From: Parcubacteria group bacterium LiPW_30
GTDB taxonomy: Bacteria; Patescibacteriota; Minisyncoccia; Phycocordibacterales; VMEP01
DNA: 57,042 nucleotides
Assembly: GCA_007375595.1 (NCBI GenBank)
Contig: VMEP01000001.1
Coordinates: 623,089 to 680,130 of the forward strand
Direction: 5' to 3'
In this document: in pieces, positions 1-57,042 of the stretch
Layout of the letters: each line of letters starts with the position of its first letter
How positions within the stretch are numbered: position 1 is the first letter of the stretch
Program-made: the position numbers and the translations under genes
The notes under the pieces: generated by a model
What the model saw: only the letters and a program-made list of their open reading frames with translations
What the model was told of the DNA's origin: nothing
Databases searched by the model: none

Positions 1-1312
1 GCACGTCACGAACTTCAAGGCCGGCTCTTTCGCGAGTAAGACCTCCTGGTCCAAGCGCTGAAAGTCTTCGCAAGTGTTCTATTTCATCCAAAACGTTACC
101 CTGGCTCATAAACTGAGAAAGTTGGTTTGTGGTGAAAAATTCTTTTATGCGAGCCTGAAGTGGACGCTGGTTAACTATCTGAATTGGGAGAGTTGTCTCA
201 GCATCAATAGTAGACATTCTGTCTTGGATATTTCTCTTCATTTGAGCCATACCAACACGAATCTTTGCTTGAAGCATTTCTCCAACATATCGAACACGTC
301 TTAATCCTAAGTGATCAATATCATCAGCTTGAGATCCTGGAGTGTTATTTAAATTAGTGATGTGCTCAACAATAAGAACAACGTCTTCAAGTGAAAGAGT
401 ACGGCGAGCAAGCGCAACTTCTTTCATATCCAAATCAAATCTCTGATTAAAACGGAAACGTCCAACAGGAGAAAGATCATATCGCTCTTCGCTAAAAATT
501 GAGGTAATAAATTCGCGAGCATTATCAGCTGTTGCAAGATCACCATCACGAAGACGCTTATAAATTTCTATATATGAATCATCAAGGGTTTTAGCTGGAT
601 CCTTTTCAAGAAGAGCTGTAACCATTTCCTGCATCTCCTTGCTAAACTTATTTATGATTTCTTTATCGCTCTTTGTTCCAAAAACACGTAGTAGTGACGC
701 AACCGGGAATTTCCTCTTTCTGTCGATACGGACAAAGATACCTTCAGCGTCAGATTCTATTTCAATCCAAACACCACGTGATGGGATTATTTTTGCACCA
801 AAAAAACGCTTGCCTTTAATATCTTGGTCGTTAAAGAAAACGCCGAAGCTTCTAGCAAGCTGAGGGACAATAACACGTTCGACACCGTTAATGATGAAGG
901 TGCCATGAGAAGTCATAAGAGGAAAATCTGCCATGAAGATTTCCTGCTCTTTAACAGTGTTAAAAGTCTTATTCTTTAGTTTGATTGTTGCACGAAGAGG
1001 AGCTTCGTAAGAAAGCTTGTTTGCCTTAGCAAAATATTCATTATGCTTTGGTTCACTTAAGAAAAAAGAAGTGAACTCAAGATCAAATTTTTTATCAGAA
1101 TAATCTTTTATTGGAGAGAATTCCTTAAATATTTCTTTTAGACCTTTTTCTAAAAGCCATTTATATGATGCGACCTGATTTTCAATCAAGTCTGGCATTT
1201 CAGCCAATGGTTTTTTCCATGCGGAAAAATGTTTCTGTTCACGGCCGGCACCACTCAATCTTCCCGAAGACCTAGGAAGAATTGCCTCCTCCACACGCAA
1301 TTGTTTTGCCAT
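1..1312 (-). CDS. rpoB: DNA-directed RNA polymerase subunit beta, 5' part (runs off the left edge; absent from the ORF track)
   Basis: Manual translation from ATG at 1312: MAKQLRVEEAILPRSSG...LAEMPDLIENQVASYKWLLEKGL...; the left edge reads GNVLDEIEHLRRLSALGPGGLTRERAGLEVRDV, a hallmark RpoB motif. Confidence 0.97.
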   Translation of the reverse strand, partial: MAKQLRVEEAILPRSSGRLSGAGREQKHFSAWKKPLAEMPDLIENQVASYKWLLEKGLKEIFKEFSPIKDYSDKKFDLEFTSFFLSEPKHNEYFAKANKLSYEAPLRATIKLKNKTFNTVKEQEIFMADFPLMTSHGTFIINGVERVIVPQLARSFGVFFNDQDIKGKRFFGAKIIPSRGVWIEIESDAEGIFVRIDRKRKFPVASLLRVFGTKSDKEIINKFSKEMQEMVTALLEKDPAKTLDDSYIEIYKRLRDGDLATADNAREFITSIFSEERYDLSPVGRFRFNQRFDLDMKEVALARRTLSLEDVVLIVEHITNLNNTPGSQADDIDHLGLRRVRYVGEMLQAKIRVGMAQMKRNIQDRMSTIDAETTLPIQIVNQRPLQARIKEFFTTNQLSQFMSQGNVLDEIEHLRRLSALGPGGLTRERAGLEVRDV

Positions 1313-1577
1313 ATTATTTTTTATCTCGTAAAGCGACCAACACTCTCATTACAGCATTGGTCCCTCTGCGAAACGGTTACGCAAAAAGAAAAGACTAAAC
1401 CAATTATGCGTTAAGCAGAATTGGTCGCCCGTTTCGTTAACAACGAAATTAGGGAAGCAAGGAAAATCCCGCCCCTTTTCTAGGACACCTGATAATTTTC
1501 TTCAATTTTCATCGAGAAGAGATTCCCGAATCTTCGCACTCCCAGGGGCGTAACTCAATCAAAAACTGGTTAAAGAC

Positions 1578-1605
1578 AGTATACCTGAAGGAAAAACACT
1601 GTCAA
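1578..1605 (-). promoter_or_regulatory. sigma70-type promoter upstream of rpoB
   Basis: Minus strand TTGACA (1605-1600), 16-nt spacer, TATACT (1583-1578); implies a leader of about 260 nt. Confidence 0.7.
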
Positions 1606-1645
1606 ACTTTTCTAATTTACAAAGAGCCACCGCCTTTTAGGGGTT

Positions 1646-2278
1646 TTATTCCCCTTTCTTCCATTTCTCAATATTAGCTTGATGACCTGAAAGCAAGACT
1701 TTTGGTACTTTATAATTTTTTCCTTTATATTTTAAAATTTCCGGACGAGTATAAACTTCACTTGATGAAATTCTATTCTCTTCAACAGAATCAAAAGTGT
1801 TGAGCACTCCTTTAATCTGACGAGAGACAGTATCTATCAAAACCATTGATGGCAATTCTCCGCCAGTAAGCACGTAGTCCCCAATTGAAACTTCCTCTGC
1901 TTTTAAAATTTTTTTCACTCGTCCGTCAATTCCTTCATATCGTCCTGATACTAAAATTATTTCTTTATTTTTTTTCAAAAGATTTCTAGCGTATTCATTG
2001 GTCAATTTTTTACCAGCTGGCGAAAAAATAATCACCTTTGTTTTTTTCTTTCCACGAGCCTTGCCTATGGCAGTCAAAATAGGTTGTGCTTCCATGACCA
2101 TCCCAGGACCACCACCATATGGTCGCCCGTCTACTCTCCCCCATTTGTTCTCTGTGTAATCGCGAGGGTTATAAAACTTAACCGAGATTTTTTTATCCGT
2201 TATAGCGCGCCCAATAATCGACTCTTTTAAATACGAGTCGAACATGCTTGGGAAAAGTGTTATTACTTGAAATTTCAT
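1646..2278 (-). CDS. trmD: tRNA (guanine-N1)-methyltransferase
   Basis: DGRPYGGGPGMVM, LVSGRYEGID and SIGDYVLTGGELP motifs; located downstream of rpsP-khpA. Confidence 0.97.
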   Translation of the reverse strand: MKFQVITLFPSMFDSYLKESIIGRAITDKKISVKFYNPRDYTENKWGRVDGRPYGGGPGMVMEAQPILTAIGKARGKKKTKVIIFSPAGKKLTNEYARNLLKKNKEIILVSGRYEGIDGRVKKILKAEEVSIGDYVLTGGELPSMVLIDTVSRQIKGVLNTFDSVEENRISSSEVYTRPEILKYKGKNYKVPKVLLSGHQANIEKWKKGE

Positions 2279-2309
2279 ATGCTTGTTCTATCACGATAGC
2301 ATAAAAGAA

Positions 2310-2335
2310 AAAAGCCCTGCGTTCACAGGACTTTT
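2310..2335 (-). terminator. intrinsic terminator after the 107-aa ORF
   Basis: Minus strand aaaagtcctg-tgaacg-cagggctttt followed by a T-rich run. Confidence 0.6.
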
Positions 2336-2344
2336 CGATTCTGG

Positions 2345-2665
2345 TCAGCGGCAACCACGCAGTGGTAGGTGTCGACTAACTGGATGCCCTTTCAGCTCTT
2401 CGTTTATTGCCTCATGGTAACAGCTGGAACACGCAGGCTTCCCGTCCACGGTATAAATTGCGACAGGTCTGCCTTTGCTGTCATGACCATATGGCGCGTT
2501 GTTTTTGCAACCAGGTGTTGCGGTACACGGTATCGACATGGTGTTCTCCTTCCGCTGTGCAAAAAGCTTGGCTTCCTCATCTTCCTCGGTACCTCTTGAT
2601 GGAATGTCATCTTTACATCCAGAGGTTGCTTCGTAAATGTCGGACATCACATTTCTCTTAACCAT
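2345..2665 (-). CDS. small Cys-rich hypothetical protein (possible Zn-binding)
   Basis: AGGAG at 2677-2673, 7 nt before ATG 2665 (the track uses GTG 2668); CTATPGC and CSSC motifs; own terminator. Confidence 0.65.
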   Translation of the reverse strand: MVKRNVMSDIYEATSGCKDDIPSRGTEEDEEAKLFAQRKENTMSIPCTATPGCKNNAPYGHDSKGRPVAIYTVDGKPACSSCYHEAINEELKGHPVSRHLPLRGCR

Positions 2666-2708
2666 CACGCCTCTCCTTTTTGTTGTTGATCTAAACTAAT
2701 AACATCAT

Positions 2709-2747
2709 AAACAAAAACCGCCCTATATCAAGTGGCGGTTTTTGTTT
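2709..2747 (-). terminator. khpA terminator hairpin overlapping a probable promoter for the next gene
   Basis: 14-bp inverted repeat aaacaaaaaccgcc/ggcggtttttgttt; minus strand TTGATA-N16-TATGAT with the -35 in the loop. Confidence 0.65.
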
Positions 2748-2813
2748 CTTCTTAATTTTCTTAACCCCGTATTCACCTAACGAAGCTAATGAAACTATAA
2801 GCTAATCAGCTAA

Positions 2814-3143
2814 CTAGAGGTCTTTAATATCTTCCATTACCGACTCAACGGTACTCAATGTTACCCCACTGTCGTATGGTCTTGGCGCTCCGCCTGCGGG
2901 TTCGTTTATCTTCAAATTAACGCGCGCATTATTTTTCATTCCAACAACACGAAGAAGTGTTCTTATCGCCTTTGCGGTATTTCCTTTGCGACCGATAATT
3001 TTACCCATATCTGCTGGATTCAAATCAAGAGTCAAAAGCACACCCATCTGATCAATAACTCTTCCTATCTTCACATCATCTGGAAAATCAACCAACGCCT
3101 TCACAACATATTCTAAAAATTCCTTGTCTTTCTCCATATTCAT
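2814..3143 (-). CDS. khpA: KH-domain RNA-binding protein KhpA
   Basis: DMGKIIGRKGNTAKAIR (GxxG loop); canonical position after rpsP. Confidence 0.92.
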   Translation of the reverse strand: MNMEKDKEFLEYVVKALVDFPDDVKIGRVIDQMGVLLTLDLNPADMGKIIGRKGNTAKAIRTLLRVVGMKNNARVNLKINEPAGGAPRPYDSGVTLSTVESVMEDIKDL

Positions 3144-3240
3144 TTCAGTAAATTATTTTTAAAAAGTAGTTCAATCAAAATGCACTACTAAATCAATTGT
3201 AAAACTTAGATTGTCTTGGGTCAATGATTCTTTCTTTTTT

Positions 3241-3356
3241 ACTTTTTCTCCTGAAAAACACGATAAAATTCTGCTGAATTTTTCTCTACTCGCGCCGTCG
3301 CGCTCCGCCCGCCTGCGCGTACACGCTGGCAGGTAAGGTTTTTCAAAAGAAAAAGT
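3241..3356. repeat. TGCT-loop structured repeat, copy D, with a nested cctgc..gcagg palindrome
   Basis: Arms 3241-3259 and 3338-3356 (17/19 inverted); core aaaattc-tgct-gaatttt...ctactcgcgccgtcgcgctccg shared with copies at 4873, 35173 and 38599. Confidence 0.8.
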
Positions 3357-3441
3357 TTGGGCTTTCAGGAAAACGCAACAAAATATAAATACTCAATGTT
3401 TTTTAGAGAGCCGAAATGCGAATTACGCAACAAATCAAAAT

Positions 3442-3479
3442 AAAAAAACCCTGCATCTCTGTATAAGCAGATGCAGGGT
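3442..3479 (-). terminator. hairpin plus T-tract downstream of the putative DGR-target gene 1
   Basis: 11-bp stem accctgcatct/agatgcagggt (3448-3458, 3469-3479) followed by T7 on the minus strand. Confidence 0.75.
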
Positions 3480-3514
3480 CCGTTCAAAAGACCCGAGTGA
3501 CTGAGTCCCGAGTA

Positions 3515-4114
3515 CTACTTGCCGGAAACAGGGACACCGGAAAGAAACCAGCCATCGTGCCAGACGCAGTCGTCGCGGTCGCAGAGCACGCTCCGCTTGC
3601 TGAACCAGCGGCTGAACGCCAGGCAGCAATTGTTGCCCCACTGTGTGCCGTTCGGATGCTCGTCGGCAAAGGCCGGGTCGGCTTCGTTCACGGCAGCTTG
3701 GGCGCGCGGGTCCGACACGAGGCCGTATTGCGCGAGAAACGCTGGGACCTCTTTCGCCGGCACGAAGCGCCTGGTCGGGATGAAATACACGTCAACTTCG
3801 TCACCTTCACCTTGCGGCATTGAGGCAACTGTGTCGTCGCTCAAGTACTTGTTGCGGCCCGTGGCGTTGATCGCTTCCATCGGCGTGCGAGTGCGGTCGA
3901 CGCGGACGCGACGGACGATGATGTCGTTCTGCGCTTCGACGTGCTTGCGGAAAACCGCGACCATCTCATCGAAAGCCATATTCCCTGGCATCTTGAGAAC
4001 GTTCTGCACTGCTTCGAGCGGAAGGCCGGACTCGCGAAGTTTCGTCGCGAGTCGGTCATTAATCTGGCCGATTTGGCCGCCAGTGATGGACTGGGTCCTG
4101 ACAGATGTTGTCAT
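3515..4114 (-). CDS. hypothetical protein with a DGR variable-region-like (CLec-type) C-terminus, target candidate 1
   Basis: AAGGA 7 nt before ATG 4114 (MTTSVRTQ); C-terminus CCLAFSRWFSKRSVLCDRDDCVWHDGWFLSGV is encoded largely by NNC codons; GC-richer than its neighbours. Confidence 0.7.
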   Translation of the reverse strand: MTTSVRTQSITGGQIGQINDRLATKLRESGLPLEAVQNVLKMPGNMAFDEMVAVFRKHVEAQNDIIVRRVRVDRTRTPMEAINATGRNKYLSDDTVASMPQGEGDEVDVYFIPTRRFVPAKEVPAFLAQYGLVSDPRAQAAVNEADPAFADEHPNGTQWGNNCCLAFSRWFSKRSVLCDRDDCVWHDGWFLSGVPVSGK

Positions 4115-4210
4115 TGCGTTATCCTTTTCCGTTGCGCTGTACGACTCGACCCGAACGGGTTTCGCCACAGCAGAGAAGGGCCTATATGCTATAAGCCATT
4201 TTCTGCTATG
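4115..4210 (-). promoter_or_regulatory. conserved structured 5' leader, copy 1
   Basis: Plus strand cgctgtacgactcgacccgaacgggtttcgccacagcagagaa (4135-4177) aligns with 14838-14882. Confidence 0.65.
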
Positions 4211-4298
4211 ACGAACACATGCTAAAAATTAAAGAACTATCCTAGTATAAAAACATATGTTTGTAGTAAAGTCAATAATACGTAATATTAAAAATAAC

Positions 4299-4331
4299 AA
4301 AAAAGCTGTCCTTTTTAGGACAGCTTTTTTT
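4299..4331. terminator. rpsP terminator (bidirectional shape)
   Basis: aaaaagctgtcct-tttt-aggacagcttttt perfect inverted repeat. Confidence 0.8.
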
Positions 4332-4348
4332 AGATAGAAAATTTAAAA

Positions 4349-4822
4349 TTATGCAGCTGGTGCTTCTTCTACAGGAGCTTCAGCAACTGCCTCAGCTGGA
4401 GTTTCTGCTACCACCTCAACTGGTGCTTCAGCCGGAGCCTCTTCTACTACCGGTACTTCAGCAGGGATTTCTTCAGGAGCAGGAGTTGCAACTGGTGCTG
4501 GTGCAGGTGTTGCAGGAGCTTCTACTTTAGCTGGTTCATCTTTTTTAATAGGGCTCTTTTTAGGCAAAACGTTTATTTTCTTCCCAGCAATAATTTTTTT
4601 CTCAACTAGGAAATTATGCATTGTGTCTGAAGGCAAAGCTCCGTGTGACATCCAGTGTAAAACACGGTCAGCCTTAATAACGAAGTTCCCGAGCTTAGGT
4701 TCATAAGAACCGATGACCTCAACGAAGTTACCCGTCTTTGGGCTTTCGCGGTGATCAACAACAACCACGCGGAAGTGCGGGCTGTTCTTTCGTCCTATTC
4801 TTTGTAACCTAATTTTTAACAT
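4349..4822 (-). CDS. rpsP: 30S ribosomal protein S16 with an Ala/Pro/Glu-rich C-terminal tail
   Basis: MLKIRLQRIGRKNSPHFRVVVVDHR...EVIGSYEP; the true start is ATG 4822, not GTG 4876. Confidence 0.96.
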   Translation of the reverse strand: MLKIRLQRIGRKNSPHFRVVVVDHRESPKTGNFVEVIGSYEPKLGNFVIKADRVLHWMSHGALPSDTMHNFLVEKKIIAGKKINVLPKKSPIKKDEPAKVEAPATPAPAPVATPAPEEIPAEVPVVEEAPAEAPVEVVAETPAEAVAEAPVEEAPAA

Positions 4823-4872
4823 GCAGGCAATACTAATAGAAATGGCCCGATAGGTCAAGTTTATGTCTCTGT

Positions 4873-4964
4873 GCACACACCACTAAAATACACGCGTAAA
4901 ATTCTGCTGAATTTTCGCTCTGCTCGCCTCGCCAGTCTGCGCAAGGTATTTTAGTGGTGTGTGC
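4873..4964. repeat. TGCT-loop structured repeat, copy A
   Basis: Perfect 19-bp inverted arms gcacacaccactaaaatac (4873-4891) / gtattttagtggtgtgtgc (4946-4964) around a 54-nt core with aaaattc-tgct-gaatttt. Confidence 0.85.
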
Positions 4965-4981
4965 GGAAAAATAAAATGCAT

Positions 4982-5146
4982 AAAACGCGCATAAAACTTT
5001 GCTAAGTTTTTGCTATGCTCGTGTCACGCATAATTTCTTGCTAGAAATTTGCGCGACCCCGACTCGGCTCGTCAGCCTCCGTCTCTCAATTGCTTCACTT
5101 ATCGCAATTGAGCGTCGCACTGCGCAATGTTTTTAAAAACAAAAGC
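4982..5146. repeat. TGCT-loop structured repeat, compound copy E
   Basis: aaaac-gcgcat-aaaactt-tgct-aagtttt-tgctatgctcg ... ctgcgcaat-gtttttaaaaacaaaagc, containing a second aatttct-tgct-agaaatt hairpin and ctcaattgc..gcaattgag. Confidence 0.7.
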
Positions 5147-5252
5147 AGGGACTAGATAAAGACAAGAATATCCTATCCAAGAGCACCCCGGTAGAGGCTC
5201 TAATCACCCAATCTAACCAATTTTAGCCACTTTTGTGTTATTATTTGAACCC

Positions 5253-7238
5253 ATGAAAAAGCATACTGATAAACATCATAAAGTGGAGCATAAAAAGGCT
5301 CCTATAAAAGAACACGCCCAAAAGCACCACGAACACACTGTGGAGGGCACTATCACCGTCAGTTTCAAGGGTATTGGTTTTGTTCGTATTGAAGGAGAAG
5401 AGGAATCAATAGAAGTCTCTGCTAATTCACTAAATACTGCGCTTCATGGTGACCGAGTTAAGGTTTCTGTTCACGGCAAAGGACGCAACGGGCAACCACA
5501 AGGTGAAGTTACTGAAATCCTACTTCGGGCAAGATCTGGCTTTGCTGGCACCATAGAAAAAGACCGTGATGTCTATTACCTTATTCCACAAGACCAACGT
5601 GTTTACGTTGACCTTGTTATTCCAAAAGATGATTTAGGGGAAGCAAAAGAGGGAGACAAGGTTTTTGTCGCATTCATTGAGTGGACCGATCCAAAGAAAA
5701 ATCCTATTGGTAAGGTTCTCCGTGTTTTGGGTAAGCCAGGAGAACACGATGCAGAAATGGTTGCTATTGTTTTGGAATCTGGTTTTGATACTGGCTTTCC
5801 AAAAGAAGTTGAGAACGAATCAAAAAAACTTGAAGAAAAAGGTATCACTGAAGATGATTTAAAGGGTCGTCGTGATTTTCGTAACACCACAACATTCACA
5901 ATTGACCCAGAAGATGCCAAAGACTTTGACGACGCTATATCAATTCAAGATTTAGGCGGTGGTGTTTATGAAATCGGTGTACACATCGCCGATGTCTCTC
6001 ATTATGTTCGCCCGGGAACAGAGATTGATAAAGAAGCAATGAAGCGCACGACTTCTATATATCTCGTCGACCGCACAATTCCAATGCTTCCCGAAGGGCT
6101 TTCCAATGGATTATGTAGTTTAAACGCAAACGAAGACAAACTAACCTTTAGTGCTGTTTTTAAAATTGATATGCAGGGGAAAATATCTGACCATTGGTTT
6201 GGTCGCTCTGTTATAAAATCAAACAAACGCTTCACCTACGAAAATGCCCAGGAAACTATCGACAGCGGCTCCGGCGAGTACTACGAAGAACTCGTAATCC
6301 TAAACAAGATTGCTAAAAAACTAAAACAAAAACGTTTTGACGAAGGGGCTATTTCTCTTGAACAAGAAGAAGTGCGATTTAAACTAGACGAAACAGGACG
6401 CCCTGTATCTATTTACAAAAAAGTTCGTGGTGATACCCACAAGCTCGTTGAGGAATTTATGCTACTCGCTAACCGCGAAGTTGCCTCGTTTGTCGCCAAA
6501 AAACACGAGAACGAAGAAGGTGTTTTTGTTTATCGCATTCACGACGAACCAAACACAGAGCGTATTCAAAACCTCGCAATATTCGTTAAGAGCTTAGGTT
6601 ATGACCTAAAAATGACCGACGGAAAAACAACCTCAAGAGACATAAACAATCTTCTAGAAAAACTCGAGGGCACAAGCGTAAAAGACATGATTCAAACCGC
6701 TGTTGTCCGCTCAATGGCAAAAGCAATTTATACAACTCAAAACATTGGCCACTTTGGTTTGGGTTTTGAATTCTATACACACTTCACCTCTCCTATCCGT
6801 CGTTATCCAGACACGATGGTTCACAGACTTTTAGCGCGATATTTAAATAACGAAAAAATAGACGCGAAGGAATGGAAGTTTTACGAAAGAATGTCTACCT
6901 TTTCATCACAACGAGAAAAAGAAGCTTCTGACGCTGAGCGTGGCTCAATCAAATACAAACAAGTGGAATATATGTCGGAACGCATTGGACAAGTTTTTGA
7001 CGGCGTAATTTCTGGGGTTACTGAGTGGGGTTTCTATGTTGAGGAAAAAGAGACGAAGTGTGAAGGTATGGTTCCTTTACGAACATTAAACGATGACTTC
7101 TATAATTTTGAAGAAAAACGCTACCGCTTGGTTGGCGAAAAAACGAAAAAAATATACTCTCTCGGAGATAAAATAAAATTCAAGGTTGAAAAAACAGACC
7201 TTGGAAGAAAAACTATTGATTACTCTTTGGTAAATTAG
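5253..7238 (+). CDS. rnr: ribonuclease R
   Basis: CSD domains, RNB domain (TFTIDPEDAKDFDDA, HFTSPIRRYPD) and a C-terminal S1 domain; ATG 5253 preferred over the track start 5235. Confidence 0.96.
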   Translation: MKKHTDKHHKVEHKKAPIKEHAQKHHEHTVEGTITVSFKGIGFVRIEGEEESIEVSANSLNTALHGDRVKVSVHGKGRNGQPQGEVTEILLRARSGFAGTIEKDRDVYYLIPQDQRVYVDLVIPKDDLGEAKEGDKVFVAFIEWTDPKKNPIGKVLRVLGKPGEHDAEMVAIVLESGFDTGFPKEVENESKKLEEKGITEDDLKGRRDFRNTTTFTIDPEDAKDFDDAISIQDLGGGVYEIGVHIADVSHYVRPGTEIDKEAMKRTTSIYLVDRTIPMLPEGLSNGLCSLNANEDKLTFSAVFKIDMQGKISDHWFGRSVIKSNKRFTYENAQETIDSGSGEYYEELVILNKIAKKLKQKRFDEGAISLEQEEVRFKLDETGRPVSIYKKVRGDTHKLVEEFMLLANREVASFVAKKHENEEGVFVYRIHDEPNTERIQNLAIFVKSLGYDLKMTDGKTTSRDINNLLEKLEGTSVKDMIQTAVVRSMAKAIYTTQNIGHFGLGFEFYTHFTSPIRRYPDTMVHRLLARYLNNEKIDAKEWKFYERMSTFSSQREKEASDAERGSIKYKQVEYMSERIGQVFDGVISGVTEWGFYVEEKETKCEGMVPLRTLNDDFYNFEEKRYRLVGEKTKKIYSLGDKIKFKVEKTDLGRKTIDYSLVN

Positions 7239-7300
7239 ATTTGCCTAAAATAATTAAGTTGAGTTATATTAAAATCTGTTGTTTTTAGGAGAAAGCTAGT

Positions 7301-7525
7301 ATGGATGTTATCGCACCTTCGGGAGATGGATTTTGCCCAGCATGTCACGGGGACGCCATTTATTTCAAACAACTCAACGAAGAAAGGACGGATAAAGATA
7401 TTAAAATAACTCGTCTTTATCACTGTGTTTGTGGTTATAGAGCGAAAGTTGTAACCAATGGCCGAAACATACTCTCTTGCAAGAACCCATCTCCGCAAGA
7501 AGTAGAATCTCTACACGCTTTGTAA
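7301..7525 (+). CDS. small Zn-ribbon-like protein
   Basis: AGGAG at 7287-7291; CPAC...HCVC motifs; converges on the 7542-7565 hairpin. Confidence 0.65.
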   Translation: MDVIAPSGDGFCPACHGDAIYFKQLNEERTDKDIKITRLYHCVCGYRAKVVTNGRNILSCKNPSPQEVESLHAL

Positions 7526-7541
7526 AAAAGTGTCAAACAAA

Positions 7542-7565
7542 AAAACCCGCCAGCTGGCGGGTTTT
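7542..7565. terminator. bidirectional terminator/palindrome between convergent small genes
   Basis: Perfect 24-bp palindrome aaaacccgccagctggcgggtttt. Confidence 0.75.
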
Positions 7566-7585
7566 ATTATTTATGCCACGAATGG

Positions 7586-7876
7586 CTAAATTGTGAACGG
7601 AGTATTCATCATTTCTATGAATTCTTTTTCTCCGACCTTAGGAACATCATCTCCCGCGTGAAGATACTGTCTACCACACTTACGACAAGCCGCAGTGCGA
7701 TAAAGGAATGCCCCGTTAAACCAGCCGGAAACTTCGCGCACAACATCCCCACCGCAATTTTCCGCCTTGCACTTATTGCCAGGTAGTGGAATATTTTCTT
7801 CCTGGAATACCTTCATGGCCTTAAAAAACCTGGCCAAGTTTTCCTCAGACAGCTCAGGAAAATTTCTATTGCTCAT
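7586..7876 (-). CDS. small Zn-ribbon-like protein
   Basis: GGAGG at 7889-7885; CKAENC...CRKC motifs; upstream TTGACT-N17-TATCTT (7942-7914). Confidence 0.7.
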   Translation of the reverse strand: MSNRNFPELSEENLARFFKAMKVFQEENIPLPGNKCKAENCGGDVVREVSGWFNGAFLYRTAACRKCGRQYLHAGDDVPKVGEKEFIEMMNTPFTI

Positions 7877-7959
7877 GATTCGTCCCTCCAGTTATCAAGC
7901 CAAACCTGTCTTTAAGATATATACGCTAAACAAGCAAGTCAACCTTATCTAAATGATCA

Positions 7960-15059: not shown

Positions 15060-18000
15060 ATGGAGAAAAATTTTGTTCATCTTCACACCCACTCGCACTA
15101 TTCCCTCTTAGACGGATTAAGTAAGGTTGATGCAATGGTAAAGCGCGCCCAAGAACTCAAAATGCCGGCGCTTGCCCTCACCGACCACGGCAACATGTAT
15201 GGAGCAATTGAATTCTATAAACTCTGTAAAAGTCACGGCATAAAACCTATTATCGGAGTTGAGGCATATATCGCCGAGCGAACACGTTTTGATAAAGAGC
15301 CTGGTATTGATGCCAAGCGTTATCACCTCACTCTTCTCGCCAAAAACGAAAAAGGATACAAAAATCTTTTAAAACTCGTTAGTCGCGCAAACCTCGAAGG
15401 CTATTATTACAAACCGAGAATGGACAAAGAGCTTCTTCGTGAACACAGCGAGGGAATTATCTGTCTATCTGGATGTTTTGGCGGTGAGCTTTCCCGCGCA
15501 CTGTCAGCACACAACGACGAAAAAGCACGCGCGATAATTGCCGAGTATCAAGATATTTTTGGTAAAGAAAATTATTTCCTTGAAATAATGGCTCACGTAA
15601 AGATGGACGGAGCGAAAGAAGTTCGCGATAAAATTGTTGCGCTTGGGCGAGAATTAAACATTCCGCTTGTCGCCACTCACGATTCACACTATTTAGATGA
15701 AGACGACCACAAGGCGCACGACACTTTACTTGCGGTGCAAACAGGATCTGACACCACTGATGCCAATCGTCTCACATTCGGAGACGACAACTTTTCTTTA
15801 ATAGATGCTAAAAAAGCATACGAACTTTTCAAGGATATTCCCGACGCTGTTGAAAACACGCTTAAAATAGCCGAGATGTGCGACATAGAAATTGAGCTCG
15901 GGAAATGGGTTTTTCCAGACATAAAACTTCCAGAGAGAAGCTCAAGTTATGATGAAGAATTAAAAAATATAACCTACGAAGGTCTTACCAGGCGCGAACT
16001 TGAAAAAACACCAGAAGTTGAAGAGCGTATAGAATACGAATTAAAAATCATTAAAGATAAAGGATATGCACCGTATTTCTTGGTTGTGGCCGACCTTCTC
16101 CGCTTCGCGGCTGAAAATAAAATCTTCACAAACATTAGAGGCTCTGTCGCGGGCTCTATTGTCACGTACCTAACAGGAATTACTAAAGTTAACCCGCTTG
16201 AATACAAACTTCCTTTTGAACGATTTCTAAATCCGGAACGTCCATCGGCGCCCGATATTGATATGGACTTCGCCGACAACCGTCGCGACGAAATGATTGA
16301 GTATGTGAAGCAAAAATATGGCGCTGATAAAGTTGCTCAAATTGGAACGTTTGGAACCATGATGGCACGCGGAGCCGTGCGTGATGTCGCAAGAGCACTC
16401 GGATATCCGTATGCAACTGGCGATCGTCTTTCTAAATTAATCCCAATGGGGTCACAAGGTTTTCCGATGACAATAGAAAACGCACTTAAAATAACTCCGG
16501 AACTTAAGGCTATTTATAAAAACGAGAAAGATGCAAAAGAAATAATAGACTTAGCAAAAAAACTCGAAGGTTGTGTGAGACACGTTTCGGTGCACGCTGC
16601 TGGAGTTGTTATCTCGCCTACCCCACTCACTGATTTCACCCCACTACAATTTGATCCAAAGGGTGGAAAAATTATTACTCAATACGATATGTATGTCGTT
16701 GAAGATGTCGGTCTTCTAAAATTCGACTTCCTTGGAATTAGGAATCTTTCTATTTTAGGAAGAGCTGTTGATTTGGTTAAAAAACTTTACGACGAAGACG
16801 TTGATATCGAACGCATACCTCTTGATGACAAATTAACGTTTGAGCTTTTAGCCCGTGGCGAGACCGAAGGGTTATTCCAATTAAATGGTGACGGAATGAC
16901 TCGCTACTTGAAAGAACTAAAACCAACCACCATCCACGATATTAACGCCATGGTCGCCCTCTATCGCCCAGGACCAATGATTTCTATTCCCGACTACATC
17001 GCAAGAAAACGAAATCCAGCCTTAATTAAATATCCAGACCCAAGACTAAAAGATATTCTAAAAGAGTCCTATGGTGTTATCGCTTATCAAGACGATGTTC
17101 TTTTAACCGCAATTACACTTGCAGGATATTCATGGCTCGAAGCCGACAAACTTCGCAAAGCCATGGGTAAAAAAATTCCAAAAGAAATGGCTGCACAAGA
17201 AGAAAAGTTTATTTCTGGCTGTGTCGACAAAGGGTTGAAACCAGAAAAAGCGCTTGAAATTTGGAAACTGATTGAGCCGTTTGCCGCTTATGGTTTTAAC
17301 AAAGCCCACGCCGCAAGTTATGGTCGCGTTTCTTACCAAACAGCGTATATGAAAGCGCACTACCCTGCTCCTTATATGGCGGCGATACTTTCTGCTGAAT
17401 CTGGTGATATTGATAAGGTCGCGGAAATCATTACGGAATGTAAGCATATGAATATCAGCGTGTTACCGCCAGATGTTAACGAAAGCTTCGGGGACTTTAC
17501 TGTAGTTAAAAATGAAAAAGGAGTAGAAGAAATACGCTTTGGTTTAATCTCAACAAAAAATCTCGGCATTGATATCGCAGAAGCGATAATCACCGAAAGA
17601 AAATTAAATGGAAAATACACCTCGTTTGCTGATTTCCTAACACGCGTTAAACATAAAAACCTAAACAAAAAATCTCTTGAAGCTCTTATTAAATCTGGAA
17701 GTATGGATAAGCTTGGTGAACGAGGGCAATTTCTTGCAAATATGGAGGAAGCGCTCGAGTTTGCGCATGCCGCAAGCCATATGGATAGCGCACAAACATC
17801 ACTCTTTGGCGGAATGGCATCCGAACCAGAAGCAACAATAAATTTAAAACCCGCAGAACCAGCAAAAAAAAGCGACATGCTTGCGTGGGAAAAAGAGTTA
17901 CTTGGTCTTTATATTTCTGGGCATCCCCTTGATCCATGGAAGGAAAAATTAAATGGTCGCGACATGACGGTCGCAAAACTTAAAGCAACATACAAAGAAG

Positions 18001-18248
18001 GGATGCTTGCCGTTGTTGCGGGAATCGTTGAAGAATCAAAAGAAGTTATAACCAAAACAAACGACCGAATGGCATTCCTAAAAATATCTGACTTTACCGG
18101 CACCATGGAAGCTGTTGTCTTCCCTAAACTATACAAAGACGTGAAAGATTTATGTGTACCTGATAAATGTGTCGTTGCTCGCGGTCGCATATCAAAAAGA
18201 AATGACGAAACAAGTTTAATTATCGAAGAGGTAAAAGAGCTGAAGTAA
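15060..18248 (+). CDS. dnaE: DNA polymerase III subunit alpha
   Basis: PHP HLHTHSHYSLLDG, RGSVAGS, PDIDMDF, KFDFLG, YGFNKAHA, C-terminal OB fold. Confidence 0.98.
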   Translation: MEKNFVHLHTHSHYSLLDGLSKVDAMVKRAQELKMPALALTDHGNMYGAIEFYKLCKSHGIKPIIGVEAYIAERTRFDKEPGIDAKRYHLTLLAKNEKGYKNLLKLVSRANLEGYYYKPRMDKELLREHSEGIICLSGCFGGELSRALSAHNDEKARAIIAEYQDIFGKENYFLEIMAHVKMDGAKEVRDKIVALGRELNIPLVATHDSHYLDEDDHKAHDTLLAVQTGSDTTDANRLTFGDDNFSLIDAKKAYELFKDIPDAVENTLKIAEMCDIEIELGKWVFPDIKLPERSSSYDEELKNITYEGLTRRELEKTPEVEERIEYELKIIKDKGYAPYFLVVADLLRFAAENKIFTNIRGSVAGSIVTYLTGITKVNPLEYKLPFERFLNPERPSAPDIDMDFADNRRDEMIEYVKQKYGADKVAQIGTFGTMMARGAVRDVARALGYPYATGDRLSKLIPMGSQGFPMTIENALKITPELKAIYKNEKDAKEIIDLAKKLEGCVRHVSVHAAGVVISPTPLTDFTPLQFDPKGGKIITQYDMYVVEDVGLLKFDFLGIRNLSILGRAVDLVKKLYDEDVDIERIPLDDKLTFELLARGETEGLFQLNGDGMTRYLKELKPTTIHDINAMVALYRPGPMISIPDYIARKRNPALIKYPDPRLKDILKESYGVIAYQDDVLLTAITLAGYSWLEADKLRKAMGKKIPKEMAAQEEKFISGCVDKGLKPEKALEIWKLIEPFAAYGFNKAHAASYGRVSYQTAYMKAHYPAPYMAAILSAESGDIDKVAEIITECKHMNISVLPPDVNESFGDFTVVKNEKGVEEIRFGLISTKNLGIDIAEAIITERKLNGKYTSFADFLTRVKHKNLNKKSLEALIKSGSMDKLGERGQFLANMEEALEFAHAASHMDSAQTSLFGGMASEPEATINLKPAEPAKKSDMLAWEKELLGLYISGHPLDPWKEKLNGRDMTVAKLKATYKEGMLAVVAGIVEESKEVITKTNDRMAFLKISDFTGTMEAVVFPKLYKDVKDLCVPDKCVVARGRISKRNDETSLIIEEVKELK

Positions 18249-18286
18249 TATTTGGTAAAATCAATAAAATTGCTATTATTGCCTTT

Positions 18287-20026
18287 ATGACAGAAGAAAA
18301 ACTACAAAACCTAAGACACTCACTCGCCCACCTCTTGGCGGCAGCAATTAAAGAACTTTATCCTGATGCGCTACCAGCAATCGGTCCAGCTATCGAAAAT
18401 GGCTTCTATTATGACTTTGAATTTAAGACTCCAATTAGTGACGCAGACCTTCCAAAGATTGAGAAGGAAATGCGTAAGATTTTAAAAGGATGGAAAGAGT
18501 TTGAAGGTCACGAAGTTAGTGAAGCCGAAGCCACTGAAGCTTTTTCAGGAAACCCATACAAACTTGAATTAATTAACGAGATTAATCAGCGTGGTGAAAA
18601 ACTAACCTTATACGCATCGGGCAATTTTACCGACCTCTGTCGTGGCGGTCATGTTGATGATGCAAAAAAAATAAACGGAGATGCTTTCGCTCTCACCCAC
18701 ACTGCTGGCGCTTACTGGCGTGGAAATGAAAAAAATAAAATGTTGACTCGTATCTACGGTCTCGCATTTACCACAAAAGAAGAACTCGACTCATATATCG
18801 TGATGCAAGAAGAAGCAAAGAAACGCGACCATCGTAAACTTGGCAAAGAACTTGAGCTTTTCACTTTAATAGATGAAGTTGGTGCTGGGCTACCGCTGTT
18901 TTATCCTAAAGGCGCGATTCTTCGTCGTTTAATTGAAGGATATATAACAGAAGAACAAGAAAAACGTGGATATCTGCCAATATGGATTCCGCACATCACA
19001 AAAGGGAAACTTTATGAAATATCCGGACACTTGGATAAATATGATGCGATGTATAGCCCAATGAAAGTTGATGAAATTGATTACTACCTAAAGCCAATGA
19101 ATTGTCCGCACTTCATGATGCTTTATAAATCTCTTCCACATTCATATCGCGAATTACCACTTCGCTACACCTCAACCACAACAAACTATCGCTATGAAAA
19201 ATCTGGTGAGCTTTCAGGCCTTACCCGCGTTCGCTCGTTAACTCAAGACGATTGTCATGTATTCTGCGAAAGCGATCAAATTGAAACGGAAATAAGCACC
19301 ATGGCTGAAATGATTGGTGAGACATATAAAGCTTTTGGATTCAAAGATTTTTGGGTACGCATTTCTCTTCGAGATTCTAAAAACAAAGGGAAATATCTTG
19401 GCGATGACGCTGTTTGGGAAAAAGCCGAAAATGCATTACGTTCAGTTATCGGGAGTACTGGTTGGAATTATAAAGAAGCCGAAAACGAAGCTGCTTTTTA
19501 CGGACCAAAACTCGACTTCATGTTTAAAGATGTTTTAGGACGTGAGTGGCAACTTTCAACAATTCAACTAGACTTCAATCTCCCTAAGAAATTTGATCTT
19601 GAATACACCGATAAAGAAGGAAAAAAATCTCAACCTGTTGTTATCCATCGAGCAATCTTGGGTTCAACAGAACGCTTTATGGGAATCTTAATTGAGCATT
19701 ATGGTGGTGCATTTCCTCTTTGGCTCTCACCTGTACAAATTGTCGTAATTCCTATTGGCGAAAAACAAGAAGAGTATGCGCAAAATATTAACCGTTTACT
19801 TAAAGAAGCTGGCATCCGAACCGAGATCGATTCGACAAACGAAACTCTTGGTAAAAAAATACGAAATGCTAAAACAAGCAAAACTCCATACTTCCTCGTT
19901 ATTGGCGACAAAGAAATGGAAAACAATACGGCAACACTAGAAAGCCGTGACGCCGGACAAGTTGGCGCATTTTCAGCTGAAGAAATAATTCAAAAATTAC
20001 AAAAAGAAATTAAGGAGAAGAAGTAA
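18287..20026 (+). CDS. thrS: threonine--tRNA ligase (no N-terminal TGS domain)
   Basis: RHSLAHLL, DLCRGGH, RDHRKLG, KPMNCP, AAFYGPKLD, HRAILGSTERF. Confidence 0.98.
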   Translation: MTEEKLQNLRHSLAHLLAAAIKELYPDALPAIGPAIENGFYYDFEFKTPISDADLPKIEKEMRKILKGWKEFEGHEVSEAEATEAFSGNPYKLELINEINQRGEKLTLYASGNFTDLCRGGHVDDAKKINGDAFALTHTAGAYWRGNEKNKMLTRIYGLAFTTKEELDSYIVMQEEAKKRDHRKLGKELELFTLIDEVGAGLPLFYPKGAILRRLIEGYITEEQEKRGYLPIWIPHITKGKLYEISGHLDKYDAMYSPMKVDEIDYYLKPMNCPHFMMLYKSLPHSYRELPLRYTSTTTNYRYEKSGELSGLTRVRSLTQDDCHVFCESDQIETEISTMAEMIGETYKAFGFKDFWVRISLRDSKNKGKYLGDDAVWEKAENALRSVIGSTGWNYKEAENEAAFYGPKLDFMFKDVLGREWQLSTIQLDFNLPKKFDLEYTDKEGKKSQPVVIHRAILGSTERFMGILIEHYGGAFPLWLSPVQIVVIPIGEKQEEYAQNINRLLKEAGIRTEIDSTNETLGKKIRNAKTSKTPYFLVIGDKEMENNTATLESRDAGQVGAFSAEEIIQKLQKEIKEKK

Positions 20027-20034
20027 ATAAAAAT

Positions 20035-21099
20035 ATGGAAAATAATAACAATGAAGACAAAATAGAGTTAGAAGATATTCCGTCTGAACAAGAAGATCTT
20101 GATATTGACAATGCTTCTTATGAAATCAAAACCTATGGAGCTGATTTTACTATTGAAATTTTGTCAAAAAAATTTGATACAAAAGAAATCATAGTTCCAG
20201 ACTTTCAAAGAAAGTATGTGTGGCCTCCTAAAAAAGCAAGTCGACTAATAGAGTCCTTTTTACTTGGGTTACCGGTTCCTCAAGTATTTTTATACAGAGA
20301 AGAAGAAAATCAAGATTTATTAGTAGTAGACGGCCAACAGCGTTTAAAAACTATAAATTATTTTATTAAAGAGTTATTTGAAAACGAAACAGAATTTTAC
20401 CTAAGGGGTGTAAAACCAGAATGGGAGGGCAAAAAATATTCTACGCTAACCGAACCAGACAGACGAAGATTTAATAATTACATATTAAGAGCAACAATAT
20501 TTGAACAGGTTGATCCAAAAGATCACTCCAGTATTTTTGAAATTTTTGAAAGATTAAACACTGGGGGAATGCCCTTAAATGAGCAAGAAATAAGAAGGTG
20601 TGTTGTTCGTGGCAAGATAAATAGTTTTATAGAAGAATTAAATTTATATCCTAACTGGAGAAAATTACTTAAAAAAGAGTCACCTGATGCACGAATGAAG
20701 GACATAGAAATGATTTTGCGATTTTTTGCGTTATGGCAAAACTGGAAAGATTATAAAAAACCAATGAAGGATTTTGTTACGGAATTTATGAGAAAAAATA
20801 AAGATATCAGCGACGAAAAACAGACGGAATATTCTCAAGTGTTTAAAGATGTCGTAGATAAAATATATACTAACGTTGGTGAAGATGCTTTTAGACTAAA
20901 AGCTGGAATAAATATAGCAATTTTTGATTCAATCATGGCGGCACTAGCTCTTATTGGTGTTAATAACACCAACGACTTGAAAAGTAAAATAACAATACTT
21001 AAAACTAATAACGCATACCTAGACTCGGTATCAAAATCAACAACGGACTCAGATAGAGTAGAAGCTAGAATGAAACTAGCAATCCAGACTTTAAAATAA
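20035..21099 (+). CDS. DUF262 (ParB/Srx-like, GmrS-type) domain protein
   Basis: FQRKYVW, LIESFLLGLPVP, VVDGQQRL, IFERLNTGG; acidic N-terminus. Confidence 0.85.
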   Translation: MENNNNEDKIELEDIPSEQEDLDIDNASYEIKTYGADFTIEILSKKFDTKEIIVPDFQRKYVWPPKKASRLIESFLLGLPVPQVFLYREEENQDLLVVDGQQRLKTINYFIKELFENETEFYLRGVKPEWEGKKYSTLTEPDRRRFNNYILRATIFEQVDPKDHSSIFEIFERLNTGGMPLNEQEIRRCVVRGKINSFIEELNLYPNWRKLLKKESPDARMKDIEMILRFFALWQNWKDYKKPMKDFVTEFMRKNKDISDEKQTEYSQVFKDVVDKIYTNVGEDAFRLKAGINIAIFDSIMAALALIGVNNTNDLKSKITILKTNNAYLDSVSKSTTDSDRVEARMKLAIQTLK

Positions 21100-21564
21100 A
21101 TGAAATCTAGTCTGGCGGAAAAATACATAAAAAAAATAGAGCTAGCCATAGAAGATATTGATAATTTTTCTAATATCTCTGATTTAGAGAAATCTTATCT
21201 GGCAAAATTTTTAGTAGTTTTTATTTGTGGAATTTATGAGGAAATTATAGAGAACGTAATTTACGAACGAATTGATAAACTAAAAAATGTTGAAGTTAGT
21301 ACTTATATCAAAAAAACCGTATCTGGCACATTTCAGAACCCAAACATGGAAAAAATAAAAGATTTGCTGGGAAAATTTAACCCAGGGTGGAAATCGGAAA
21401 TAAGCAAATTACCTATAGAATCGCAAACCGCCATAGATAATATTATTACCCAGAAAAACTCCCTAGCGCACGGAAATGACGTTAACGTTACACTAAAAGA
21501 TATAAAAAGATATTATAAAGATTCTTTGTCTGTAATAAACAAAATAGATGACATGCTTCTCTAG
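21100..21564 (+). CDS. HEPN-domain protein (MAE_28990/RiboL-PSP-like)
   Basis: All-helical 154 aa with FLVVFICGIYE, FQNP and KNSLAHG (HEPN-type motif with K in place of R); abuts the DUF262 gene. Confidence 0.7.
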   Translation: MKSSLAEKYIKKIELAIEDIDNFSNISDLEKSYLAKFLVVFICGIYEEIIENVIYERIDKLKNVEVSTYIKKTVSGTFQNPNMEKIKDLLGKFNPGWKSEISKLPIESQTAIDNIITQKNSLAHGNDVNVTLKDIKRYYKDSLSVINKIDDMLL

Positions 21565-21583
21565 CTACAAATTTATAAACCCA

Positions 21584-23632
21584 TTACACGTCTAGGTTTG
21601 CCATCTTAGCATTAGACTGGATGAACGACTTACGTGATGGAACGTCAGAACCCATGAGTGTCACGAATACTTTTTCTGCGTCGGCCGCATCGTCAACGGT
21701 AACCTGTTTCAACACACGTTTCTCTGGGTCCATTGTTGTCTCCCACAATTCCTCTGGATTCATTTCTCCAAGACCTTTATATCTCTGAATAGAAACTTTT
21801 GCTTCGCGCTTCTTTGTTTTTTCTTCAACCTCTTCTTCTGTCTCAACTTCTCCCTCTTCCACTACCTCCTCAATTTCTTCTATAGAAACATCTTTGCCAA
21901 CTATTTTAAGTTTCTCATCATCGGAATATGCATATTTGATATCTTTACCTTTCTTTATTTTATAAAGTGGTGGTTGGGCAATATACAAAAATCCTCCATC
22001 AATAACTGGTTTAAAATATCTAAAGAATAGTGTTAATAAAAGAGTACGAATATGCGCACCGTCAACGTCGGCATCTGTCGCGATTATAATTTTATGATAA
22101 CGAAGTTTCGACAAATCAAACGTATCACCAATAGCCGTACCCATCGCAATAACGAGAGCTTTAATTTCATTTGAGGTAAGCATCTTATCAATTCGAGAAC
22201 GCTCAACGTTCAAGATTTTTCCCTTTAATGGAAGAATTGCTTGTGTGCGTCTGTCGCGACCTTGTTTAGAAGAACCGCCTGCAGAATCTCCCTCAACGAT
22301 AAATATTTCCGCTTCTTCTGCATTTCTCGTCTGACAATCAGCAAGTTTCCCCGGCAACGTCATCCCTTCAAGCGCACCCTTACGAAGAACGCTATCTTTA
22401 GCAGCTTTAGCCGCTTTTCGCGCCTTGAGCGCCAATAACACCTTATTTAGAATATCGCGCGCGTCATCAGGGTTTTCTTCAAGGAAGTAGTTAAACGCTT
22501 CGCCAAAGACGGTTGCCACAGCACCTTGAGCTTCAACGCTACCCAATTTTGCTTTTGTCTGACCTTCAAACTGAATCTCACGCAATTTAACAGAGACGAC
22601 AGCAGTGATTCCTTCGAGAACATCTTCCCCTGTTAGATTCTCTTCTTTTTCTTTAATTATATTATTCTTTCGCCCATATGAATTTAGAACACGAGTAAGG
22701 GCGGTTTTAAAACCAGTTATATGTGTTCCACCTTCTGGGTTATAAGTATTGTTAGCGTATGGAATTATTTTTGGGGTTATGTCGTCAACATACTGAAGAG
22801 CAACTTCAACATGCACTCCATCTGCTTCTTTTTCAGTATAAAAAATATTTTTATGAACTGGCTTTTGTGTTTGGTTGTGGAACTTAACGAGTGAAAGCAA
22901 GCCTCCTTCAAAGAAGAAACTCATGGATGGAACCTCAAGTCCTAATTCTTCAAAATAAAATACATCACTATCATCAATCTTTCCTTCGTACAAACGCGCA
23001 TCGATAACTCCAATACGAAGGCCTTTAACTAAGTAAGCCTGACCACGCATGTGGTTCACTACCGTATTCCATTCAAATTTTATTTCTTTAAATATTTCTT
23101 TGTCTGGTTCAAACGTTACAATAGTTCCGTTTAGTTTAGAACTTCCAAATTTTTTAACCGCTGCTTTTTTTACACCCTGTTTGTATTCCTGAAAATGTTT
23201 TCCTCCATCGCGATGCACTTCAACTTTTGCGTAAACAGATAGCGCGTTAACAACAGAAGCTCCCACTCCGTGTAAACCTCCAGAAACTTTATACCCTTCA
23301 CCACCAAACTTTCCCCCAGCGTGGAGGGTTGTCATAACTGTTTCAAGAGCGGAAACTTTTGTCTTTTTATGAATCTCAACTGGAATACCACGGCCATTAT
23401 CCGCAACGCGAATACGATTACCAGGCAAAAGCACGACCTCAATATGATCAGCAAAACCACCCATCGCTTCGTCGCGTGAGTTATCAAAAATTTCCCAAAT
23501 TAAGTGGTGGAGGCCATCGATACCGGTTGTACCAATGTACATTCCGGGACGCTTTCGTACCGGCTCGAGTCCTTCCAAAACTGTAATATCTTGGGCGTCG
23601 TAGTGGTGTCCGTTTCCTTTCTTTTCAGCCAT
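21584..23632 (-). CDS. gyrB: DNA gyrase subunit B
   Basis: VRKRPGMYIG, DNGRGIP, GGLHGVGASVVNALS, VEGDSAGG, ATDADVDGAHI, QRYKGLGEMN. Confidence 0.98.
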   Translation of the reverse strand: MAEKKGNGHHYDAQDITVLEGLEPVRKRPGMYIGTTGIDGLHHLIWEIFDNSRDEAMGGFADHIEVVLLPGNRIRVADNGRGIPVEIHKKTKVSALETVMTTLHAGGKFGGEGYKVSGGLHGVGASVVNALSVYAKVEVHRDGGKHFQEYKQGVKKAAVKKFGSSKLNGTIVTFEPDKEIFKEIKFEWNTVVNHMRGQAYLVKGLRIGVIDARLYEGKIDDSDVFYFEELGLEVPSMSFFFEGGLLSLVKFHNQTQKPVHKNIFYTEKEADGVHVEVALQYVDDITPKIIPYANNTYNPEGGTHITGFKTALTRVLNSYGRKNNIIKEKEENLTGEDVLEGITAVVSVKLREIQFEGQTKAKLGSVEAQGAVATVFGEAFNYFLEENPDDARDILNKVLLALKARKAAKAAKDSVLRKGALEGMTLPGKLADCQTRNAEEAEIFIVEGDSAGGSSKQGRDRRTQAILPLKGKILNVERSRIDKMLTSNEIKALVIAMGTAIGDTFDLSKLRYHKIIIATDADVDGAHIRTLLLTLFFRYFKPVIDGGFLYIAQPPLYKIKKGKDIKYAYSDDEKLKIVGKDVSIEEIEEVVEEGEVETEEEVEEKTKKREAKVSIQRYKGLGEMNPEELWETTMDPEKRVLKQVTVDDAADAEKVFVTLMGSDVPSRKSFIQSNAKMANLDV

Positions 23633-23790
23633 ATTTTAAGGGTTAAATCAAAAAAGCGCCTTCGCTTTGTTATAGAAAAGTATATCAGAAAATACCCTAA
23701 ATTGCCAGTATAAATCGGGCAATCGGGCGAACTTTCTTTAGAAAGTTTTAGCCCTAAAATGAAAGCTTTTTAAGGGTAAAATAAGGTGAA

Positions 23791-24354
23791 TTATGGCTTG
23801 AAAAATATGGCCATTCTACGCCAATCGTGCTTAAACGACTTGATATCCACAAAGAGGTCTTTCCCTTGTTCTTTAGAGAGTGATTCTGGCTCATTGAAGT
23901 AAAACCCTGTGAGTTGACCTTTCCTTTCAGGAAACTCAACTCCATCATTTTCTTCATAACCAGTTAATACCACCATGTGAAATTTTATCTGGCCGAGGGT
24001 ATATTTTGAAACAGAAACAATTACTGGACGTCCATCTTTAAGTTCATCGTGTATTTTTTGCAAACCTAAAATTTCTCCTATCTTCTCCCCTCTTTCAGAA
24101 TTTAAACCGTACTCCTTAGCTGTCTTCACAAAGTAATCATGGAACCATCCTGATGGACCATACCCTCCATCCTTCTTCCCTTTTTCACACATCTCCAAAA
24201 GTGACGGAGTCTTTATCATTCTAGTATTTTGCAAAATACTAGAATGATAATCTAACACCATTTTTAAACACGTCATGCCACAAGCTCTCGGCATCCAATA
24301 TGGGTTGTCGTTTACATCTAAGAATTGAGAATAGTATGGTACGTTAAGTTTCAT
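23791..24354 (-). CDS. C39-like papain-fold peptidase
   Basis: VPYYSQ, ACGMTCLKM (catalytic Cys), FHMVVLTGY (His), YFNEP; 1-nt overlap with the CDPS stop. Confidence 0.8.
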   Translation of the reverse strand: MKLNVPYYSQFLDVNDNPYWMPRACGMTCLKMVLDYHSSILQNTRMIKTPSLLEMCEKGKKDGGYGPSGWFHDYFVKTAKEYGLNSERGEKIGEILGLQKIHDELKDGRPVIVSVSKYTLGQIKFHMVVLTGYEENDGVEFPERKGQLTGFYFNEPESLSKEQGKDLFVDIKSFKHDWRRMAIFFKP

Positions 24355-25043
24355 TATCTTACTTCTAAAAATACCTTCGGCTCTGTGTCAATAATATTTT
24401 CTTTAATTTCTGGAAAAATCCGACCAAACTGTATATCCTCCACAAACCTTACTAAATCGCTGTCAAAAGGATACATGTAAGCATCAGTAATTAAATTTCC
24501 AAAAGAAACACGACAAAGAATTTCTGGTAATTCTTCTATTATATACGTACCAAGTTTATTTATTTCTTCATCGTCAAACTTTCTTTCCTCTTTTGAAACA
24601 TAGCTGATAACCAATTCATGTATCTGCTTTTTAAATTCTTCGTTTTTTATATAAAAAGAACATAAGTATTCCAATTTTTTTTTATATGATTCATTTAATA
24701 AACTATTCCAATTTTTATAATAAATTCGATTTATATCATCCTTACTAAAAGTTTTTTCTACTTGATTTTTCACATCAGACAAAATTCTACTCCCTTGATC
24801 AAGCGCCAAACGCATAGCTTTCTCTTTTGAAATTTTTTTTCTAACCTCTAAGTTAATGGAGTGGATACTATCCGCAACATAGACCAAAACAAAATCCTTT
24901 GTGTTTTGTAAAGCCCACCTTATCTCTTCTATTATGTTTTCAGTAGTAAACCACTTATTACCCAAACTAATTCCTACCCCAATGTTGTATTGTTTATTCT
25001 CCAAATCTATTATGTTTCCGCCCCTAATTTTATGTAATTCCAT
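24354..25043 (-). CDS. tRNA-dependent cyclodipeptide synthase (XYP subfamily)
   Basis: GVGIS26LGN29, Y167IIE-E171LP and Y191-P192 match the CDPS catalytic set (AlbC S37/N40/Y178/E182/Y202/position 203). Confidence 0.85.
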   Translation of the reverse strand: MELHKIRGGNIIDLENKQYNIGVGISLGNKWFTTENIIEEIRWALQNTKDFVLVYVADSIHSINLEVRKKISKEKAMRLALDQGSRILSDVKNQVEKTFSKDDINRIYYKNWNSLLNESYKKKLEYLCSFYIKNEEFKKQIHELVISYVSKEERKFDDEEINKLGTYIIEELPEILCRVSFGNLITDAYMYPFDSDLVRFVEDIQFGRIFPEIKENIIDTEPKVFLEVR

Positions 25044-25052
25044 ACTAATTCT

Positions 25053-27398
25053 CTACCTTACCTGCCAACCCTCCTTACTATTAAGAGCGTTTGTTACGCG
25101 ATTCATAATTTCATCAAGTTCTATGTCACTAAGTGTTTTTTCTTGGGATAAAAATACTAGATGGAAAGCGTAAGAAATTTTGCTATCCTTTTCGAATTTA
25201 TCAAACATCTCTATTCGCGTAAGTAAACTACCTGCTTCACTTTTAATAATTTCTTTTACAGCATCTTCTCCTGTTCCACTACCCACAAACACCGCAATAT
25301 CACGAAGCGCAAATGGATAAGGAGAAACTGTTTTATAACTAGAGCCTAGCAAAAACTGGTAAGTCAAAACTTCATGTTCTTTAGGTTCTTCAAGTTTTTC
25401 AATTACTGCATCAAAATCAATTTCTGTAATACATGGCTTTTCTTCGCAGGAAACAAACTTTGAAACGTCCACGCCAAAAGTTTCCCCTATTTCTTTAACA
25501 ATGCTTTTTGCTTCCTCCCCAAAATTATCTTTCTTTGTTCCTCCACCCAAAGCAAATGCCAGTTTTTTAATTTCGCTATCTTTAGTAAACACATTGCCAA
25601 ATTCAAAAATCTTAATTACCTTCTGCCCAAGAAGCGGAGCATTGTGAACATTTAATTTAAGAGATTCTTCCATCCCTTTTCGTAAACTTACGCGTAATTT
25701 TTCCTTATCTCCTGCAAGACCTTTTATAATTGAAACTTCACCCTCACTTCCAAAGGTGTATGTCATTACCTCAGAAAATCCGTGATTGAGCAATATTTCA
25801 CGAACCTTATCCTCGTAAAACAAGCGTTTATGAACCAAACCAACCCGAGAAAGTTTTGGTAGTACAGGAACTAATTTTTCATAACCCAAAATACGTCCTA
25901 TTTCTTCTGCAAGATCCTCTTTGATACGAATATCTAAACGCTCAGAAGGAACATTTACCACGTATCTCTCTTCTTTTAAATTTTCCACCACTCTCCCATA
26001 TCCAACTATTTTTCTTGTTGCCGAAAACTCCTCCATACTTTCCACAACGACTTTCCCGTGCACTCTTGTTGAGTGAACGATTTTGCCACCACCTAAATAC
26101 ATACCAACATGATCAACCCCCTCAGGAACTTTAGTTCCTCTTAAAAATTCTACTGATTCAAAATAAATTTTTCCTTCGCCAGAATTCGCAAACACTAAAT
26201 CTCCAAACCTTAATTCTTCTAATTTTACTCTTTCCGAAAAAACATATTTATCAACGGAAATACTCGGCATCCAAATACCTTTATATAAATAACTAATCAA
26301 AGAAGAACAATTAAAGGCGTGTGGAGCATCTTCGCGCATACTTGAAGGGTTTTTGTATGGCACCCCAACAACAGCCTTATACGTTTCTGTTATATAATTT
26401 TCAGGAATTATTTTTTCAAAAGAAAAAGAAAGTCTTCTAAGGGTGCTTTCAACATCGTTATTGGTATATGTTGTACCTAGAATCATATTCAGTTCGGAAA
26501 GCGAAATTCCCACATGATATTTAGTATCCTTGCGAAGATACACATCTGTTGCGACACTCCCTTCCACATCTTTACATAACTCCTTAATTAAATTCGCCGT
26601 CATATATAAACCTTCTTCTATAAGAGAGTTTGCAATACCATTTTCAAAACGCTTGGATGCGTCTGTGTGGAGGTCATACCTTTGTGAGGTCTTCCTAATT
26701 AAACTTGGATTGAAGTTGGCACTTTCAAGAATAATACTTGTTGTGTCTTCATTTATACCACTATGTTTTCCGCCCTTTATTCCAGCAAGACCGAGAGATT
26801 TTTCTTCATCGGCAATCACAAGAGTTTTCTCATCAAGTGCCAGTTCTTTGTCGTCGAGTGTAGTAAGCACTTCTCCACTCTTCGCAAAACGAGTGGCGAG
26901 CGTTCCTTTTATACTCCTTGTGTCATAAGCGTGCATTGGCTTATTAAGCGCGAATTGCACGTAATTAGTCGCATCAACGATGTTGTTTATACTTCTCTGC
27001 CCTATTGCCTCAAGGCGCGTTTTTAACCACTCTGGGCTTTCCTCGACAACAACACCGTCAATCCTCATGCTCATAAATCGTGAACAAAATTTAGCATCAT
27101 TAACGGAAAGCACAGGAGCAGGAACTAAAGAATTAGTAAAATCATCTCGTTTTTCAACACGTGAATCTTCTTTAAAAGTAAGTCCTAAATCAGCACATAA
27201 TTCACGGGCCATACCACGGTGTCCTAGTGCATCGTGTGCGCGATTTGGAAGAACTTTAATATCGTAAACAGTGTCATTAGGTAAAGAAGTAACCTCTTCT
27301 ACTTCAAACGATTTTTTATTTAAGGTATCAACAACAACCTCATTTTCGGGAAGAGTTTCAACAATATAATCTTGTAGCCATTGTTTAGAGAATTTCAT
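25053..27398 (-). CDS. pheT: phenylalanine--tRNA ligase beta subunit lacking B2, with an NlpC/P60 domain inserted in B5
   Basis: PNRAHD..RGMARE, B3/4 ESANF, B5 split around an insert and resuming at VPSERLDI..EDLAEEIGRI, C-terminal FDX-ACB RDIAV. Confidence 0.93.
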   Translation of the reverse strand: MKFSKQWLQDYIVETLPENEVVVDTLNKKSFEVEEVTSLPNDTVYDIKVLPNRAHDALGHRGMARELCADLGLTFKEDSRVEKRDDFTNSLVPAPVLSVNDAKFCSRFMSMRIDGVVVEESPEWLKTRLEAIGQRSINNIVDATNYVQFALNKPMHAYDTRSIKGTLATRFAKSGEVLTTLDDKELALDEKTLVIADEEKSLGLAGIKGGKHSGINEDTTSIILESANFNPSLIRKTSQRYDLHTDASKRFENGIANSLIEEGLYMTANLIKELCKDVEGSVATDVYLRKDTKYHVGISLSELNMILGTTYTNNDVESTLRRLSFSFEKIIPENYITETYKAVVGVPYKNPSSMREDAPHAFNCSSLISYLYKGIWMPSISVDKYVFSERVKLEELRFGDLVFANSGEGKIYFESVEFLRGTKVPEGVDHVGMYLGGGKIVHSTRVHGKVVVESMEEFSATRKIVGYGRVVENLKEERYVVNVPSERLDIRIKEDLAEEIGRILGYEKLVPVLPKLSRVGLVHKRLFYEDKVREILLNHGFSEVMTYTFGSEGEVSIIKGLAGDKEKLRVSLRKGMEESLKLNVHNAPLLGQKVIKIFEFGNVFTKDSEIKKLAFALGGGTKKDNFGEEAKSIVKEIGETFGVDVSKFVSCEEKPCITEIDFDAVIEKLEEPKEHEVLTYQFLLGSSYKTVSPYPFALRDIAVFVGSGTGEDAVKEIIKSEAGSLLTRIEMFDKFEKDSKISYAFHLVFLSQEKTLSDIELDEIMNRVTNALNSKEGWQVR

Positions 27399-28234
27399 AT
27401 GTGTTTTGAAATAATGCTCGACAATTCTTTATGATGGTTTGTAAATGTATGACTACAATTTACCAATTTATAACCAGTAAAATCTAACAGGGTATCTTTA
27501 AGAAGATTCATTGCGACGTCTATTGGAACAATCGTCCATTCCTCATGCTCATCGTCTCCAATAATACCAATAACTGGTATGGTAATATCTTTCAAGTGCT
27601 CAAGATTGCCAGAGGCAAAAGGCAATGCTTGTTTAAATTTATTGTCACTACCATAAAAGTCAATGTATGATTGCGCAGACATTGGAATTTCTCCCGAATG
27701 TACCGGCAATCCGGACGAAAGTAATCTTTGTCCAAAACTTTGTTCTACTAAATTATTTGCTTCTTCCATAAAATCAAAATCATTTTTCTTAAGATACCTC
27801 TCTTGGGAACCAAAACTATCCGAGAAACCAAGAAGAAACAACTTTGTTACCTTATTTTTATAATTCCCGTTTTTACTATAATAAGCAACCTTTTCAGACC
27901 CCAGAGAATGCCCCGAAAGAATAATAGATTCATATCCATTATCTAACGCAAACTTTATCCAAGCATCAATATCAAATACACTGTCCTCAAATTTCTCTAC
28001 TGCTGCGCCAGACTGTTGCCAGGCCTCAAGTAAGTATGCTCCTCGGTTGTTTACAAATAAGCTGTCAATATTTTTCAAACCAAGAACTTCCATTATTTCT
28101 TGTTCATACCCTTCCATATAAAAACTAGAGCCAGTCCCATGGGTATGTAAAAACATGGCCTTGCTATGATTTATATCATTCATCATCCCATAAAGCTCGA
28201 GCCCATCTTTTGTTATAACAGAGACAATTTTCAT
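27395..28234 (-). CDS. alpha/beta hydrolase (DUF1749-like)
   Basis: HTHGTGSSFY, nucleophile elbow SGHSLG, late D and H (DDEH, HTF); ATGA overlap with pheT. Confidence 0.8.
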   Translation of the reverse strand: MKIVSVITKDGLELYGMMNDINHSKAMFLHTHGTGSSFYMEGYEQEIMEVLGLKNIDSLFVNNRGAYLLEAWQQSGAAVEKFEDSVFDIDAWIKFALDNGYESIILSGHSLGSEKVAYYSKNGNYKNKVTKLFLLGFSDSFGSQERYLKKNDFDFMEEANNLVEQSFGQRLLSSGLPVHSGEIPMSAQSYIDFYGSDNKFKQALPFASGNLEHLKDITIPVIGIIGDDEHEEWTIVPIDVAMNLLKDTLLDFTGYKLVNCSHTFTNHHKELSSIISKHI

Positions 28235-28236
28235 GT

Positions 28237-29064
28237 TTAAAATTGATTAACCACCCGAAGATCACCATTGTATAAAAGACGTACGTCGTCAATTCCGTAT
28301 TTAAGCATCACCATTCTGTCTATTCCGCAACCAAAAGCAAAACCGCGGTATTCGCGAGGATTAATACCACCCGCTTCAAGCACGCGAGGATGAACCATTC
28401 CTGCGCCACCTATTTCTATCCAGCCTGTTTGTTTGCAAATATTACATCCACTTCCTTTACACTTAAAACACTGCATATCAAATTCATTGCCGGGTTCAAC
28501 GAAAGGAAAGTACGACGAACGAAGTCTAATTACAATATCTGTTTCAAAAAATTCTGAAAAAAGTTTCTGCATTACCCCAACCATCATTGAAAGAGATGAG
28601 TCTTTAGCAACATAAAAACCTTCAATTTGATAAAACTGCGCTTCGTGTGTCGCATCTGTTGCTTCATTACGAAAAACTTTTCCAGGACAACAAATTGCGA
28701 GTGGAAAATCGCGACCTTCCGCCACATACTTTTCCATCGCCCGAATCTGCATGTTGCTTGTATGAGTGCGAAGAACATATCCGACATCTTCGCCATACTT
28801 ATTTTTACTCCTCATGTCTTTAATCCAAAAAGTATCCTGCATATCGCGAGCTGGGTGATCACCAGGAACGTTTAGTGCGTCAAAGTTGTGCCACTCATTT
28901 TCAAGCTCTGGACCATCAACAGTATCAAACCCCATTCTTGAGAAAATGCTTGAAATACGATTAATTGCAATAGTTATCGGGTGTATATGTCCTAAACCAA
29001 GCTTTGCTTGGTCGGGCGAACTTCCGTTAGGAAGTTTTAGTCCTCTTTCTTCCTGAGATAGCAT
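28237..29064 (-). CDS. pheS: phenylalanine--tRNA ligase alpha subunit, short form
   Basis: HPARDMQDTF, LRTHTS, FRNE..DATH, YFPFVEP, GFAFGCGIDR; lacks the N-terminal coiled-coil arm. Confidence 0.97.
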   Translation of the reverse strand: MLSQEERGLKLPNGSSPDQAKLGLGHIHPITIAINRISSIFSRMGFDTVDGPELENEWHNFDALNVPGDHPARDMQDTFWIKDMRSKNKYGEDVGYVLRTHTSNMQIRAMEKYVAEGRDFPLAICCPGKVFRNEATDATHEAQFYQIEGFYVAKDSSLSMMVGVMQKLFSEFFETDIVIRLRSSYFPFVEPGNEFDMQCFKCKGSGCNICKQTGWIEIGGAGMVHPRVLEAGGINPREYRGFAFGCGIDRMVMLKYGIDDVRLLYNGDLRVVNQF

Positions 29065-29106
29065 AATTCTTTGATTATAGCCAAATAGAGTCGTTAGACA
29101 AAGTTT

Positions 29107-30045
29107 TTAGGGCAGTTCTAGGCTATAAAACCGTCCCTCCTTGTTTTTTATAAAATATTCCCCATTTGAAGATATTCTAATTTTTGACTGAGGGTCGATA
29201 AAAACGGGACGTAAATCTTCCATTTTTGAACCGACATTTAATTGTAGTGCGAATATTCCAGATGGCATTTCCATCAAAACAACATCAGTTCTTCCTGGGT
29301 AAAATTCAATATTTGAAATCTTTTCATCACTTCTAAAGATAGCCGTTGTTGTGGCAACAGTAGAAGTGGAAACGTGGAAAAAATATGGGGCATCTGAAAC
29401 ATTTCCTATCCAAGAAGCCAACACAACATTCTCTTTTAAATACACGATACTTTTACCAGAAACTAAAATATCATCTGCTTTGTCGATACTAAACTTCTCG
29501 TAAATATTTTCCATTGCCAAAATCTCTTTCTTTTCTTCGGCTTTAGTTAGCTTCTTTTTTTCAAAAAGTGCCTTCACCTCTAAATACTCTGTAGTACTTG
29601 TTGCAATTTTTATCGTTTCTTTTGTTGTCGTCGAAACAATATCTTTTGGTTTACTAAACTGAGTAATCTCTTTTAAAACAAATTTCTCGGGAGAAAGAAA
29701 AGAATAATTTTCGGTAACGATTTTAGGATAGACAACTATATTTTTTTTCCAAGAATAATATCCCTCTTTTTTAACTTCTATAGAATAAGAACCAACCTTT
29801 AAATCTTGAACAAAAAATGATCTAGATAAAAACCCAAGCGTGTCATTAAACTTACCGTTTATATATAAACTGGACCCCGAAGGACTTAGGTAGACTGATA
29901 TTCCACCAGTTTTAGATATTATCCCCTCACCAAATCTATAGCCAGTGGTATATAAAACCAAAACAGGGACAGCTATCAAAAAAATAACAATGGATAGGTA
30001 AAAAAATATATTCCTGCTTTTAACTGAAAGTGGTTTTATCGGCAT
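29107..30045 (-). CDS. membrane-anchored PEGA-domain protein
   Basis: N-terminal TM helix, then GGISVYLSPSGSSLYING...GSYSIEVKKEGYYSW. Confidence 0.8.
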   Translation of the reverse strand: MPIKPLSVKSRNIFFYLSIVIFLIAVPVLVLYTTGYRFGEGIISKTGGISVYLSPSGSSLYINGKFNDTLGFLSRSFFVQDLKVGSYSIEVKKEGYYSWKKNIVVYPKIVTENYSFLSPEKFVLKEITQFSKPKDIVSTTTKETIKIATSTTEYLEVKALFEKKKLTKAEEKKEILAMENIYEKFSIDKADDILVSGKSIVYLKENVVLASWIGNVSDAPYFFHVSTSTVATTTAIFRSDEKISNIEFYPGRTDVVLMEMPSGIFALQLNVGSKMEDLRPVFIDPQSKIRISSNGEYFIKNKEGRFYSLELP

Positions 30046-30048
30046 GTT

Positions 30049-31662
30049 TTAAATGTTAACATTTTTTGTCTTACTAAAAACATTTATTTCTCCACGGTGT
30101 TTAGGTGTGACCCAAAATCCCATATAGCGACCGAGCATCAATCTTGTTTGAGCCTCAAGACCTGGGATAGCGCCAAATATTGTTATCGTAACTGGAACTA
30201 AAACCCATTGAATAATCATGAAAAAATTATCTCTCCATGTCCTATTTGAGGGCCTTGGTGGTAGGAAAGAATAAGAAATTGCTGCTGTAAGAAAAAGACC
30301 GAGCATTGAGAGGACCATTAAATCTCTCGTGATTATTGGAAGATTATAAGAAAGAATTGTTTGGTTAAAAATACTTCCACCAATCATTACCGGCAACCAA
30401 CCAAGCAAGAATATTATTAGTGGGTTTGTTGAAAGCGACCAATACCCTTCAAGTTGAACCAAAGAAATTTTTATTTTTTGAGCCAAAGGAATCCTTTTAT
30501 TCTTAAGAAAATTCATAAGAATGTAAGGAACGTTTTCTGACCCATAAGCCCAACGACGATGTTGTTTGTAAACATTCTTCATTGTCTGCCACAGGGTTGG
30601 CGCTAAATTGGCGTCCATAGAAACAGGATATGCAATTGAAACTATTTCGTAATTACCATCATGTGCGACCAAAAGATTCCAGAAAATTCTCGAATCTTCA
30701 GAAACCATATTCTTCTGCCAATACCCTGCTTCATAAAGAGTTTTAAACGAAACAGCGTGAGATGAGAAGGTAACAAGTTTTTCCGGCCTTTCCTGTTGAA
30801 TCATTTGCCAAAAAGTAGAAGACATCGCAGCAACACGAGAAGGAGCAGGTGCGTCCCAGATATTATTGTTATACAAAGGAACTGGCTGGAAAGATGATTG
30901 ATATGGTCTTTCGCAAGTCAAAAAATGCCAAGTAAGACATGTGAAATAATTCGGATAAACCACTGTGTCACTATCAAAGGCAGATACTAAAACATCTTCG
31001 TAAGAAATATTTTTTTTGTCTAAAATTAGTTTACGGGCTGTTTCGGCCATATAAGATATATTTGACCCCTTACCCGCCATCTCACCTAAAACCCCGTCCG
31101 GATGAACTGTGAGCAAAACATCATAAAACTTGTCTTTATATTTTGAGATAATTGCCTCCCCCCGAGCAATCGCCTCTTTACCTGCCTTCTCTTCCGCCCC
31201 CAAAACAACAATAAGCTTCTTTAAGTCATAGTTTGATTCAAACAATTTCTCAACAGTATTATTAAGGACTTGTTCACTCTCATCATAATAAGGAAGAACA
31301 ATCATGTGATAAACATGTTCATACTTAAGATTAGAAAGCATTAGGGGCCAATCCGCTTTTAAGTTGTGCTTAATCCTTTTCCAATTATAACGAAGATGGT
31401 AAGAAAGGTGGGCTGTTTTCAAAACCCAATACACATCAAACGCAATAATAAATATTGCCGCCACCGTTGGTGCAAAAATGGAAAAAATGATTATAGCTAG
31501 AATTGTCCCCCAAGCCATAAGCCCAGGAATCATTTCAAGAAATCTATAAAGACGATAGTCTTCTTTAGAAAGATCGGTGGCGCGACCCACATGAAAATAA
31601 GGAGTATTAATCGACTCCTTATTCACCAAAGAAATATTAAGTTTTTTTTCTTCTCCTTCCAT
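30049..31662 (-). CDS. GT2 processive glycosyltransferase (integral membrane)
   Basis: FDSD, SED and QHRRW motifs with flanking TM helices. Confidence 0.85.
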   Translation of the reverse strand: MEGEEKKLNISLVNKESINTPYFHVGRATDLSKEDYRLYRFLEMIPGLMAWGTILAIIIFSIFAPTVAAIFIIAFDVYWVLKTAHLSYHLRYNWKRIKHNLKADWPLMLSNLKYEHVYHMIVLPYYDESEQVLNNTVEKLFESNYDLKKLIVVLGAEEKAGKEAIARGEAIISKYKDKFYDVLLTVHPDGVLGEMAGKGSNISYMAETARKLILDKKNISYEDVLVSAFDSDTVVYPNYFTCLTWHFLTCERPYQSSFQPVPLYNNNIWDAPAPSRVAAMSSTFWQMIQQERPEKLVTFSSHAVSFKTLYEAGYWQKNMVSEDSRIFWNLLVAHDGNYEIVSIAYPVSMDANLAPTLWQTMKNVYKQHRRWAYGSENVPYILMNFLKNKRIPLAQKIKISLVQLEGYWSLSTNPLIIFLLGWLPVMIGGSIFNQTILSYNLPIITRDLMVLSMLGLFLTAAISYSFLPPRPSNRTWRDNFFMIIQWVLVPVTITIFGAIPGLEAQTRLMLGRYMGFWVTPKHRGEINVFSKTKNVNI

Positions 31663-31708
31663 ATTTACAGTCTATCGTGCAGGACTGATTCTGCTTGATA
31701 GATATACT

Positions 31709-31783
31709 TGGAGCCGCCTCTCGGATTTGAACCGAGGACCCTCGCTTTACAAAAGCGACGCTCTACCACTGAGCTAAGGCGGC
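31709..31783 (-). tRNA. tRNA-Thr(TGT)
   Basis: GCCGCCT/AGGCGGC acceptor stem, anticodon arm tcgct-tttgtaa-agcga, GGTTCAAATCC T-loop, encoded CCA; 75 nt. Confidence 0.95.
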
Positions 31784-31901
31784 TAATACAATTTTCTCAA
31801 ATTGTACGCCCGTCCACCTTGAAAGCAAGGTGGTTTAGGGCTAATACAATCTGTTCCAGATTGTTCGTCCGAACATTTTGTCATACAAAATGTTTTAGAG
31901 C
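31781..31901. repeat. modular palindromic repeat, family F/G, copy F
   Basis: ggctaatacaattttctcaaattgtacgccc and ccgaacattttgtcatacaaaat recur inverted at 36753-36848. Confidence 0.85.
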
Positions 31902-31908
31902 AATTTAA

Positions 31909-32307
31909 CTAAACTATTTTATCAACTCCCCCATTCCTGAAACTATCCTTATGTGCAGATATGTCTTTCAAGAAAAAAGAAGCGGTACCTCTTTCACTAT
32001 CTCCGTTATTGGTTGATGGGATGGACATTGAAAAATGTTCTACTCTTTCATCAATAAACTTCTTTGCTATATGGTAAAAATTTACCAAAACACGAGAAGC
32101 AACAACAGAAACTTTTTGTAATTTACCAAGAACAAACGATGAGGTTTTATCAAAAGTTTTCTCCCAATCAACAACTGAAAAAATCTCGCTTATTTCATAT
32201 TCCTCTTCTGCCACCACCCTACCTCTCCTTATGTTCCATACCCTAACAAAAACCATGCCGGAAATTGCTACTGCAAAAACTAGTGAAAATATGAATGGTA
32301 AAAACAT
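31909..32307 (-). CDS. hypothetical membrane protein
   Basis: N-terminal TM helix, SFFLKDI motif near the C-terminus; co-oriented after tsf. Confidence 0.75.
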   Translation of the reverse strand: MFLPFIFSLVFAVAISGMVFVRVWNIRRGRVVAEEEYEISEIFSVVDWEKTFDKTSSFVLGKLQKVSVVASRVLVNFYHIAKKFIDERVEHFSMSIPSTNNGDSERGTASFFLKDISAHKDSFRNGGVDKIV

Positions 32308-32321
32308 ACTATATCAATATA

Positions 32322-32915
32322 CTACCTATCTGAAGAGAAACGTGCAAAGCGGGATATCTCAATCCTCTCTCCAAACTTCTGAATAGCTTCATCTACCAAG
32401 GCCCCAACCGTAACATCACCATTTTTCACAAACGGCTGTTCAAGCAAGGCACGCTCTGCAAAGTAAGTATTCAACTTACCTAAAACAACCTTCTCCTTAA
32501 TAGCTGGGTCAGTTTTACCAGAAGCCTCCGCCTCTTCTTCAAAAACCTTTTTTAAGTCATTAACCGTCTCTTCTGAAACCTCATCACGGCTAACAAATTC
32601 TGGGTTTGCCGCGGCAATATGCATCGCTATATCATAAGCAAGTTTTTTAAACTCTTCGTTTTTAGAAACGAAATCAGTTTCAGAAGAAAGCAAAACCATT
32701 GAACCAACCGCACCACCTAAGTGGATATAAGATTGAATCGTCCCAGAACCCAATGTTCTGTCACCTTTCTTACCAGCAATATCTTTACTTTTACGTTTCA
32801 AGATTTCAATTGCCTTATCTTTGTCTCCTTGAGCTTCCTCTAGAGCTTTTTTACACTGCATAACAGACACACCGGTCATGTCACGCAATTCCTTAACTTG
32901 ATCCATCGTTACCAT
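32322..32915 (-). CDS. tsf: elongation factor Ts (short form)
   Basis: VKELRDMTGVSVMQCKKAL, ETDFVSKN, LLEQPFVK. Confidence 0.96.
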   Translation of the reverse strand: MVTMDQVKELRDMTGVSVMQCKKALEEAQGDKDKAIEILKRKSKDIAGKKGDRTLGSGTIQSYIHLGGAVGSMVLLSSETDFVSKNEEFKKLAYDIAMHIAAANPEFVSRDEVSEETVNDLKKVFEEEAEASGKTDPAIKEKVVLGKLNTYFAERALLEQPFVKNGDVTVGALVDEAIQKFGERIEISRFARFSSDR

Positions 32916-32945
32916 GGTTTAAATAAAGAGCTTATGAATAAATTA

Positions 32946-33656
32946 CTAAACAACCTCACGCATTGACATACCTTCTTGGTATGCATTCACAATGCTCTCA
33001 ACAAAAAGCTGGATGCTTGAAGTTGAGGCGTCATTACCAACAATTGGGTATGTAATAACAGAAACGTCACAATCAGAGTTTGAAAGACTAATAACTGGAA
33101 CCTTAACATTTTTTGCTTCTGCTATCGCAATTGCCTCTTTCTTAGAATCAATAACAAACATTGCGCCTGGTATGCTCTTTAGAGAAATCAAACCAAAAAA
33201 ATATCGGTTTAATCTTCCAAGTTCTAGGTCAATAACTAAACGTTCCTTTTTTGTGTAGCGAGCGATTGTCCCCTTTTCTTTTTCATCATTAATCTGCAAA
33301 AGTCTCTCAACGCGTTTTCTGATTTCTGAAAGGTTGGTCAAGGTACCGCCAAGCCAGCGCTCTGTAACAAACGGCATATCAATTGACTGCGCTGCTTCTT
33401 TTACAATATCTCGTGCTTCTGGCTTAGAACCAACAAAAATTATTTGCTTACCCTGTTTACCTAGTTCTCTAACAAAGTCACATGCTGTTTCAAGCATTTG
33501 GCTAGTTTTTTCAAGGTCTATAACATCAGAGTGATTTTTTGACCCTAAGAGTGATTTCTTAATTGAGGGATGGCGTCTCGTACGAGAATAACCAAAATGA
33601 GCCCCTGCCTTAAGCAATGCTTCCATGTTTGGTGTTTCTTTAGTATTTTTCTGCAT
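32946..33656 (-). CDS. rpsB: 30S ribosomal protein S2
   Basis: LLKAGAHFG, ERWLGGTLTN, PIVGND. Confidence 0.97.
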   Translation of the reverse strand: MQKNTKETPNMEALLKAGAHFGYSRTRRHPSIKKSLLGSKNHSDVIDLEKTSQMLETACDFVRELGKQGKQIIFVGSKPEARDIVKEAAQSIDMPFVTERWLGGTLTNLSEIRKRVERLLQINDEKEKGTIARYTKKERLVIDLELGRLNRYFFGLISLKSIPGAMFVIDSKKEAIAIAEAKNVKVPVISLSNSDCDVSVITYPIVGNDASTSSIQLFVESIVNAYQEGMSMREVV

Positions 33657-33842
33657 ATTTATATATTTATCCCGTTAGAAGTTATCATCTTAGTCGTTTT
33701 TAACAAAAAAAGAAAGCCGCAAGGCGATTCCCGTAGGTTAAAACGCTATATATACAACAAAACCAGCCGAACTTCTAATGGGACTATACTAACAAAAAGC
33801 TCTGTTTGAAGCAACCCACAAGCCCCAACAGTCCAATATTGA

Positions 33843-34832
33843 TTATTCTTCATCCCCACCGCTTTCCCCCACAGCCGGTAATACCCCCTCAAATTTTTCA
33901 AATGTCCTTATGATTGGATCGAGATTGCCAGCCAATATTCCTTCAATATTGTGCCACGTCTGCTTAATACGATGGTCAGTAACACGATCTTGAAGAACAT
34001 TGTATGTGCGAATTTTTTCAGAACGATCGCGTGTCCCGATTTGGCTCTTTTTTTCAGCAGAAAGTTTATTAAATTCTTCTTCTTCCTTCAACATTGAAAG
34101 GCGCGCTGAAAGCATCTCAAAAGCTTTTTCACGGTTTTTTAATTGACTTCTCTCGCTCTGACAACGCACCGCAACTCCCGTTGGTTTGTGGATGAGACGA
34201 ACGGCTGTTTCAACTTTATTAACATTCTGCCCTCCGGCACCACCAGAGCGCGAAAGCTCCATCTCCACATCACTTGGAGATATTGTAAAAGAAAAACGAG
34301 TACGTATAGGTAAGACAGAAACAGAGGCTGTCGATGTGTGTACTCGGCCAGATTTTTCTGTCGCAGGAATTCTTTGAACTCGATGAACTCCTGTTTCAAA
34401 CTGAAGCGCTTCATAAGCCCCCTTACCTTTTATCTCAAAAGACGCCTCCTTATAACCACCAAGCTCGCTTCTTGATTCATCAAGTCTCGTCACCGACCAA
34501 TTACGTGATTCGGCATACCTCTGATACATGACAGTAAGTTCTTCTGCGAAAAGTGCAGCCTCTTCCCCTCCCGCTCCAGCGTACACCTCTAAAATAGCTC
34601 CTGTTGGTTTGGCAACTTCCTCTTTTTCTGAATCAAAAATTGTTTCTATTTGTTTTTCTATTGTTTCTTTTTGCTCACTAATTCTTTTTAATTCTTCCTC
34701 TCCTAGTTCATGAACCGAAGGGTCGTGCTCAACCATTGAGCGAACCTCTTCTTCCTCTTTAAGCAATTGTTCAAACTGTGTCGCAAGATATGCGGTTTTA
34801 GAGTTTTTTTTCCAGCTTTCAAGATCTTGCAT
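33843..34832 (-). CDS. prfA: peptide chain release factor 1
   Basis: [18 protein letters not shown] (PxT), [20 protein letters not shown]. Confidence 0.95.
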
Positions 34833-34889
34833 AATTTTGATAGATAAAGAAAAAACAGCAATTATCTCGCTGTTTTTCTTACTGATTAT

Positions 34890-35123
34890 CTAAGACTTCT
34901 TAGCTACTTTCTTAACTGGTTCTGCTGCTGCCCTTCGCTTCTTGAATCTTTCAACGCGACCAGCGGTGTCAATAACTTTTTCGTTGCCTGTATAGAATGG
35001 GTGGCAAGAACTACAAATTTCAACGTTTATCTCTGGCAAGCCAGAAGAAACGACATAAGTCGCTCCACAGGCGCAGGTGGCCTTGATTTCATCATTATAT
35101 TTAGGATGGATATCTTTCTTCAT
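34890..35123 (-). CDS. rpmE: 50S ribosomal protein L31 (Zn-binding type)
   Basis: MKKDIHPKY...CACG...CSSCHPFYTG...GRVERF; true start ATG 35123. Confidence 0.96.
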   Translation of the reverse strand: MKKDIHPKYNDEIKATCACGATYVVSSGLPEINVEICSSCHPFYTGNEKVIDTAGRVERFKKRRAAAEPVKKVAKKS

Positions 35124-35172
35124 AAGCCCGTACTTTACTAGAAAGTCTACTATTTTGCAAACTTTTATTCTA

Positions 35173-35263
35173 TATCTGCTTTTAAAATACACGCCTAATT
35201 TTCTGCTGAAAATTGGCTATACTCGCGCCAGTCGCGCTCCGTAATGTATTTTAAAAGCAGATA
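35173..35263. repeat. TGCT-loop structured repeat, copy B
   Basis: Perfect 18-bp arms tatctgcttttaaaatac/gtattttaaaagcagata around a core with aattttc-tgct-gaaaatt and ctatactcgcgccagtcgcgctccgtaat. Confidence 0.85.
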
Positions 35264-35283
35264 ATGGGGATATTAAAAACAAA

Positions 35284-36687
35284 TTAAACCCCCTTCAAGA
35301 AATCAATATTAGCTTGAATATCTTCAGCTTTCTGTAAAACCTGTGTTCCATAAAAGGAGTTGGCTGGTTTTTGATTATCACATTTTCTACCAGAGTAATA
35401 TCTACAAGCCGCGTTTCTTTCAGCGCTATAACTACCACTCACCGCCCCAAGGTCTGATAAATATATCGCTGTTGCGGTAAACGAGTGTTCTGGGTTCCAT
35501 GGATTTGCTTCGTTCTGAGAAACACCAACAGCGCTTGCTATGCGCTTTTTAAAAATTTCCCATGTTGAAGGGATGAATTGTGAAGGGCCCATTCCCCCAC
35601 CATAACCGCGCGATGACGACCAAATAGCTTTAGGTGGACATGATACTGGTGTAATTTTCCAATCCAACCCTAATCTATTTGTAATATCTTTAAACGGTTC
35701 CGTGTCTCTTGGAGACTTCATTATCTTCTCAAAAAATGTCCCCGTGTTTTTACCAACACCATCTCCTGTATCAATACTCGACAAAATACATGAGCCCTGG
35801 TTTTTACCAAGATCAGATTCTTGGGTAAGGATTGCCAAAATAAGTACTGGGCGAATACCTGTCTTATCGCCCGCAAAGTTAGCATATTCAAGCGCCTTTG
35901 CGAAAGGAATTCCTTCGGTGTCACGAAGCTTAAAAAGAGCTGCCCTAATTTGTGCGGCCCTTTTTTGTCTTTCGCTCAACACCGCTTGATATCCACTAGC
36001 TTCGGTTTTTGTAACAGCTAAAAGTTTTTTCTTCTCAGATTCTGTTTGAGCAATTGTTTTTTTCTTCACTTCTACAACATACTTCGCATCAGCTTCTTCG
36101 TTTTTTTGTTTGTCTAACTTTTGACGCTCTTCTTCTGTAATAGCCTTAACTTCTCGCACAACCGTAAAATGTTCCTTCATTTGGCTTTTTATTGAATCGT
36201 ATGAATCAATATCCTGGAAAAATTCTGAAACACTTTCTTCGGCAAAAAACACCTCCGCTAAAGTTTTTGAATCTATTTCATTTGTTTTTCTTATAATCTG
36301 AGCAAGTGATCGACGTCCATCATCAAGCTTCACCTCCAGGGTTTTAATTTTTTTACTCTTATCGGCGATTTGAGCCCCGAGTTTTGAAATTGCTAAATTT
36401 TTTTGCCTTATCATTAATTCCGCTTCTTTTATTTTTGCGGTAAGGATAGTTATATCTCCTTGAATGGTATTTGCTTTTTGGCGGGTTTCATCCAAAACCC
36501 TCTGCCAAGTATCAATCTCTTTTTGAAGAGCGTTGTATTCTGCTTGAAGTTTTGCCTCTTGTTGTGCCACCTGCTCTGCCGATTGAGCCTCAACGTTTAA
36601 TGATGACGGCGCCAAAAGGCCACCGAGTAAAAATATCGATAAAAATAATTTGAAAAAGAAAAAATTAAATCTCATACAAAAAAGCAA
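35284..36687 (-). CDS. secreted coiled-coil protein with a C-terminal lytic transglycosylase (MltB/SLT_2-like)
   Basis: Signal peptide, long coiled coil, catalytic QES and GGMGPSQFIPSTW. Confidence 0.85.
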   Translation of the reverse strand: MLFCMRFNFFFFKLFLSIFLLGGLLAPSSLNVEAQSAEQVAQQEAKLQAEYNALQKEIDTWQRVLDETRQKANTIQGDITILTAKIKEAELMIRQKNLAISKLGAQIADKSKKIKTLEVKLDDGRRSLAQIIRKTNEIDSKTLAEVFFAEESVSEFFQDIDSYDSIKSQMKEHFTVVREVKAITEEERQKLDKQKNEEADAKYVVEVKKKTIAQTESEKKKLLAVTKTEASGYQAVLSERQKRAAQIRAALFKLRDTEGIPFAKALEYANFAGDKTGIRPVLILAILTQESDLGKNQGSCILSSIDTGDGVGKNTGTFFEKIMKSPRDTEPFKDITNRLGLDWKITPVSCPPKAIWSSSRGYGGGMGPSQFIPSTWEIFKKRIASAVGVSQNEANPWNPEHSFTATAIYLSDLGAVSGSYSAERNAACRYYSGRKCDNQKPANSFYGTQVLQKAEDIQANIDFLKGV

Positions 36688-36752
36688 AAATCCGAGAAAC
36701 TCTTTGTCCTCCTGTCTTTATATTCTATCCCAACCAGCCCATTGAAGCCACA

Positions 36753-36848
36753 GCCCTAAAATATTTTGTATGACAAAATGTTCGGGCTAGCCCGGGTGTT
36801 TGTACCCAGACGCCCTAGGGCGTACAATTTGAGAAAATTGTATTAGCC
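36753..36848. repeat. modular palindromic repeat, family F/G, copy G (inverted)
   Basis: Reverse complement carries the 31-bp unit identical to 31781-31811 and a near-identical tcata-loop hairpin unit. Confidence 0.85.
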
Positions 36849-36900
36849 TTAAATTAAAAAAGAAGGTTTTTGGCCTTCTTTTTTAACAAAACTATTCAAG

Positions 36901-37563
36901 TTACTTTTCTTCCTCGGAAGCTTCTCCCTCTTCTTTCTTACCCTTCTTTTCAACTTCAATTGATGATAGGTCGATAGATGCAACTGGAGCCTCCTCCTCT
37001 TTTGTTGCCTCCGAAATAAGGGCAACGATTTCCTCCCCCTTAGTTATAGCTGTAACACCTTTTGGCATAACGATATCACTAACTACAATATGACTATCAA
37101 TAGTTGCAAGCGAGGAAACGTCAATCGAAATATTGTGTGGCAAATCCTGTGGAAGAGCCTCAACTTCAATCTCGTGCAAAACCTTAACCAAAACACCACC
37201 AAAATCTTTAACCGCAGGAGAAACACCGATAAATTCAAGAGGAACTCCAACTTGAGTCTTTTTATCTTTTTCAACTACGTAAAAATCAACATGAACTGGT
37301 TCGTGACGAATTGGGTCATACTGAACCTCGTGCACCAAGACGTCTGTATTACTATTTAAACCTTTTAGGCGAACGATAGATGACTCCCCTGCGTCTTTCA
37401 GGACTTTCTTAAATTGAATCGTGTCTACAAAAAACGAAGTTGCCTTTGCTTTTGGTCCGTAGAAAACAGCAGGAATACGCCCGCTTTTTCTTACTTTTGC
37501 GAGATCCGCCTTAACATCTCTTTCTTCTATTGCTAGTTCAAACATGGCGGACATTATACACAA
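36901..37563 (-). CDS. rplY: 50S ribosomal protein L25/CTC
   Basis: GRIPAVFYG, HEVQYDP...HVDF, EALPQDLP, acidic tail. Confidence 0.95.
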   Translation of the reverse strand: MCIMSAMFELAIEERDVKADLAKVRKSGRIPAVFYGPKAKATSFFVDTIQFKKVLKDAGESSIVRLKGLNSNTDVLVHEVQYDPIRHEPVHVDFYVVEKDKKTQVGVPLEFIGVSPAVKDFGGVLVKVLHEIEVEALPQDLPHNISIDVSSLATIDSHIVVSDIVMPKGVTAITKGEEIVALISEATKEEEAPVASIDLSSIEVEKKGKKEEGEASEEEK

Positions 37564-37613
37564 CCAAATAAAATTGTGAAGCCTTTAAATAATAGATATT
37601 TTTTAGGTGAAAA

Positions 37614-38480
37614 TTAAACACTACTAAACATCGTTATGTAATTTTTTACGAAATTTTTCAGATCCTCAACAACGGATGCATCATATTTATACGGAGCAAC
37701 CTCATTTTTCTCTATACTTTCATCTATCGCCTCTTTTGTTGATTTCTGATAAAGAACCCTCATTTCCGTACTAATGTGGATAATTCTTATTCCAGCACGA
37801 ATAGCTTCTTTAAAATCTTCCGGGGATATTCCAGAACCACCGTGCAAAACAAGTGGTGTCTTAATAGCATTTTTTAGGTCTCTAATCGCTTCTATGTTTA
37901 GCGCTGGATTTCCAATACCTTTAATAAACCCGTGAATGTTTCCGACTGACGGCGCGAATAAATCTATTCCAGTAGCATTTATAAAATTTTCCGCTTCTTC
38001 TTTTTTTGTAAAGTTCTTCAAATCAATTCCTTCGGGAATAGCATCTATCACCTGTGACGAAGTTCCGATATAACCAACCTCTGCTTCAACGAGAACGTCT
38101 TTACCACTCGCACGAGCATAATCAACACATCTTTTTGTAATTTCAATATTCTCTAAAAGAGGCAACTTTGCCCCATCAAAAATAACCGCATCAAACGAAG
38201 CGTCAATCGCTTCTTTAGTACGTTCAAACGAATACGAATGGTCTGCATTCAAAAAAATCGGAAAATCATATTCTTCTCGCAAGCTACGAACTAAAGCAAC
38301 AGCCTGCTCGACTCCAATATAATCTCTCTCCCCCTCAGAAACACCGACAATAACGGGCATATTCAATTCTTTTGCCGCTTCAAAAACACCTTTTAACATC
38401 TCTAAGTTTGAAATATTAAAATGACCAATTGCAATACCCTTGTCGTCCGCTTCTTTAATAACCTCGCGTAGTGATTTCAT
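37614..38480 (-). CDS. fba: class II fructose-bisphosphate aldolase
   Basis: NADHS, DGAK, EAEVG, SVGNIHG, VLHGGSG. Confidence 0.9.
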   Translation of the reverse strand: MKSLREVIKEADDKGIAIGHFNISNLEMLKGVFEAAKELNMPVIVGVSEGERDYIGVEQAVALVRSLREEYDFPIFLNADHSYSFERTKEAIDASFDAVIFDGAKLPLLENIEITKRCVDYARASGKDVLVEAEVGYIGTSSQVIDAIPEGIDLKNFTKKEEAENFINATGIDLFAPSVGNIHGFIKGIGNPALNIEAIRDLKNAIKTPLVLHGGSGISPEDFKEAIRAGIRIIHISTEMRVLYQKSTKEAIDESIEKNEVAPYKYDASVVEDLKNFVKNYITMFSSV

Positions 38481-38598
38481 TTGAAAATTATTATAACACG
38501 TGGTTTTCCCGAAACCATATTACTTGTATTTGTATTCCAATATCCCAAAATACTCTCGAAAAACACGGGACTGTTGATTTTCCTTCTCTTCTATCTCC

Positions 38599-38688
38599 GC
38601 TTTTATTTTTAAAAACATTACGGAGCGTGGCGACGCGAGTATAGCAATCCGCCAGCAGGCGGATATGCGCGTTTTTAAAAACAAAAGC
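38599..38688. repeat. TGCT-loop structured repeat, copy C (inverted)
   Basis: 17/18 inverted arms; the minus-strand core atccgcc-tgct-ggcggat-tgctatactcgcgtcgccacgctccgtaat matches copy B with compensatory changes. Confidence 0.85.
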
Positions 38689-38743
38689 TAAAAGAAAAAT
38701 TCCCCACTTTCAATACATTCTGGAAAAATGTTAAAATAGATAC

Positions 38744-39733
38744 ATGGCCTTCGACATCATCGCAATTGGAGATACAGTCATAGACGATTTTATTCGTCTT
38801 AGTGATTCGTCTCACGGCAAAGTAGATGAAGAAAAAAACCTCCTTTGTATTCCGTTCCGAAACAAAGTCCCATTTGAGTTTTCAAAATTAGTTTCAGCTG
38901 TTGGTAACAGCCCAAACGCAGCAGTCTCTGGGGCAAGGCTTGGATTAAAAACCGCCATCATCACAAACGTTGGACATGATTCAAACGGAAAACTTTGTAT
39001 AGATACTTTTAGAAAAGAGTTAGTCTCTACTAATTTTGTTCGTCAACATGATGGCAAAAAAACCAATTATCACTACGTTTTGTGGCTCGAAAACGACAGA
39101 ACGATTTTAATAAAACATGAAGAATTCCCTTATGAATTACCACTTTTTGAACCACCAAAGTGGCTTTATCTAAGCTCCCTTGGTGAACATTCTCTTTCTT
39201 TTCATAAAAAAATTGCTGATTATTGCACTGAAAATCCGCGTGTTAAATTAGCCTTCCAGCCGGGCACCTATCAAATGAAATTTGGGCACGAATCATTGCG
39301 TCACATATACGAACGTTCTGATTTTTTTATTTGTAATATCGAAGAAGCACAATTAATTTTAAACACCAGCGAAAACGATAAAAAGAAATTACTCTCTGCA
39401 ATGCGAGAGCTTGGACCAAAGATTGTTGTCTTAACGGATGGACCACTCGGGGCATACCTTTCGTACGCAGATGAAAATTGGTTCATTCCATTGTACCCAG
39501 ACCACAGAGAAGCATATGAACGCACTGGCGCAGGGGACGCTTTTGCTTCAACTTTCGTGTCCGCACTCGCTTTAGGGAAAAGTCCACTTGAAGCATTCAC
39601 TTGGGCGCCAGTAAACTCAATGTCTGTTGTCCAAAAAATCGGAGCACAAGAGGGATTGCTCTCGCGCGCAAAGCTAGAAGAATTACTAAAAAAAGCCGTT
39701 GCCGAAGAAGAATGGCGCCCACAAAAAATATAA
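38744..39733 (+). CDS. PfkB-family carbohydrate kinase
   Basis: GNSPNAAVSGARLG and RTGAGDAF signature. Confidence 0.92.
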   Translation: MAFDIIAIGDTVIDDFIRLSDSSHGKVDEEKNLLCIPFRNKVPFEFSKLVSAVGNSPNAAVSGARLGLKTAIITNVGHDSNGKLCIDTFRKELVSTNFVRQHDGKKTNYHYVLWLENDRTILIKHEEFPYELPLFEPPKWLYLSSLGEHSLSFHKKIADYCTENPRVKLAFQPGTYQMKFGHESLRHIYERSDFFICNIEEAQLILNTSENDKKKLLSAMRELGPKIVVLTDGPLGAYLSYADENWFIPLYPDHREAYERTGAGDAFASTFVSALALGKSPLEAFTWAPVNSMSVVQKIGAQEGLLSRAKLEELLKKAVAEEEWRPQKI

Positions 39734-39740
39734 TATTTAA

Positions 39741-40754
39741 CTACGACTTTAACCTGCGGGCCAAAGACAAGACGTCTCCGACGGCTTTTTTAATCGAAGA
39801 AACTCCCATTTCATAATGTTCTATAAGTTCTTCTGGTTTTCCAGATTGTCCAAATAAATCCTTAACGCCAACAAATTTTATTGGGGTTGGAAATTCTGCA
39901 GATAAAAGCTCGGAAACTGTACTACCCATTCCACCAGCAATCTGATGCTCTTCTACCGTTACAATTGCGCGATACTTTCGGGCAAATGAGAGAACAGCTT
40001 CTTTATCAAGTGGTTTTATTGTCGCAAGATTCATAACCCCAACTGAAATTCCTTCGGACTCAAGTTCACGCGCAGAAACGAGAGCCTTGTGAACAAGACC
40101 TCCACAAGCAATAATCCCAACTTTCTTATCATAAGAATTTTCGGTTTCGTAAAAAATCTGAGCTTTGCCAATTTCAAATGGTGTATCTTCTCCTGTAACT
40201 ATTGGAGTTTTTTCGCGAGCAAGACGGATATAAACAGGGCCTTTAAATTTTGCCGAAGCAATTGTCGCTTTTTTCGCTTCAATAGAATCACACGGCACAA
40301 TCACCGTCATTCTTGGAATAACACGGGTTAGAGCAATATCTTCAACTGCTTGATGTGTTCCACCGTCAGGCCCCACGGAAACTCCAGCATGAGAACCAAC
40401 TATCTTTGCGTTAACGTTGTTGTAACAAATTGTTGTGCGAATTTGCTCCCAATTTCTTCCAGGAGAAAACATTGCGTATGATGTGAAAAATGGAATCTTC
40501 CCCATCACGGCCATCCCCGAAGCGACCGCCGCCAAATTTTGTTCAGCAACTCCCATTTCTATAAATCGAGATGGAAATCTTTCTTTAAAAAGGTGCATCT
40601 GGGTTGATTCTGTAAGATCAGCACACAAACCAACAACCCTATCATCCTGTGTTCCAGCGATGAGTAAACCTTCCCCAAAACCCTTACGAATAGGAGCTTG
40701 TTCAACGTCTTTGTCGAAAAGTTTTTGATTTAATTTTAAGTTTTTATTAATCAT
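39741..40754 (-). CDS. transketolase, C-terminal (pyrimidine-binding) subunit
   Basis: EMGVAEQN, GPDGGTHQ, EEHQIAGG. Confidence 0.93.
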   Translation of the reverse strand: MINKNLKLNQKLFDKDVEQAPIRKGFGEGLLIAGTQDDRVVGLCADLTESTQMHLFKERFPSRFIEMGVAEQNLAAVASGMAVMGKIPFFTSYAMFSPGRNWEQIRTTICYNNVNAKIVGSHAGVSVGPDGGTHQAVEDIALTRVIPRMTVIVPCDSIEAKKATIASAKFKGPVYIRLAREKTPIVTGEDTPFEIGKAQIFYETENSYDKKVGIIACGGLVHKALVSARELESEGISVGVMNLATIKPLDKEAVLSFARKYRAIVTVEEHQIAGGMGSTVSELLSAEFPTPIKFVGVKDLFGQSGKPEELIEHYEMGVSSIKKAVGDVLSLARRLKS

Positions 40755-41634
40755 GTTCGCTTTCTATTTTCCCGTGCAAGGTTCGAAGCTCTTTCAGCGC
40801 CTTCAACCCCTGCTCTTTATTAGGTGGTACCCCGTGCCAACGAAAGTCTCTCTCAAAATCAAAAACTCCTTTGCCTGGAATTGTGTGCGCGATAATAACC
40901 GACGGTTTTTCAAAAATAGCACGAGCTTGTTCTACCGCTTCAATAATCCCTTGAAAACTATGCCCATCAATTTCTTGCACATGCCAACCAAATGATTCCC
41001 ATTTTTCGTGTAGTGGCTCAAGGGGCATTATGTCCTCGGTAAATCCGTCTATTTGTATGTTATTTCTGTCGATAATTGCTATGATATTTCGTAGCTTTTC
41101 TTTACCGGCAAGCATTATTGCTTCCCAGTTTTCACCAGCATCTAACTCTCCATCACTCAAAAAACAATAAAAGAAATGTGGGGTAGAACGGCCGTGGTCA
41201 ATTCTATCTGCAAGCGCCATTCCAACTGTTTGCGAAAGACCAGAACCCAAAGGACCCGATGATGTTTCTACAAACGGAAGCCATTCGCGGTGAGGATGAC
41301 CCTGTAGTCTTGAGCCAAATTTACGTAATGTTTTTAATTCTTCTACAGGAAAGTAACCAGCGTGTGCGAGGGTCGCATAAAGTATCGGGCAAATATGGCC
41401 GTTGGAAAGTATTAACCTGTCGCGCTCATCCCAATCTGGTCTTTTGGGGTCATGGCGTAAAAAACGAAAGTAAGCAGCTGTAAAAATATCAGCCATACCT
41501 AAAGGTCCGGCTGTGTGACCAGAACCAGCTTCCATGAGCATATCAATAATAGACTGACGAATTTCGTTCGCCTTAAGTTCTAAAAAATTTATTTCTTTGT
41601 CAGATAGCATTGTTTGCTGTGTTATAAAGATCAC
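40747..41634 (-). CDS. transketolase, N-terminal (TPP-binding) subunit
   Basis: GSGHTAG, LSNGH, GPLGSGLS, SDGELDAG, WHG. Confidence 0.93.
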   Translation of the reverse strand: MIFITQQTMLSDKEINFLELKANEIRQSIIDMLMEAGSGHTAGPLGMADIFTAAYFRFLRHDPKRPDWDERDRLILSNGHICPILYATLAHAGYFPVEELKTLRKFGSRLQGHPHREWLPFVETSSGPLGSGLSQTVGMALADRIDHGRSTPHFFYCFLSDGELDAGENWEAIMLAGKEKLRNIIAIIDRNNIQIDGFTEDIMPLEPLHEKWESFGWHVQEIDGHSFQGIIEAVEQARAIFEKPSVIIAHTIPGKGVFDFERDFRWHGVPPNKEQGLKALKELRTLHGKIESEHD

Positions 41635-42292
41635 CTATCGCACCGTGAGTATTTTCATTTTTGAATATTGCCGAACCTGCGACCAAACGATCCACTCCTG
41701 CTTTTACAAGTTCTGAAATATTCTCCATTCCTACTCCACCGTCAATACTTATTATAACATCAGGAAATTTTTTTCTGAATGAGGATATCTTTTCAACTAC
41801 CCTTTTATCGAATGGTTCACCTTGAAGCCCAATTGTTGCAATACCCATAAACTGTACAAAATCTATATCTGGAATAAATTCTTCAAGTGTTTCGTTTGGT
41901 GTATCGATGTTTATAGCCAATCCAACCTCTAAATCTTTTTCTCTAGCAAGTTTTATCGCTTCTCCTATTTTCTCTGTGCTTTCAATATGAAAAATAATTC
42001 TTGAAGCGCCAAGCGTTACAAAACGATCAATTTCTTTCTCCGGATTTTTAATCATCAAATCAAACTCATAATCAATATCTTCCCAGTGTGGCAACCCTTC
42101 AAACTCAAATTCAAATGCCTTTGCGTCAAAAGAAATATATGGCCATGTTTTGCCACGCACAAAAACCCCATCCATCACATCTATTTGCACCAAGGGGGCA
42201 GAACCAACAACTCGTGAAATGTGTTCTTCTAAATCATTTAAACTACGTGGCATTACTGCCGGAATAATTTCTATATTAGATTGATTAGACAT
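41600..42292 (-). CDS. rpe: ribulose-phosphate 3-epimerase
   Basis: QIDVMDGVFV, DLMI, FMG, IDGG, VAGSAIF. Confidence 0.92.
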   Translation of the reverse strand: MSNQSNIEIIPAVMPRSLNDLEEHISRVVGSAPLVQIDVMDGVFVRGKTWPYISFDAKAFEFEFEGLPHWEDIDYEFDLMIKNPEKEIDRFVTLGASRIIFHIESTEKIGEAIKLAREKDLEVGLAINIDTPNETLEEFIPDIDFVQFMGIATIGLQGEPFDKRVVEKISSFRKKFPDVIISIDGGVGMENISELVKAGVDRLVAGSAIFKNENTHGAIGDLYNTANNAI

Positions 42293-42308
42293 AATTTACT
42301 AATACCTA

Positions 42309-42761
42309 CTAGTCTACTAATTTATCTATCTTCGCAATCCTCCTACTATGTCTTTCTTCTTTTGAAAATTCGGTCTCAAGCCACATTTTAACAGCCTGTT
42401 TTGCTTCCTCTTCGCCAACAAAACGCGCTCCAATTGAAAGGACGTTTGCATCATTATGTTCACGAGAAAGACGCACGATTGTCCCCGCTCCGCCATAATA
42501 AACAACAGCGCGTACTCCTTTAAAACGATTAGCAACAATCGCCTCACCTTGGCCAGAACCACCGATAACTATTCCCATAACTTCCCCACCCCCGTCTGCA
42601 ACTTCCTTAGCAACTTCTGAAACGTGGTCTGGATAATCATCTTCGGGATCAAAAGAAAAAGGTCCTTCATCTGTCACCTCATATCCAAGGTCAATCAAAA
42701 ACTGAAAAAGTTTTTCTTTTAAGTCGTATCCTGCGTGATCACTTCCAAGATAAATTTTCAT
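42309..42761 (-). CDS. rpiB: ribose-5-phosphate isomerase B
   Basis: GSDHAG, DYP, GGSGQG, REHNDANVL, RHSRRI. Confidence 0.93.
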   Translation of the reverse strand: MKIYLGSDHAGYDLKEKLFQFLIDLGYEVTDEGPFSFDPEDDYPDHVSEVAKEVADGGGEVMGIVIGGSGQGEAIVANRFKGVRAVVYYGGAGTIVRLSREHNDANVLSIGARFVGEEEAKQAVKMWLETEFSKEERHSRRIAKIDKLVD

Positions 42762-42764
42762 GGT

Positions 42765-43814
42765 TTATATAAAAGAAGCCGCTTTAACTACGTGCTCAAT
42801 AAGTGTTTTCGAGTATCCCATTTCATTATCATACCAAACAAGAACCTTTACCAAATTTCCACCAACAACCTTTGTAAACGACAAGTCAGCAATTGCCGCA
42901 CGAGTATCTCCGATAATATCAGAGGAAACCAATGGTTCTTCTGTTACAGCAAAAATTCCCTTCCATCGCAATTCTTGCGTCGCTTTTTTTAACACCTCAT
43001 TAACCTCTTCAACAGTTGTATCTCTCTTTGAAATGAAGGTGATATCCGCAATAGAACCAGACACTACCGGAACGCGGATAGCGACTCCATCAAACTTTCC
43101 ATTCAAACTCTTAATTGTTTTTGTCACAGCAACGGCCGCGCCTGTTGTTGAAGGAATAATATTTTGTGCGCCAGCACGACCTCGACGAAAATCTTTTATA
43201 TCAGGAGAATCAACAAGGCGCTGAGTTGCTGTATAAGCATGAACTGTGTTTAAAATAGCTTTTTCAATTCCAATAGCATCGTCCAAAATCTGAATTACCG
43301 GACCGCTAGCGTTTGTAGTGCAAGAAGCGTTGGAGCTAACCTTGCATGTAGAAAGCTCAACTTCGTTTACACCCATAAGCACTGTTGCTCCGTTTGGTCC
43401 ATTCTCTTCACCGTCTTTTGCTGGAGCCGAAATAACAACACGCTTTGCCCCAGCATCAATATGAGCTCTTGCCTTATCAAAACCTTCAAACACACCAGTT
43501 GCTTCAACGGCAACATCTATATCAAGATTTCTCCATGGAAGTTTCGCTGGGTCACGCTCTGCTATAAGAAGAATTTCTTTTGCGCCAATTTTTAAATATT
43601 TTTCACCACCTTTATCTAAAATCTCAATCGGAGTACGCCCGCGTCCATAAACAGTGTCGTATCGGAGAAGATAAGCTAAATTTTCTGCGTCACCTAAGTC
43701 GTTTATCGCAACAATGATCATACGCGAATCATTAAGCGCCAATTTCAAAAAAGCTCGTCCAATTCTTCCAAAACCATTTATCGCCACACGTACATTTTTA
43801 TCCATATTATTCAA
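42765..43814 (-). CDS. gap: glyceraldehyde-3-phosphate dehydrogenase
   Basis: NGFGRIGR, SNASCTTN, WYDNE. Confidence 0.97.
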   Translation of the reverse strand: MNNMDKNVRVAINGFGRIGRAFLKLALNDSRMIIVAINDLGDAENLAYLLRYDTVYGRGRTPIEILDKGGEKYLKIGAKEILLIAERDPAKLPWRNLDIDVAVEATGVFEGFDKARAHIDAGAKRVVISAPAKDGEENGPNGATVLMGVNEVELSTCKVSSNASCTTNASGPVIQILDDAIGIEKAILNTVHAYTATQRLVDSPDIKDFRRGRAGAQNIIPSTTGAAVAVTKTIKSLNGKFDGVAIRVPVVSGSIADITFISKRDTTVEEVNEVLKKATQELRWKGIFAVTEEPLVSSDIIGDTRAAIADLSFTKVVGGNLVKVLVWYDNEMGYSKTLIEHVVKAASFI

Positions 43815-43911
43815 AGATTAATTTCTCCAATTGTACCAAAACACCGAACGAAAAAATAGGCCAAAAACATTATCGCTATTTTGTTGTTTCACTGCCAAGT
43901 GATAAATAATC

Positions 43912-44511
43912 TTAACGGCCTAAATTATACAGTTGTTTAATTTCTGTCGCTGAAAGAGCGCGGTTGTAAACACGAACATCATCAATCAGTCCTTCAAAAC
44001 TAGCAGTGCCAGCTCCAGCTGATCTATAACCTATAATTGCGTTATTGGTAAGACCCGTTTTACTTCCGGACAACGCCTGTGATTTATCGAGAAGGCCGTT
44101 TATGTAAAGAATTATATTTAAAGAGTCCACCACTTGGCATCCGTGTTGCCACGTGTTGTTATTAACTGTAGCATTACTGTCTATCGTGTTGCTGTTGCCA
44201 CTATACCAAATATGCCCCCGAAGTTTTCCCAGATATGACATTAGTAGGTAATGCCCGTTTGTCCCAACCCCATTAGAAATAATGTCTGCTTCCGTATCTG
44301 TTGTCTTAAACCACGAACAAAGAGTAAAATTCCCCGCACCTAAATTTAGTGTCGAAGGCGACCCAAGATTAATATAACTACTGGTCCCGTTGAAACTAAG
44401 GGCCTGTCCAATTTTACCTATAACGGGAGAGCTTGTTGTGCTCATTCCAACAAGAGTCCCATCATTTCCCTGCCCACTTCTATCAAGCGATTTATTTGTC
44501 GCCCAATTCAT
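43912..44511 (-). CDS. LamG-like jellyroll domain; probably the C-terminal part of the 44508-46004 gene
   Basis: IDDVRVYNRALS; begins mid-domain (the GLVGYW start is missing) at the edge of a 100-bp duplication. Confidence 0.75.
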   Translation of the reverse strand: MNWATNKSLDRSGQGNDGTLVGMSTTSSPVIGKIGQALSFNGTSSYINLGSPSTLNLGAGNFTLCSWFKTTDTEADIISNGVGTNGHYLLMSYLGKLRGHIWYSGNSNTIDSNATVNNNTWQHGCQVVDSLNIILYINGLLDKSQALSGSKTGLTNNAIIGYRSAGAGTASFEGLIDDVRVYNRALSATEIKQLYNLGR

Positions 44512-46004
44512 ATCCTTACCATCAAAAGACCTCGAGAGGCATTTAACGTTACCTGTCCACCAGATTTATATAAATCTGAAACTTCAGACGCAGATAAAGC
44601 ACGATTATAAACACGAATGTCATCGATTTTACCATTAAAATATCTCCCACCACCCGCATACCCAAGACCAGCGCTAAAGTTCATCGTCGTGGCTGGGACT
44701 ATGTCGCTGACGCAATTTCCACGTGCACTCACCTGTTCAACTCCGTTTAGATAAACATAACAATAGCTAGCATCTTTAATAGCGACTACGTGAGTCCAAG
44801 TATTAGCCGTAAGGTTGAACGTACCACTATTGTTTGTCCACCCGACACCATTACCATAACTCCACAGAAACTGATTTGTGGTAGCAGCATTCTGTTGCAT
44901 TACTATGCCTTTCACATCCCCCTGATGATTTCCCCAAATATCAGCGTAGGTCATTTGCGTACTTCCAGGATTAACCCAAGCTGAAACGGTAATGGCGGTG
45001 GTGATATTCGGAAACTTTGTGCCAAAATCAACAACACTATTAGTACCATTGAAACTCAAAGCCTTTCCCAATTTTCCTGTTACCCACGTTGGACTGTTTA
45101 ATAAAGTTCCGTTATTTTTATACCCAGAAACATCATCGGCCCGCGTCCCGACCCCCTCATTCATCGGCCAATATCCAACCAACCCGGTTTTACCAGATAC
45201 AATTGTTTTTATTATTCCACCATCACCAGCTTTATATAAATCTAAAATTTCAGACGCAGTTAAAGCCCGATTATAAATTCGCACTTCGTCAATTAACCCC
45301 TTAAATGGGTAATACCCGGGAGAACTAAACATTCCAATTTCAATTCCACCACCAGTTAAGTTTATATTGCCAGTTGCTGCGCATGTATTTTTTAAAACAC
45401 CATCAACATACACTTTCATGTTTGCCCCATCGTAAGTAGAAACTGCGTGATGCCACACCCCTTCAGACGGCTCGGTGACTAGGCAGTCTTGCATACTAGG
45501 ATGCTCCAATCTCATTTTTAAACCACCTTCAATGAACATTGCGTACGAAGTATTTACCGTCGCTTTGTGCAATAACCATTTATTTGTTCCACTACCAACA
45601 TCTTTCTTATACCAAACAGACATGGTGATATTGTTAGTAAGGTCCAACGCAGAATTATATGGAGCTGAAACAATACTATCTGTACCATTGAAATAGAGAG
45701 CTTTTCCAAAACGCCCTGATGACCATGTGGTGTTAGCGACTGTTCCGTTAATCCCCTTACCGGATGCATCCCCCGTTTTAGTGCCAACCCCCTCGTTAAA
45801 AGCCCAGTAACCAACTAAGCCATTTTTATTTGCAGTTTTTACAGCCGAAGCAGAAGTGATTATTGGTGCGACAAAAAAAGTAAAAACTAACAAACCAACA
45901 AACACAAACCTCCCATATTTGGAGGTTTCACCTCCAAATATGGAGTTCTCGTTTTTATTATTTTTTTTAAAAAAAATTTTCATAAAGATAAATACGATAC
46001 ACAA
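44508..46004 (-). CDS. exported multi-LamG (concanavalin A-like) protein
   Basis: N-terminal hydrophobic segment; two GLVGYW...IDEVRIYNRAL domains. Confidence 0.85.
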   Translation of the reverse strand: MCIVFIFMKIFFKKNNKNENSIFGGETSKYGRFVFVGLLVFTFFVAPIITSASAVKTANKNGLVGYWAFNEGVGTKTGDASGKGINGTVANTTWSSGRFGKALYFNGTDSIVSAPYNSALDLTNNITMSVWYKKDVGSGTNKWLLHKATVNTSYAMFIEGGLKMRLEHPSMQDCLVTEPSEGVWHHAVSTYDGANMKVYVDGVLKNTCAATGNINLTGGGIEIGMFSSPGYYPFKGLIDEVRIYNRALTASEILDLYKAGDGGIIKTIVSGKTGLVGYWPMNEGVGTRADDVSGYKNNGTLLNSPTWVTGKLGKALSFNGTNSVVDFGTKFPNITTAITVSAWVNPGSTQMTYADIWGNHQGDVKGIVMQQNAATTNQFLWSYGNGVGWTNNSGTFNLTANTWTHVVAIKDASYCYVYLNGVEQVSARGNCVSDIVPATTMNFSAGLGYAGGGRYFNGKIDDIRVYNRALSASEVSDLYKSGGQVTLNASRGLLMVRI

Positions 46005-46010
46005 AAATCT

Positions 46011-46685
46011 CTAACGACCTAAATTATACAGTTGTTTAATTTCTGTCGCTGAAAGAGCCCGGTTGTAAACACGAACGTCATCAATGTTTGCGTTAAGTCT
46101 GCGAGCATTAGCTCCCCCTATTTCTCTTCCCATATATAAATTATCTATCTGATTTATTGTTCCAGAAGGAAACGTTGGGGATTGCTGAACATCGAGTTGG
46201 CCATTTAGGTAGTAGTTAAGCTTGCCGTTTGTCCTGTCAAAAACAACAACCCAGTGTTGCCATGTTCTTAATGGAACAACGCTTGTACTTTGAGTAGCAG
46301 TAACATCAAAACCAATTGATCCGTCTGCGTAATGGGCCCCTATTTTACTACTGGCGGTTGAGTAGGAAACAGCCCACCCCTTATCGGTGCTCGTAGTCCA
46401 TGGACGAGAACCAACAACTTGCGGATAATCAGATAAACCAGTACCCAAACGATATATCCAAAAACTAACCGCCCAATTACCAGTGAGTGGTTGAAGTGAT
46501 GAAGTATTATTAACAGAAATATAATCATCTGAGCCGTCAAATTTTAAAGCAGAGCCAATTTTACCTGGAGTCGGACTAGTTGTTGTGCTCATTCCAACAA
46601 GAGTCCCATCATTTCCCTGCCCACTTCTATCAAGCGATTTATTTGTCGCCCAATTCATATCCTTACCATCAAAAGACCTTGTCAT
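46011..46685 (-). CDS. LamG-like domain; probably the C-terminal part of the 46669-48069 gene
   Basis: Same SFDGKDMNWATNK start as the 43912 ORF; IDDVRVYNRALS. Confidence 0.75.
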   Translation of the reverse strand: MTRSFDGKDMNWATNKSLDRSGQGNDGTLVGMSTTTSPTPGKIGSALKFDGSDDYISVNNTSSLQPLTGNWAVSFWIYRLGTGLSDYPQVVGSRPWTTSTDKGWAVSYSTASSKIGAHYADGSIGFDVTATQSTSVVPLRTWQHWVVVFDRTNGKLNYYLNGQLDVQQSPTFPSGTINQIDNLYMGREIGGANARRLNANIDDVRVYNRALSATEIKQLYNLGR

Positions 46686-48069
46686 TTTGACTGGAATTAA
46701 TTGTCACCGCTCTAAGTTTGTAAAGTTCGTTAATTTCTGACTGCGAGAGAACTTTATTATACAAACGAATGTCGTCAATTTTACCAGTAAAGTGGTATCC
46801 GCTGTCATCGTAAACAGCATATCTTCCAACTGTTTGAGATGTCAGTGCATAAAAAGTTTCCGTTGTACTTGATGCAATCTCTGTTGTATTACTATAAATT
46901 TTTATTCCACCATCACTTGCTTTCGTAACTACGAGCTGTCGCCACCCCGATGAAGTTCCTCCACCTGACCCTGTTGCAACAGTAACCCATGATCCAGTAT
47001 ATTTTTGTAAATACGCCCCGCTCGCTGTTGCCGTAAACCAAAAAGTTGGGGCTCCGGACCAGACAATCCCAGAACCTTTAACCCAAGCAACAAAAGTTAG
47101 CTCAGTTGCACTATTAAAAATATTCCCAGTGCCCAAATATCCAAGCTTTTGTGGAGACGTCCCGCATGTTGCCCAGTTAGTTATAGATATTCTGCCCGTC
47201 ACAGCGTCGGTTGTTGTTGATAAGCATGTTCCATAAACCGTAAAGTTATTTTTCTTACCACTATAATCACCGTAATCGCCATTAAGTGGCCAATAACCCA
47301 AAAGGTTTGTGTTAACAGAGTTTTTTTGTACAGTTGTACCAGATTTATATATTGTAATAATCTCGGACACCGCCAAGGCTCGATTATAAACACGCACATC
47401 ATCTATTAACCCAGAAAAAAATTCACTCGTCGCCGCATTGTAAGCACGTGTCCCGATTACCCAATTATTATCCGCGCAAGTAGTAGTTGTATTCGCAACA
47501 GTCCCGATTGAAACACCATTAATAAACCCTTGCATACCAGCCGGACTAAAAACTATAGACAAGTGTTGCCATTGATTTGCAACAATTGTCCCGCCTAAGG
47601 CGTAATCATTAGTACTGTTTCGTCCACGCAAAACTCCACCAGAATAAATTGTCATTCCATAATTAAAACAACTTCCACTCGCTCCTTTTGAAAAAACTGT
47701 TTGTTGCCCACTAACTGTATTTGGTTTTATCCAAGCAGATATTGTCACATTACCAGCAGTACCAACGTTTGATAAAGCTGAACCACTACCAACAACGTAA
47801 CTACTGCTTCCATTAAAACTAAGCGCCTTACCAAACTTGCCACCAGTCCACGTTGGACTGTTTGTCAGTGTGCCGGTATTTCCGTTACCAGATGCATCCC
47901 CTGCTTTTGTCCCGTAATTATCGTTAAATGACCAGTAACCAATCAGTCCTGTTTTCGTTGGTGTTTTTACTGTCGCCGCGGCAGAAACCATAAGTGGTGT
48001 TGCAATAAAAATGAAAATAAAAAAACTAGTAGTAGTTAATTTTATTATATTTTTAAAGTTTGTTTTCAT
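46669..48069 (-). CDS. exported multi-LamG protein
   Basis: Signal-like N-terminus; two LamG domains (GLIGYW, LLGYWP). Confidence 0.85.
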   Translation of the reverse strand: MKTNFKNIIKLTTTSFFIFIFIATPLMVSAAATVKTPTKTGLIGYWSFNDNYGTKAGDASGNGNTGTLTNSPTWTGGKFGKALSFNGSSSYVVGSGSALSNVGTAGNVTISAWIKPNTVSGQQTVFSKGASGSCFNYGMTIYSGGVLRGRNSTNDYALGGTIVANQWQHLSIVFSPAGMQGFINGVSIGTVANTTTTCADNNWVIGTRAYNAATSEFFSGLIDDVRVYNRALAVSEIITIYKSGTTVQKNSVNTNLLGYWPLNGDYGDYSGKKNNFTVYGTCLSTTTDAVTGRISITNWATCGTSPQKLGYLGTGNIFNSATELTFVAWVKGSGIVWSGAPTFWFTATASGAYLQKYTGSWVTVATGSGGGTSSGWRQLVVTKASDGGIKIYSNTTEIASSTTETFYALTSQTVGRYAVYDDSGYHFTGKIDDIRLYNKVLSQSEINELYKLRAVTINSSQNDKVF

Positions 48070-48074
48070 AAATT

Positions 48075-51000
48075 TTAAATAGCTGGAGTGCTTGTTGCTG
48101 TTTCTGTTGTGCTGGTTGTTGTTGTCTCCGTCACTGTCGTGTCGGTTGTCGTAATTGGTTCAACTACAGTCTCTGTCGTTATCGGTGTTGTTGCAGTTGC
48201 TTCTGTTGTCGTGTCTGTTATCGCTGGTGTTGTGGTCGTTGCCGTATCTACTGTTGTCGTGGTAGCTGTTGTATCAACTGGTGCTGTGTAGGTTGTCGTC
48301 GTTTCTGTAAGAGCGTTCACGCTTCCAGACAAAGCATCAACAATTGAGCCTACAACAGAAGAGCTTGATGTTTGCGTCACAGCCGTTGACCCACCGACCA
48401 AACATTCACCTGATGTTGTCTTTGGAAGTCCGCCTGAAACTGTTAGACAATATGGCGCGCCACTTTCCTCATCATACATTGTGATTCCAGAACGTCGGTC
48501 TGGTGAACCAATCTTAACTCCCCCACGAACTTCAATATTATCTGCCAAAAGTTTACCGCTTGCATCGATACTCCATGTTCCCGAAGCTCCCGTAATTGCG
48601 CCAACATTTTCAATCGCAAATCCTGCCATATCAAGCACTCCTTGCGATGCGACACGTCCGGTCGTTGAATCAACGGCGAGTGTCACGCTTGTTGATGTGG
48701 CGTTTGCGATTGATGAATCAAGATGAGTCCAACCAACAGAGACAGAAACCACAACTGAGCCTTGGTAGACAAATGTGCCATCAACGTTAGTTGAGGTAAC
48801 AGTTGAAGTTGCCGATTGCGTGCCATCAAATGAACTCAAAGCGATACCAATGGTCTGTGATGATGTCGTTGCTTTCATACCAACACCAGGAATAGAGGAA
48901 AGTGTGATGCGGTCGCCCGGCTTGATTACGCCACCTTCAGTGGAAACCTTCACCACAGTTTTTCCAGAGAAGACAACTGAAGGTGAAGTACTTGTGCTTG
49001 AGAAAGTGAGTCCGGCAATATTTGCGATTCCAACAACCGACGCCATGTTTGTCTTATCAGCGCGGACCAAAACTGCGGAAGTTGTTGTCGCTCCTGTAAT
49101 TGTTGATGCTTGGTTTGGCGTTGTTGTCGCACTCATCGCGACAATGTCACCAGCTTCAATCTCCGGAGAAGATAAGTCTGCAAAATGTTCTGCAATTCCT
49201 GATTGAGTGGAAGCAAATCTGTCGGAAGAAATTGTGTTTGAGTTCAAGACATCACAGAACGAAGCAACACACATACCTTCAGAAATAATTGTCTTAGCAG
49301 AAATTATATTTGCCTTAATATTTCCAGCAAACGTCAATACTGGCGTACTTGTTGCTGAGATTGAAAGATAGGTGTTTTCTGTTGAGCTCCCGTTAATATC
49401 TGTTGAATTTAAAATTTCGCCGATTGAGAAAGTTCCATTTTTTGATTCAACAAACCAATCTTTTGTCGTCGTGCTTATTATACCAACACCAACACTTCCA
49501 TTTGTTCCAATAGCCTCAATCACAGAAGCTGTGTCGGTGAGTGTGAGTCGAGGAGAAGGAGCGGAAATATTTAATGCTGATTTTGGCGCCGATATGCCAA
49601 TACCAACACGACCATCACCCGTAATTACAAACGATGTATTACCTTCCGCATCAAGCGCGGCAAAAGTTAATGGCAAAACCAATTCCGACACTGTTGTCGA
49701 ACCCATCTCTCCAATTTTGGAGGTGAAACCTCCAAAATTGGAACCCTGGACGGTAAGTTTAGCTATTGGAGTTGTTGTGCCAACACCGACATTACCTTCA
49801 ACTATTAAGCCGTTCTTTGGTGCTTCAACATTATAATTTTCTCCAATACTCGTTCCGCCAGAAACTGTAAGTGTCGACATCGGAGTTGAAGTGCCTGTAC
49901 CAATTCCAATTTTTCCGTTTTCTGCGAAGATGCCAAGAGAATTCAAGGATTCGGTGACCGCCTTAGCCCAAAGTGAAAGTTTCTTTCCAGCAGTTGAGAA
50001 GAATCCACCGTTTCCGCTATATTCAATAGTATTAATCATTGCGAGAATACTTGTTTTTCCATTTTCAAAATCTGAAAGTGAATATGATTCCAAGGCAATA
50101 GCAACGACGCGACCAGCATCAGTTGCTTTCATCGCGATACCTGGCTTTGAAGACGCGGTAAGAAAATCACCTTTCTTAATTTCTCCACCCTCAAACGAAA
50201 CCTTAACCGGCACACGCCCAGCCAAAGCAACCGGCGCCTTCCCAGCTTGTCCGCCAGAAATATCTGAACCGAGCAAAACTCCAGGAGTAGTTGTAATAAC
50301 ACCAACTGTGTATGCATCATATGCACCACTTGATTTAGAGACGAGTCCCGATGAATCTTCTGGGGACACGCTTACAACATCTCCTGGTTCCAAAGAAGAA
50401 TCATCTGTTGGGAAATATTCAGCAATGTCGGCACCGCCAGCATTCCACGAGCCACCAGTTGTTGTATAAGCATTACCGCCAGAAGAAAATCTGAAAAGAT
50501 TTTGTCCACCAGAAGAGAACGTCGCAAGGTCGCTATTATTTGTGTTTATAACTTTAAATCCTGTAATAGTTGGCTTACTAAATACTCCGGCTTTATTTTC
50601 TTCGTCATTGAGTGGGAGACGATTATAAACAACGGAAGATTCCCCGAGCCAAACATTCTTTTGACTGTTTGGTTGTCTTGGGATTTCTCTCTTCATGTCA
50701 ACGCGCACTTGCATCCAAACATCTCCAGAAGTTGGATTAATGAGACCTCCAGAAGTTGGAACACTTCTCCATGTTGCGGTAGCTAGGGCATCATTTGTTG
50801 CTGCAGTTTTCACCCTGAAGGACACCGCGCCGGGTTTAAATGAATCAGCATTCCCTGTCCACATCAAAGCGGATGTGCTATCTAGGCTTGGGTTATAAAT
50901 ATATTCTGATTGATATGAACCAGACGTAACCCAGCCAGCATCGTAAACGGTCGTAGTTGCCGTGTTGTTTCCTAGCACTGACAAGAATTTACCATCTGGG

Positions 51001-51131
51001 CGTTGAATGGAATGGCCGCCAGGATTTACAATACTTCCACCATTACCAACAACCGCGGGTCCTGCAACAAAAGTATTTGCAACAGGGTCATAAATAGAAG
51101 TATCGGAGGAACCATTCGCCAACACAACCAA
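48075..51131 (-). CDS. C-terminal part of the giant surface protein: propeller repeats, two intramolecular-chaperone-like (peptidase G2-like) domains, Thr-rich tail
   Basis: GGADIAEYF...GRVPVKV...GDFLTASS...MKA; second copy SGIAEHF...GDRITLSS...MKA; GITMYD..GAPYCL; the frame continues from 51247. Confidence 0.8.
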   Translation of the reverse strand: MVVLANGSSDTSIYDPVANTFVAGPAVVGNGGSIVNPGGHSIQRPDGKFLSVLGNNTATTTVYDAGWVTSGSYQSEYIYNPSLDSTSALMWTGNADSFKPGAVSFRVKTAATNDALATATWRSVPTSGGLINPTSGDVWMQVRVDMKREIPRQPNSQKNVWLGESSVVYNRLPLNDEENKAGVFSKPTITGFKVINTNNSDLATFSSGGQNLFRFSSGGNAYTTTGGSWNAGGADIAEYFPTDDSSLEPGDVVSVSPEDSSGLVSKSSGAYDAYTVGVITTTPGVLLGSDISGGQAGKAPVALAGRVPVKVSFEGGEIKKGDFLTASSKPGIAMKATDAGRVVAIALESYSLSDFENGKTSILAMINTIEYSGNGGFFSTAGKKLSLWAKAVTESLNSLGIFAENGKIGIGTGTSTPMSTLTVSGGTSIGENYNVEAPKNGLIVEGNVGVGTTTPIAKLTVQGSNFGGFTSKIGEMGSTTVSELVLPLTFAALDAEGNTSFVITGDGRVGIGISAPKSALNISAPSPRLTLTDTASVIEAIGTNGSVGVGIISTTTKDWFVESKNGTFSIGEILNSTDINGSSTENTYLSISATSTPVLTFAGNIKANIISAKTIISEGMCVASFCDVLNSNTISSDRFASTQSGIAEHFADLSSPEIEAGDIVAMSATTTPNQASTITGATTTSAVLVRADKTNMASVVGIANIAGLTFSSTSTSPSVVFSGKTVVKVSTEGGVIKPGDRITLSSIPGVGMKATTSSQTIGIALSSFDGTQSATSTVTSTNVDGTFVYQGSVVVSVSVGWTHLDSSIANATSTSVTLAVDSTTGRVASQGVLDMAGFAIENVGAITGASGTWSIDASGKLLADNIEVRGGVKIGSPDRRSGITMYDEESGAPYCLTVSGGLPKTTSGECLVGGSTAVTQTSSSSVVGSIVDALSGSVNALTETTTTYTAPVDTTATTTTVDTATTTTPAITDTTTEATATTPITTETVVEPITTTDTTVTETTTTSTTETATSTPAI

Positions 51132-51845
51132 AAACTTGCCGTCGGGACGTTGAATTGAGTGAGCGCCATAATAAGCAGAACTTGCCGATGTTCCAACTAT
51201 TGCAGGGCCTGCCGCAAATGTGTTTGCTACTGGATCGTAGATAGAGAATATTATTACCTGCTGTGCCTATAACCGCAGGACCAGCGACAAAGGTGTTAGC
51301 GACTGGGTCGTAGATAGAAGTATTGGAGGTGGTGTTACCCAAAATCACCAAAAACTTACCGTCGGGGCGTTGAATTGAGTGAGCGCCTTCTCTCGCCAAG
51401 TTAGCCGCAGTACCAACAAGTGCAGGGCCTGCAACAAAGGTATTAGCGACTGGGTCGTAGATAGAAGTATTGGAGGTGGTGTTACCCAAAATCACCAAAA
51501 ACTTGCCGTCGGGGCGTTGAATTGAGTGAGCGCCATAATAAGCAGAACTTGCCGATGTTCCAACTATTGCAGGGCCTGCCGCAAATGTGTTTGCTACTGG
51601 ATCGTAGATAGAGACCAAAAACTTGCCGTCGGGGCGTTGGATGGAGTGCCCGCCAGCGTGCACAAGACTAGCAGCTGTACCAACAACCGTAGGACCTGCA
51701 ACAAAATCGTTTGTTGTTGGATCATATATAGCTGTGTTCGAAGTAGTATTACCTAACACAATCAAAAACTTGCCGTCGGGACGTTGAATTGAGTGAGCGC
51801 CATCCTTCGCTAAATTAGCGGCAGTCCCCACAACCGCTGGACCCG
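50935..51845 (-). repeat. kelch-like propeller 2 (6 visible units, two deletions)
   Basis: Same repeat; junction deletions at 51614 (in frame) and 51247 (out of frame). Confidence 0.85.
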
Positions 51846-54800
51846 CAGAGAAATAATTTCCAATCGTTGTTGACGTCGCCGTTGTGCTTGCTGAATTAAA
51901 ACCATATGGCAAGGTCAATCCATTATCTCCACCAAGCAAATTAGAAAGGGTTGGCCCAGAGGTTGTAGCATTTCCACTGGAAGTTGATGTTGCAAAACCA
52001 ACCCCAAAATCAGCATTATCTTTTCGGAAAATAGTTCCATTATCAACCGTAAAGTCATACAAAATTGGTTGCGCGAACGAGCGCTGATATTTAACGTCTG
52101 ATTCACCAAGCCATGTTTTGGTTTCCTTCTTAATTTGATTTGGCTGAGCGTTAGTTGGAATTGTGCGAGTTAATGTCACTCTCACCTGTGCCCAAAGCGC
52201 GCCATTAACTGGATAGATGTATCCATTATTTGTGGTCGTGGCGTATGTTGCAGAAGACAACCCTCCTTCTGTTGTCGCAGTTCTAACGGCGAGCTCAACT
52301 TTTCCTTCTCCGTTCGTACTGAATTTCAAAATTGACGAAGTATTTAATTTCGGCATATTCATTGACTCAGATTCATATGAACCAGACACCACAAAACCTG
52401 GATCGTAGATAGAAGTGTTGGAGGTGCCATTACCTAAGACAATCAAGAATTTACCGTCGGGGCGTTGAATGGAGTGAGAGCCGTACTGAGCAAGGCTTGC
52501 TGCCGTACCAACTATCGCAGGGCCGGCGGTAAATGTGTTCGCGACTGGGTCGTAGATAGAAGTATTGGAGGTGTTGTGTCCTAAAACAACTAACAATTTA
52601 CCGTCGGGGCGTTGAGTGGAGTGAGAGCCGTAACCAGCAAGATTTGCTGCGGTGCCAACTATTGCAGGTCCAGCGGTAAATGTGTTCGCGACTGGGTCGT
52701 AGATCGATGTGTTTGAGGTAGCGGCTCCCAAAATCACTAAAAACTTGCCATCAGGGCGTTGGATAGAGTTGGCACCAATTTGAGCAAGGTTCGCAGCAGT
52801 TCCAACTATCGCAGGGCCGGCGGTAAATGTGTTCGCGACTGGGTCGTAGATAGAAGTGTTGGAGGTGTTGGCTCCCATTATTAGTAAGAATTTACCGTCG
52901 GGACGCTCTATGGAATGAGCACCGAGTTGAGCGAGGTTCGCAGCAGTTCCGACTATCGCAGGGCCTGCAACAAAGGTATTAGCGACTGGGTCGTAGATAG
53001 ATGTATTGGAGGTGTTATTTCCTAACACAACCAAAAACTTACCGTCAGGACGCTCTATAGAATGGGCGCCAGTATAAGCAAGGTTCGCAGCGGTACCAAC
53101 AAGTGCAGGGCCTGCAACAAAGGTATTAGCGACTGGGTCGTAGATAGAAGTATTGGAGGTACCGTTCCCTAACACAACCAAAAACTTACCGTCGGGACGC
53201 TTTATGGAATGGGCGCCGAGATGAGCGGTGTTCGCAGCAGTTCCAACTACCGCAGGGCCGGCAGAGAAAGTATTAGCGACTGGGTCGTAGATAGATGTAT
53301 TGGATGAATTGCCTCCTAACACAACCAAAAACTTACCGTCGGGACGCTCTATAGAATGGGCGCCGTACTGAGCAAGGTTCGCCGCGGTACCAACTATCGC
53401 TGGCCCTGCGGTCATTGTCCCAAGCCCAATACTCGTCGTTGTTGCAAGATTCAAAGAAATCTGACTGCTTGTTGTTGCGACACCAACAGTCGCACTTGAG
53501 CCAGAAACCGAGAAATCACCCGTTGTTGATTTTGTTGAAATTGACGATGCGGTATTTGCAATTGAGAAAAGCGCGGTTGGAGTTTGGGTACCAATACCAA
53601 CCTGCCCGGCAGAGTTTATGTAAAACATTGATGCGCCTGTTGAAGAAGCAATGTTTAATAAATCAGTTCCTGCTGTTCCTTGAATAGAAAGTTTTGTAAG
53701 CGGTGAACTTGTCCCAATACCGACATTGCCCGTGGATGCTTGAGCAAAAAGCATTGAAGTAGCGTTGTTGAGAAAGACGGAGACGGAATTACTTAAATAA
53801 TTCGCCACAGCGAGATCAGCCTTACCATCACCATTAAGATCGCCTGTGGAGACGGAATTCGGTTGTGTTCCTGTAGTGTAATCGACTTTGGTGGCGAAGG
53901 TGCCACTGCCATTGTTAAGAAGGACGGAGATAGATCCACTTGAGTAATTCACCACAGCGAGATCAGCCTTACCATCACCATTAAGATCGCCTGTGGAGAC
54001 GGAGACTGGAAAGGATCCTGTTGTGTAATCGACCCTGGTGGCGAAGGTGCCATTGCCATTGTTAAGAAAGACGGAGACGGAATTACTACTAGCATTCGTC
54101 ACCGCAAGATCAGCCTTACCATCACCGCTAAGGTCGCCGATGGAGACGGAGTACGGGACCGATCCTGTGGTGTAATCGACCTTAGTGGCGAAGGTGCCAT
54201 TGCCATTGTTAAGAAAGACGGAGACGGAGTCACTGTCGCCGTTAGCCACAGCAAGATCAGCCTTACCGTCGCCATTGAGGTCACCAATGGAAACGGAGAT
54301 TGGACTTGTTCCTGTAGTGTAATCGACTTTGGTGGCGAAGGTACCATTGCCATTGTTAAGGAAGACGGAGACGGAGGCGCTACTAGCGTTCGTCACGGCA
54401 AGGTCAGCCTTACCATCACCATTAAGATCGCCAATAGAGATGGATCGGGGGGCTGTTCCTGTGGTGTAGTCGACCTTGGTGGCGAAGGTGCCATTGCCGT
54501 TGTTGAGGAAGACTGAGACGGAGGTACTACCACTGTTTGCTACGGCGAGATCAGCCTTACCATCACCGTTAAGGTCGCCGATAGAGATAGAGCGTGGGCT
54601 TGTTCCTGTAGTGTAATCGACTTTGGTGGCGAAGGTGCCATTGCCGTTATTGATAAAGATGGAGACGGAGGCGGCACCAAAATTCGTCACCGCAAGATCA
54701 GCCTTACCATCACCGTTAAGGTCGCCAGTGGAGACGGAGTATGGGTTTGTTCCTGTAGTGTAATCCACATTGGTAGCAAAAGTACCACCCTTAGTAAGAT

Positions 54801-57042
54801 TAATTTCACCTCCCTGTATAGAGCCAATGTTAACGAGATTACCGGTGTGTGTGAGACGAAGTGCGTTGTTGAATGGTCCACCGATTGAATCTGAGCCTCC
54901 AGTGCCGATACCTCCTGAGAAATTAGTGTATCCAGTACTGCTTCCAACTACGGCAGAGGCAATGCTGTTGTATGACTGAGAGAGGATAATTGATTCTGCG
55001 CCAAGACCACCGCCGGAGATAGTGAGTTTTGCGTATGGAGTCGTCGTTCCGATGCCGACGTTGCTGTTGAAACTGTTTACTACAAATTTATCCGTCCCGA
55101 CAGTAAGTCCACCAGCAAATGTTGATGTTGCGGTAGTTGAAGTTGCGGTAAAGTATCCGGCGATTGCCTGGTTGCCAAGTGTTGATGAACCTTCTACTGA
55201 TAGTTTATATGTAGGTGAAGTGGTTCCGATGCCGACGTTGCCAGCGGTTGGTTGTAATAATAATGACGAACTACCTGCTGGGTCGATACTCAATGCGCCA
55301 TCAGCTGTGGTAATGCTACCAGACCCACCAAACCCAATAGATAACGTATGAGAGGTTAAATAATAACTGCTTGAGCCATTCACATTAAGGTAAATAGCAT
55401 TACCTTGCATATCTAAAGTCCCACTCAAGTTAAGAGCTGAGCCATAACCCGCACCACTATTATTAAATGTGCTTGGACCAATATTTGCCTTACCTGAAAC
55501 TTGTAATTTAGCTTGAGGTAAGGTAGTCCCAATTCCCACATTGTTTGACGAATAATCATAAACCAAACCGTTTGTTTCTACCGCAAACCCTCCGGCAAAC
55601 GTTGAGGTGGCTGTGGTTGAAGTTGCAATAAATGCGTCCGCAACAACATTCCCCGCAACTGATAGTTTTGCGTATGGAGAAGTTGTGCCGATACCCACGT
55701 TGCCACCGACCAACAATCCATTTGATGGAGCTGCTGCACCACCAGAACCGATTGAAACACTTGAAGAAAATCCTACTGTTCCACCAATTCTACTGCCGAA
55801 TGCATAATATGCAGCACCGGGGTCAGCAACTACTAAGGCTCCCATTGTTAGGTAGGACGAATATGAGCCCGTTGTTCCTGTAAAATGACCAGTAACATTC
55901 AGAGCGCCGTCCGTTTTAATCGTCCCCGCCGCACTCCTATACAAGTTCGCTGTCGGGTCGCCGAAGTTGATACCGAGAGCGGCCGTTGTTCCTGCCGCAC
56001 CGCTACCATTACCTAAACTCAACAGAGCCGATGGACTCGTCGTCCCGATGCCGACGTTGCCGGTGCTTTCGTTGATGAACAGTCTGCTACCTCCAGTCCC
56101 TACCCTGAAATCTCCGTTGGCGAATTGGATATAATCCAAAGCCGAACCGGTCCTGTCCATTTCTATCGCCAAATCTCCCACCGAAGCGAAAGAATCCCCG
56201 TTAAGCTGGAGCTTGAAGAGGCCACCCGTATTTCTCCATGAATATCCTTTCTCGTTCACTGCCGCATCTGAATCCTCCCACAACATAGTCGTATCGGTGC
56301 TGGTAATGTGTAACTTCGCCGCTGATGGATCTGTCGTACCGATGCCAACATTGCCGGAACTATCTACTATCATACGGGGCTGACCTGCCGTGGCATCGTA
56401 TATCTGGAACTTTCCATCTCCTGCTGCGTAGCCGGAATAAATTACCCAGCGGTGACCGCCTGCTGTGCTATCGCTGATACTAATGCCCGGTGTAACTCCG
56501 TCAACATGTAATTTAGTAGATGGACTCGTCGTCCCGATGCCGACGTTGCCTTTGTGATACGCATTCCCGTTATCGAGGACGTAGAAGTTGTCCACGTTGC
56601 TTGAGTCTGCAACCGAGAATCCCCGCCCGGTGCCTGTCCCTGCTCCCGTCACCGACAGTCTGCTGAACGGTGACGTTGTGCCAATGCCGACGTTGCCGCT
56701 TGATTTTATCGTCATCTGAGGAATACGACTGTTGGGATATGCGGATGTATAGAATTCAAGACTTTGCCAATCGTATGCTTGACCTGCCTCAACATAAGCC
56801 CGCATACCAGAACCAAAATCACCAGCAGAACCTAAAGCAATATCGAAATACCCACCAGCTGTAGCATTAGTCGCACCTGCCACACGAAGTTGTGTTTTAG
56901 CCGTTCCACCACCTTCTCGTATTACTAACTTTTCCCCCGGCCCCGTCGTCCCGATGCCGACGTTGCCGGTGTTGAAGTAGCTGACATCCGTCGCAGCAGA
57001 TATATGCACAGTCTCAACTGCCGATGAGTTATACATCCTAAA
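51088..57042 (-). CDS. giant repeat-rich surface/fibre protein, 5'-truncated by the window edge
   Basis: Frame is open to the window edge (ttt agg atg); many GNVGIGTTSP repeats, 7 FG-GAP repeats, kelch-like repeats; leaves frame at about 51247. Confidence 0.85.
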   Translation of the reverse strand, partial: FRMYNSSAVETVHISAATDVSYFNTGNVGIGTTGPGEKLVIREGGGTAKTQLRVAGATNATAGGYFDIALGSAGDFGSGMRAYVEAGQAYDWQSLEFYTSAYPNSRIPQMTIKSSGNVGIGTTSPFSRLSVTGAGTGTGRGFSVADSSNVDNFYVLDNGNAYHKGNVGIGTTSPSTKLHVDGVTPGISISDSTAGGHRWVIYSGYAAGDGKFQIYDATAGQPRMIVDSSGNVGIGTTDPSAAKLHITSTDTTMLWEDSDAAVNEKGYSWRNTGGLFKLQLNGDSFASVGDLAIEMDRTGSALDYIQFANGDFRVGTGGSRLFINESTGNVGIGTTSPSALLSLGNGSGAAGTTAALGINFGDPTANLYRSAAGTIKTDGALNVTGHFTGTTGSYSSYLTMGALVVADPGAAYYAFGSRIGGTVGFSSSVSIGSGGAAAPSNGLLVGGNVGIGTTSPYAKLSVAGNVVADAFIATSTTATSTFAGGFAVETNGLVYDYSSNNVGIGTTLPQAKLQVSGKANIGPSTFNNSGAGYGSALNLSGTLDMQGNAIYLNVNGSSSYYLTSHTLSIGFGGSGSITTADGALSIDPAGSSSLLLQPTAGNVGIGTTSPTYKLSVEGSSTLGNQAIAGYFTATSTTATSTFAGGLTVGTDKFVVNSFNSNVGIGTTTPYAKLTISGGGLGAESIILSQSYNSIASAVVGSSTGYTNFSGGIGTGGSDSIGGPFNNALRLTHTGNLVNIGSIQGGEINLTKGGTFATNVDYTTGTNPYSVSTGDLNGDGKADLAVTNFGAASVSIFINNGNGTFATKVDYTTGTSPRSISIGDLNGDGKADLAVANSGSTSVSVFLNNGNGTFATKVDYTTGTAPRSISIGDLNGDGKADLAVTNASSASVSVFLNNGNGTFATKVDYTTGTSPISVSIGDLNGDGKADLAVANGDSDSVSVFLNNGNGTFATKVDYTTGSVPYSVSIGDLSGDGKADLAVTNASSNSVSVFLNNGNGTFATRVDYTTGSFPVSVSTGDLNGDGKADLAVVNYSSGSISVLLNNGSGTFATKVDYTTGTQPNSVSTGDLNGDGKADLAVANYLSNSVSVFLNNATSMLFAQASTGNVGIGTSSPLTKLSIQGTAGTDLLNIASSTGASMFYINSAGQVGIGTQTPTALFSIANTASSISTKSTTGDFSVSGSSATVGVATTSSQISLNLATTTSIGLGTMTAGPAIVGTAANLAQYGAHSIERPDGKFLVVLGGNSSNTSIYDPVANTFSAGPAVVGTAANTAHLGAHSIKRPDGKFLVVLGNGTSNTSIYDPVANTFVAGPALVGTAANLAYTGAHSIERPDGKFLVVLGNNTSNTSIYDPVANTFVAGPAIVGTAANLAQLGAHSIERPDGKFLLIMGANTSNTSIYDPVANTFTAGPAIVGTAANLAQIGANSIQRPDGKFLVILGAATSNTSIYDPVANTFTAGPAIVGTAANLAGYGSHSTQRPDGKLLVVLGHNTSNTSIYDPVANTFTAGPAIVGTAASLAQYGSHSIQRPDGKFLIVLGNGTSNTSIYDPGFVVSGSYESESMNMPKLNTSSILKFSTNGEGKVELAVRTATTEGGLSSATYATTTNNGYIYPVNGALWAQVRVTLTRTIPTNAQPNQIKKETKTWLGESDVKYQRSFAQPILYDFTVDNGTIFRKDNADFGVGFATSTSSGNATTSGPTLSNLLGGDNGLTLPYGFNSASTTATSTTIGNYFSAGPAVVGTAANLAKDGAHSIQRPDGKFLIVLGNTTSNTAIYDPTTNDFVAGPTVVGTAASLVHAGGHSIQRPDGKFLVSIYDPVANTFAAGPAIVGTSASSAYYGAHSIQRPDGKFLVILGNTTSNTSIYDPVANTFVAGPALVGTAANLAREGAHSIQRPDGKFLVILGNTTSNTSIYDPVANTFVAGPAVIGTAGNNILYLRSSSKHICGRPCNSWNIGKFCLLWRSLNSTSRRQVFGCVGEWFLRYFYL
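52398..53407 (-). repeat. 7 x 147-bp coding tandem repeats (kelch-like propeller 1)
   Basis: GAHSIxRPDGKFLVVLGxxxSNTSIYDPVANTFxAGPAxVGTAANLA at 49-aa period. Confidence 0.9.
53764..54790 (-). repeat. 7 x 147-bp coding tandem repeats (FG-GAP/VCBS propeller)
   Basis: GDLNGDGKADLAV seven times (one as GDLSG) at 49-aa period. Confidence 0.92.

Follow-up and report, generated by a model that had tools for sequence, protein, structure and literature searches.

An apparently undescribed family of ~90-nt palindromic repeats with a conserved three-way junction in Paceibacteria-type Patescibacteria

REPs and MITEs, the described systems closest to the element reported here, usually range over one species or genus, and roles at gene ends (as transcription barriers, stabilisers of mRNA 3' ends or RNase III sites) have been shown for REP and Correia elements. 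T- or Y-shaped terminal hairpins are known from parvoviruses (the AAV ITR), in which two short palindromes nested within a long one produce a three-way junction that is read by an HUH nuclease. Bacteria of the Candidate Phyla Radiation, whose genomes are very small, are believed to contain few mobile elements and few of the known non-coding RNAs. In the 57,042-nt stretch of DNA analysed here (the window) we found five copies of an apparently undescribed family of non-coding palindromic repeats of ~90 nt (up to ~200 nt across the family), which fold into a conserved Y shape and which we regard as analogous to REP/BIME elements and MITEs.

A repeat family of Paceibacteria-type Patescibacteria

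A previous reading of the window from its sequence alone (the sequence-only reading) had reported five dispersed copies, and all five were present at the coordinates and on the strands given for them. A covariance model built from these copies and run with filters off identified only those five in the window (E 8e-23 to 6e-08), as did a broader covariance model; the five repeats are true members of the family. They are intergenic, with a density of ~1 element per 11 kb. Scanning 185,579 species genomes with the pattern CGCNTA-N6-TGCT-N8-GCTMTRCTCG gave at least 117 loci, and 116 of the 117 matches listed were Patescibacteria/Paceibacterota (Parcubacteria-type) MAGs by title or other attribution, including Giovannoni-, Nomura-, Kaiser-, Yonath-, Taylor-, Adler- and Zambryskibacteria, among other lineages. 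The single match outside them, in Galbitalea (L093), had no support from the covariance model as a family member. In the scan of other Patescibacteria that had been proposed, covariance searches added 148 further copies (98 + 50). Each genome of the sampled relatives carried several loci, six of them in the case of CAZOFV01, and phages and plasmids gave no match to the element. The family is specific to Paceibacteria-type Patescibacteria, and occurs in many genomes of this one group of tiny groundwater bacteria.

A search of the whole window with the Rfam 15 covariance models, at gathering score, yielded tRNA-Thr as the sole match. When positions 3150-5250 were searched at E up to 10, nothing matched the elements, bar a chance miRNA match over copy B (21.9 bits; the gathering score is 100). 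The element thus matches no Rfam family of riboswitches, ribozymes, sRNAs, leaders or any other kind. We also rejected a tRNA or tRNA-like origin, since ARAGORN and the Rfam tRNA model gave only the tRNA-Thr at 31709-31783. The sequence-only reading had named a match to a described family, or a handful of copies with no significant covariation, as outcomes that would count against it; instead we found no Rfam match, many copies and strong covariation.

A Y-shaped fold with strict Watson-Crick pairing

The element consists of a long outer stem (P1) that encloses two inner hairpins (P2 and P3), forming a compact Y-shaped three-way junction, which is strongly supported. In the alignment 92.1% of cells pair, and the covariation score was 0.669, against 0.165 in shuffled alignments and ~0.1 with partners slid; none of 500 shuffles reached the observed covariation. 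RNAalifold independently predicted the same three helices. P2 does not vary in size, being made of 3+7 bp with a single bulged T and a TGCT loop. In P3 the proximal helix, which contains a T·C mismatch and two single-base bulges, is conserved, and the distal part is expandable. The junction strands had been taken as single-stranded; instead, mutual information revealed an extra helix between them (CG 63/AT 24, UA 88/CG 4, GC 87/AT 3), which leaves linkers of 2, 1 and 0 nt. With lengths of 18-45 bp and z-scores of -5 to -14 the stems are very stable, and 44 of 133 copies have an additional outer helix, compared with 1 of 133 in shuffled flanks. The proposal that structure rather than sequence is selected was borne out for the stems, where 34 of 37 pairs have changes on both sides. 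It does not extend to the ~35 nt around the junction, which are strongly conserved in sequence over the whole bacterial class, so sequence matters besides structure. This core is conserved throughout, in copies whose GC content ranges from 32 to 64% across source genomes.

Pairing in the inner stems is almost exclusively Watson-Crick. In P2, 975 of 979 cells are Watson-Crick, with a single G·U; when P3 and the helix between the junction strands are counted with P2, G·U amounts to 0.5% and A·C to 0.6%, compared with 6.1% G·U in tRNA stems from the same loci. Base-pair flips such as AU<->UA are common in stems. P1 decays (13% unpaired), while P2 and P3 remain perfectly paired. The mismatches in P1 are asymmetric: A·C/C·A outnumber G·T/T·G by 63 to 20 in 91 copies (64 vs 14 when counted by copy), whatever the direction of neighbouring genes. 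This suggests that P1 favours folding of the strand complementary to the orientation of the sequence-only reading, which we keep here for coordinates. The single-stranded substrate then proposed thus gains some support, in a strand-specific form, but the favoured strand is the opposite one. The near-absence of G·U, together with an orientation neutral to genes (see below), argues against an ordinary cis-acting RNA. Strict Watson-Crick pairing with a wobble bias on one strand is an unusual signature, and for other repeat families it could help tell whether a structure belongs to the DNA or to the RNA level.

Copies in the window, their positions and their turnover

Copy A (3241-3356, + strand, 116 nt; 49 bits, E 1.5e-09) has its 5' arm at 3241-3259 and its 3' arm at 3338-3356, a P2 stem AAAATTC/GAATTTT at 3265-3271/3276-3282 with the TGCT loop at 3272-3275, the motif TCTCTACTCG at 3283-3292, the P3 hairpin at 3293-3302 and an extra hairpin at 3308-3333. 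Its outer P2 helix is one base pair short, with both partners of the pair deleted, and A-type copies with the identical paired deletion occur in L071, L120 and L121. A sixth, degenerate copy had been placed beside it at about 3360-3413, but it was not significant (14.3 bits, E 0.5); the stretch 3357-3415 (+ strand), with arms CTTTCAGGAAAAC / GTTTTTTAGAGAG and no core, is at best a decayed remnant. Copy B (4873-4964, + strand, 92 nt; 97.5 bits) has perfect 19-bp arms at 4873-4891 / 4946-4964, a P2 stem AAAATTC/GAATTTT at 4898-4904/4909-4915 with its loop at 4905-4908, GCTCTGCTCG at 4917-4926 and CTGCGCAAGG at 4937-4946. Copy C (4982-5146, + strand), of the C/E subfamily, has lost its 5' arm; its P2 stem AAAACTT/AAGTTTT is at 4993-4999/5004-5010 (loop 5000-5003), GCTATGCTCG at 5012-5021, and its 3' arm (5129-5146) is identical to the + strand of the copy E arm at 38671-38688. 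The loop of its P3, the second hairpin, contains a nested 88-nt "type II" variant unit (5026-5113, + strand), with the order ACGCATA-ATTTCT-TGCT-AGAAAT-TTGCGCGACCCCGACTCG-hairpin-CTCCGTC-hairpin. A close relative has an intact, uninterrupted orthologue of copy C without the 88-nt insert (L091:5527-5617, 100.9 bits).

Copy D (35173-35263, + strand, 91 nt; 103 bits) has arms at 35173-35190 / 35246-35263, a P2 stem AATTTTC/GAAAATT at 35197-35203/35208-35214 with its loop at 35204-35207, GCTATACTCG at 35216-35225 and CTCCGTAATG at 35237-35246. Copy E is inverted (38599-38688, - strand, 90 nt; 103.1 bits); on that strand its arms are at 38671-38688 / 38599-38616, its P2 stem ATCCGCC/GGCGGAT at 38658-38664/38647-38653 (loop 38654-38657), GCTATACTCG at 38636-38645 and CTCCGTAATG at 38616-38625. 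The features given in the earlier description were all recovered: outer inverted arms (with complementarity of 100% across 19 nt for B and D, and of 94% across 18 nt for E), a TGCT loop kept on a 7-bp stem that has four sequence versions over the five copies, a second GC hairpin, and a motif after the first hairpin, which reads (G/T)CT(A/C)T(A/G)CTCG. The boundaries then given, AAA(A/T)AC / GT(A/T)TTT, hold in the source genome only; family-wide just the closing C-G pair is kept (79 of 98 copies), and the arms otherwise differ between subfamilies.

Orientation is neutral both to flanking genes (21 vs 19 between co-directional genes) and to GC skew (80 vs 73). An origin from IS200/IS605 elements (PATE), which have subterminal hairpins, lack terminal inverted repeats and are biased in strand relative to replication, was rejected, since the long inverted arms are present with no such strand bias. 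The median distance is 33 nt to gene 3' ends and 98 nt to gene 5' ends, and copies cluster 5-35 nt past stop codons, with either element end facing the gene (63 vs 52). Eleven of 68 classified copies are between divergent genes, B, C and E of the window among such cases. The promoter-like sites downstream of copies A and B are directed away from the copies, which makes a cis-RNA role unlikely there. We did not find a T-run in the position profile of either flank, on either strand, nor any position-specific promoter or U-tract signal in the flanks. An intrinsic (Rho-independent) terminator was also rejected, since no T-run follows the hairpin and a terminator scan does not call the elements. 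Close neighbour copies form 13 pairs, nine of them convergent, one divergent and three tandem (p ~0.001 for the convergent excess against an expectation of 25%). In six of the seven pairs read through (L016, L062, L043, L051, L079 and L048), a base pair of the outer P2 helix was changed in one partner.

The dispersed, mobile-type behaviour that had been suspected was evident among relatives, with copies gained, lost or swapped between genomes ~90-95% identical. L091 and a strain of run X4 have no copy B at the equivalent site, and in a strain at this level of identity it is replaced by an L091-like form; a B-like copy whose arms and core are nearly identical to those of B is found elsewhere in L027, between rpmF and rnhB. 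Copy A is absent from L091, and one strain lacks the 1,069-bp segment (3227-4295) that holds it. The high-GC ORF of this segment is swapped for a different ORF in L091. A strain in run X4 lacks 38508-38711 (204 bp), the segment holding E. The D site, which has a gene of 467 aa on one side and the rpmE promoter on the other, was occupied in all ten related contigs, by occupants from three different subfamilies, and type II units are inserted in the prfA 3' end in L120, L122 and L127. Comparison of occupied and empty sites thus confirmed differences in presence, but these are replacements or larger indels rather than clean insertions: we found no clean insertion boundaries, and no direct repeat indicating target-site duplication in the flanks of 133 copies.

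A search for a co-occurring TnpA-Y1/RAYT or RT gene had also been proposed. By eye and by clustering, we recognised no TnpA-Y1/RAYT, HUH, RT or other transposase gene in the 57-kb window, nor did any family of transposases, HUH/Y1 or RT proteins or recombinases recur among the 877 ORFs of the 117 related loci (~8 kb per locus). There is no integrase in the window, and we found no IS carrying element ends.

Candidate explanations and comparison with known systems

The explanation that we tentatively prefer, at a little under an even chance, is a mobile palindromic repeat, akin to REP/BIME elements, that a candidate enzyme would recognise in the form of folded single-stranded DNA. The element would fold when a particular one of its DNA strands, complementary to the orientation used here, becomes single-stranded, and its invariant parts (junction, bulges, mismatch and loop) would offer a recognition surface to a structure-specific enzyme. 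This enzyme would be encoded elsewhere in the genome, following a logic like that of REP/RAYT or attC/integrase, and may copy whole units, insert them or exchange them at intergenic sites, which are mostly a short way past a gene end and often beside or within another palindrome. The DNA nature of the folded form, its recognition by a protein and the role of this protein in driving mobility are inferred. Against a mobile repeat, no partner enzyme was recognised in the DNA examined, target-site duplications and clean insertion boundaries were not found, and the core spans a whole class; against a single-stranded stage tied to replication, the predicted GC-skew bias is absent. The perfection of P2 and P3 while P1 decays also implies a constraint on resident copies, which is not required of a purely selfish element.

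This constraint on resident copies would suit a structured non-coding RNA (an sRNA, a processing signal or a new self-cleaving ribozyme) made from the complementary strand, with the conserved junction as a candidate tertiary core or protein-binding site, a reading we regard as doubtful. An invariant junction, bulges, a mismatch, a non-standard tetraloop, covarying stems and one expandable arm are typical of functional RNAs, the core is conserved across the range of GC content, and the P1 asymmetry would bring wobble to ~4-5% on one strand, near the tRNA value. However, G·U in P2/P3 is as rare as A·C, orientation shows no preference toward genes, the flanks have no promoter or U-tract signal, A and B are upstream of promoter-like sites pointing away, and Rfam gave no match even at E up to 10; three small metatranscriptome libraries, from a sample holding such a genome, yielded nothing, which is weak evidence. 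Less likely still is a hairpin serving the host at gene ends in either orientation, as a transcription barrier, 3'-end stabiliser or RNase III site, although this could be a secondary role of a mobile repeat. The clustering just past stop codons with either end facing, the very stable stems, the further outer helix in a third of copies and the constant occupation of the D site by changing occupants agree with such a hairpin; yet a plain hairpin would suffice for it, leaving the invariant junction, loop, bulges and mismatch unexplained, no T-run follows the stem on either strand, and copies between divergent genes are where transcript ends are not expected.

We consider it very unlikely that the repeats are attC-like sites of a gene-cassette system, whose folded strand would be used as substrate by a tyrosine recombinase that inserts and swaps the high-GC single-ORF modules of the window. 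Copy A sits 14 nt inside one end of the 1,069-bp segment, whose ORF is exchanged in L091, and the logic resembles that of attC sites in its preference for one strand, its conserved bulged bases and a terminal structure that varies, but L091 has the cassette without copy A, ORFs more than 0.10 above the locus GC are 0 of 230 among those adjacent to copies against 14 of 638 non-adjacent, and we saw neither arrays, nor an integrase in the window, nor RYYYAAC/GTTRRRY boxes. The least probable reading makes the repeats inert by-products of intramolecular template switching, which corrects quasi-palindromes so that arms co-vary without selection. It would fit the exclusively Watson-Crick pairing, the frequent transversion flips (AU<->UA, CG<->GC) with intermediates absent, and arms perfect over 18-19 bp. 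It leaves unexplained the ~35 invariant nt class-wide, the T·C mismatch and the bulges, which template switching would erase, as well as the differing decay of P1 and P2/P3 and the predominance of convergent pairs.

More broadly, and more speculatively than the mobile repeat that we prefer, the element might be the nucleic-acid half of an undescribed, ancient Paceibacteria system, either a folded single strand read by a new, conserved structure-specific enzyme, which would amount to a new type of mobile or recombination system in ultra-small bacteria, or a new class of structured RNA or ribozyme from the opposite strand, with a function that keeps resident copies intact. A 35-nt core conserved across many Parcubacteria-type lineages implies an equally conserved reader, be it an enzyme or an RNA function, and to our knowledge nobody has described one. 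The covariance model is a handle for a partner search by phylogenetic profiling, and a ready marker of genome dynamics (strain typing, rearrangement hot spots and assembly breaks).

Among known systems, the hammerhead, twister-sister and purine riboswitch RNAs share a compact three-way junction in which the junction nucleotides are invariant while the stems covary, but none of their core motifs is present here, there is no Rfam match, G·U is almost absent and gene context is inconsistent. The AAV ITR has the same architecture, a long palindrome round two short ones, but the elements are chromosomal, internal and bacterial, with no Rep gene and no sequence similarity, and the likeness is one of shape only. 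Integron attC sites and the CTX phage attP hairpin also conserve structure over stem sequence, prefer one strand, and have conserved extrahelical bases, an internal mismatch and a terminal structure of variable length; unlike attC sites, the elements are dispersed singly rather than in cassette arrays, lack R/L boxes, a nearby integrase and a general link to cassettes, and are conserved in sequence at the centre rather than the ends. MITEs (Correia/CREE in Neisseria, RUP/BOX in Streptococcus, RPE in Rickettsia) are likewise non-autonomous repeats of ~100 bp, with terminal inverted repeats and long hairpins, gain and loss between close strains and occasional gene-end insertion (here prfA in L120). 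In MITEs the pattern of conservation is the reverse of the one found here, where the centre is conserved and the arms differ completely between subfamilies, and here we found no target-site duplication and no parent insertion sequence. REP/BIME/REPIN elements, mobilised in Proteobacteria by RAYT (Y1 HUH) transposases whose genes usually have REPs on their flanks, are single hairpins of 20-40 nt, in contrast to a ~90-nt three-way junction with a class-wide core and a density of ~1 per 11 kb, and the alignment has no GT(A/G)G head (GTAG/GTGG) conserved at either element end. Both are short, imperfect extragenic palindromes in many copies, with no coding capacity, mostly just past gene 3' ends in either orientation (here a median of 33 nt, with 9 of 13 pairs convergent). 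Both also often form inverted pairs, made of two sequence types like the Y and Z types of BIMEs, and share conserved bulges and mismatches, one preferred folding strand and the expectation of a trans-acting partner.

Copies of the element and their fold

The five copies of the Y-shaped element proposed by the sequence-only reading were all found in the window: A (3241-3356), B (4873-4964), C (4982-5146) and D (35173-35263) on the forward strand, and E (38599-38688) on the reverse strand. All five share the same order of parts: an outer inverted repeat (P1), RCGC-N-TA, a variable 7-bp stem with a TGCT loop (P2), (G/T)CT(A/C)T(A/G)CTCG, a short GC hairpin (P3), CT(G/C)CG(C/T)AA(G/T)G and the second arm. 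In B and D the two arms match each other perfectly (100%) along 19 nt; in E, complementarity is 94% along 18 nt. Copy C lacks the 5' arm and carries an 88-nt insert (5026-5113), and copy A has an extra hairpin (3308-3333). On either strand, each copy folded far better than its shuffles (z -4.7 to -8.4). We made a covariance model of these five and searched the entire window with it, filters off; it returned exactly those five (E 8e-23 to 6e-08), followed by opposite strands of known copies, where the hairpin alone matched, and by plain palindromes unrelated to the family. A second model, based on 98 relatives, gave no additional copy in the window. The "degenerate" copy suggested at 3360-3413 scored 14.3 bits (E 0.5), and is at most a possible remnant.

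Aiming at the range of the family, we scanned one genome per species from 185,579 species with the pattern CGCNTA-N6-TGCT-N8-GCTMTRCTCG, for which we estimate about 17 chance matches, and obtained at least 117 stretches. Among the matches listed, 116 were attributed to Patescibacteria, on the basis of the record title where there was one, with four to six loci in several genomes, and the named ones were all of Paceibacterota/Parcubacteria type (Giovannoni-, Nomura-, Kaiser-, Yonath-, Taylor-, Adler- and Zambryskibacteria, and Minisyncoccia); the only listed locus from outside Patescibacteria, in a Galbitalea MAG, was not confirmed by the covariance model. Covariance searches of the matched loci yielded 98 + 50 copies (GC 0.32-0.64), so the family is not confined to the few copies first seen. 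The pattern had 0 matches in 2.9 million viral contigs, and a blastn search with copy D hit no phage or plasmid record. Searches of Rfam 15, with the whole window at the gathering score and with 3150-5250 at E up to 10, gave no family matching the elements. The tRNA/tmRNA scan of the window found tRNA-Thr alone, and we found no description of the element in the published literature on repeats and structured RNAs of Patescibacteria, Parcubacteria or CPR. TIGR-Tas arrays were rejected as an identity, being tandem guide arrays. We also weighed whether GCGCATAA / TGCGCAATG resembles the XerC arm of E. coli dif, and whether a repeated CTG resembles primase start sites; both ideas were dropped, since the variable arms give them no support.

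In the 98-copy alignment, 92% of the cells of the three helices are paired. The compensatory changes noticed in the window extend to the family: 34 of the 37 pairs change on both sides, and the covariation score is 0.669 versus 0.165 when shuffled (0/500 shuffles reach the observed value), falling to 0.09-0.13 once partners are shifted one to three columns. An independent RNAalifold run predicted the identical three helices. A mutual-information scan of all column pairs recovered all modelled pairs, plus three extra covarying pairs between the two supposedly single junction strands (C-G 63/A-U 24; U-A 88/C-G 4/A-U 2; G-C 87/A-U 3/C-G 2). P3 is therefore a longer irregular helix, with a conserved T·C mismatch (86/98) and two single-base bulges, and the junction linkers measure 2, 1 and 0 nt. 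About 35 nt around the junction are near-invariant. P2 keeps a constant size, with 3+7 bp, one bulged T and a TGCT loop; distal P3 grows from 4 bp to over 100 nt in some of the copies (loci L104, L117, L044, L083, L001 and L094). A further outer helix of 8-22 bp extends the complementarity in 44/133 copies, versus 1/133 with shuffled flanks; in one subfamily it lies beyond a conserved internal loop (TTTCTY / YTGCGAC). Full hairpins with the outer helix reach 150 nt and -70 kcal/mol.

Turnover between genomes and position relative to genes

Three loci of the contig CAZOFV010000002 (L091, L027 and L121) share gene order with the window, at a nucleotide identity of about 90-95%. L091 lacks A and B, and has C intact and without the 88-nt insert. 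L027 has a copy with the arms and core of B between rpmF and rnhB (L027:5561-5651), where the window has two plain perfect hairpins. A site upstream of rpmE is occupied in 10/10 related contigs, always in the same orientation. Of the six contigs aligned, three have a D-type occupant, two an A-type one (with the paired P2 deletion of copy A) and one a third type; in the remaining four, model scores resemble those of the A-type and third-type contigs. In L120 (4250-4350), L122 and L127, a 93-nt unit without outer arms lies within the last codons of prfA, giving release factor 1 a new C-terminus (324 aa versus 329); this unit and the insert in copy C are of one type (type II). Contigs from other sequencing runs revealed differences between strains: a strain in run X4 lacks 3227-4295 (A and a high-GC ORF), another form has an L091-like arrangement replacing B, and a strain is without 38508-38711 (E). 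Depth over the elements was 13-17 times genome depth in run X1, and more than 100 times in X2. From this pattern of presence, absence and swaps among relatives, we conclude that the unit moves or is exchanged together with its arms at the time scale of species divergence. Comparing occupied and empty forms, we saw neither a target-site duplication nor a clean insertion boundary.

Judged by crude ORF calls, the orientation of copies is neutral to flanking genes (21 versus 19 in co-directional settings; 17 further copies lie between convergent and 11 between divergent genes), and it is also neutral to local GC skew (80 versus 73), so an orientation bias toward genes or replication was rejected. 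Gene 3' ends lie at a median of 33 nt from copies (53/115 within 30 nt, irrespective of which element end faces the gene), and gene starts at a median of 98 nt. The flanks have neither a promoter-like nor a T-run signal at any fixed position, nor did we find promoter or terminator signals at a set distance from the elements. Copy A is 17 nt, and copy B 15 nt, upstream of a good promoter-like site directed away from it (TTGACC-17-TACAAT for a KH-protein gene and TTGACC-17-TAGTAT for rpsP, respectively); both copies are unlikely to belong to the mRNAs of these genes. Copies also occur in pairs: among 13 pairs at most 300 nt apart, nine are convergent, one divergent and three tandem, an excess of convergent pairs over the 25% expectation (p ~0.001). 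Of seven pairs that were read through, six have one variant partner, whose outer P2 helix has a base pair changed on both sides (CGG/TCC, CGA/TTC, CGT/TAC).

Neighbouring genes and other hairpins

Besides ordinary housekeeping genes, the window contains a GmrSD/HEPN pair, three unassigned high-GC ORFs and genes for large surface proteins; no transposase, recombinase, HUH protein or RT was recognised among them. A co-occurring TnpA-Y1/RAYT or RT gene, which the sequence-only reading proposed to look for, was recognised by eye or by clustering neither in the window nor among 877 ORFs of the 117 loci listed; all-against-all clustering of these ORFs gave housekeeping families alone near the elements, the largest cluster being mixed class I aminoacyl-tRNA synthetases at varying distances.

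The three high-GC ORFs (3515-4168, 10335-11000 and 14260-14874, all on the reverse strand; 204-221 aa, GC 0.55-0.59 in a genome of about 0.39) had no Pfam match. All three carry a terminator of their own, and ORF2, the one read for it, also has its own ribosome-binding site. Their behaviour is that of swappable modules: in L091 the place of ORF1 is taken by an ORF3-like gene (67% aa identity), with the frame kept (terminator 3445-3470, upstream hairpin 4159-4216), and L027 is without the ORF3 module. A general link of such modules to the element was rejected, as 0/230 adjacent ORFs exceed locus GC by 0.10, versus 14/638 others. Directly upstream of high-GC ORFs lies a second structured hairpin family (14866-14954 and 4159-4216) with homologous arms (TTTCRCCACAGCRGAGAA). 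The hairpin at 14866-14954 is a three-way junction whose perfect 18-bp arms are separated by 53 nt (z = -10.3); its geometry equals that of the TGCT family, but its arms are homologous to those of 4159-4216 and its sequence is unrelated, so it was assigned to a different family.

Three perfect palindromes of 17-19 bp (13402-13439, 13482-13521 and 24213-24250) have no core. Two of them end in TTACGCG / CGCGTAA, the second reading ..AATTACGCG / CGCGTAATT.., and one has zero loop. The site of the first two holds a full B-type element in L027 instead, and the outer arms of some TGCT copies from other genomes contain (T)GAATTAC(R)AAA (8/143 versus 12/3000 in background). The element at the palindrome site and the common arm motif suggest that the Y-shaped unit may nest in, or leave behind, plain hairpin repeats.

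Among other genes of the window, a GmrSD_N-domain protein (E 6e-32) and, immediately after it, a RiboL-PSP HEPN protein (E 1e-15) at 20035-21564 (forward strand) are probably an acquired defence pair; both have GC 0.30, well under their surroundings. Two small cysteine-rich ORFs on the reverse strand lie between housekeeping genes and had no Pfam match: one of 107 aa (2345-2668, GC 0.50), with just 31% identity in L091, and one of 96 aa (7586-7876, GC 0.45), with 94% aa identity in L027. Large related secreted proteins follow in a row at 43912-57042 (reverse strand), where GC climbs to about 0.5; these include ORFs 1,018 aa and over 1,984 aa long, as well as paralogue pairs with near-identical N-termini (43912-44511 and 46011-46685; 44508-46004 and 46669-48069).

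Nature of the folded form and comparison with known systems

The inner helices are almost purely Watson-Crick. In P2, 975/979 cells are Watson-Crick and one is G·U; in P2, P3 and the extra junction helix combined, 0.5% are G·U and 0.6% A·C, compared with 6.1% G·U among stem pairs of 44 tRNAs from the same loci. The search pattern left stem positions as N, which keeps the sample free of bias against wobble. Base-pair flips are common (AU<->UA, 53/42; CG<->GC, 49/31). The outer stem P1 is 13% unpaired and decays asymmetrically: in 91 gap-free aligned copies, its mismatches are A·C/C·A in 63 cases versus G·T/T·G in 20 (64 versus 14 by copy, 12 versus 2 by arm lineage), so that the wobble-keeping strand is the complement of the orientation first read. 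The bias is unchanged whether neighbouring genes run with or against the element; we thus rejected wobble pairs following the local direction of transcription, and the wobble-keeping strand is set by the element itself. Among RNA sequencing runs, none was found to contain the stretch of the window. Three metatranscriptomes of a sample containing locus L007 gave zero contigs, these small libraries being uninformative. In our reading, core pairing would be required on both strands or at the DNA level, and one strand of the entire hairpin would be used single-stranded; a folded-DNA substrate would fit better than an ordinary cis-RNA.

The explanation that we tentatively favour, at somewhat short of even confidence, is that these are REP/BIME-like non-autonomous palindromic repeats, the Y-shaped fold being the substrate of a putative trans-acting, structure-specific enzyme encoded elsewhere in the genome. 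The fold, its compensatory evolution, the dispersal and turnover of copies, their positional statistics and the strand asymmetry are demonstrated here, and we infer both this enzyme and that the folded molecule is DNA. A ribozyme or other structured RNA from the complement strand, possibly with its own promoter, would agree with the side on which wobble pairs are kept, and is a distinctly weaker candidate given the almost purely Watson-Crick inner helices and an orientation neutral to transcription. The closeness of copies to gene 3' ends is what a host-serving hairpin at gene ends would show, a role compatible with mobility; we consider it improbable as the explanation. An attC-like cassette site would likewise be a folded hairpin, and is very unlikely, the elements being unlike attC sites because they have no R boxes or arrays, and no integrase in the window. 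Least likely of all is a pure mutational by-product of palindrome correction, which would yield paired changes, as in the helices here, but would not account for the near-invariant core. Whether under the enzyme-substrate explanation or as RNA, that the element represents a mobile or recombination system of a new, structure-specific kind, or else a new class of RNA, with an ancient history in Paceibacteria, seems to us rather doubtful.

Among known systems, the elements are unlike MITEs, because their centre is conserved, their ends vary and there is no duplication, and unlike IS200/IS605 derivatives, because of their long arms and lack of strand bias. Their shape is like that of the T-shaped terminal hairpins of parvoviruses, which are read by HUH nucleases. 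The closest working likeness is to REP/BIME, which likewise lie outside genes and behind them, occur in either orientation, form inverted pairs made of two types and have conserved bulges; however, the element has neither the single short hairpin nor the GT(A/G)G head that define REP, and RAYT was not found in the DNA examined. Interspersed palindromic repeats are a known kind; what is unusual here is the three-way junction, the class-wide core, the strict Watson-Crick inner helices and the one-strand wobble bias.

Follow-up and report, generated by a model that had tools for sequence, protein, structure and literature searches.

A predicted stand-alone cyclodipeptide synthase of the ParcuCDPS subfamily encoded behind pheT in a Parcubacteria group bacterium

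INTRODUCTION

The closest characterized relative of the enzyme described here is ParcuCDPS (CDPS 90; GenBank accession no. ETB63777.1; PDB 7QB8) from Parcubacteria bacterium RAAC4_OD1_1, a cyclodipeptide synthase (CDPS) of the XYP type whose products are cyclo(His-Pro) (cHP; 44%) and cyclo(His-Glu) (cHE; 56%) (PMC5816076). Its catalytic set consists of S26, Y167, E171, and Y191, with D58 as the essential hydrogen-bond partner of S26 and G84 as a helix-breaking peculiarity; selection of histidine in pocket P1 by Y55, E174, and Y189 has been validated by mutation, and purified components suffice for diketopiperazine (DKP) synthesis in vitro (PMC7613923). The positive surface of the second pocket, P2, has been tied to glutamate use, and R196 has been proposed to favor Glu (Sutherland et al.). 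The XYP enzymes Nbra-CDPS (5MLQ), Rgry-CDPS (5MLP), and Fdum-CDPS (5OCD) use small or hydrophobic substrates and are without the Asp58 dyad geometry of ParcuCDPS (PMC7613923). The only other CDPS known to take His-tRNA is ParaCDPS from Parabacteroides sp. 20_3, a cyclo(His-Phe) synthase (PMC7613923). For CPR bacteria and DPANN archaea, our literature search found nothing on CDPSs beyond the two ParcuCDPS papers and generic BGC surveys.

Here, we analyze a stretch of 57,042 nucleotides of Parcubacteria group bacterium LiPW_30 (contig VMEP01000001.1), referred to below as the window, in which a sequence-only reading had noticed a CDPS gene directly behind the genes for phenylalanyl-tRNA synthetase (PheRS). 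In our view, the gene probably encodes an active, stand-alone synthase of the ParcuCDPS subfamily that makes a cyclo(His-X) product, and it probably entered the row by insertion between pheT and the gene of a C39-like peptidase, at a position that would be a landing site without dependence on PheRS.

RESULTS AND DISCUSSION

Identity of the window CDPS

Direct translation of the ORF gave every residue named in the sequence-only reading (S26, N29, Y55, D58, Y167, E171, E174, Y189, and Y191-P192), and the start codon indeed lies 9 nt past the pheT stop (TAG, then AGAATTAGT, then ATG). The HMM check that had been proposed returned 34.3 bits for Pfam CDPS PF16715 (curated cutoff, 27) and 54.7 bits for NCBIfam TIGR04539 (curated cutoff, 45); with both cutoffs passed and Y191-P192 present, the assignment to the XYP-type CDPSs holds. 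In a PDB sequence search, the top matches are the seven entries of the RAAC4_OD1_1 enzyme, with the wild type (7QB8) matching residues 1-229 on 1-229 at an E value of 5e-67; the alignment covers both proteins in full, needs no gap, and has 47.6% identity. The PF16715, TIGR04539, and 7QB8 scores are far beyond what chance would produce. The residue set that the sequence-only reading had given for a Parcubacteria CDPS making cHP and cHE turned out to be correct (PMC7613923; PMC5816076), and every catalytic residue of ParcuCDPS and the His triad Y55/E174/Y189 coincide with residues of the window CDPS.

The structural comparison agrees with the sequence searches. An AlphaFold2 model built with 30 relatives has a pLDDT of 96.9, and a Foldseek search with this model ranks the seven ParcuCDPS entries first (TM, 0.84-0.91; rmsd, 2.7-2.9 Å; TM to 7QAX/7QB8, 0.87-0.91), versus TM values of 0.56-0.77 for all other CDPSs. 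All of the best 50 PDB structure matches are CDPSs, which share the class-I aaRS-like Rossmann fold with the model. The window CDPS has the length and architecture of ParcuCDPS, its catalytic set, both residues of the Asp58-Ser26 dyad, the His triad, the peculiar G84, and the XYP signature with N29. Nbra-CDPS, Rgry-CDPS, and Fdum-CDPS resemble it in the Rossmann-like fold, the Ser/Tyr/Glu/Tyr set, and the Y-P pair, but at only 15-17% identity and TM values of 0.56-0.70. With AlbC (3OQV) of the NYH subfamily, it has in common the ping-pong aminoacyl-tRNA (aa-tRNA) mechanism, as predicted from homology, and the catalytic core: S26, Y167, E171, and Y191 correspond to AlbC S37, Y178, E182, and Y202, and an Asn stands at the position of AlbC N40. 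However, residues 191-192, at AlbC positions 202-203, are Y-P instead of the Y-H of the NYH subfamily, and AlbC is matched only remotely (TM, 0.56-0.61; phmmer E = 0.12). The AlbC gene clusters with a cyclodipeptide oxidase gene, whereas the CDPS of the window is without a tailoring partner. ParaCDPS belongs to a different CDPS lineage and did not appear among the relatives of the window CDPS in any search made.

Thus, judged from its sequence and modeled structure, the product is predicted to be a genuine tRNA-dependent CDPS, a close relative of ParcuCDPS, and is almost certainly active. By analogy with its characterized homologue, (i) P1 (G22, G24, Y55, A57, W112, E174, I175, and Y189) would admit the aminoacyl moiety of the first aa-tRNA, which is most probably His-tRNA(His), (ii) Ser26, activated by Asp58, would receive this aminoacyl group, (iii) a second aa-tRNA would supply its amino acid via the wider pocket P2, giving a dipeptidyl-enzyme, and (iv) cyclization aided by Tyr191 would release a cyclo(His-X) diketopiperazine.

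Distribution and conservation of the ParcuCDPS subfamily

The sequence-only reading had regarded such an enzyme as unusual for the CPR. This view is not borne out, since the subfamily has its type enzyme in a Parcubacterium, and relatives were found in 229 clusters and in 35 species-level genomes. The 229 clusters (90% identity) were found at E <= 1e-3 in a word-indexed search; the best 120 of them are 48-100% identical to the window CDPS and almost all 229 aa long, and a source is named for 4 of these 120, in each case Parcubacteria or Zambryskibacteria. When 1.84 billion representatives at 50% identity were searched with a profile, 615 clusters were found at E <= 1e-3, 241 at E <= 1e-10, and 79 at E <= 1e-30. 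The 35 CDPS loci from species-representative genomes include that of RAAC4_OD1_1 itself (L021) as well as loci labeled Nanoarchaeota, Woesearchaeota, and Pacearchaeota, in which the CDPS is 31-38% identical to that of the window. At least L033 and L028 among the archaeal loci are genuine, because the former carries MCM and the latter GatD. The subfamily is common in Paceibacteria and reaches DPANN archaea, and within this part of the CPR a CDPS is nothing unusual. It appears as a recurrent accessory gene of Paceibacteria and some DPANN archaea, organisms in which investment in small-molecule synthesis is not expected and whose CDPSs come without tailoring genes. The DKPs would be made at the cost of charged tRNAs in cells that must import amino acids.

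The residues needed for catalysis are nearly invariant in 149 relatives (S26 in 147, N29 in 144, D58 in 149, Y167 in 146, E171 in 147, Y191 in 144, and P192 in 147). At the 55 alignment columns conserved in >=90% of 141 core members, the window CDPS has the consensus residue throughout, while ParcuCDPS deviates at seven (G9C, L14I, G24A, R178Q, D194K, T220N, and V224I) and the family median is two. The window CDPS is a rather canonical addition to an already known subfamily and no new type of system. Among CDPS subfamilies that accept histidine, this is the only one for which a structure has been solved, and a consensus-like member could help enzyme engineering, because ParcuCDPS is atypical in its own family.

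Substrate pockets and predicted product

Pocket residues were read at positions defined on AlbC by sequence alignment (P1: 22, 24, 55, 57, 112, 174, 175, and 189; P2: 144, 147, 148, 151, 193, 195, and 196), a scheme that derives from NYH enzymes and, as its authors caution, may fail for XYP enzymes; the ParcuCDPS motifs in this scheme are GAYAWELY (His) and FEWKYTR (Pro/Glu) (PMC5816076). P1 of the window CDPS reads GGYAWEIY, which is identical to that of ParcuCDPS at six of eight positions, with two conservative changes (A24G and L175I) and an intact His triad, and is the second commonest P1 motif of the family. P2 reads LSYKFSD, in which K151 is the single identity among seven positions. Two of the P2 changes, E147S and R196D, alter the charge, and the positive P2 surface of ParcuCDPS is not kept, with Asp in place of R196. 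The same division is seen in the 149 relatives, with a stable P1 (Y55 in 137, W112 in 148, E174 in 138, and Y189 in 101, with Phe in 26 at the last position) and a hypervariable P2, for which there are 123 motifs; FEWKYTR is limited to ParcuCDPS and its near-twin L019.

Histidine is thus predicted, with moderate confidence, as the first substrate. Since P1 is conserved and P2 is not, the product is best predicted as cyclo(His-X), with X left unspecified and the Pro or Glu of ParcuCDPS among the possibilities. Such a product may be the small-molecule signal or effector that the sequence-only reading had supposed. One could go further and propose that the window CDPS makes exactly cHP and cHE. 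The coincidence of all seven mutagenized ParcuCDPS residues, the nearly identical P1, and the rank of ParcuCDPS as the best match in both sequence and structure speak for this proposal. It nevertheless appears rather unlikely to us, given that P2 has almost nothing in common with that of ParcuCDPS, that E147S and R196D abolish the positive patch proposed to attract Glu, and that P2 varies so widely in the family while the ParcuCDPS motif recurs only in L019. Any extrapolation of specificity from ParcuCDPS is also uncertain because of its atypical position within its family.

Operon context in the window

The features of the row are given in Table 1. From pheS to the C39-like gene, the five genes are separated by 2 nt, -4 nt (ATGA overlap), 9 nt, and -1 nt, the last being an overlap of the CDPS stop with the ATG of the C39-like gene (TAATG). 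The pheT product contains the Pfam domains B3_4, NLPC_P60, B5, tRNA_synthFbeta, and FDX-ACB. The alpha/beta-hydrolase-like gene between pheS and pheT is confined to this strain, and relatives have other genes or none at this position. A hairpin scan found no terminator-like site inside the row, although the scan does not rise above shuffled background; likewise, the totals of promoter and terminator matches in the region do not exceed shuffled expectation. Because the spacings are tight, no terminator-like site lies inside the row, and a promoter match stands upstream of pheS, read-through is the natural reading; co-transcription of the CDPS gene with the PheRS genes is plausible, and its transcription would most likely be read-through from the pheS promoter. 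A search of sequencing runs for the sequence returned DNA runs and no RNA run. The junction of pheT and the CDPS gene is real and no assembly artifact, since L036, a Logan contig assembled independently from groundwater, matches across pheS-pheT-CDPS with 100% identity over 7,590 nt.

Table 1. Features around the CDPS gene (positions in the window)
Feature	Position	Strand	Evidence
Terminator-like hairpin and T-run after the C39-like gene, ~20 nt before gyrB	23653..23668	-	Weak; could equally be the gyrB leader
C39_2-like cysteine peptidase (Peptidase_C39_2), 187 aa	23791..24354	-	Pfam PF13529, E = 1.3e-13
CDPS, 229 aa, ParcuCDPS subfamily (XYP type, N at X position)	24354..25043	-	ORF list (ATG start), residues, HMMs, 7QB8, AF2/Foldseek
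9-nt spacer AGAATTAGT from pheT stop to CDPS start, no terminator-like hairpin	25044..25052	-	Sequence; same spacing in L001 and L037
pheT, PheRS beta subunit, 781 aa, inserted NlpC/P60 domain	25053..27398	-	TIGR00472, 417.8 bits
Alpha/beta-hydrolase-like gene, 279 aa, GHSLG motif	27395..28234	-	Pfam matches weak, below cutoff
pheS, PheRS alpha subunit, 275 aa, first in row	28237..29064	-	TIGR00468, 277.2 bits
Best sigma-70-like match, TTGTCT-16-TATAAT, 10/12, just upstream of pheS	29074..29101	-	Consensus match only

Elsewhere in the window, genes for translation, replication, glycolysis/pentose phosphate metabolism, and surface proteins were found, and the CDPS gene is the sole biosynthetic gene. 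This content agrees with a reduced CPR genome, but a stretch of 57 kb is too short to prove minimal biosynthesis. The contig that encodes the CDPS is 680 kb long. The eight closest PheT homologues with a named source are mostly labeled Candidatus Paceibacterota, Pacebacteria, Parcubacteria, or Nomurabacteria, with Gracilibacteria as the label of one.

Insertion history and the linkage with PheRS genes

Among the 35 genome loci, only L001, whose CDPS is 92% identical to that of the window, shares the PheRS linkage; a JGI contig (L037; CDPS, 89% identical) also has pheT followed by the CDPS gene. Two relatives with PheT 76% and the C39-like protein 91% identical (L038 and L039) have the order pheS-pheT-C39-gyrB without a CDPS gene. 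In a more distant relative (L040; PheT, 66% identical), the slot between pheT and the C39-like gene is filled by an unrelated 265-aa gene, which was considered as a divergent CDPS and dismissed for want of any similarity. The simplest history is a single insertion of the CDPS gene between pheT and the C39-like gene in the ancestor of the window lineage, L001, and L037, that is, in what would be a recent ancestor of this Paceibacteria lineage; loss in the sister lineages instead of gain is less parsimonious. An 8-10-nt direct repeat, (A)AGTAAGATA, stands on either side of the inserted block; both ORFs happen to end in Val-Arg-stop, so that the repeat may reflect microhomology or may be a coincidence.

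The C39-like gene is the ancestral neighbor of pheT and predates the CDPS gene at this site, because it directly follows pheT in L038 and L039. The TAATG overlap had made the peptidase a candidate partner of the CDPS; this pairing was rejected, as the peptidase gene adjoins pheT directly where the CDPS gene is absent, and a C39-like peptidase adjoining the CDPS was not found in any other locus. Once inserted, the CDPS gene has been kept under purifying selection in the window lineage: dN/dS is 0.12-0.23 among the window, L001, and L037, with dS similar to that of pheT.

The PheRS linkage noticed in the sequence-only reading might be a functional clue, and one may suppose accordingly that the position is functional, the CDPS using Phe-tRNA(Phe) from the co-expressed PheRS to make, e.g., cyclo(His-Phe). 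The 9-nt spacing of pheT and the CDPS gene is conserved in the three genomes, P2 of the window CDPS (L144, Y148, and F193) is more hydrophobic and aromatic than that of ParcuCDPS, and a cyclo(His-Phe) synthase, ParaCDPS, does exist in another CDPS lineage. However, the clue fades once relatives are compared, because the linkage is confined to the window and these two close relatives; none of the other 34 genome loci has it, and sister lineages have the same operon without the CDPS gene. A general coupling of PheRS and CDPS was discarded on the same grounds. Enrichment of aaRS genes beside CDPS genes was likewise rejected: only 2-3 of the 123 genes within two positions of a CDPS gene encode an aaRS, which is about chance and roughly what the gene content of small genomes predicts. 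Moreover, aa-tRNAs diffuse freely, and we know of no channeling from an aaRS to a CDPS. A functional role of the PheRS position is thus improbable in our estimation, and what appeared to be the special feature of the window CDPS is not general.

Neighborhoods of related CDPS genes

In other genomes, the gene lies in varied surroundings. Seven loci have it downstream of prfB-ftsE-ftsX, and in others it adjoins dnaX, secA, a PBP, a P-type ATPase, or DNA ligase; the ParcuCDPS gene stands 3' of an arginine/diaminopimelate-decarboxylase-like gene, in contrast to the position behind pheT in the window. No recurrent tailoring partner such as a cyclodipeptide oxidase, P450, methyltransferase, or prenyltransferase was found: in the 34 other loci, 123 genes lie at most two positions away from the CDPS gene, and each Pfam family is represented in 2 of them at most; in the window, its neighbors are pheT and the C39-like peptidase gene, not a tailoring cluster. 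A SAM-methyltransferase-like cluster is present in five loci, at scattered positions. HisRS is encoded directly upstream of the CDPS in L027, and ProRS and GatD are encoded near it in L028.

Such surroundings raise the question of whether the protein might have a housekeeping-like role in aa-tRNA metabolism (transfer to another acceptor or control of the charged-tRNA pool), with DKP formation as a side reaction. The missing recurrence of tailoring or export neighbors and the location in housekeeping rows (e.g., prfB-ftsE-ftsX, dnaX, secA, and PheRS) would suit this idea, as would the low yield of ParcuCDPS in Escherichia coli (cHP, 0.4 mg/L) (PMC5816076). Yet ParcuCDPS does yield DKPs in vitro with purified components, the complete cyclization machinery including Y191 is conserved, and the patchy distribution with absence in sister lineages does not fit an essential role. 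There is, in our assessment, little probability that housekeeping is the main function, and we favor the stand-alone synthase of cyclo(His-X).

Base composition and horizontal transfer

Among 48 ORFs of the window, with a mean GC of 40.7%, the CDPS gene has the lowest value, 29.3%, which might indicate a passenger gene in decay that was acquired recently and has lost its function. Low GC is, however, a family-wide trait (below neighbors in 32 of 33 loci); in addition, the ORF is intact in the three diverged genomes at the dN/dS values given above and deviates at none of the 55 conserved columns. Selection and conservation effectively refute decay. Nor can low GC serve as proof of recent transfer into the window genome, an argument that is weakened by the family-wide deficit and by the small GC3 deficit of the window CDPS (z = -0.8); the insertion thus cannot be dated from composition alone. 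Across the family, GC2 is lower than in neighboring genes in all 33 loci, reflecting amino acid composition, and GC3 is lower in 30 (mean, -9.6 points; Wilcoxon p = 7e-8). The GC3 deficit is largest in high-GC hosts, which hints at repeated horizontal transfer from low-GC donors.

Beyond the single locus, ParcuCDPS-type synthases could be imagined as a horizontally exchanged, stand-alone trait of ultra-small, presumed episymbionts in both domains (Paceibacteria of the CPR and DPANN archaea), in which a conserved His pocket and a hypervariable second pocket would give lineage-specific cyclo(His-X) products directed at hosts or competitors. The thought arises from (i) the span of the family, which takes in contigs of Nanoarchaeota, Woesearchaeota, and Pacearchaeota with MCM or GatD, (ii) the GC3 values below those of neighbors, (iii) the diversity of P2 motifs, and (iv) the insertion that is polymorphic in the window lineage. 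We regard it as a speculation with a small chance of being right. The runs in which the window sequence occurs are groundwater, subsurface, aquatic, and soil metagenomes (DNA).

Accessory genes of the PheRS operon

The PheRS operon seems to gather accessory genes, in a slot between pheS and pheT as well as in that between pheT and the C39-like peptidase gene, where the cyclodipeptide synthase (CDPS) gene lies. When the window was compared with L001 and L037, in which the CDPS is also present (92% and 89% identical, respectively), and with L038, L039, and L040, which have pheS-pheT without a CDPS gene, the pheS/pheT slot was found to vary between these close relatives. It is empty in L038 and L040 and is occupied by different genes in the other four (see table).

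The inserted CDPS block is flanked by the two copies of an 8- to 10-nt direct repeat, (A)AGTAAGATA, which lie at the 3' ends of the pheT and CDPS genes. The repeat occurs at both gene ends because the pheT and CDPS open reading frames (ORFs) each terminate in Val-Arg-stop. It may represent microhomology used during CDPS insertion, or else a coincidence.

In the window PheT, the N-terminal portion of the bacterial model is missing (the alignment begins at model position 157), and the NlpC/P60 domain is placed between B3_4 and B5. This insert (PF00877) is present in all of the best 120 PheT homologues (120/120), among which the named members are mostly Paceibacterota or Parcubacteria; some of the homologues with the insert bear the NCBI name "C40 family peptidase". 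It is odd for an aaRS subunit to contain a cell-wall hydrolase fold, and no discussion of such a fold within an aaRS subunit was found in the literature.

Coordinates of features in the window and in related loci
Feature	Locus	Position	Strand	Remarks
pheT (PheRS beta subunit)	window	25053-27398	-	NlpC/P60 (C40 peptidase) insert at about residues 338-470
Direct repeat copies	window	25053-25064 and 24354-24365	-	corresponding sites in L001 and L037 too
Alpha/beta-hydrolase-like gene	window	27395-28234	-	pheS/pheT slot
119-aa ORF	L001	7245-7604		pheS/pheT slot
143-aa ORF and GNAT acetyltransferase	L037	6720-7641		pheS/pheT slot
HIT-like 143-aa ORF	L039	4565-4996		pheS/pheT slot
GmrSD_N (DUF262-type) gene and adjacent RiboL-PSP HEPN gene	window	20035-21564	+	GC 30-31%
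Three GC-rich islands	window	3451-4200, 10301-11000, 14151-14800		55-62% GC; window GC 41%
NusB and NUDIX hydrolase domains fused in one 307-aa ORF	window	11894-12817	-	
Laminin_G_3 (ConA-like lectin) genes, four tandem paralogues, and two very large ORFs	window	43912-57036	-	

Base composition, distribution, and divergence of the CDPS family

Base composition was compared in 33 loci that each had five or more long neighboring ORFs: the window and 32 of the 35 species-representative loci with CDPS relatives (L001 to L035). The GC content of the CDPS gene is below that of its neighbors in 32 of these loci, for example in L035 (43% against 60%) and L029 (37% against 52%), and its third-codon-position GC (GC3) is lower in 30/33, with a slope of 0.5 against neighbor GC3. 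This low GC content points to repeated acquisition from low-GC donors or to selection favoring AT-rich codons.

Genes similar to that of the characterized cyclo(His-Pro)/cyclo(His-Glu) synthase, ParcuCDPS, are borne by seven DPANN archaeal contigs (L025, L027, L028, L030, L031, L033, and L034; 31 to 38% identity), and archaeal marker genes were found on two of them (L033, MCM; L028, GatD). The CDPS gene of L027 begins about 45 nt after the end of a histidyl-tRNA synthetase gene of the same strand; that of L028 has GatD immediately downstream and a ProRS gene three genes upstream. At the Tyr55 position of the His pocket (P1), Leu occurs in four of the archaeal sequences and Trp in two.

ParcuCDPS, which has been characterized by biochemistry and structure, is by its sequence an outlier within its own family. 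The protein (from RAAC4_OD1_1, L021) departs from the family consensus at 7 of the 55 columns conserved at 90% or more (e.g., G9C, D194K, and T220N in the family alignment), and the FEWKYTR motif of its second-substrate pocket (P2) is shared only with its near-twin in L019.

Several third-party records of metagenome-assembled genomes with a Paceibacteria-type CDPS gene (L001, L004 to L006, L009, L013, L017, L019, L024, L026, L032, and L035) are labeled in their titles "Candidatus Saccharibacteria," "Pseudomonadales," or "Bdellovibrionales," and the labels look unreliable for the contigs concerned.

Other genes of the window

The GmrSD_N/HEPN pair is located between thrS and gyrB. In L001, L037, and L038, thrS adjoins gyrB without the pair, which therefore reads as inserted and looks like defense genes. 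Each GC-rich island codes for one protein of about 205 to 220 aa with ordinary composition. These three proteins gave no Pfam hit and show no mutual similarity, and the islands matched no Rfam family; weak paralogues of the third protein occur at two sites in L037.

ORFs of 1,982 and 1,018 aa (the latter with no Pfam hit) precede the Laminin_G_3 paralogues within one minus-strand gene row. Blocks of surface or attachment genes are typical of episymbiotic CPR bacteria, and the Laminin_G_3 and large-ORF block is probably one of these.

Follow-up and report, generated by a model that had tools for sequence, protein, structure and literature searches.

The domains added to synthetases usually serve tRNA binding, editing or signalling. 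The pheT gene of Parcubacteria group bacterium LiPW_30 raises the question of why the beta subunit of phenylalanyl-tRNA synthetase (PheRS) carries a cysteine peptidase in the middle of its B5 domain, and what that peptidase might do there. A sequence-only reading of the window (the whole stretch of 57,042 nucleotides that was analysed) had described an intact, signal-less NlpC/P60 domain lying in frame within B5 of an otherwise complete PheT. All of the motifs that it quoted were located in pheT, and Pfam matches, the catalytic triad and excision of the insert in silico confirmed the architecture.

The pheT gene and its insert

The synthetase genes and the parts of pheT, from pheS to the C-terminal end of PheT, are as follows.

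28237..29064, minus strand: pheS (PheRS alpha subunit), short form, 275 aa (Pfam PF01409, E 2.7e-89; TIGR00468, 277 bits)
25053..27398, minus strand: pheT (PheRS beta subunit), a single unbroken ORF of 781 aa (TIGR00472 and Pfam domains)
26571..27086, minus strand: B3/4 editing domain, residues 105–276, apparently intact (Pfam B3_4, E 1.6e-59)
26403..26519, minus strand: N-terminal half of B5, residues 294–332 (in silico excision; beta-alpha-alpha-beta in the AF2 model)
25977..26402, minus strand: NlpC/P60 (C40) cysteine-peptidase domain in the B5 loop, residues 333–474, 142 aa (Pfam PF00877, PDB sequence matches, AF2, Foldseek)
26307..26309, minus strand: codon of catalytic Cys364 (43/43 across PheT-borne, free and fused modules)
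26109..26111, minus strand: codon of catalytic His430 (43/43 across the same modules)
26073..26075, minus strand: codon of His442, the third triad residue (42/43, with one Gln)
25863..25976, minus strand: C-terminal half of B5, residues 475–512 (Pfam B5 at 471–506, profile 32–67)
25902..25934, minus strand: B5 motif D489-x5-D495-x2-E498-E499, the Mg2+ site common to the alpha subunit (conservation in PheT-borne modules)
25437..25850, minus strand: B6/B7 catalytic-like module (CLM), residues 517–654 (Pfam PF17759)
25056..25325, minus strand: FDX-ACB anticodon-binding domain B8, residues 692–781 (Pfam PF03147)

By its profile and domains, the host gene is a bacterial pheT: it scores 417.8 bits with TIGR00472 (pheT_bact; cutoff 402.65), it contains B3/4, B5, CLM and FDX-ACB, and it shares orientation and operon with pheS, which lies upstream beyond one 279-aa ORF. 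The alignment of pheS with TIGR00468 starts only at profile position 65. Consistent with the sequence-only reading, B2 (the OB fold) is absent from pheT, residue ∼40 aligning with T. thermophilus residue 150. That reading had further suggested that the insert might act in aminoacyl editing because B2 is missing. However, PheRS editing resides in B3/B4, not in B2, and B3/4 is present and conserved, with the editing-site residues equivalent to T. thermophilus T249, N250, H261 and E334 largely kept (across 29 PheTs, N in 29/29, H in 29/29, T in 27/29 and E in 23/29), and on these grounds editing in place of a missing domain was rejected. The acidic motif of B5 is complete in the window PheT; from UniProt/HAMAP annotation, we take its D489, D495, E498 and E499 to be Mg2+ ligands. 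A conserved Mg2+ mediates the contact of the B5-equivalent subdomain with the catalytic domain of alpha (PMC8136816).

In a Pfam search with unedited pheT, B5 was matched by its C-terminal half only. Removal of residues 333–474 in silico resulted in one contiguous B5 match (profile positions 3–67 of 67, 57.9 bits), and because excision rejoins the flanks in this way, the domain represents a clean insertion into the B5 loop. The insert itself matches Pfam NLPC_P60 (PF00877) at residues 359–466 (E 1.8e-11; 44.4 bits compared with a gathering score of 23) and, in a phmmer search against PDB, solved NlpC/P60 chains down to E 9e-8. The span given earlier, 25975–26415 (residues 328–475), thus holds a real insert, the boundaries of which are refined here to 25977..26402 (residues 333–474). 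The Cys-His-His triad is complete, as had been claimed: Cys364, His430 and His442 line up with the catalytic residues of the solved NlpC/P60 enzymes 4xcm and 7cfl in the canonical, non-permuted order of p60. In the AF2 model of the B5::peptidase module (pLDDT 95.3, pTM 0.88), which has the papain-like alpha+beta fold of NlpC/P60, module Cys71 opens helix 71–78, and module His137 and His149 lie on adjacent strands. The best Foldseek match is 7cfl (Acd24020; TM 0.86, rmsd 1.9 Å), and the nearest solved folds are DL-endopeptidases of the Acd24020, MepS, CwlO, LytE, RipA/B and YkfC type. Profile, fold and conserved triad place the insert in NlpC/P60 (PF00877, MEROPS C40). In agreement with the sequence-only reading, neither intein motifs, an intein or Hint domain (Pfam), nor a signal peptide was found in pheT, and a transmembrane segment is likewise absent.

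The architecture recurs in independent assemblies. A separate Logan assembly contig of 7.6 kb encodes an identical protein in an unchanged gene order, a JGI sample contains a copy with 94% identity, and the PF00877 insert is present in 120/120 of the best PheT relatives. The independent contig and the architecture common to these relatives rule out an assembly chimera and answer the objection that the junctions could be chimeric.

Descent and selection of the insert, and its free and fused forms

The module was matched in 183 clusters at 50% identity (E ≤ 1e-30, with the module at about residues 290–520), mostly of ∼770–840 aa. Named species genomes yielded 28 complete insert-bearing PheTs and 4 that are cut by a contig end, and the complete Campbellbacteria genome CP011215 is among the genomes with such a PheT. 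The insertion site is identical everywhere, insert length ranges from 137 to 166 aa, and no compositional break was found at the insert. Further, distances between inserts track those between hosts (r = 0.73, compared with r = 0.64 for two host regions; Mantel p ∼0.001), which, together with the fixed site and the lack of motifs, rules out an intein or mobile in-frame element. The insert has a mean pairwise identity of 51.3%, compared with 49.9% for B3/4 and 35.9% for CLM; at 62%, the C-terminal half of B5 is conserved best in the whole protein. The triad is conserved in the orthologous inserts (29/29, 29/29 and 28/29 in PheT-borne modules), and modules as little as ∼33% identical to that of the window still keep it. 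The upstream gene is a classical short PheS in all 29 insert-bearing loci where it is visible. Judged from these alignments, the insert is no one-off but clade-wide in Paceibacteria PheT and inherited vertically, and it is under purifying selection, as conserved as the editing domain and co-evolving with its host.

The module is also encoded outside PheT. In nine loci (L003–L005, L007, L017, L020, L035, L037 and L041), a free gene of ∼200–250 aa (204–247) consists of one B5 half, the peptidase and the other B5 half, and in 9/9 it adjoins a PheRS gene made up of a PheS core and FDX-ACB; in L007, L037 and L041 the two genes form an operon and overlap at the 3′ end of the PheRS gene. At none of the nine loci is the free module flanked by B3/4 or CLM sequence, and the short matches there are therefore not gene fragments or a split pheT. 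A genuine split or fragment is P0004 on L002, a contig with many adjacent split ORFs. Fusions of the module to a C39_2 domain (L006/P0041/P0061) have no PheRS gene nearby. Free and fused forms fall inside the diversity of the PheT-borne modules as two clades, each with bootstrap 100. The triad is kept in 14/14 of them, whereas the B5 Mg2+ motif, near-invariant in PheT-borne modules (26–29 of 27–29 per position), has decayed (D1 in 4/14, D2 in 1/14, E3 in 2/14 and E4 in 6/14). Retention of the triad while the PheS-docking motif decays shows which function selection protects. Moreover, persistence of the module as a separate gene at loci that lack the remaining pheT contradicts the earlier suggestion that the domain does no more than shelter in an essential gene.

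The PheS-core+FDX-ACB genes beside the free modules encode proteins of 380–391 aa, which score 240–244 bits with TIGR00469, just below the cutoff of 258, and 248–253 bits with NF051887 ('PheS-related mystery ligase SrmL'; cutoff 300). Their architecture is exactly that of the mitochondrial-type PheRS (TIGR00469), and the enzyme is presumably monomeric likewise; unlike the mitochondrial enzyme, these genes are bacterial (Paceibacteria), and their PheRS role is a prediction from sequence. We infer that PheT is absent elsewhere in the genomes with free modules.

Active-site subtypes, known relatives and the C39-like partner

The gamma-D-Glu signature of Xu et al. (PMC2954226) comprises Tyr226, Trp228, Asp237, Ser239, a small residue at 257 and an Asp237-Arg255 pair. 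Of these, the S1 residues Tyr226, Ser239 and the small residue at 257 are kept in 42–43 of 43 modules. In the window insert, however, Asp237, Arg255 and Trp228 are replaced by Asn, Ser and Asn, respectively, and because the strict signature is thus not matched, the substrate may be something else. Across the modules, Asp237 and Arg255 are kept together in 22/43 (type 1) and replaced together in 21/43 (type 2, the window included), Asp237 giving way to Asn or Ser in type 2.

Compared with p60-type DL-endopeptidases (C. difficile Acd24020, B. subtilis CwlO/LytE, E. coli MepS and M. tuberculosis RipA/RipB), the PheT module has a like fold, with the TM and rmsd values given above for 7cfl as the closest, and shares the non-permuted Cys-His-His order, Tyr226, Ser239 and the small residue at 257. 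These enzymes are, however, secreted proteins or lipoproteins with wall-targeting domains, whereas the PheT module is nested in a cytosolic synthetase and has no export signal; further, the window subtype lacks their Asp237/Arg255 pair and Trp228, and the module family has its own ∼16-residue hairpin before the catalytic His. YkfC/dipeptidyl-peptidase VI, including Chlamydia YkfC, provides an intracellular NlpC/P60 enzyme that acts on free stem peptides, even in a reduced-genome host (PMC2954226, PMC9928106), and it resembles the PheT module in having an accessory domain packed on the catalytic domain (SH3b in YkfC, B5 here). In YkfC, Asp256 and SH3b Tyr118 cap the site for the free N-terminal L-Ala (PMC2954226). 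In contrast, position 256 of the modules is Ile, Leu, Val or Met in 40/43 and acidic in none, and SH3b is absent (Pfam), which rules out membership of the YkfC/DPP VI subfamily.

A second cysteine peptidase is encoded downstream of pheT.

23791..24354, minus strand: C39_2-type papain-fold cysteine peptidase, 187 aa (Pfam PF13529, E 1.3e-13)

This protein matches Peptidase_C39_2 (PF13529) with 52.2 bits (threshold 24). Of the 31 loci whose pheT is complete or at least C-terminally complete, 23 have a C39_2 gene downstream of it; in 2 loci such a gene comes after the free module, and in the fusions described above C39_2 is joined to the module. Cys25 and His126 of the partner are invariant in 27 sequences. 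A PDB sequence search with the partner gave nothing useful, and only the fold search gave relatives: its AF2 model (pLDDT 95.5) matched LahT150, ComA, PCAT1 and PeiR (TM 0.77 to 6mpz). The profile, the papain-like fold and the conserved Cys and His identify it as a member of Peptidase_C39_2. With the C39/C39_2 family (LahT, ComA, PCAT1, mycobacteriophage LysA N5 and PeiR), it has the fold in common; it differs in being stand-alone, ∼165–200 aa long and cytosolic, without ABC transporter or lysin modules. C39-like domains occur in cell-wall lysins (PMC3314691).

Among other neighbours, a CDPS gene is present in the window, and an ATE_C/FemAB-like gene is present in L002. The CDPS and an alpha/beta-hydrolase of the window were considered as conserved partners and rejected, being found in 0/43 other loci.

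Candidate functions of the peptidase

The observed architecture, distribution, selection pattern, fold and partner linkage are, in our judgment, explained with fair probability by a one-time insertion followed by vertical descent, the product being an active cytoplasmic peptidase that has a C39-like partner and is independent of tRNA charging. A classical, non-permuted NlpC/P60 (C40) domain would have entered a B5 surface loop of PheT once, long ago, in an ancestor of many Paceibacteria (Parcubacteria/OD1) and would have been inherited vertically since, with B5 and the peptidase forming one rigid composite module. Inside PheT, B5 would still use the common Mg2+ site to dock on the PheS catalytic domain, and PheRS looks intact, as does its B3/4 editing site. 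We infer that the peptidase is catalytically active, as a thiol hydrolase, and cytoplasmic; its selected function would not depend on tRNA charging, and it would cooperate with the small C39-like cysteine peptidase encoded beside it or fused to it. Where a PheS-core+FDX-ACB gene replaces the classical alpha2beta2 PheRS genes at the locus, the B5::peptidase module would stay as its own gene, retaining the catalytic triad while its PheS-docking Mg2+ motif decays. The likeliest substrates would be small peptides with gamma-D-glutamyl or similar isopeptide bonds, namely peptidoglycan stem-peptide fragments imported or turned over by these auxotrophic bacteria. That the substrates are probably cell-wall-type peptides is the part of the explanation that we advance most tentatively. 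Recycling enzymes of the NlpC/P60 type that work in the cytoplasm are known (YkfC, PMC2954226; Chlamydia, PMC9928106), and among the functions proposed by the sequence-only reading, muropeptide salvage is the most plausible.

Several points count against this explanation. The window insert has the remodelled type 2 active site, without the Asp256 and SH3b of the YkfC type; the nearest folds of the modelled partner are double-glycine leader-peptide proteases and not proven cell-wall enzymes; in three loci the free module has remained in an operon with the PheS+FDX-ACB gene; and, because B5 docks on the aminoacylation domain (PMC8136816), a PheRS-coupled function is possible for the PheT-borne form.

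The last two of these points bear on an alternative that we consider unlikely, in which the thiol of the peptidase attacks an ester or amide that PheRS has made, for example by deacylating mischarged or D-aminoacyl-tRNAPhe in cis or in trans, by hydrolysing N-blocked Phe-tRNA or by transferring Phe through a thioester. The Mg2+ contact of B5 places the insert near the alpha aminoacylation domain (PMC8136816), but the motif for this docking has decayed in the free modules. Those modules adjoin a PheS+FDX-ACB gene in every case, with a 3′ overlap in three, and that enzyme type is without an editing domain; the C39_2 fusions, however, lie far from any PheRS gene, and the PheT-borne forms keep B3/4 with its key residues. 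The CDPS and ATE_C/FemAB-like genes nearby use aminoacyl-tRNA, but neither is conserved across loci. Finally, the fold and S1 residues resemble those of peptidoglycan DL-endopeptidases, and no deacylase of this fold is known. Hydrolytic domains are likewise nested in other synthetases (CP1 of Leu/Ile/ValRS, INS of ProRS and B3/B4 of PheT), and CtdA, a stand-alone relative of B3/B4 (PMC12268091), is, like the free module, a piece of PheT that exists as an independent gene. However, those domains hydrolyse aminoacyl-tRNA for fidelity, whereas the PheT module has a papain-like peptidase fold without known tRNA function and, when free, keeps its catalytic residues and loses the synthetase contact motif. 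In a specific version, which we hold to be slightly less likely again, the B5-Mg2+ contact would keep the insert against the PheS aminoacylation domain as a papain-type second site for quality control or aminoacyl transfer. Its thiol would take over Phe, or an amino acid that is mischarged or of the D form, from the adenylate or from tRNAPhe in thioester linkage, and hydrolysis or transfer would follow. PheRS would then be bifunctional, and in lineages that have lost PheT the module would work in trans next to a monomeric PheRS that cannot edit. If true, aminoacyl-tRNA chemistry would gain a new fold class.

Similarly doubtful is a non-catalytic binding or sensor domain, which would bind muropeptides or another ligand and regulate PheRS or something else in the manner of inactive RipD. 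Although catalytically dead NlpC/P60 proteins exist, RipD 4jxb and 4lj1 are among the Foldseek matches and the S1 pocket is remodelled in the subtype of the window, such inactive homologues characteristically lose triad residues, whereas the modules keep Cys in 43/43, His in 43/43 and the second His in 42/43, down to ∼33% identity and across three architectures. Less likely still is an exported lytic weapon or wall remodeller, for which PheRS or the free module would have to reach the envelope or host surface non-classically and cleave peptidoglycan there. An attached life on host cells is assumed for many Patescibacteria, and the closest structural relatives of the module (Foldseek) are secreted autolysins; however, the enzyme that carries the insert is essential and cytosolic, and neither the three forms of the module (PheT-borne, free and fused) nor the C39_2 partner has a signal peptide, lipobox, transmembrane segment or wall-binding domain. 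In the absence of an export signal, the earlier proposal of moonlighting at the host interface is also without support. An artefact or a neutral passenger, whether a chimera or a domain without function that survives because its gene is essential, is barely credible and counts as refuted, having in its favour nothing beyond the prior suspicion that attaches to odd architectures in metagenome assemblies and against it independent assemblies, hundreds of orthologues, conservation of the insert equal to that of the editing domain and a separate gene where the remaining pheT is absent from the locus.

In the searchable literature on PheRS, B5, Patescibacteria synthetases, monomeric bacterial PheRS and SrmL, the architecture is not described, although absence there is not proof. 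The new elements here are the free B5::peptidase genes beside PheS-core+FDX-ACB genes and the C39_2 fusions. Public records name one protein in three ways, as 'C40 family peptidase', 'beta subunit-related protein' and 'PheRS beta subunit'. A papain-type peptidase under strong selection in an essential synthetase subunit, class-wide in ultra-small, uncultured bacteria, is an unusual addition, and the derived free and fused states are more striking than the PheT-borne insert; together, the three states constitute a natural experiment on the protected function. The module is a compact, confidently modelled target for biochemistry. Overall, the results point to an unrecognised two-peptidase cytoplasmic pathway (NlpC/P60 and C39-like) in organisms that depend on scavenging for most of their building blocks, and the PheS-core+FDX-ACB genes are candidates for bacterial monomeric PheRS, which bears on how the architecture of the mitochondrial enzyme can arise.

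A peptidase domain inside the B5 domain of PheT

The pheT gene of the window encodes a bacterial PheT by both Pfam and NCBIfam (TIGR00472, 417.8 bits; cutoff 402.65), in which an NLPC_P60 match is followed by a B5 match limited to the profile's C-terminal half. Because in silico excision of residues 333-474 rejoined the flanks into one full-length B5 match (profile positions 3-67 of 67, 57.9 bits), the NlpC/P60 domain sits in a B5 loop.

Features of the pheS-pheT operon
28237..29064, minus strand: pheS, 275 aa
27395..28234, minus strand: 279-aa ORF in the pheS/pheT gap, 4-nt overlap with the pheT start
25053..27398, minus strand: pheT, uninterrupted ORF, 781 aa
PheT residues 105-276: B3/4 domain (Pfam)
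25977..26402, minus strand: NlpC/P60 insert, PheT residues 333-474
PheT residues 359-466: NLPC_P60 match (Pfam), E 1.8e-11, above the gathering score
PheT residues 517-654: CLM domain (Pfam)
PheT residues 692-781: FDX-ACB domain (Pfam)
24354..25043, minus strand: tRNA-dependent cyclodipeptide synthase (CDPS)
23791..24354, minus strand: Peptidase_C39_2 partner (Pfam), 187 aa

The sequence-only reading had described an in-frame NlpC/P60 domain with a complete Cys-His-His triad, lacking intein motifs and a signal peptide, in a PheT without B2, and this was confirmed in every particular: Cys364, His430 and His442 aligned with the triads of NlpC/P60 enzymes of known structure, neither intein nor signal-peptide features were found in the window's PheT, and B2 is missing, residue ~40 aligning with T. 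thermophilus residue 150. No break in base composition was seen at the insert. The window encodes a minimal PheRS, composed of a short PheS (28237..29064, minus strand) and a PheT without the B2 OB-fold domain (segment 27279..27398 of the gene, minus strand). The TIGR00468 alignment of PheS starts at profile position 65, and the coiled-coil arm for tRNA at the N-terminus is probably missing; the similar length of the B1/B3-4 region in all 28 full-length orthologues suggests that B2 is missing clade-wide.

The CDPS (54.7 bits on TIGR04539, cutoff 45; E 2.7e-8 on Pfam CDPS) lies between pheT and the C39_2 gene, placing an aminoacyl-tRNA-consuming enzyme inside the PheRS operon; a CDPS from Parcubacteria has been characterised (PMC7613923). 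It is specific to the window's lineage, since the search of 43 other related loci turned up no homologue. The 279-aa ORF gave only weak alpha/beta-hydrolase matches (Hydrolase_4, sub-threshold at E 2.7e-4) and nothing in NCBIfam; it recurs on the independent contig L001 and is missing from the other related loci.

Distribution and descent of the insert

PF00877 accompanied PheT domains in 120/120 of the best PheT relatives in a 5.8-billion-protein collection (52 to 100% identity), which came from Paceibacterota, Nomurabacteria and Parcubacteria and were named 'phenylalanyl-tRNA synthetase beta subunit', 'beta subunit-related protein' or 'C40 family peptidase'. Among these relatives, full-length PheTs of ~780-800 aa (P0386, P0394, P0430, P0355, P0360 and P0364) are listed in NCBI records as 'C40 family peptidase' or 'phenylalanine--tRNA ligase beta subunit-related protein'; evidently, automatic annotation is misled by the insert when it names this essential synthetase subunit. 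A profile search with the B5+insert module returned 183 clusters (50% identity level, E<=1e-30); most by far are 770-840 aa long and carry the module near residues 290-520. The top match, P0085 (1183 aa, E 6e-101), has about 10 separate matched stretches and appears to consist of many tandem NlpC/P60-like units. Among GTDB species representatives, 37 Patescibacteria loci were recovered; insert-bearing PheT was complete (743-827 aa) at 28 and truncated by the contig end at another 4, and among these loci are one from the complete Campbellbacteria genome CP011215 and one from a Taylorbacteria MAG.

The insertion point was identical in all, with inserts of 137-166 aa, and pairwise distances between inserts correlated with distances over the remainder of PheT (r = 0.73, Mantel p ~0.001) at least as tightly as two host regions did with each other (0.64). 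Because the site is fixed and the distances co-track, the comparison indicates one ancient insertion followed by vertical descent, and the same two observations speak against a mobile element. Conservation of the insert (mean pairwise identity 51.3%) equals that of the editing domain (49.9%) and exceeds that of FDX-ACB (46.6%) and CLM (35.9%). The triad is conserved in orthologous inserts, a point on which the sequence-only reading had staked its interpretation (29/29, 29/29 and 28/29, with one Gln at the third position). The B3/4 editing site of the same PheTs is largely conserved as well, with N in 29/29, H in 29/29, T in 27/29 and E in 23/29; Ser replaces this Glu (equivalent to T. thermophilus beta-Glu334; E225 in the window) in 6/29, and some members of the clade may differ in editing.

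Free and fused modules

Most matches to the B5+insert query were non-PheT proteins of 190-250 aa that span 85-99% of it, both B5 halves included. At nine loci the module is a free gene (204-247 aa), and at each (9/9) it adjoins a 380-391 aa gene for a PheS core plus FDX-ACB, which stands in place of pheS.

PheS+FDX-ACB genes (locus: positions)
L003: 5820-6962
L004: 5821-6963
L005: 3904-5046
L007: 108-1256
L017: 6798-7946
L020: 6753-7922
L035: 6724-7899
L037: 6833-7981
L041: 6838-7986

These genes of Paceibacteria have the architecture of mitochondrial monomeric PheRS and score just under the cutoffs of both TIGR00469 pheS_mito (240-244 bits, cutoff 258) and NF051887 'PheS-related mystery ligase SrmL' (248-253 bits, cutoff 300). 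By comparison, the upstream gene was a classical short PheS without FDX-ACB in 29/29 insert-bearing loci where it was visible. From synteny and this 9-versus-29 association, we infer that PheT is missing elsewhere in free-module genomes. Gene order at L007 is collinear with that of the window (PheS+FDX-ACB, module with a 4-nt overlap, C39_2, 154-aa ORF, gyrB). At L003 (6963-7000), L004 (6964-7000) and L005 (5047-5083) the PheS+FDX-ACB gene and the free module are divergent, with ~37-38 bp between predicted starts; this gap is very short for two promoters, and start codons or regulation may be unusual there.

P0004, from the JGI contig L002 (1-14759), was rejected as a free module: it is a pheT fragment on a contig where RF-1, a glycosyltransferase, pheS and pheT are each split into adjacent ORFs, probably through frameshift errors in assembly. 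On L002 an ATE_C/Acetyltransf_6 gene (FemAB-like, aminoacyl-tRNA-dependent transferase family) directly follows the C39_2 gene.

In P0037, P0040, P0041, P0046 and P0061 the module is fused to a C39_2 peptidase, and the fusion at L006 lies away from any PheRS gene. In a neighbour-joining tree with moderately supported deep nodes, free and fused forms fell into two clades (bootstrap 100 each) nested among PheT-borne inserts, one of them sister to the window's own clade (71-81% support). The decisive contrast lies in the B5 motif R-x-D-x5-D-x2-E-E, which in UniProt/HAMAP annotation provides the Mg2+ ligands shared with the alpha subunit. Across the 29 modules carried by PheT it hardly varies, and among the 14 free or fused modules it has decayed (D1 4/14, D2 1/14, E3 2/14, E4 6/14), with the peptidase triad kept in 14/14. 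By these alignments, selection on the synthetase-related B5 feature lapses outside PheT while selection on the peptidase persists.

Fold, partner and candidate function

AlphaFold2 modelled the 212-residue module with a pLDDT of 95.3 and a pTM of 0.88, values implying that B5 and the peptidase are fixed relative to each other. Foldseek placed the insert among p60-type DL-endopeptidases (Acd24020, 7cfl, TM 0.86, 1.9 A; then MepS, CwlO, LytE, RipA/B and the YkfC-type 3h41), and the 50 matches listed included no LRAT- or CHAP-type structures. The signature for gamma-D-Glu recognition, as established with B. cereus YkfC (PMC2954226), was then scored in 43 modules. Of its residues, Tyr226, Ser239 and the small one at position 257 were kept in 42-43 of 43, and the Asp237/Arg255 pair co-varied perfectly: it was retained in 22/43 (type 1) and replaced by Ser/Asn plus Ser in 21/43 (type 2), which have a new conserved Arg in an 'NPSSMR' loop and include the window's insert, the clade-ii free modules and all fusions. 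Membership of the YkfC subfamily, which has an acidic residue 256 and SH3b, was rejected because position 256 is never acidic here and SH3b is missing.

A C39_2 homologue lies downstream of pheT in 23/31 loci with complete or C-terminally complete pheT, follows the free module at two loci and is fused to the module elsewhere. The family returned 139 matches, all of 148-243 aa, and every taxon-labelled match is from Patescibacteria; Cys25 and His126 are invariant. The folds closest to the partner's model (pLDDT 95.5) are those of LahT150, ComA and PCAT1, which are double-glycine leader peptidases, followed by PeiR and staphopain. Lysins of mycobacteriophages also contain C39-like domains (PMC3314691).

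Four other explanations were weighed. We consider chemistry linked to tRNA unlikely. A non-catalytic binding domain is quite unlikely. An exported lysin is highly improbable; no signal peptide was found in the C39_2 partner either. An artefact or neutral passenger is scarcely credible, and the chimera envisaged by the sequence-only reading was not borne out, a protein identical to the window's PheT being encoded, in unchanged gene order, by an independently assembled 7.6-kb contig from Logan.

The component domain families are already known, and the proteins are public in databases under inconsistent names; the literature searched gave no account of a PheT with NlpC/P60 in B5, of B5::NlpC/P60 as a free gene, or of bacteria of this group with PheS+FDX-ACB genes. 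Judged by homology and by the example of NlpC/P60 recycling enzymes, which act intracellularly (PMC2954226, PMC9928106), the likeliest substrates would be peptidoglycan-type gamma-D-glutamyl peptides salvaged by these auxotrophs, an assignment that stays tentative because the window's S1 pocket is remodelled. Overall, we think it rather probable that the insert and B5 form one composite module, a predicted active cytoplasmic cysteine peptidase that would act jointly with the C39-like peptidase and serve a function independent of tRNA charging; PheT would be the historical carrier of the module.
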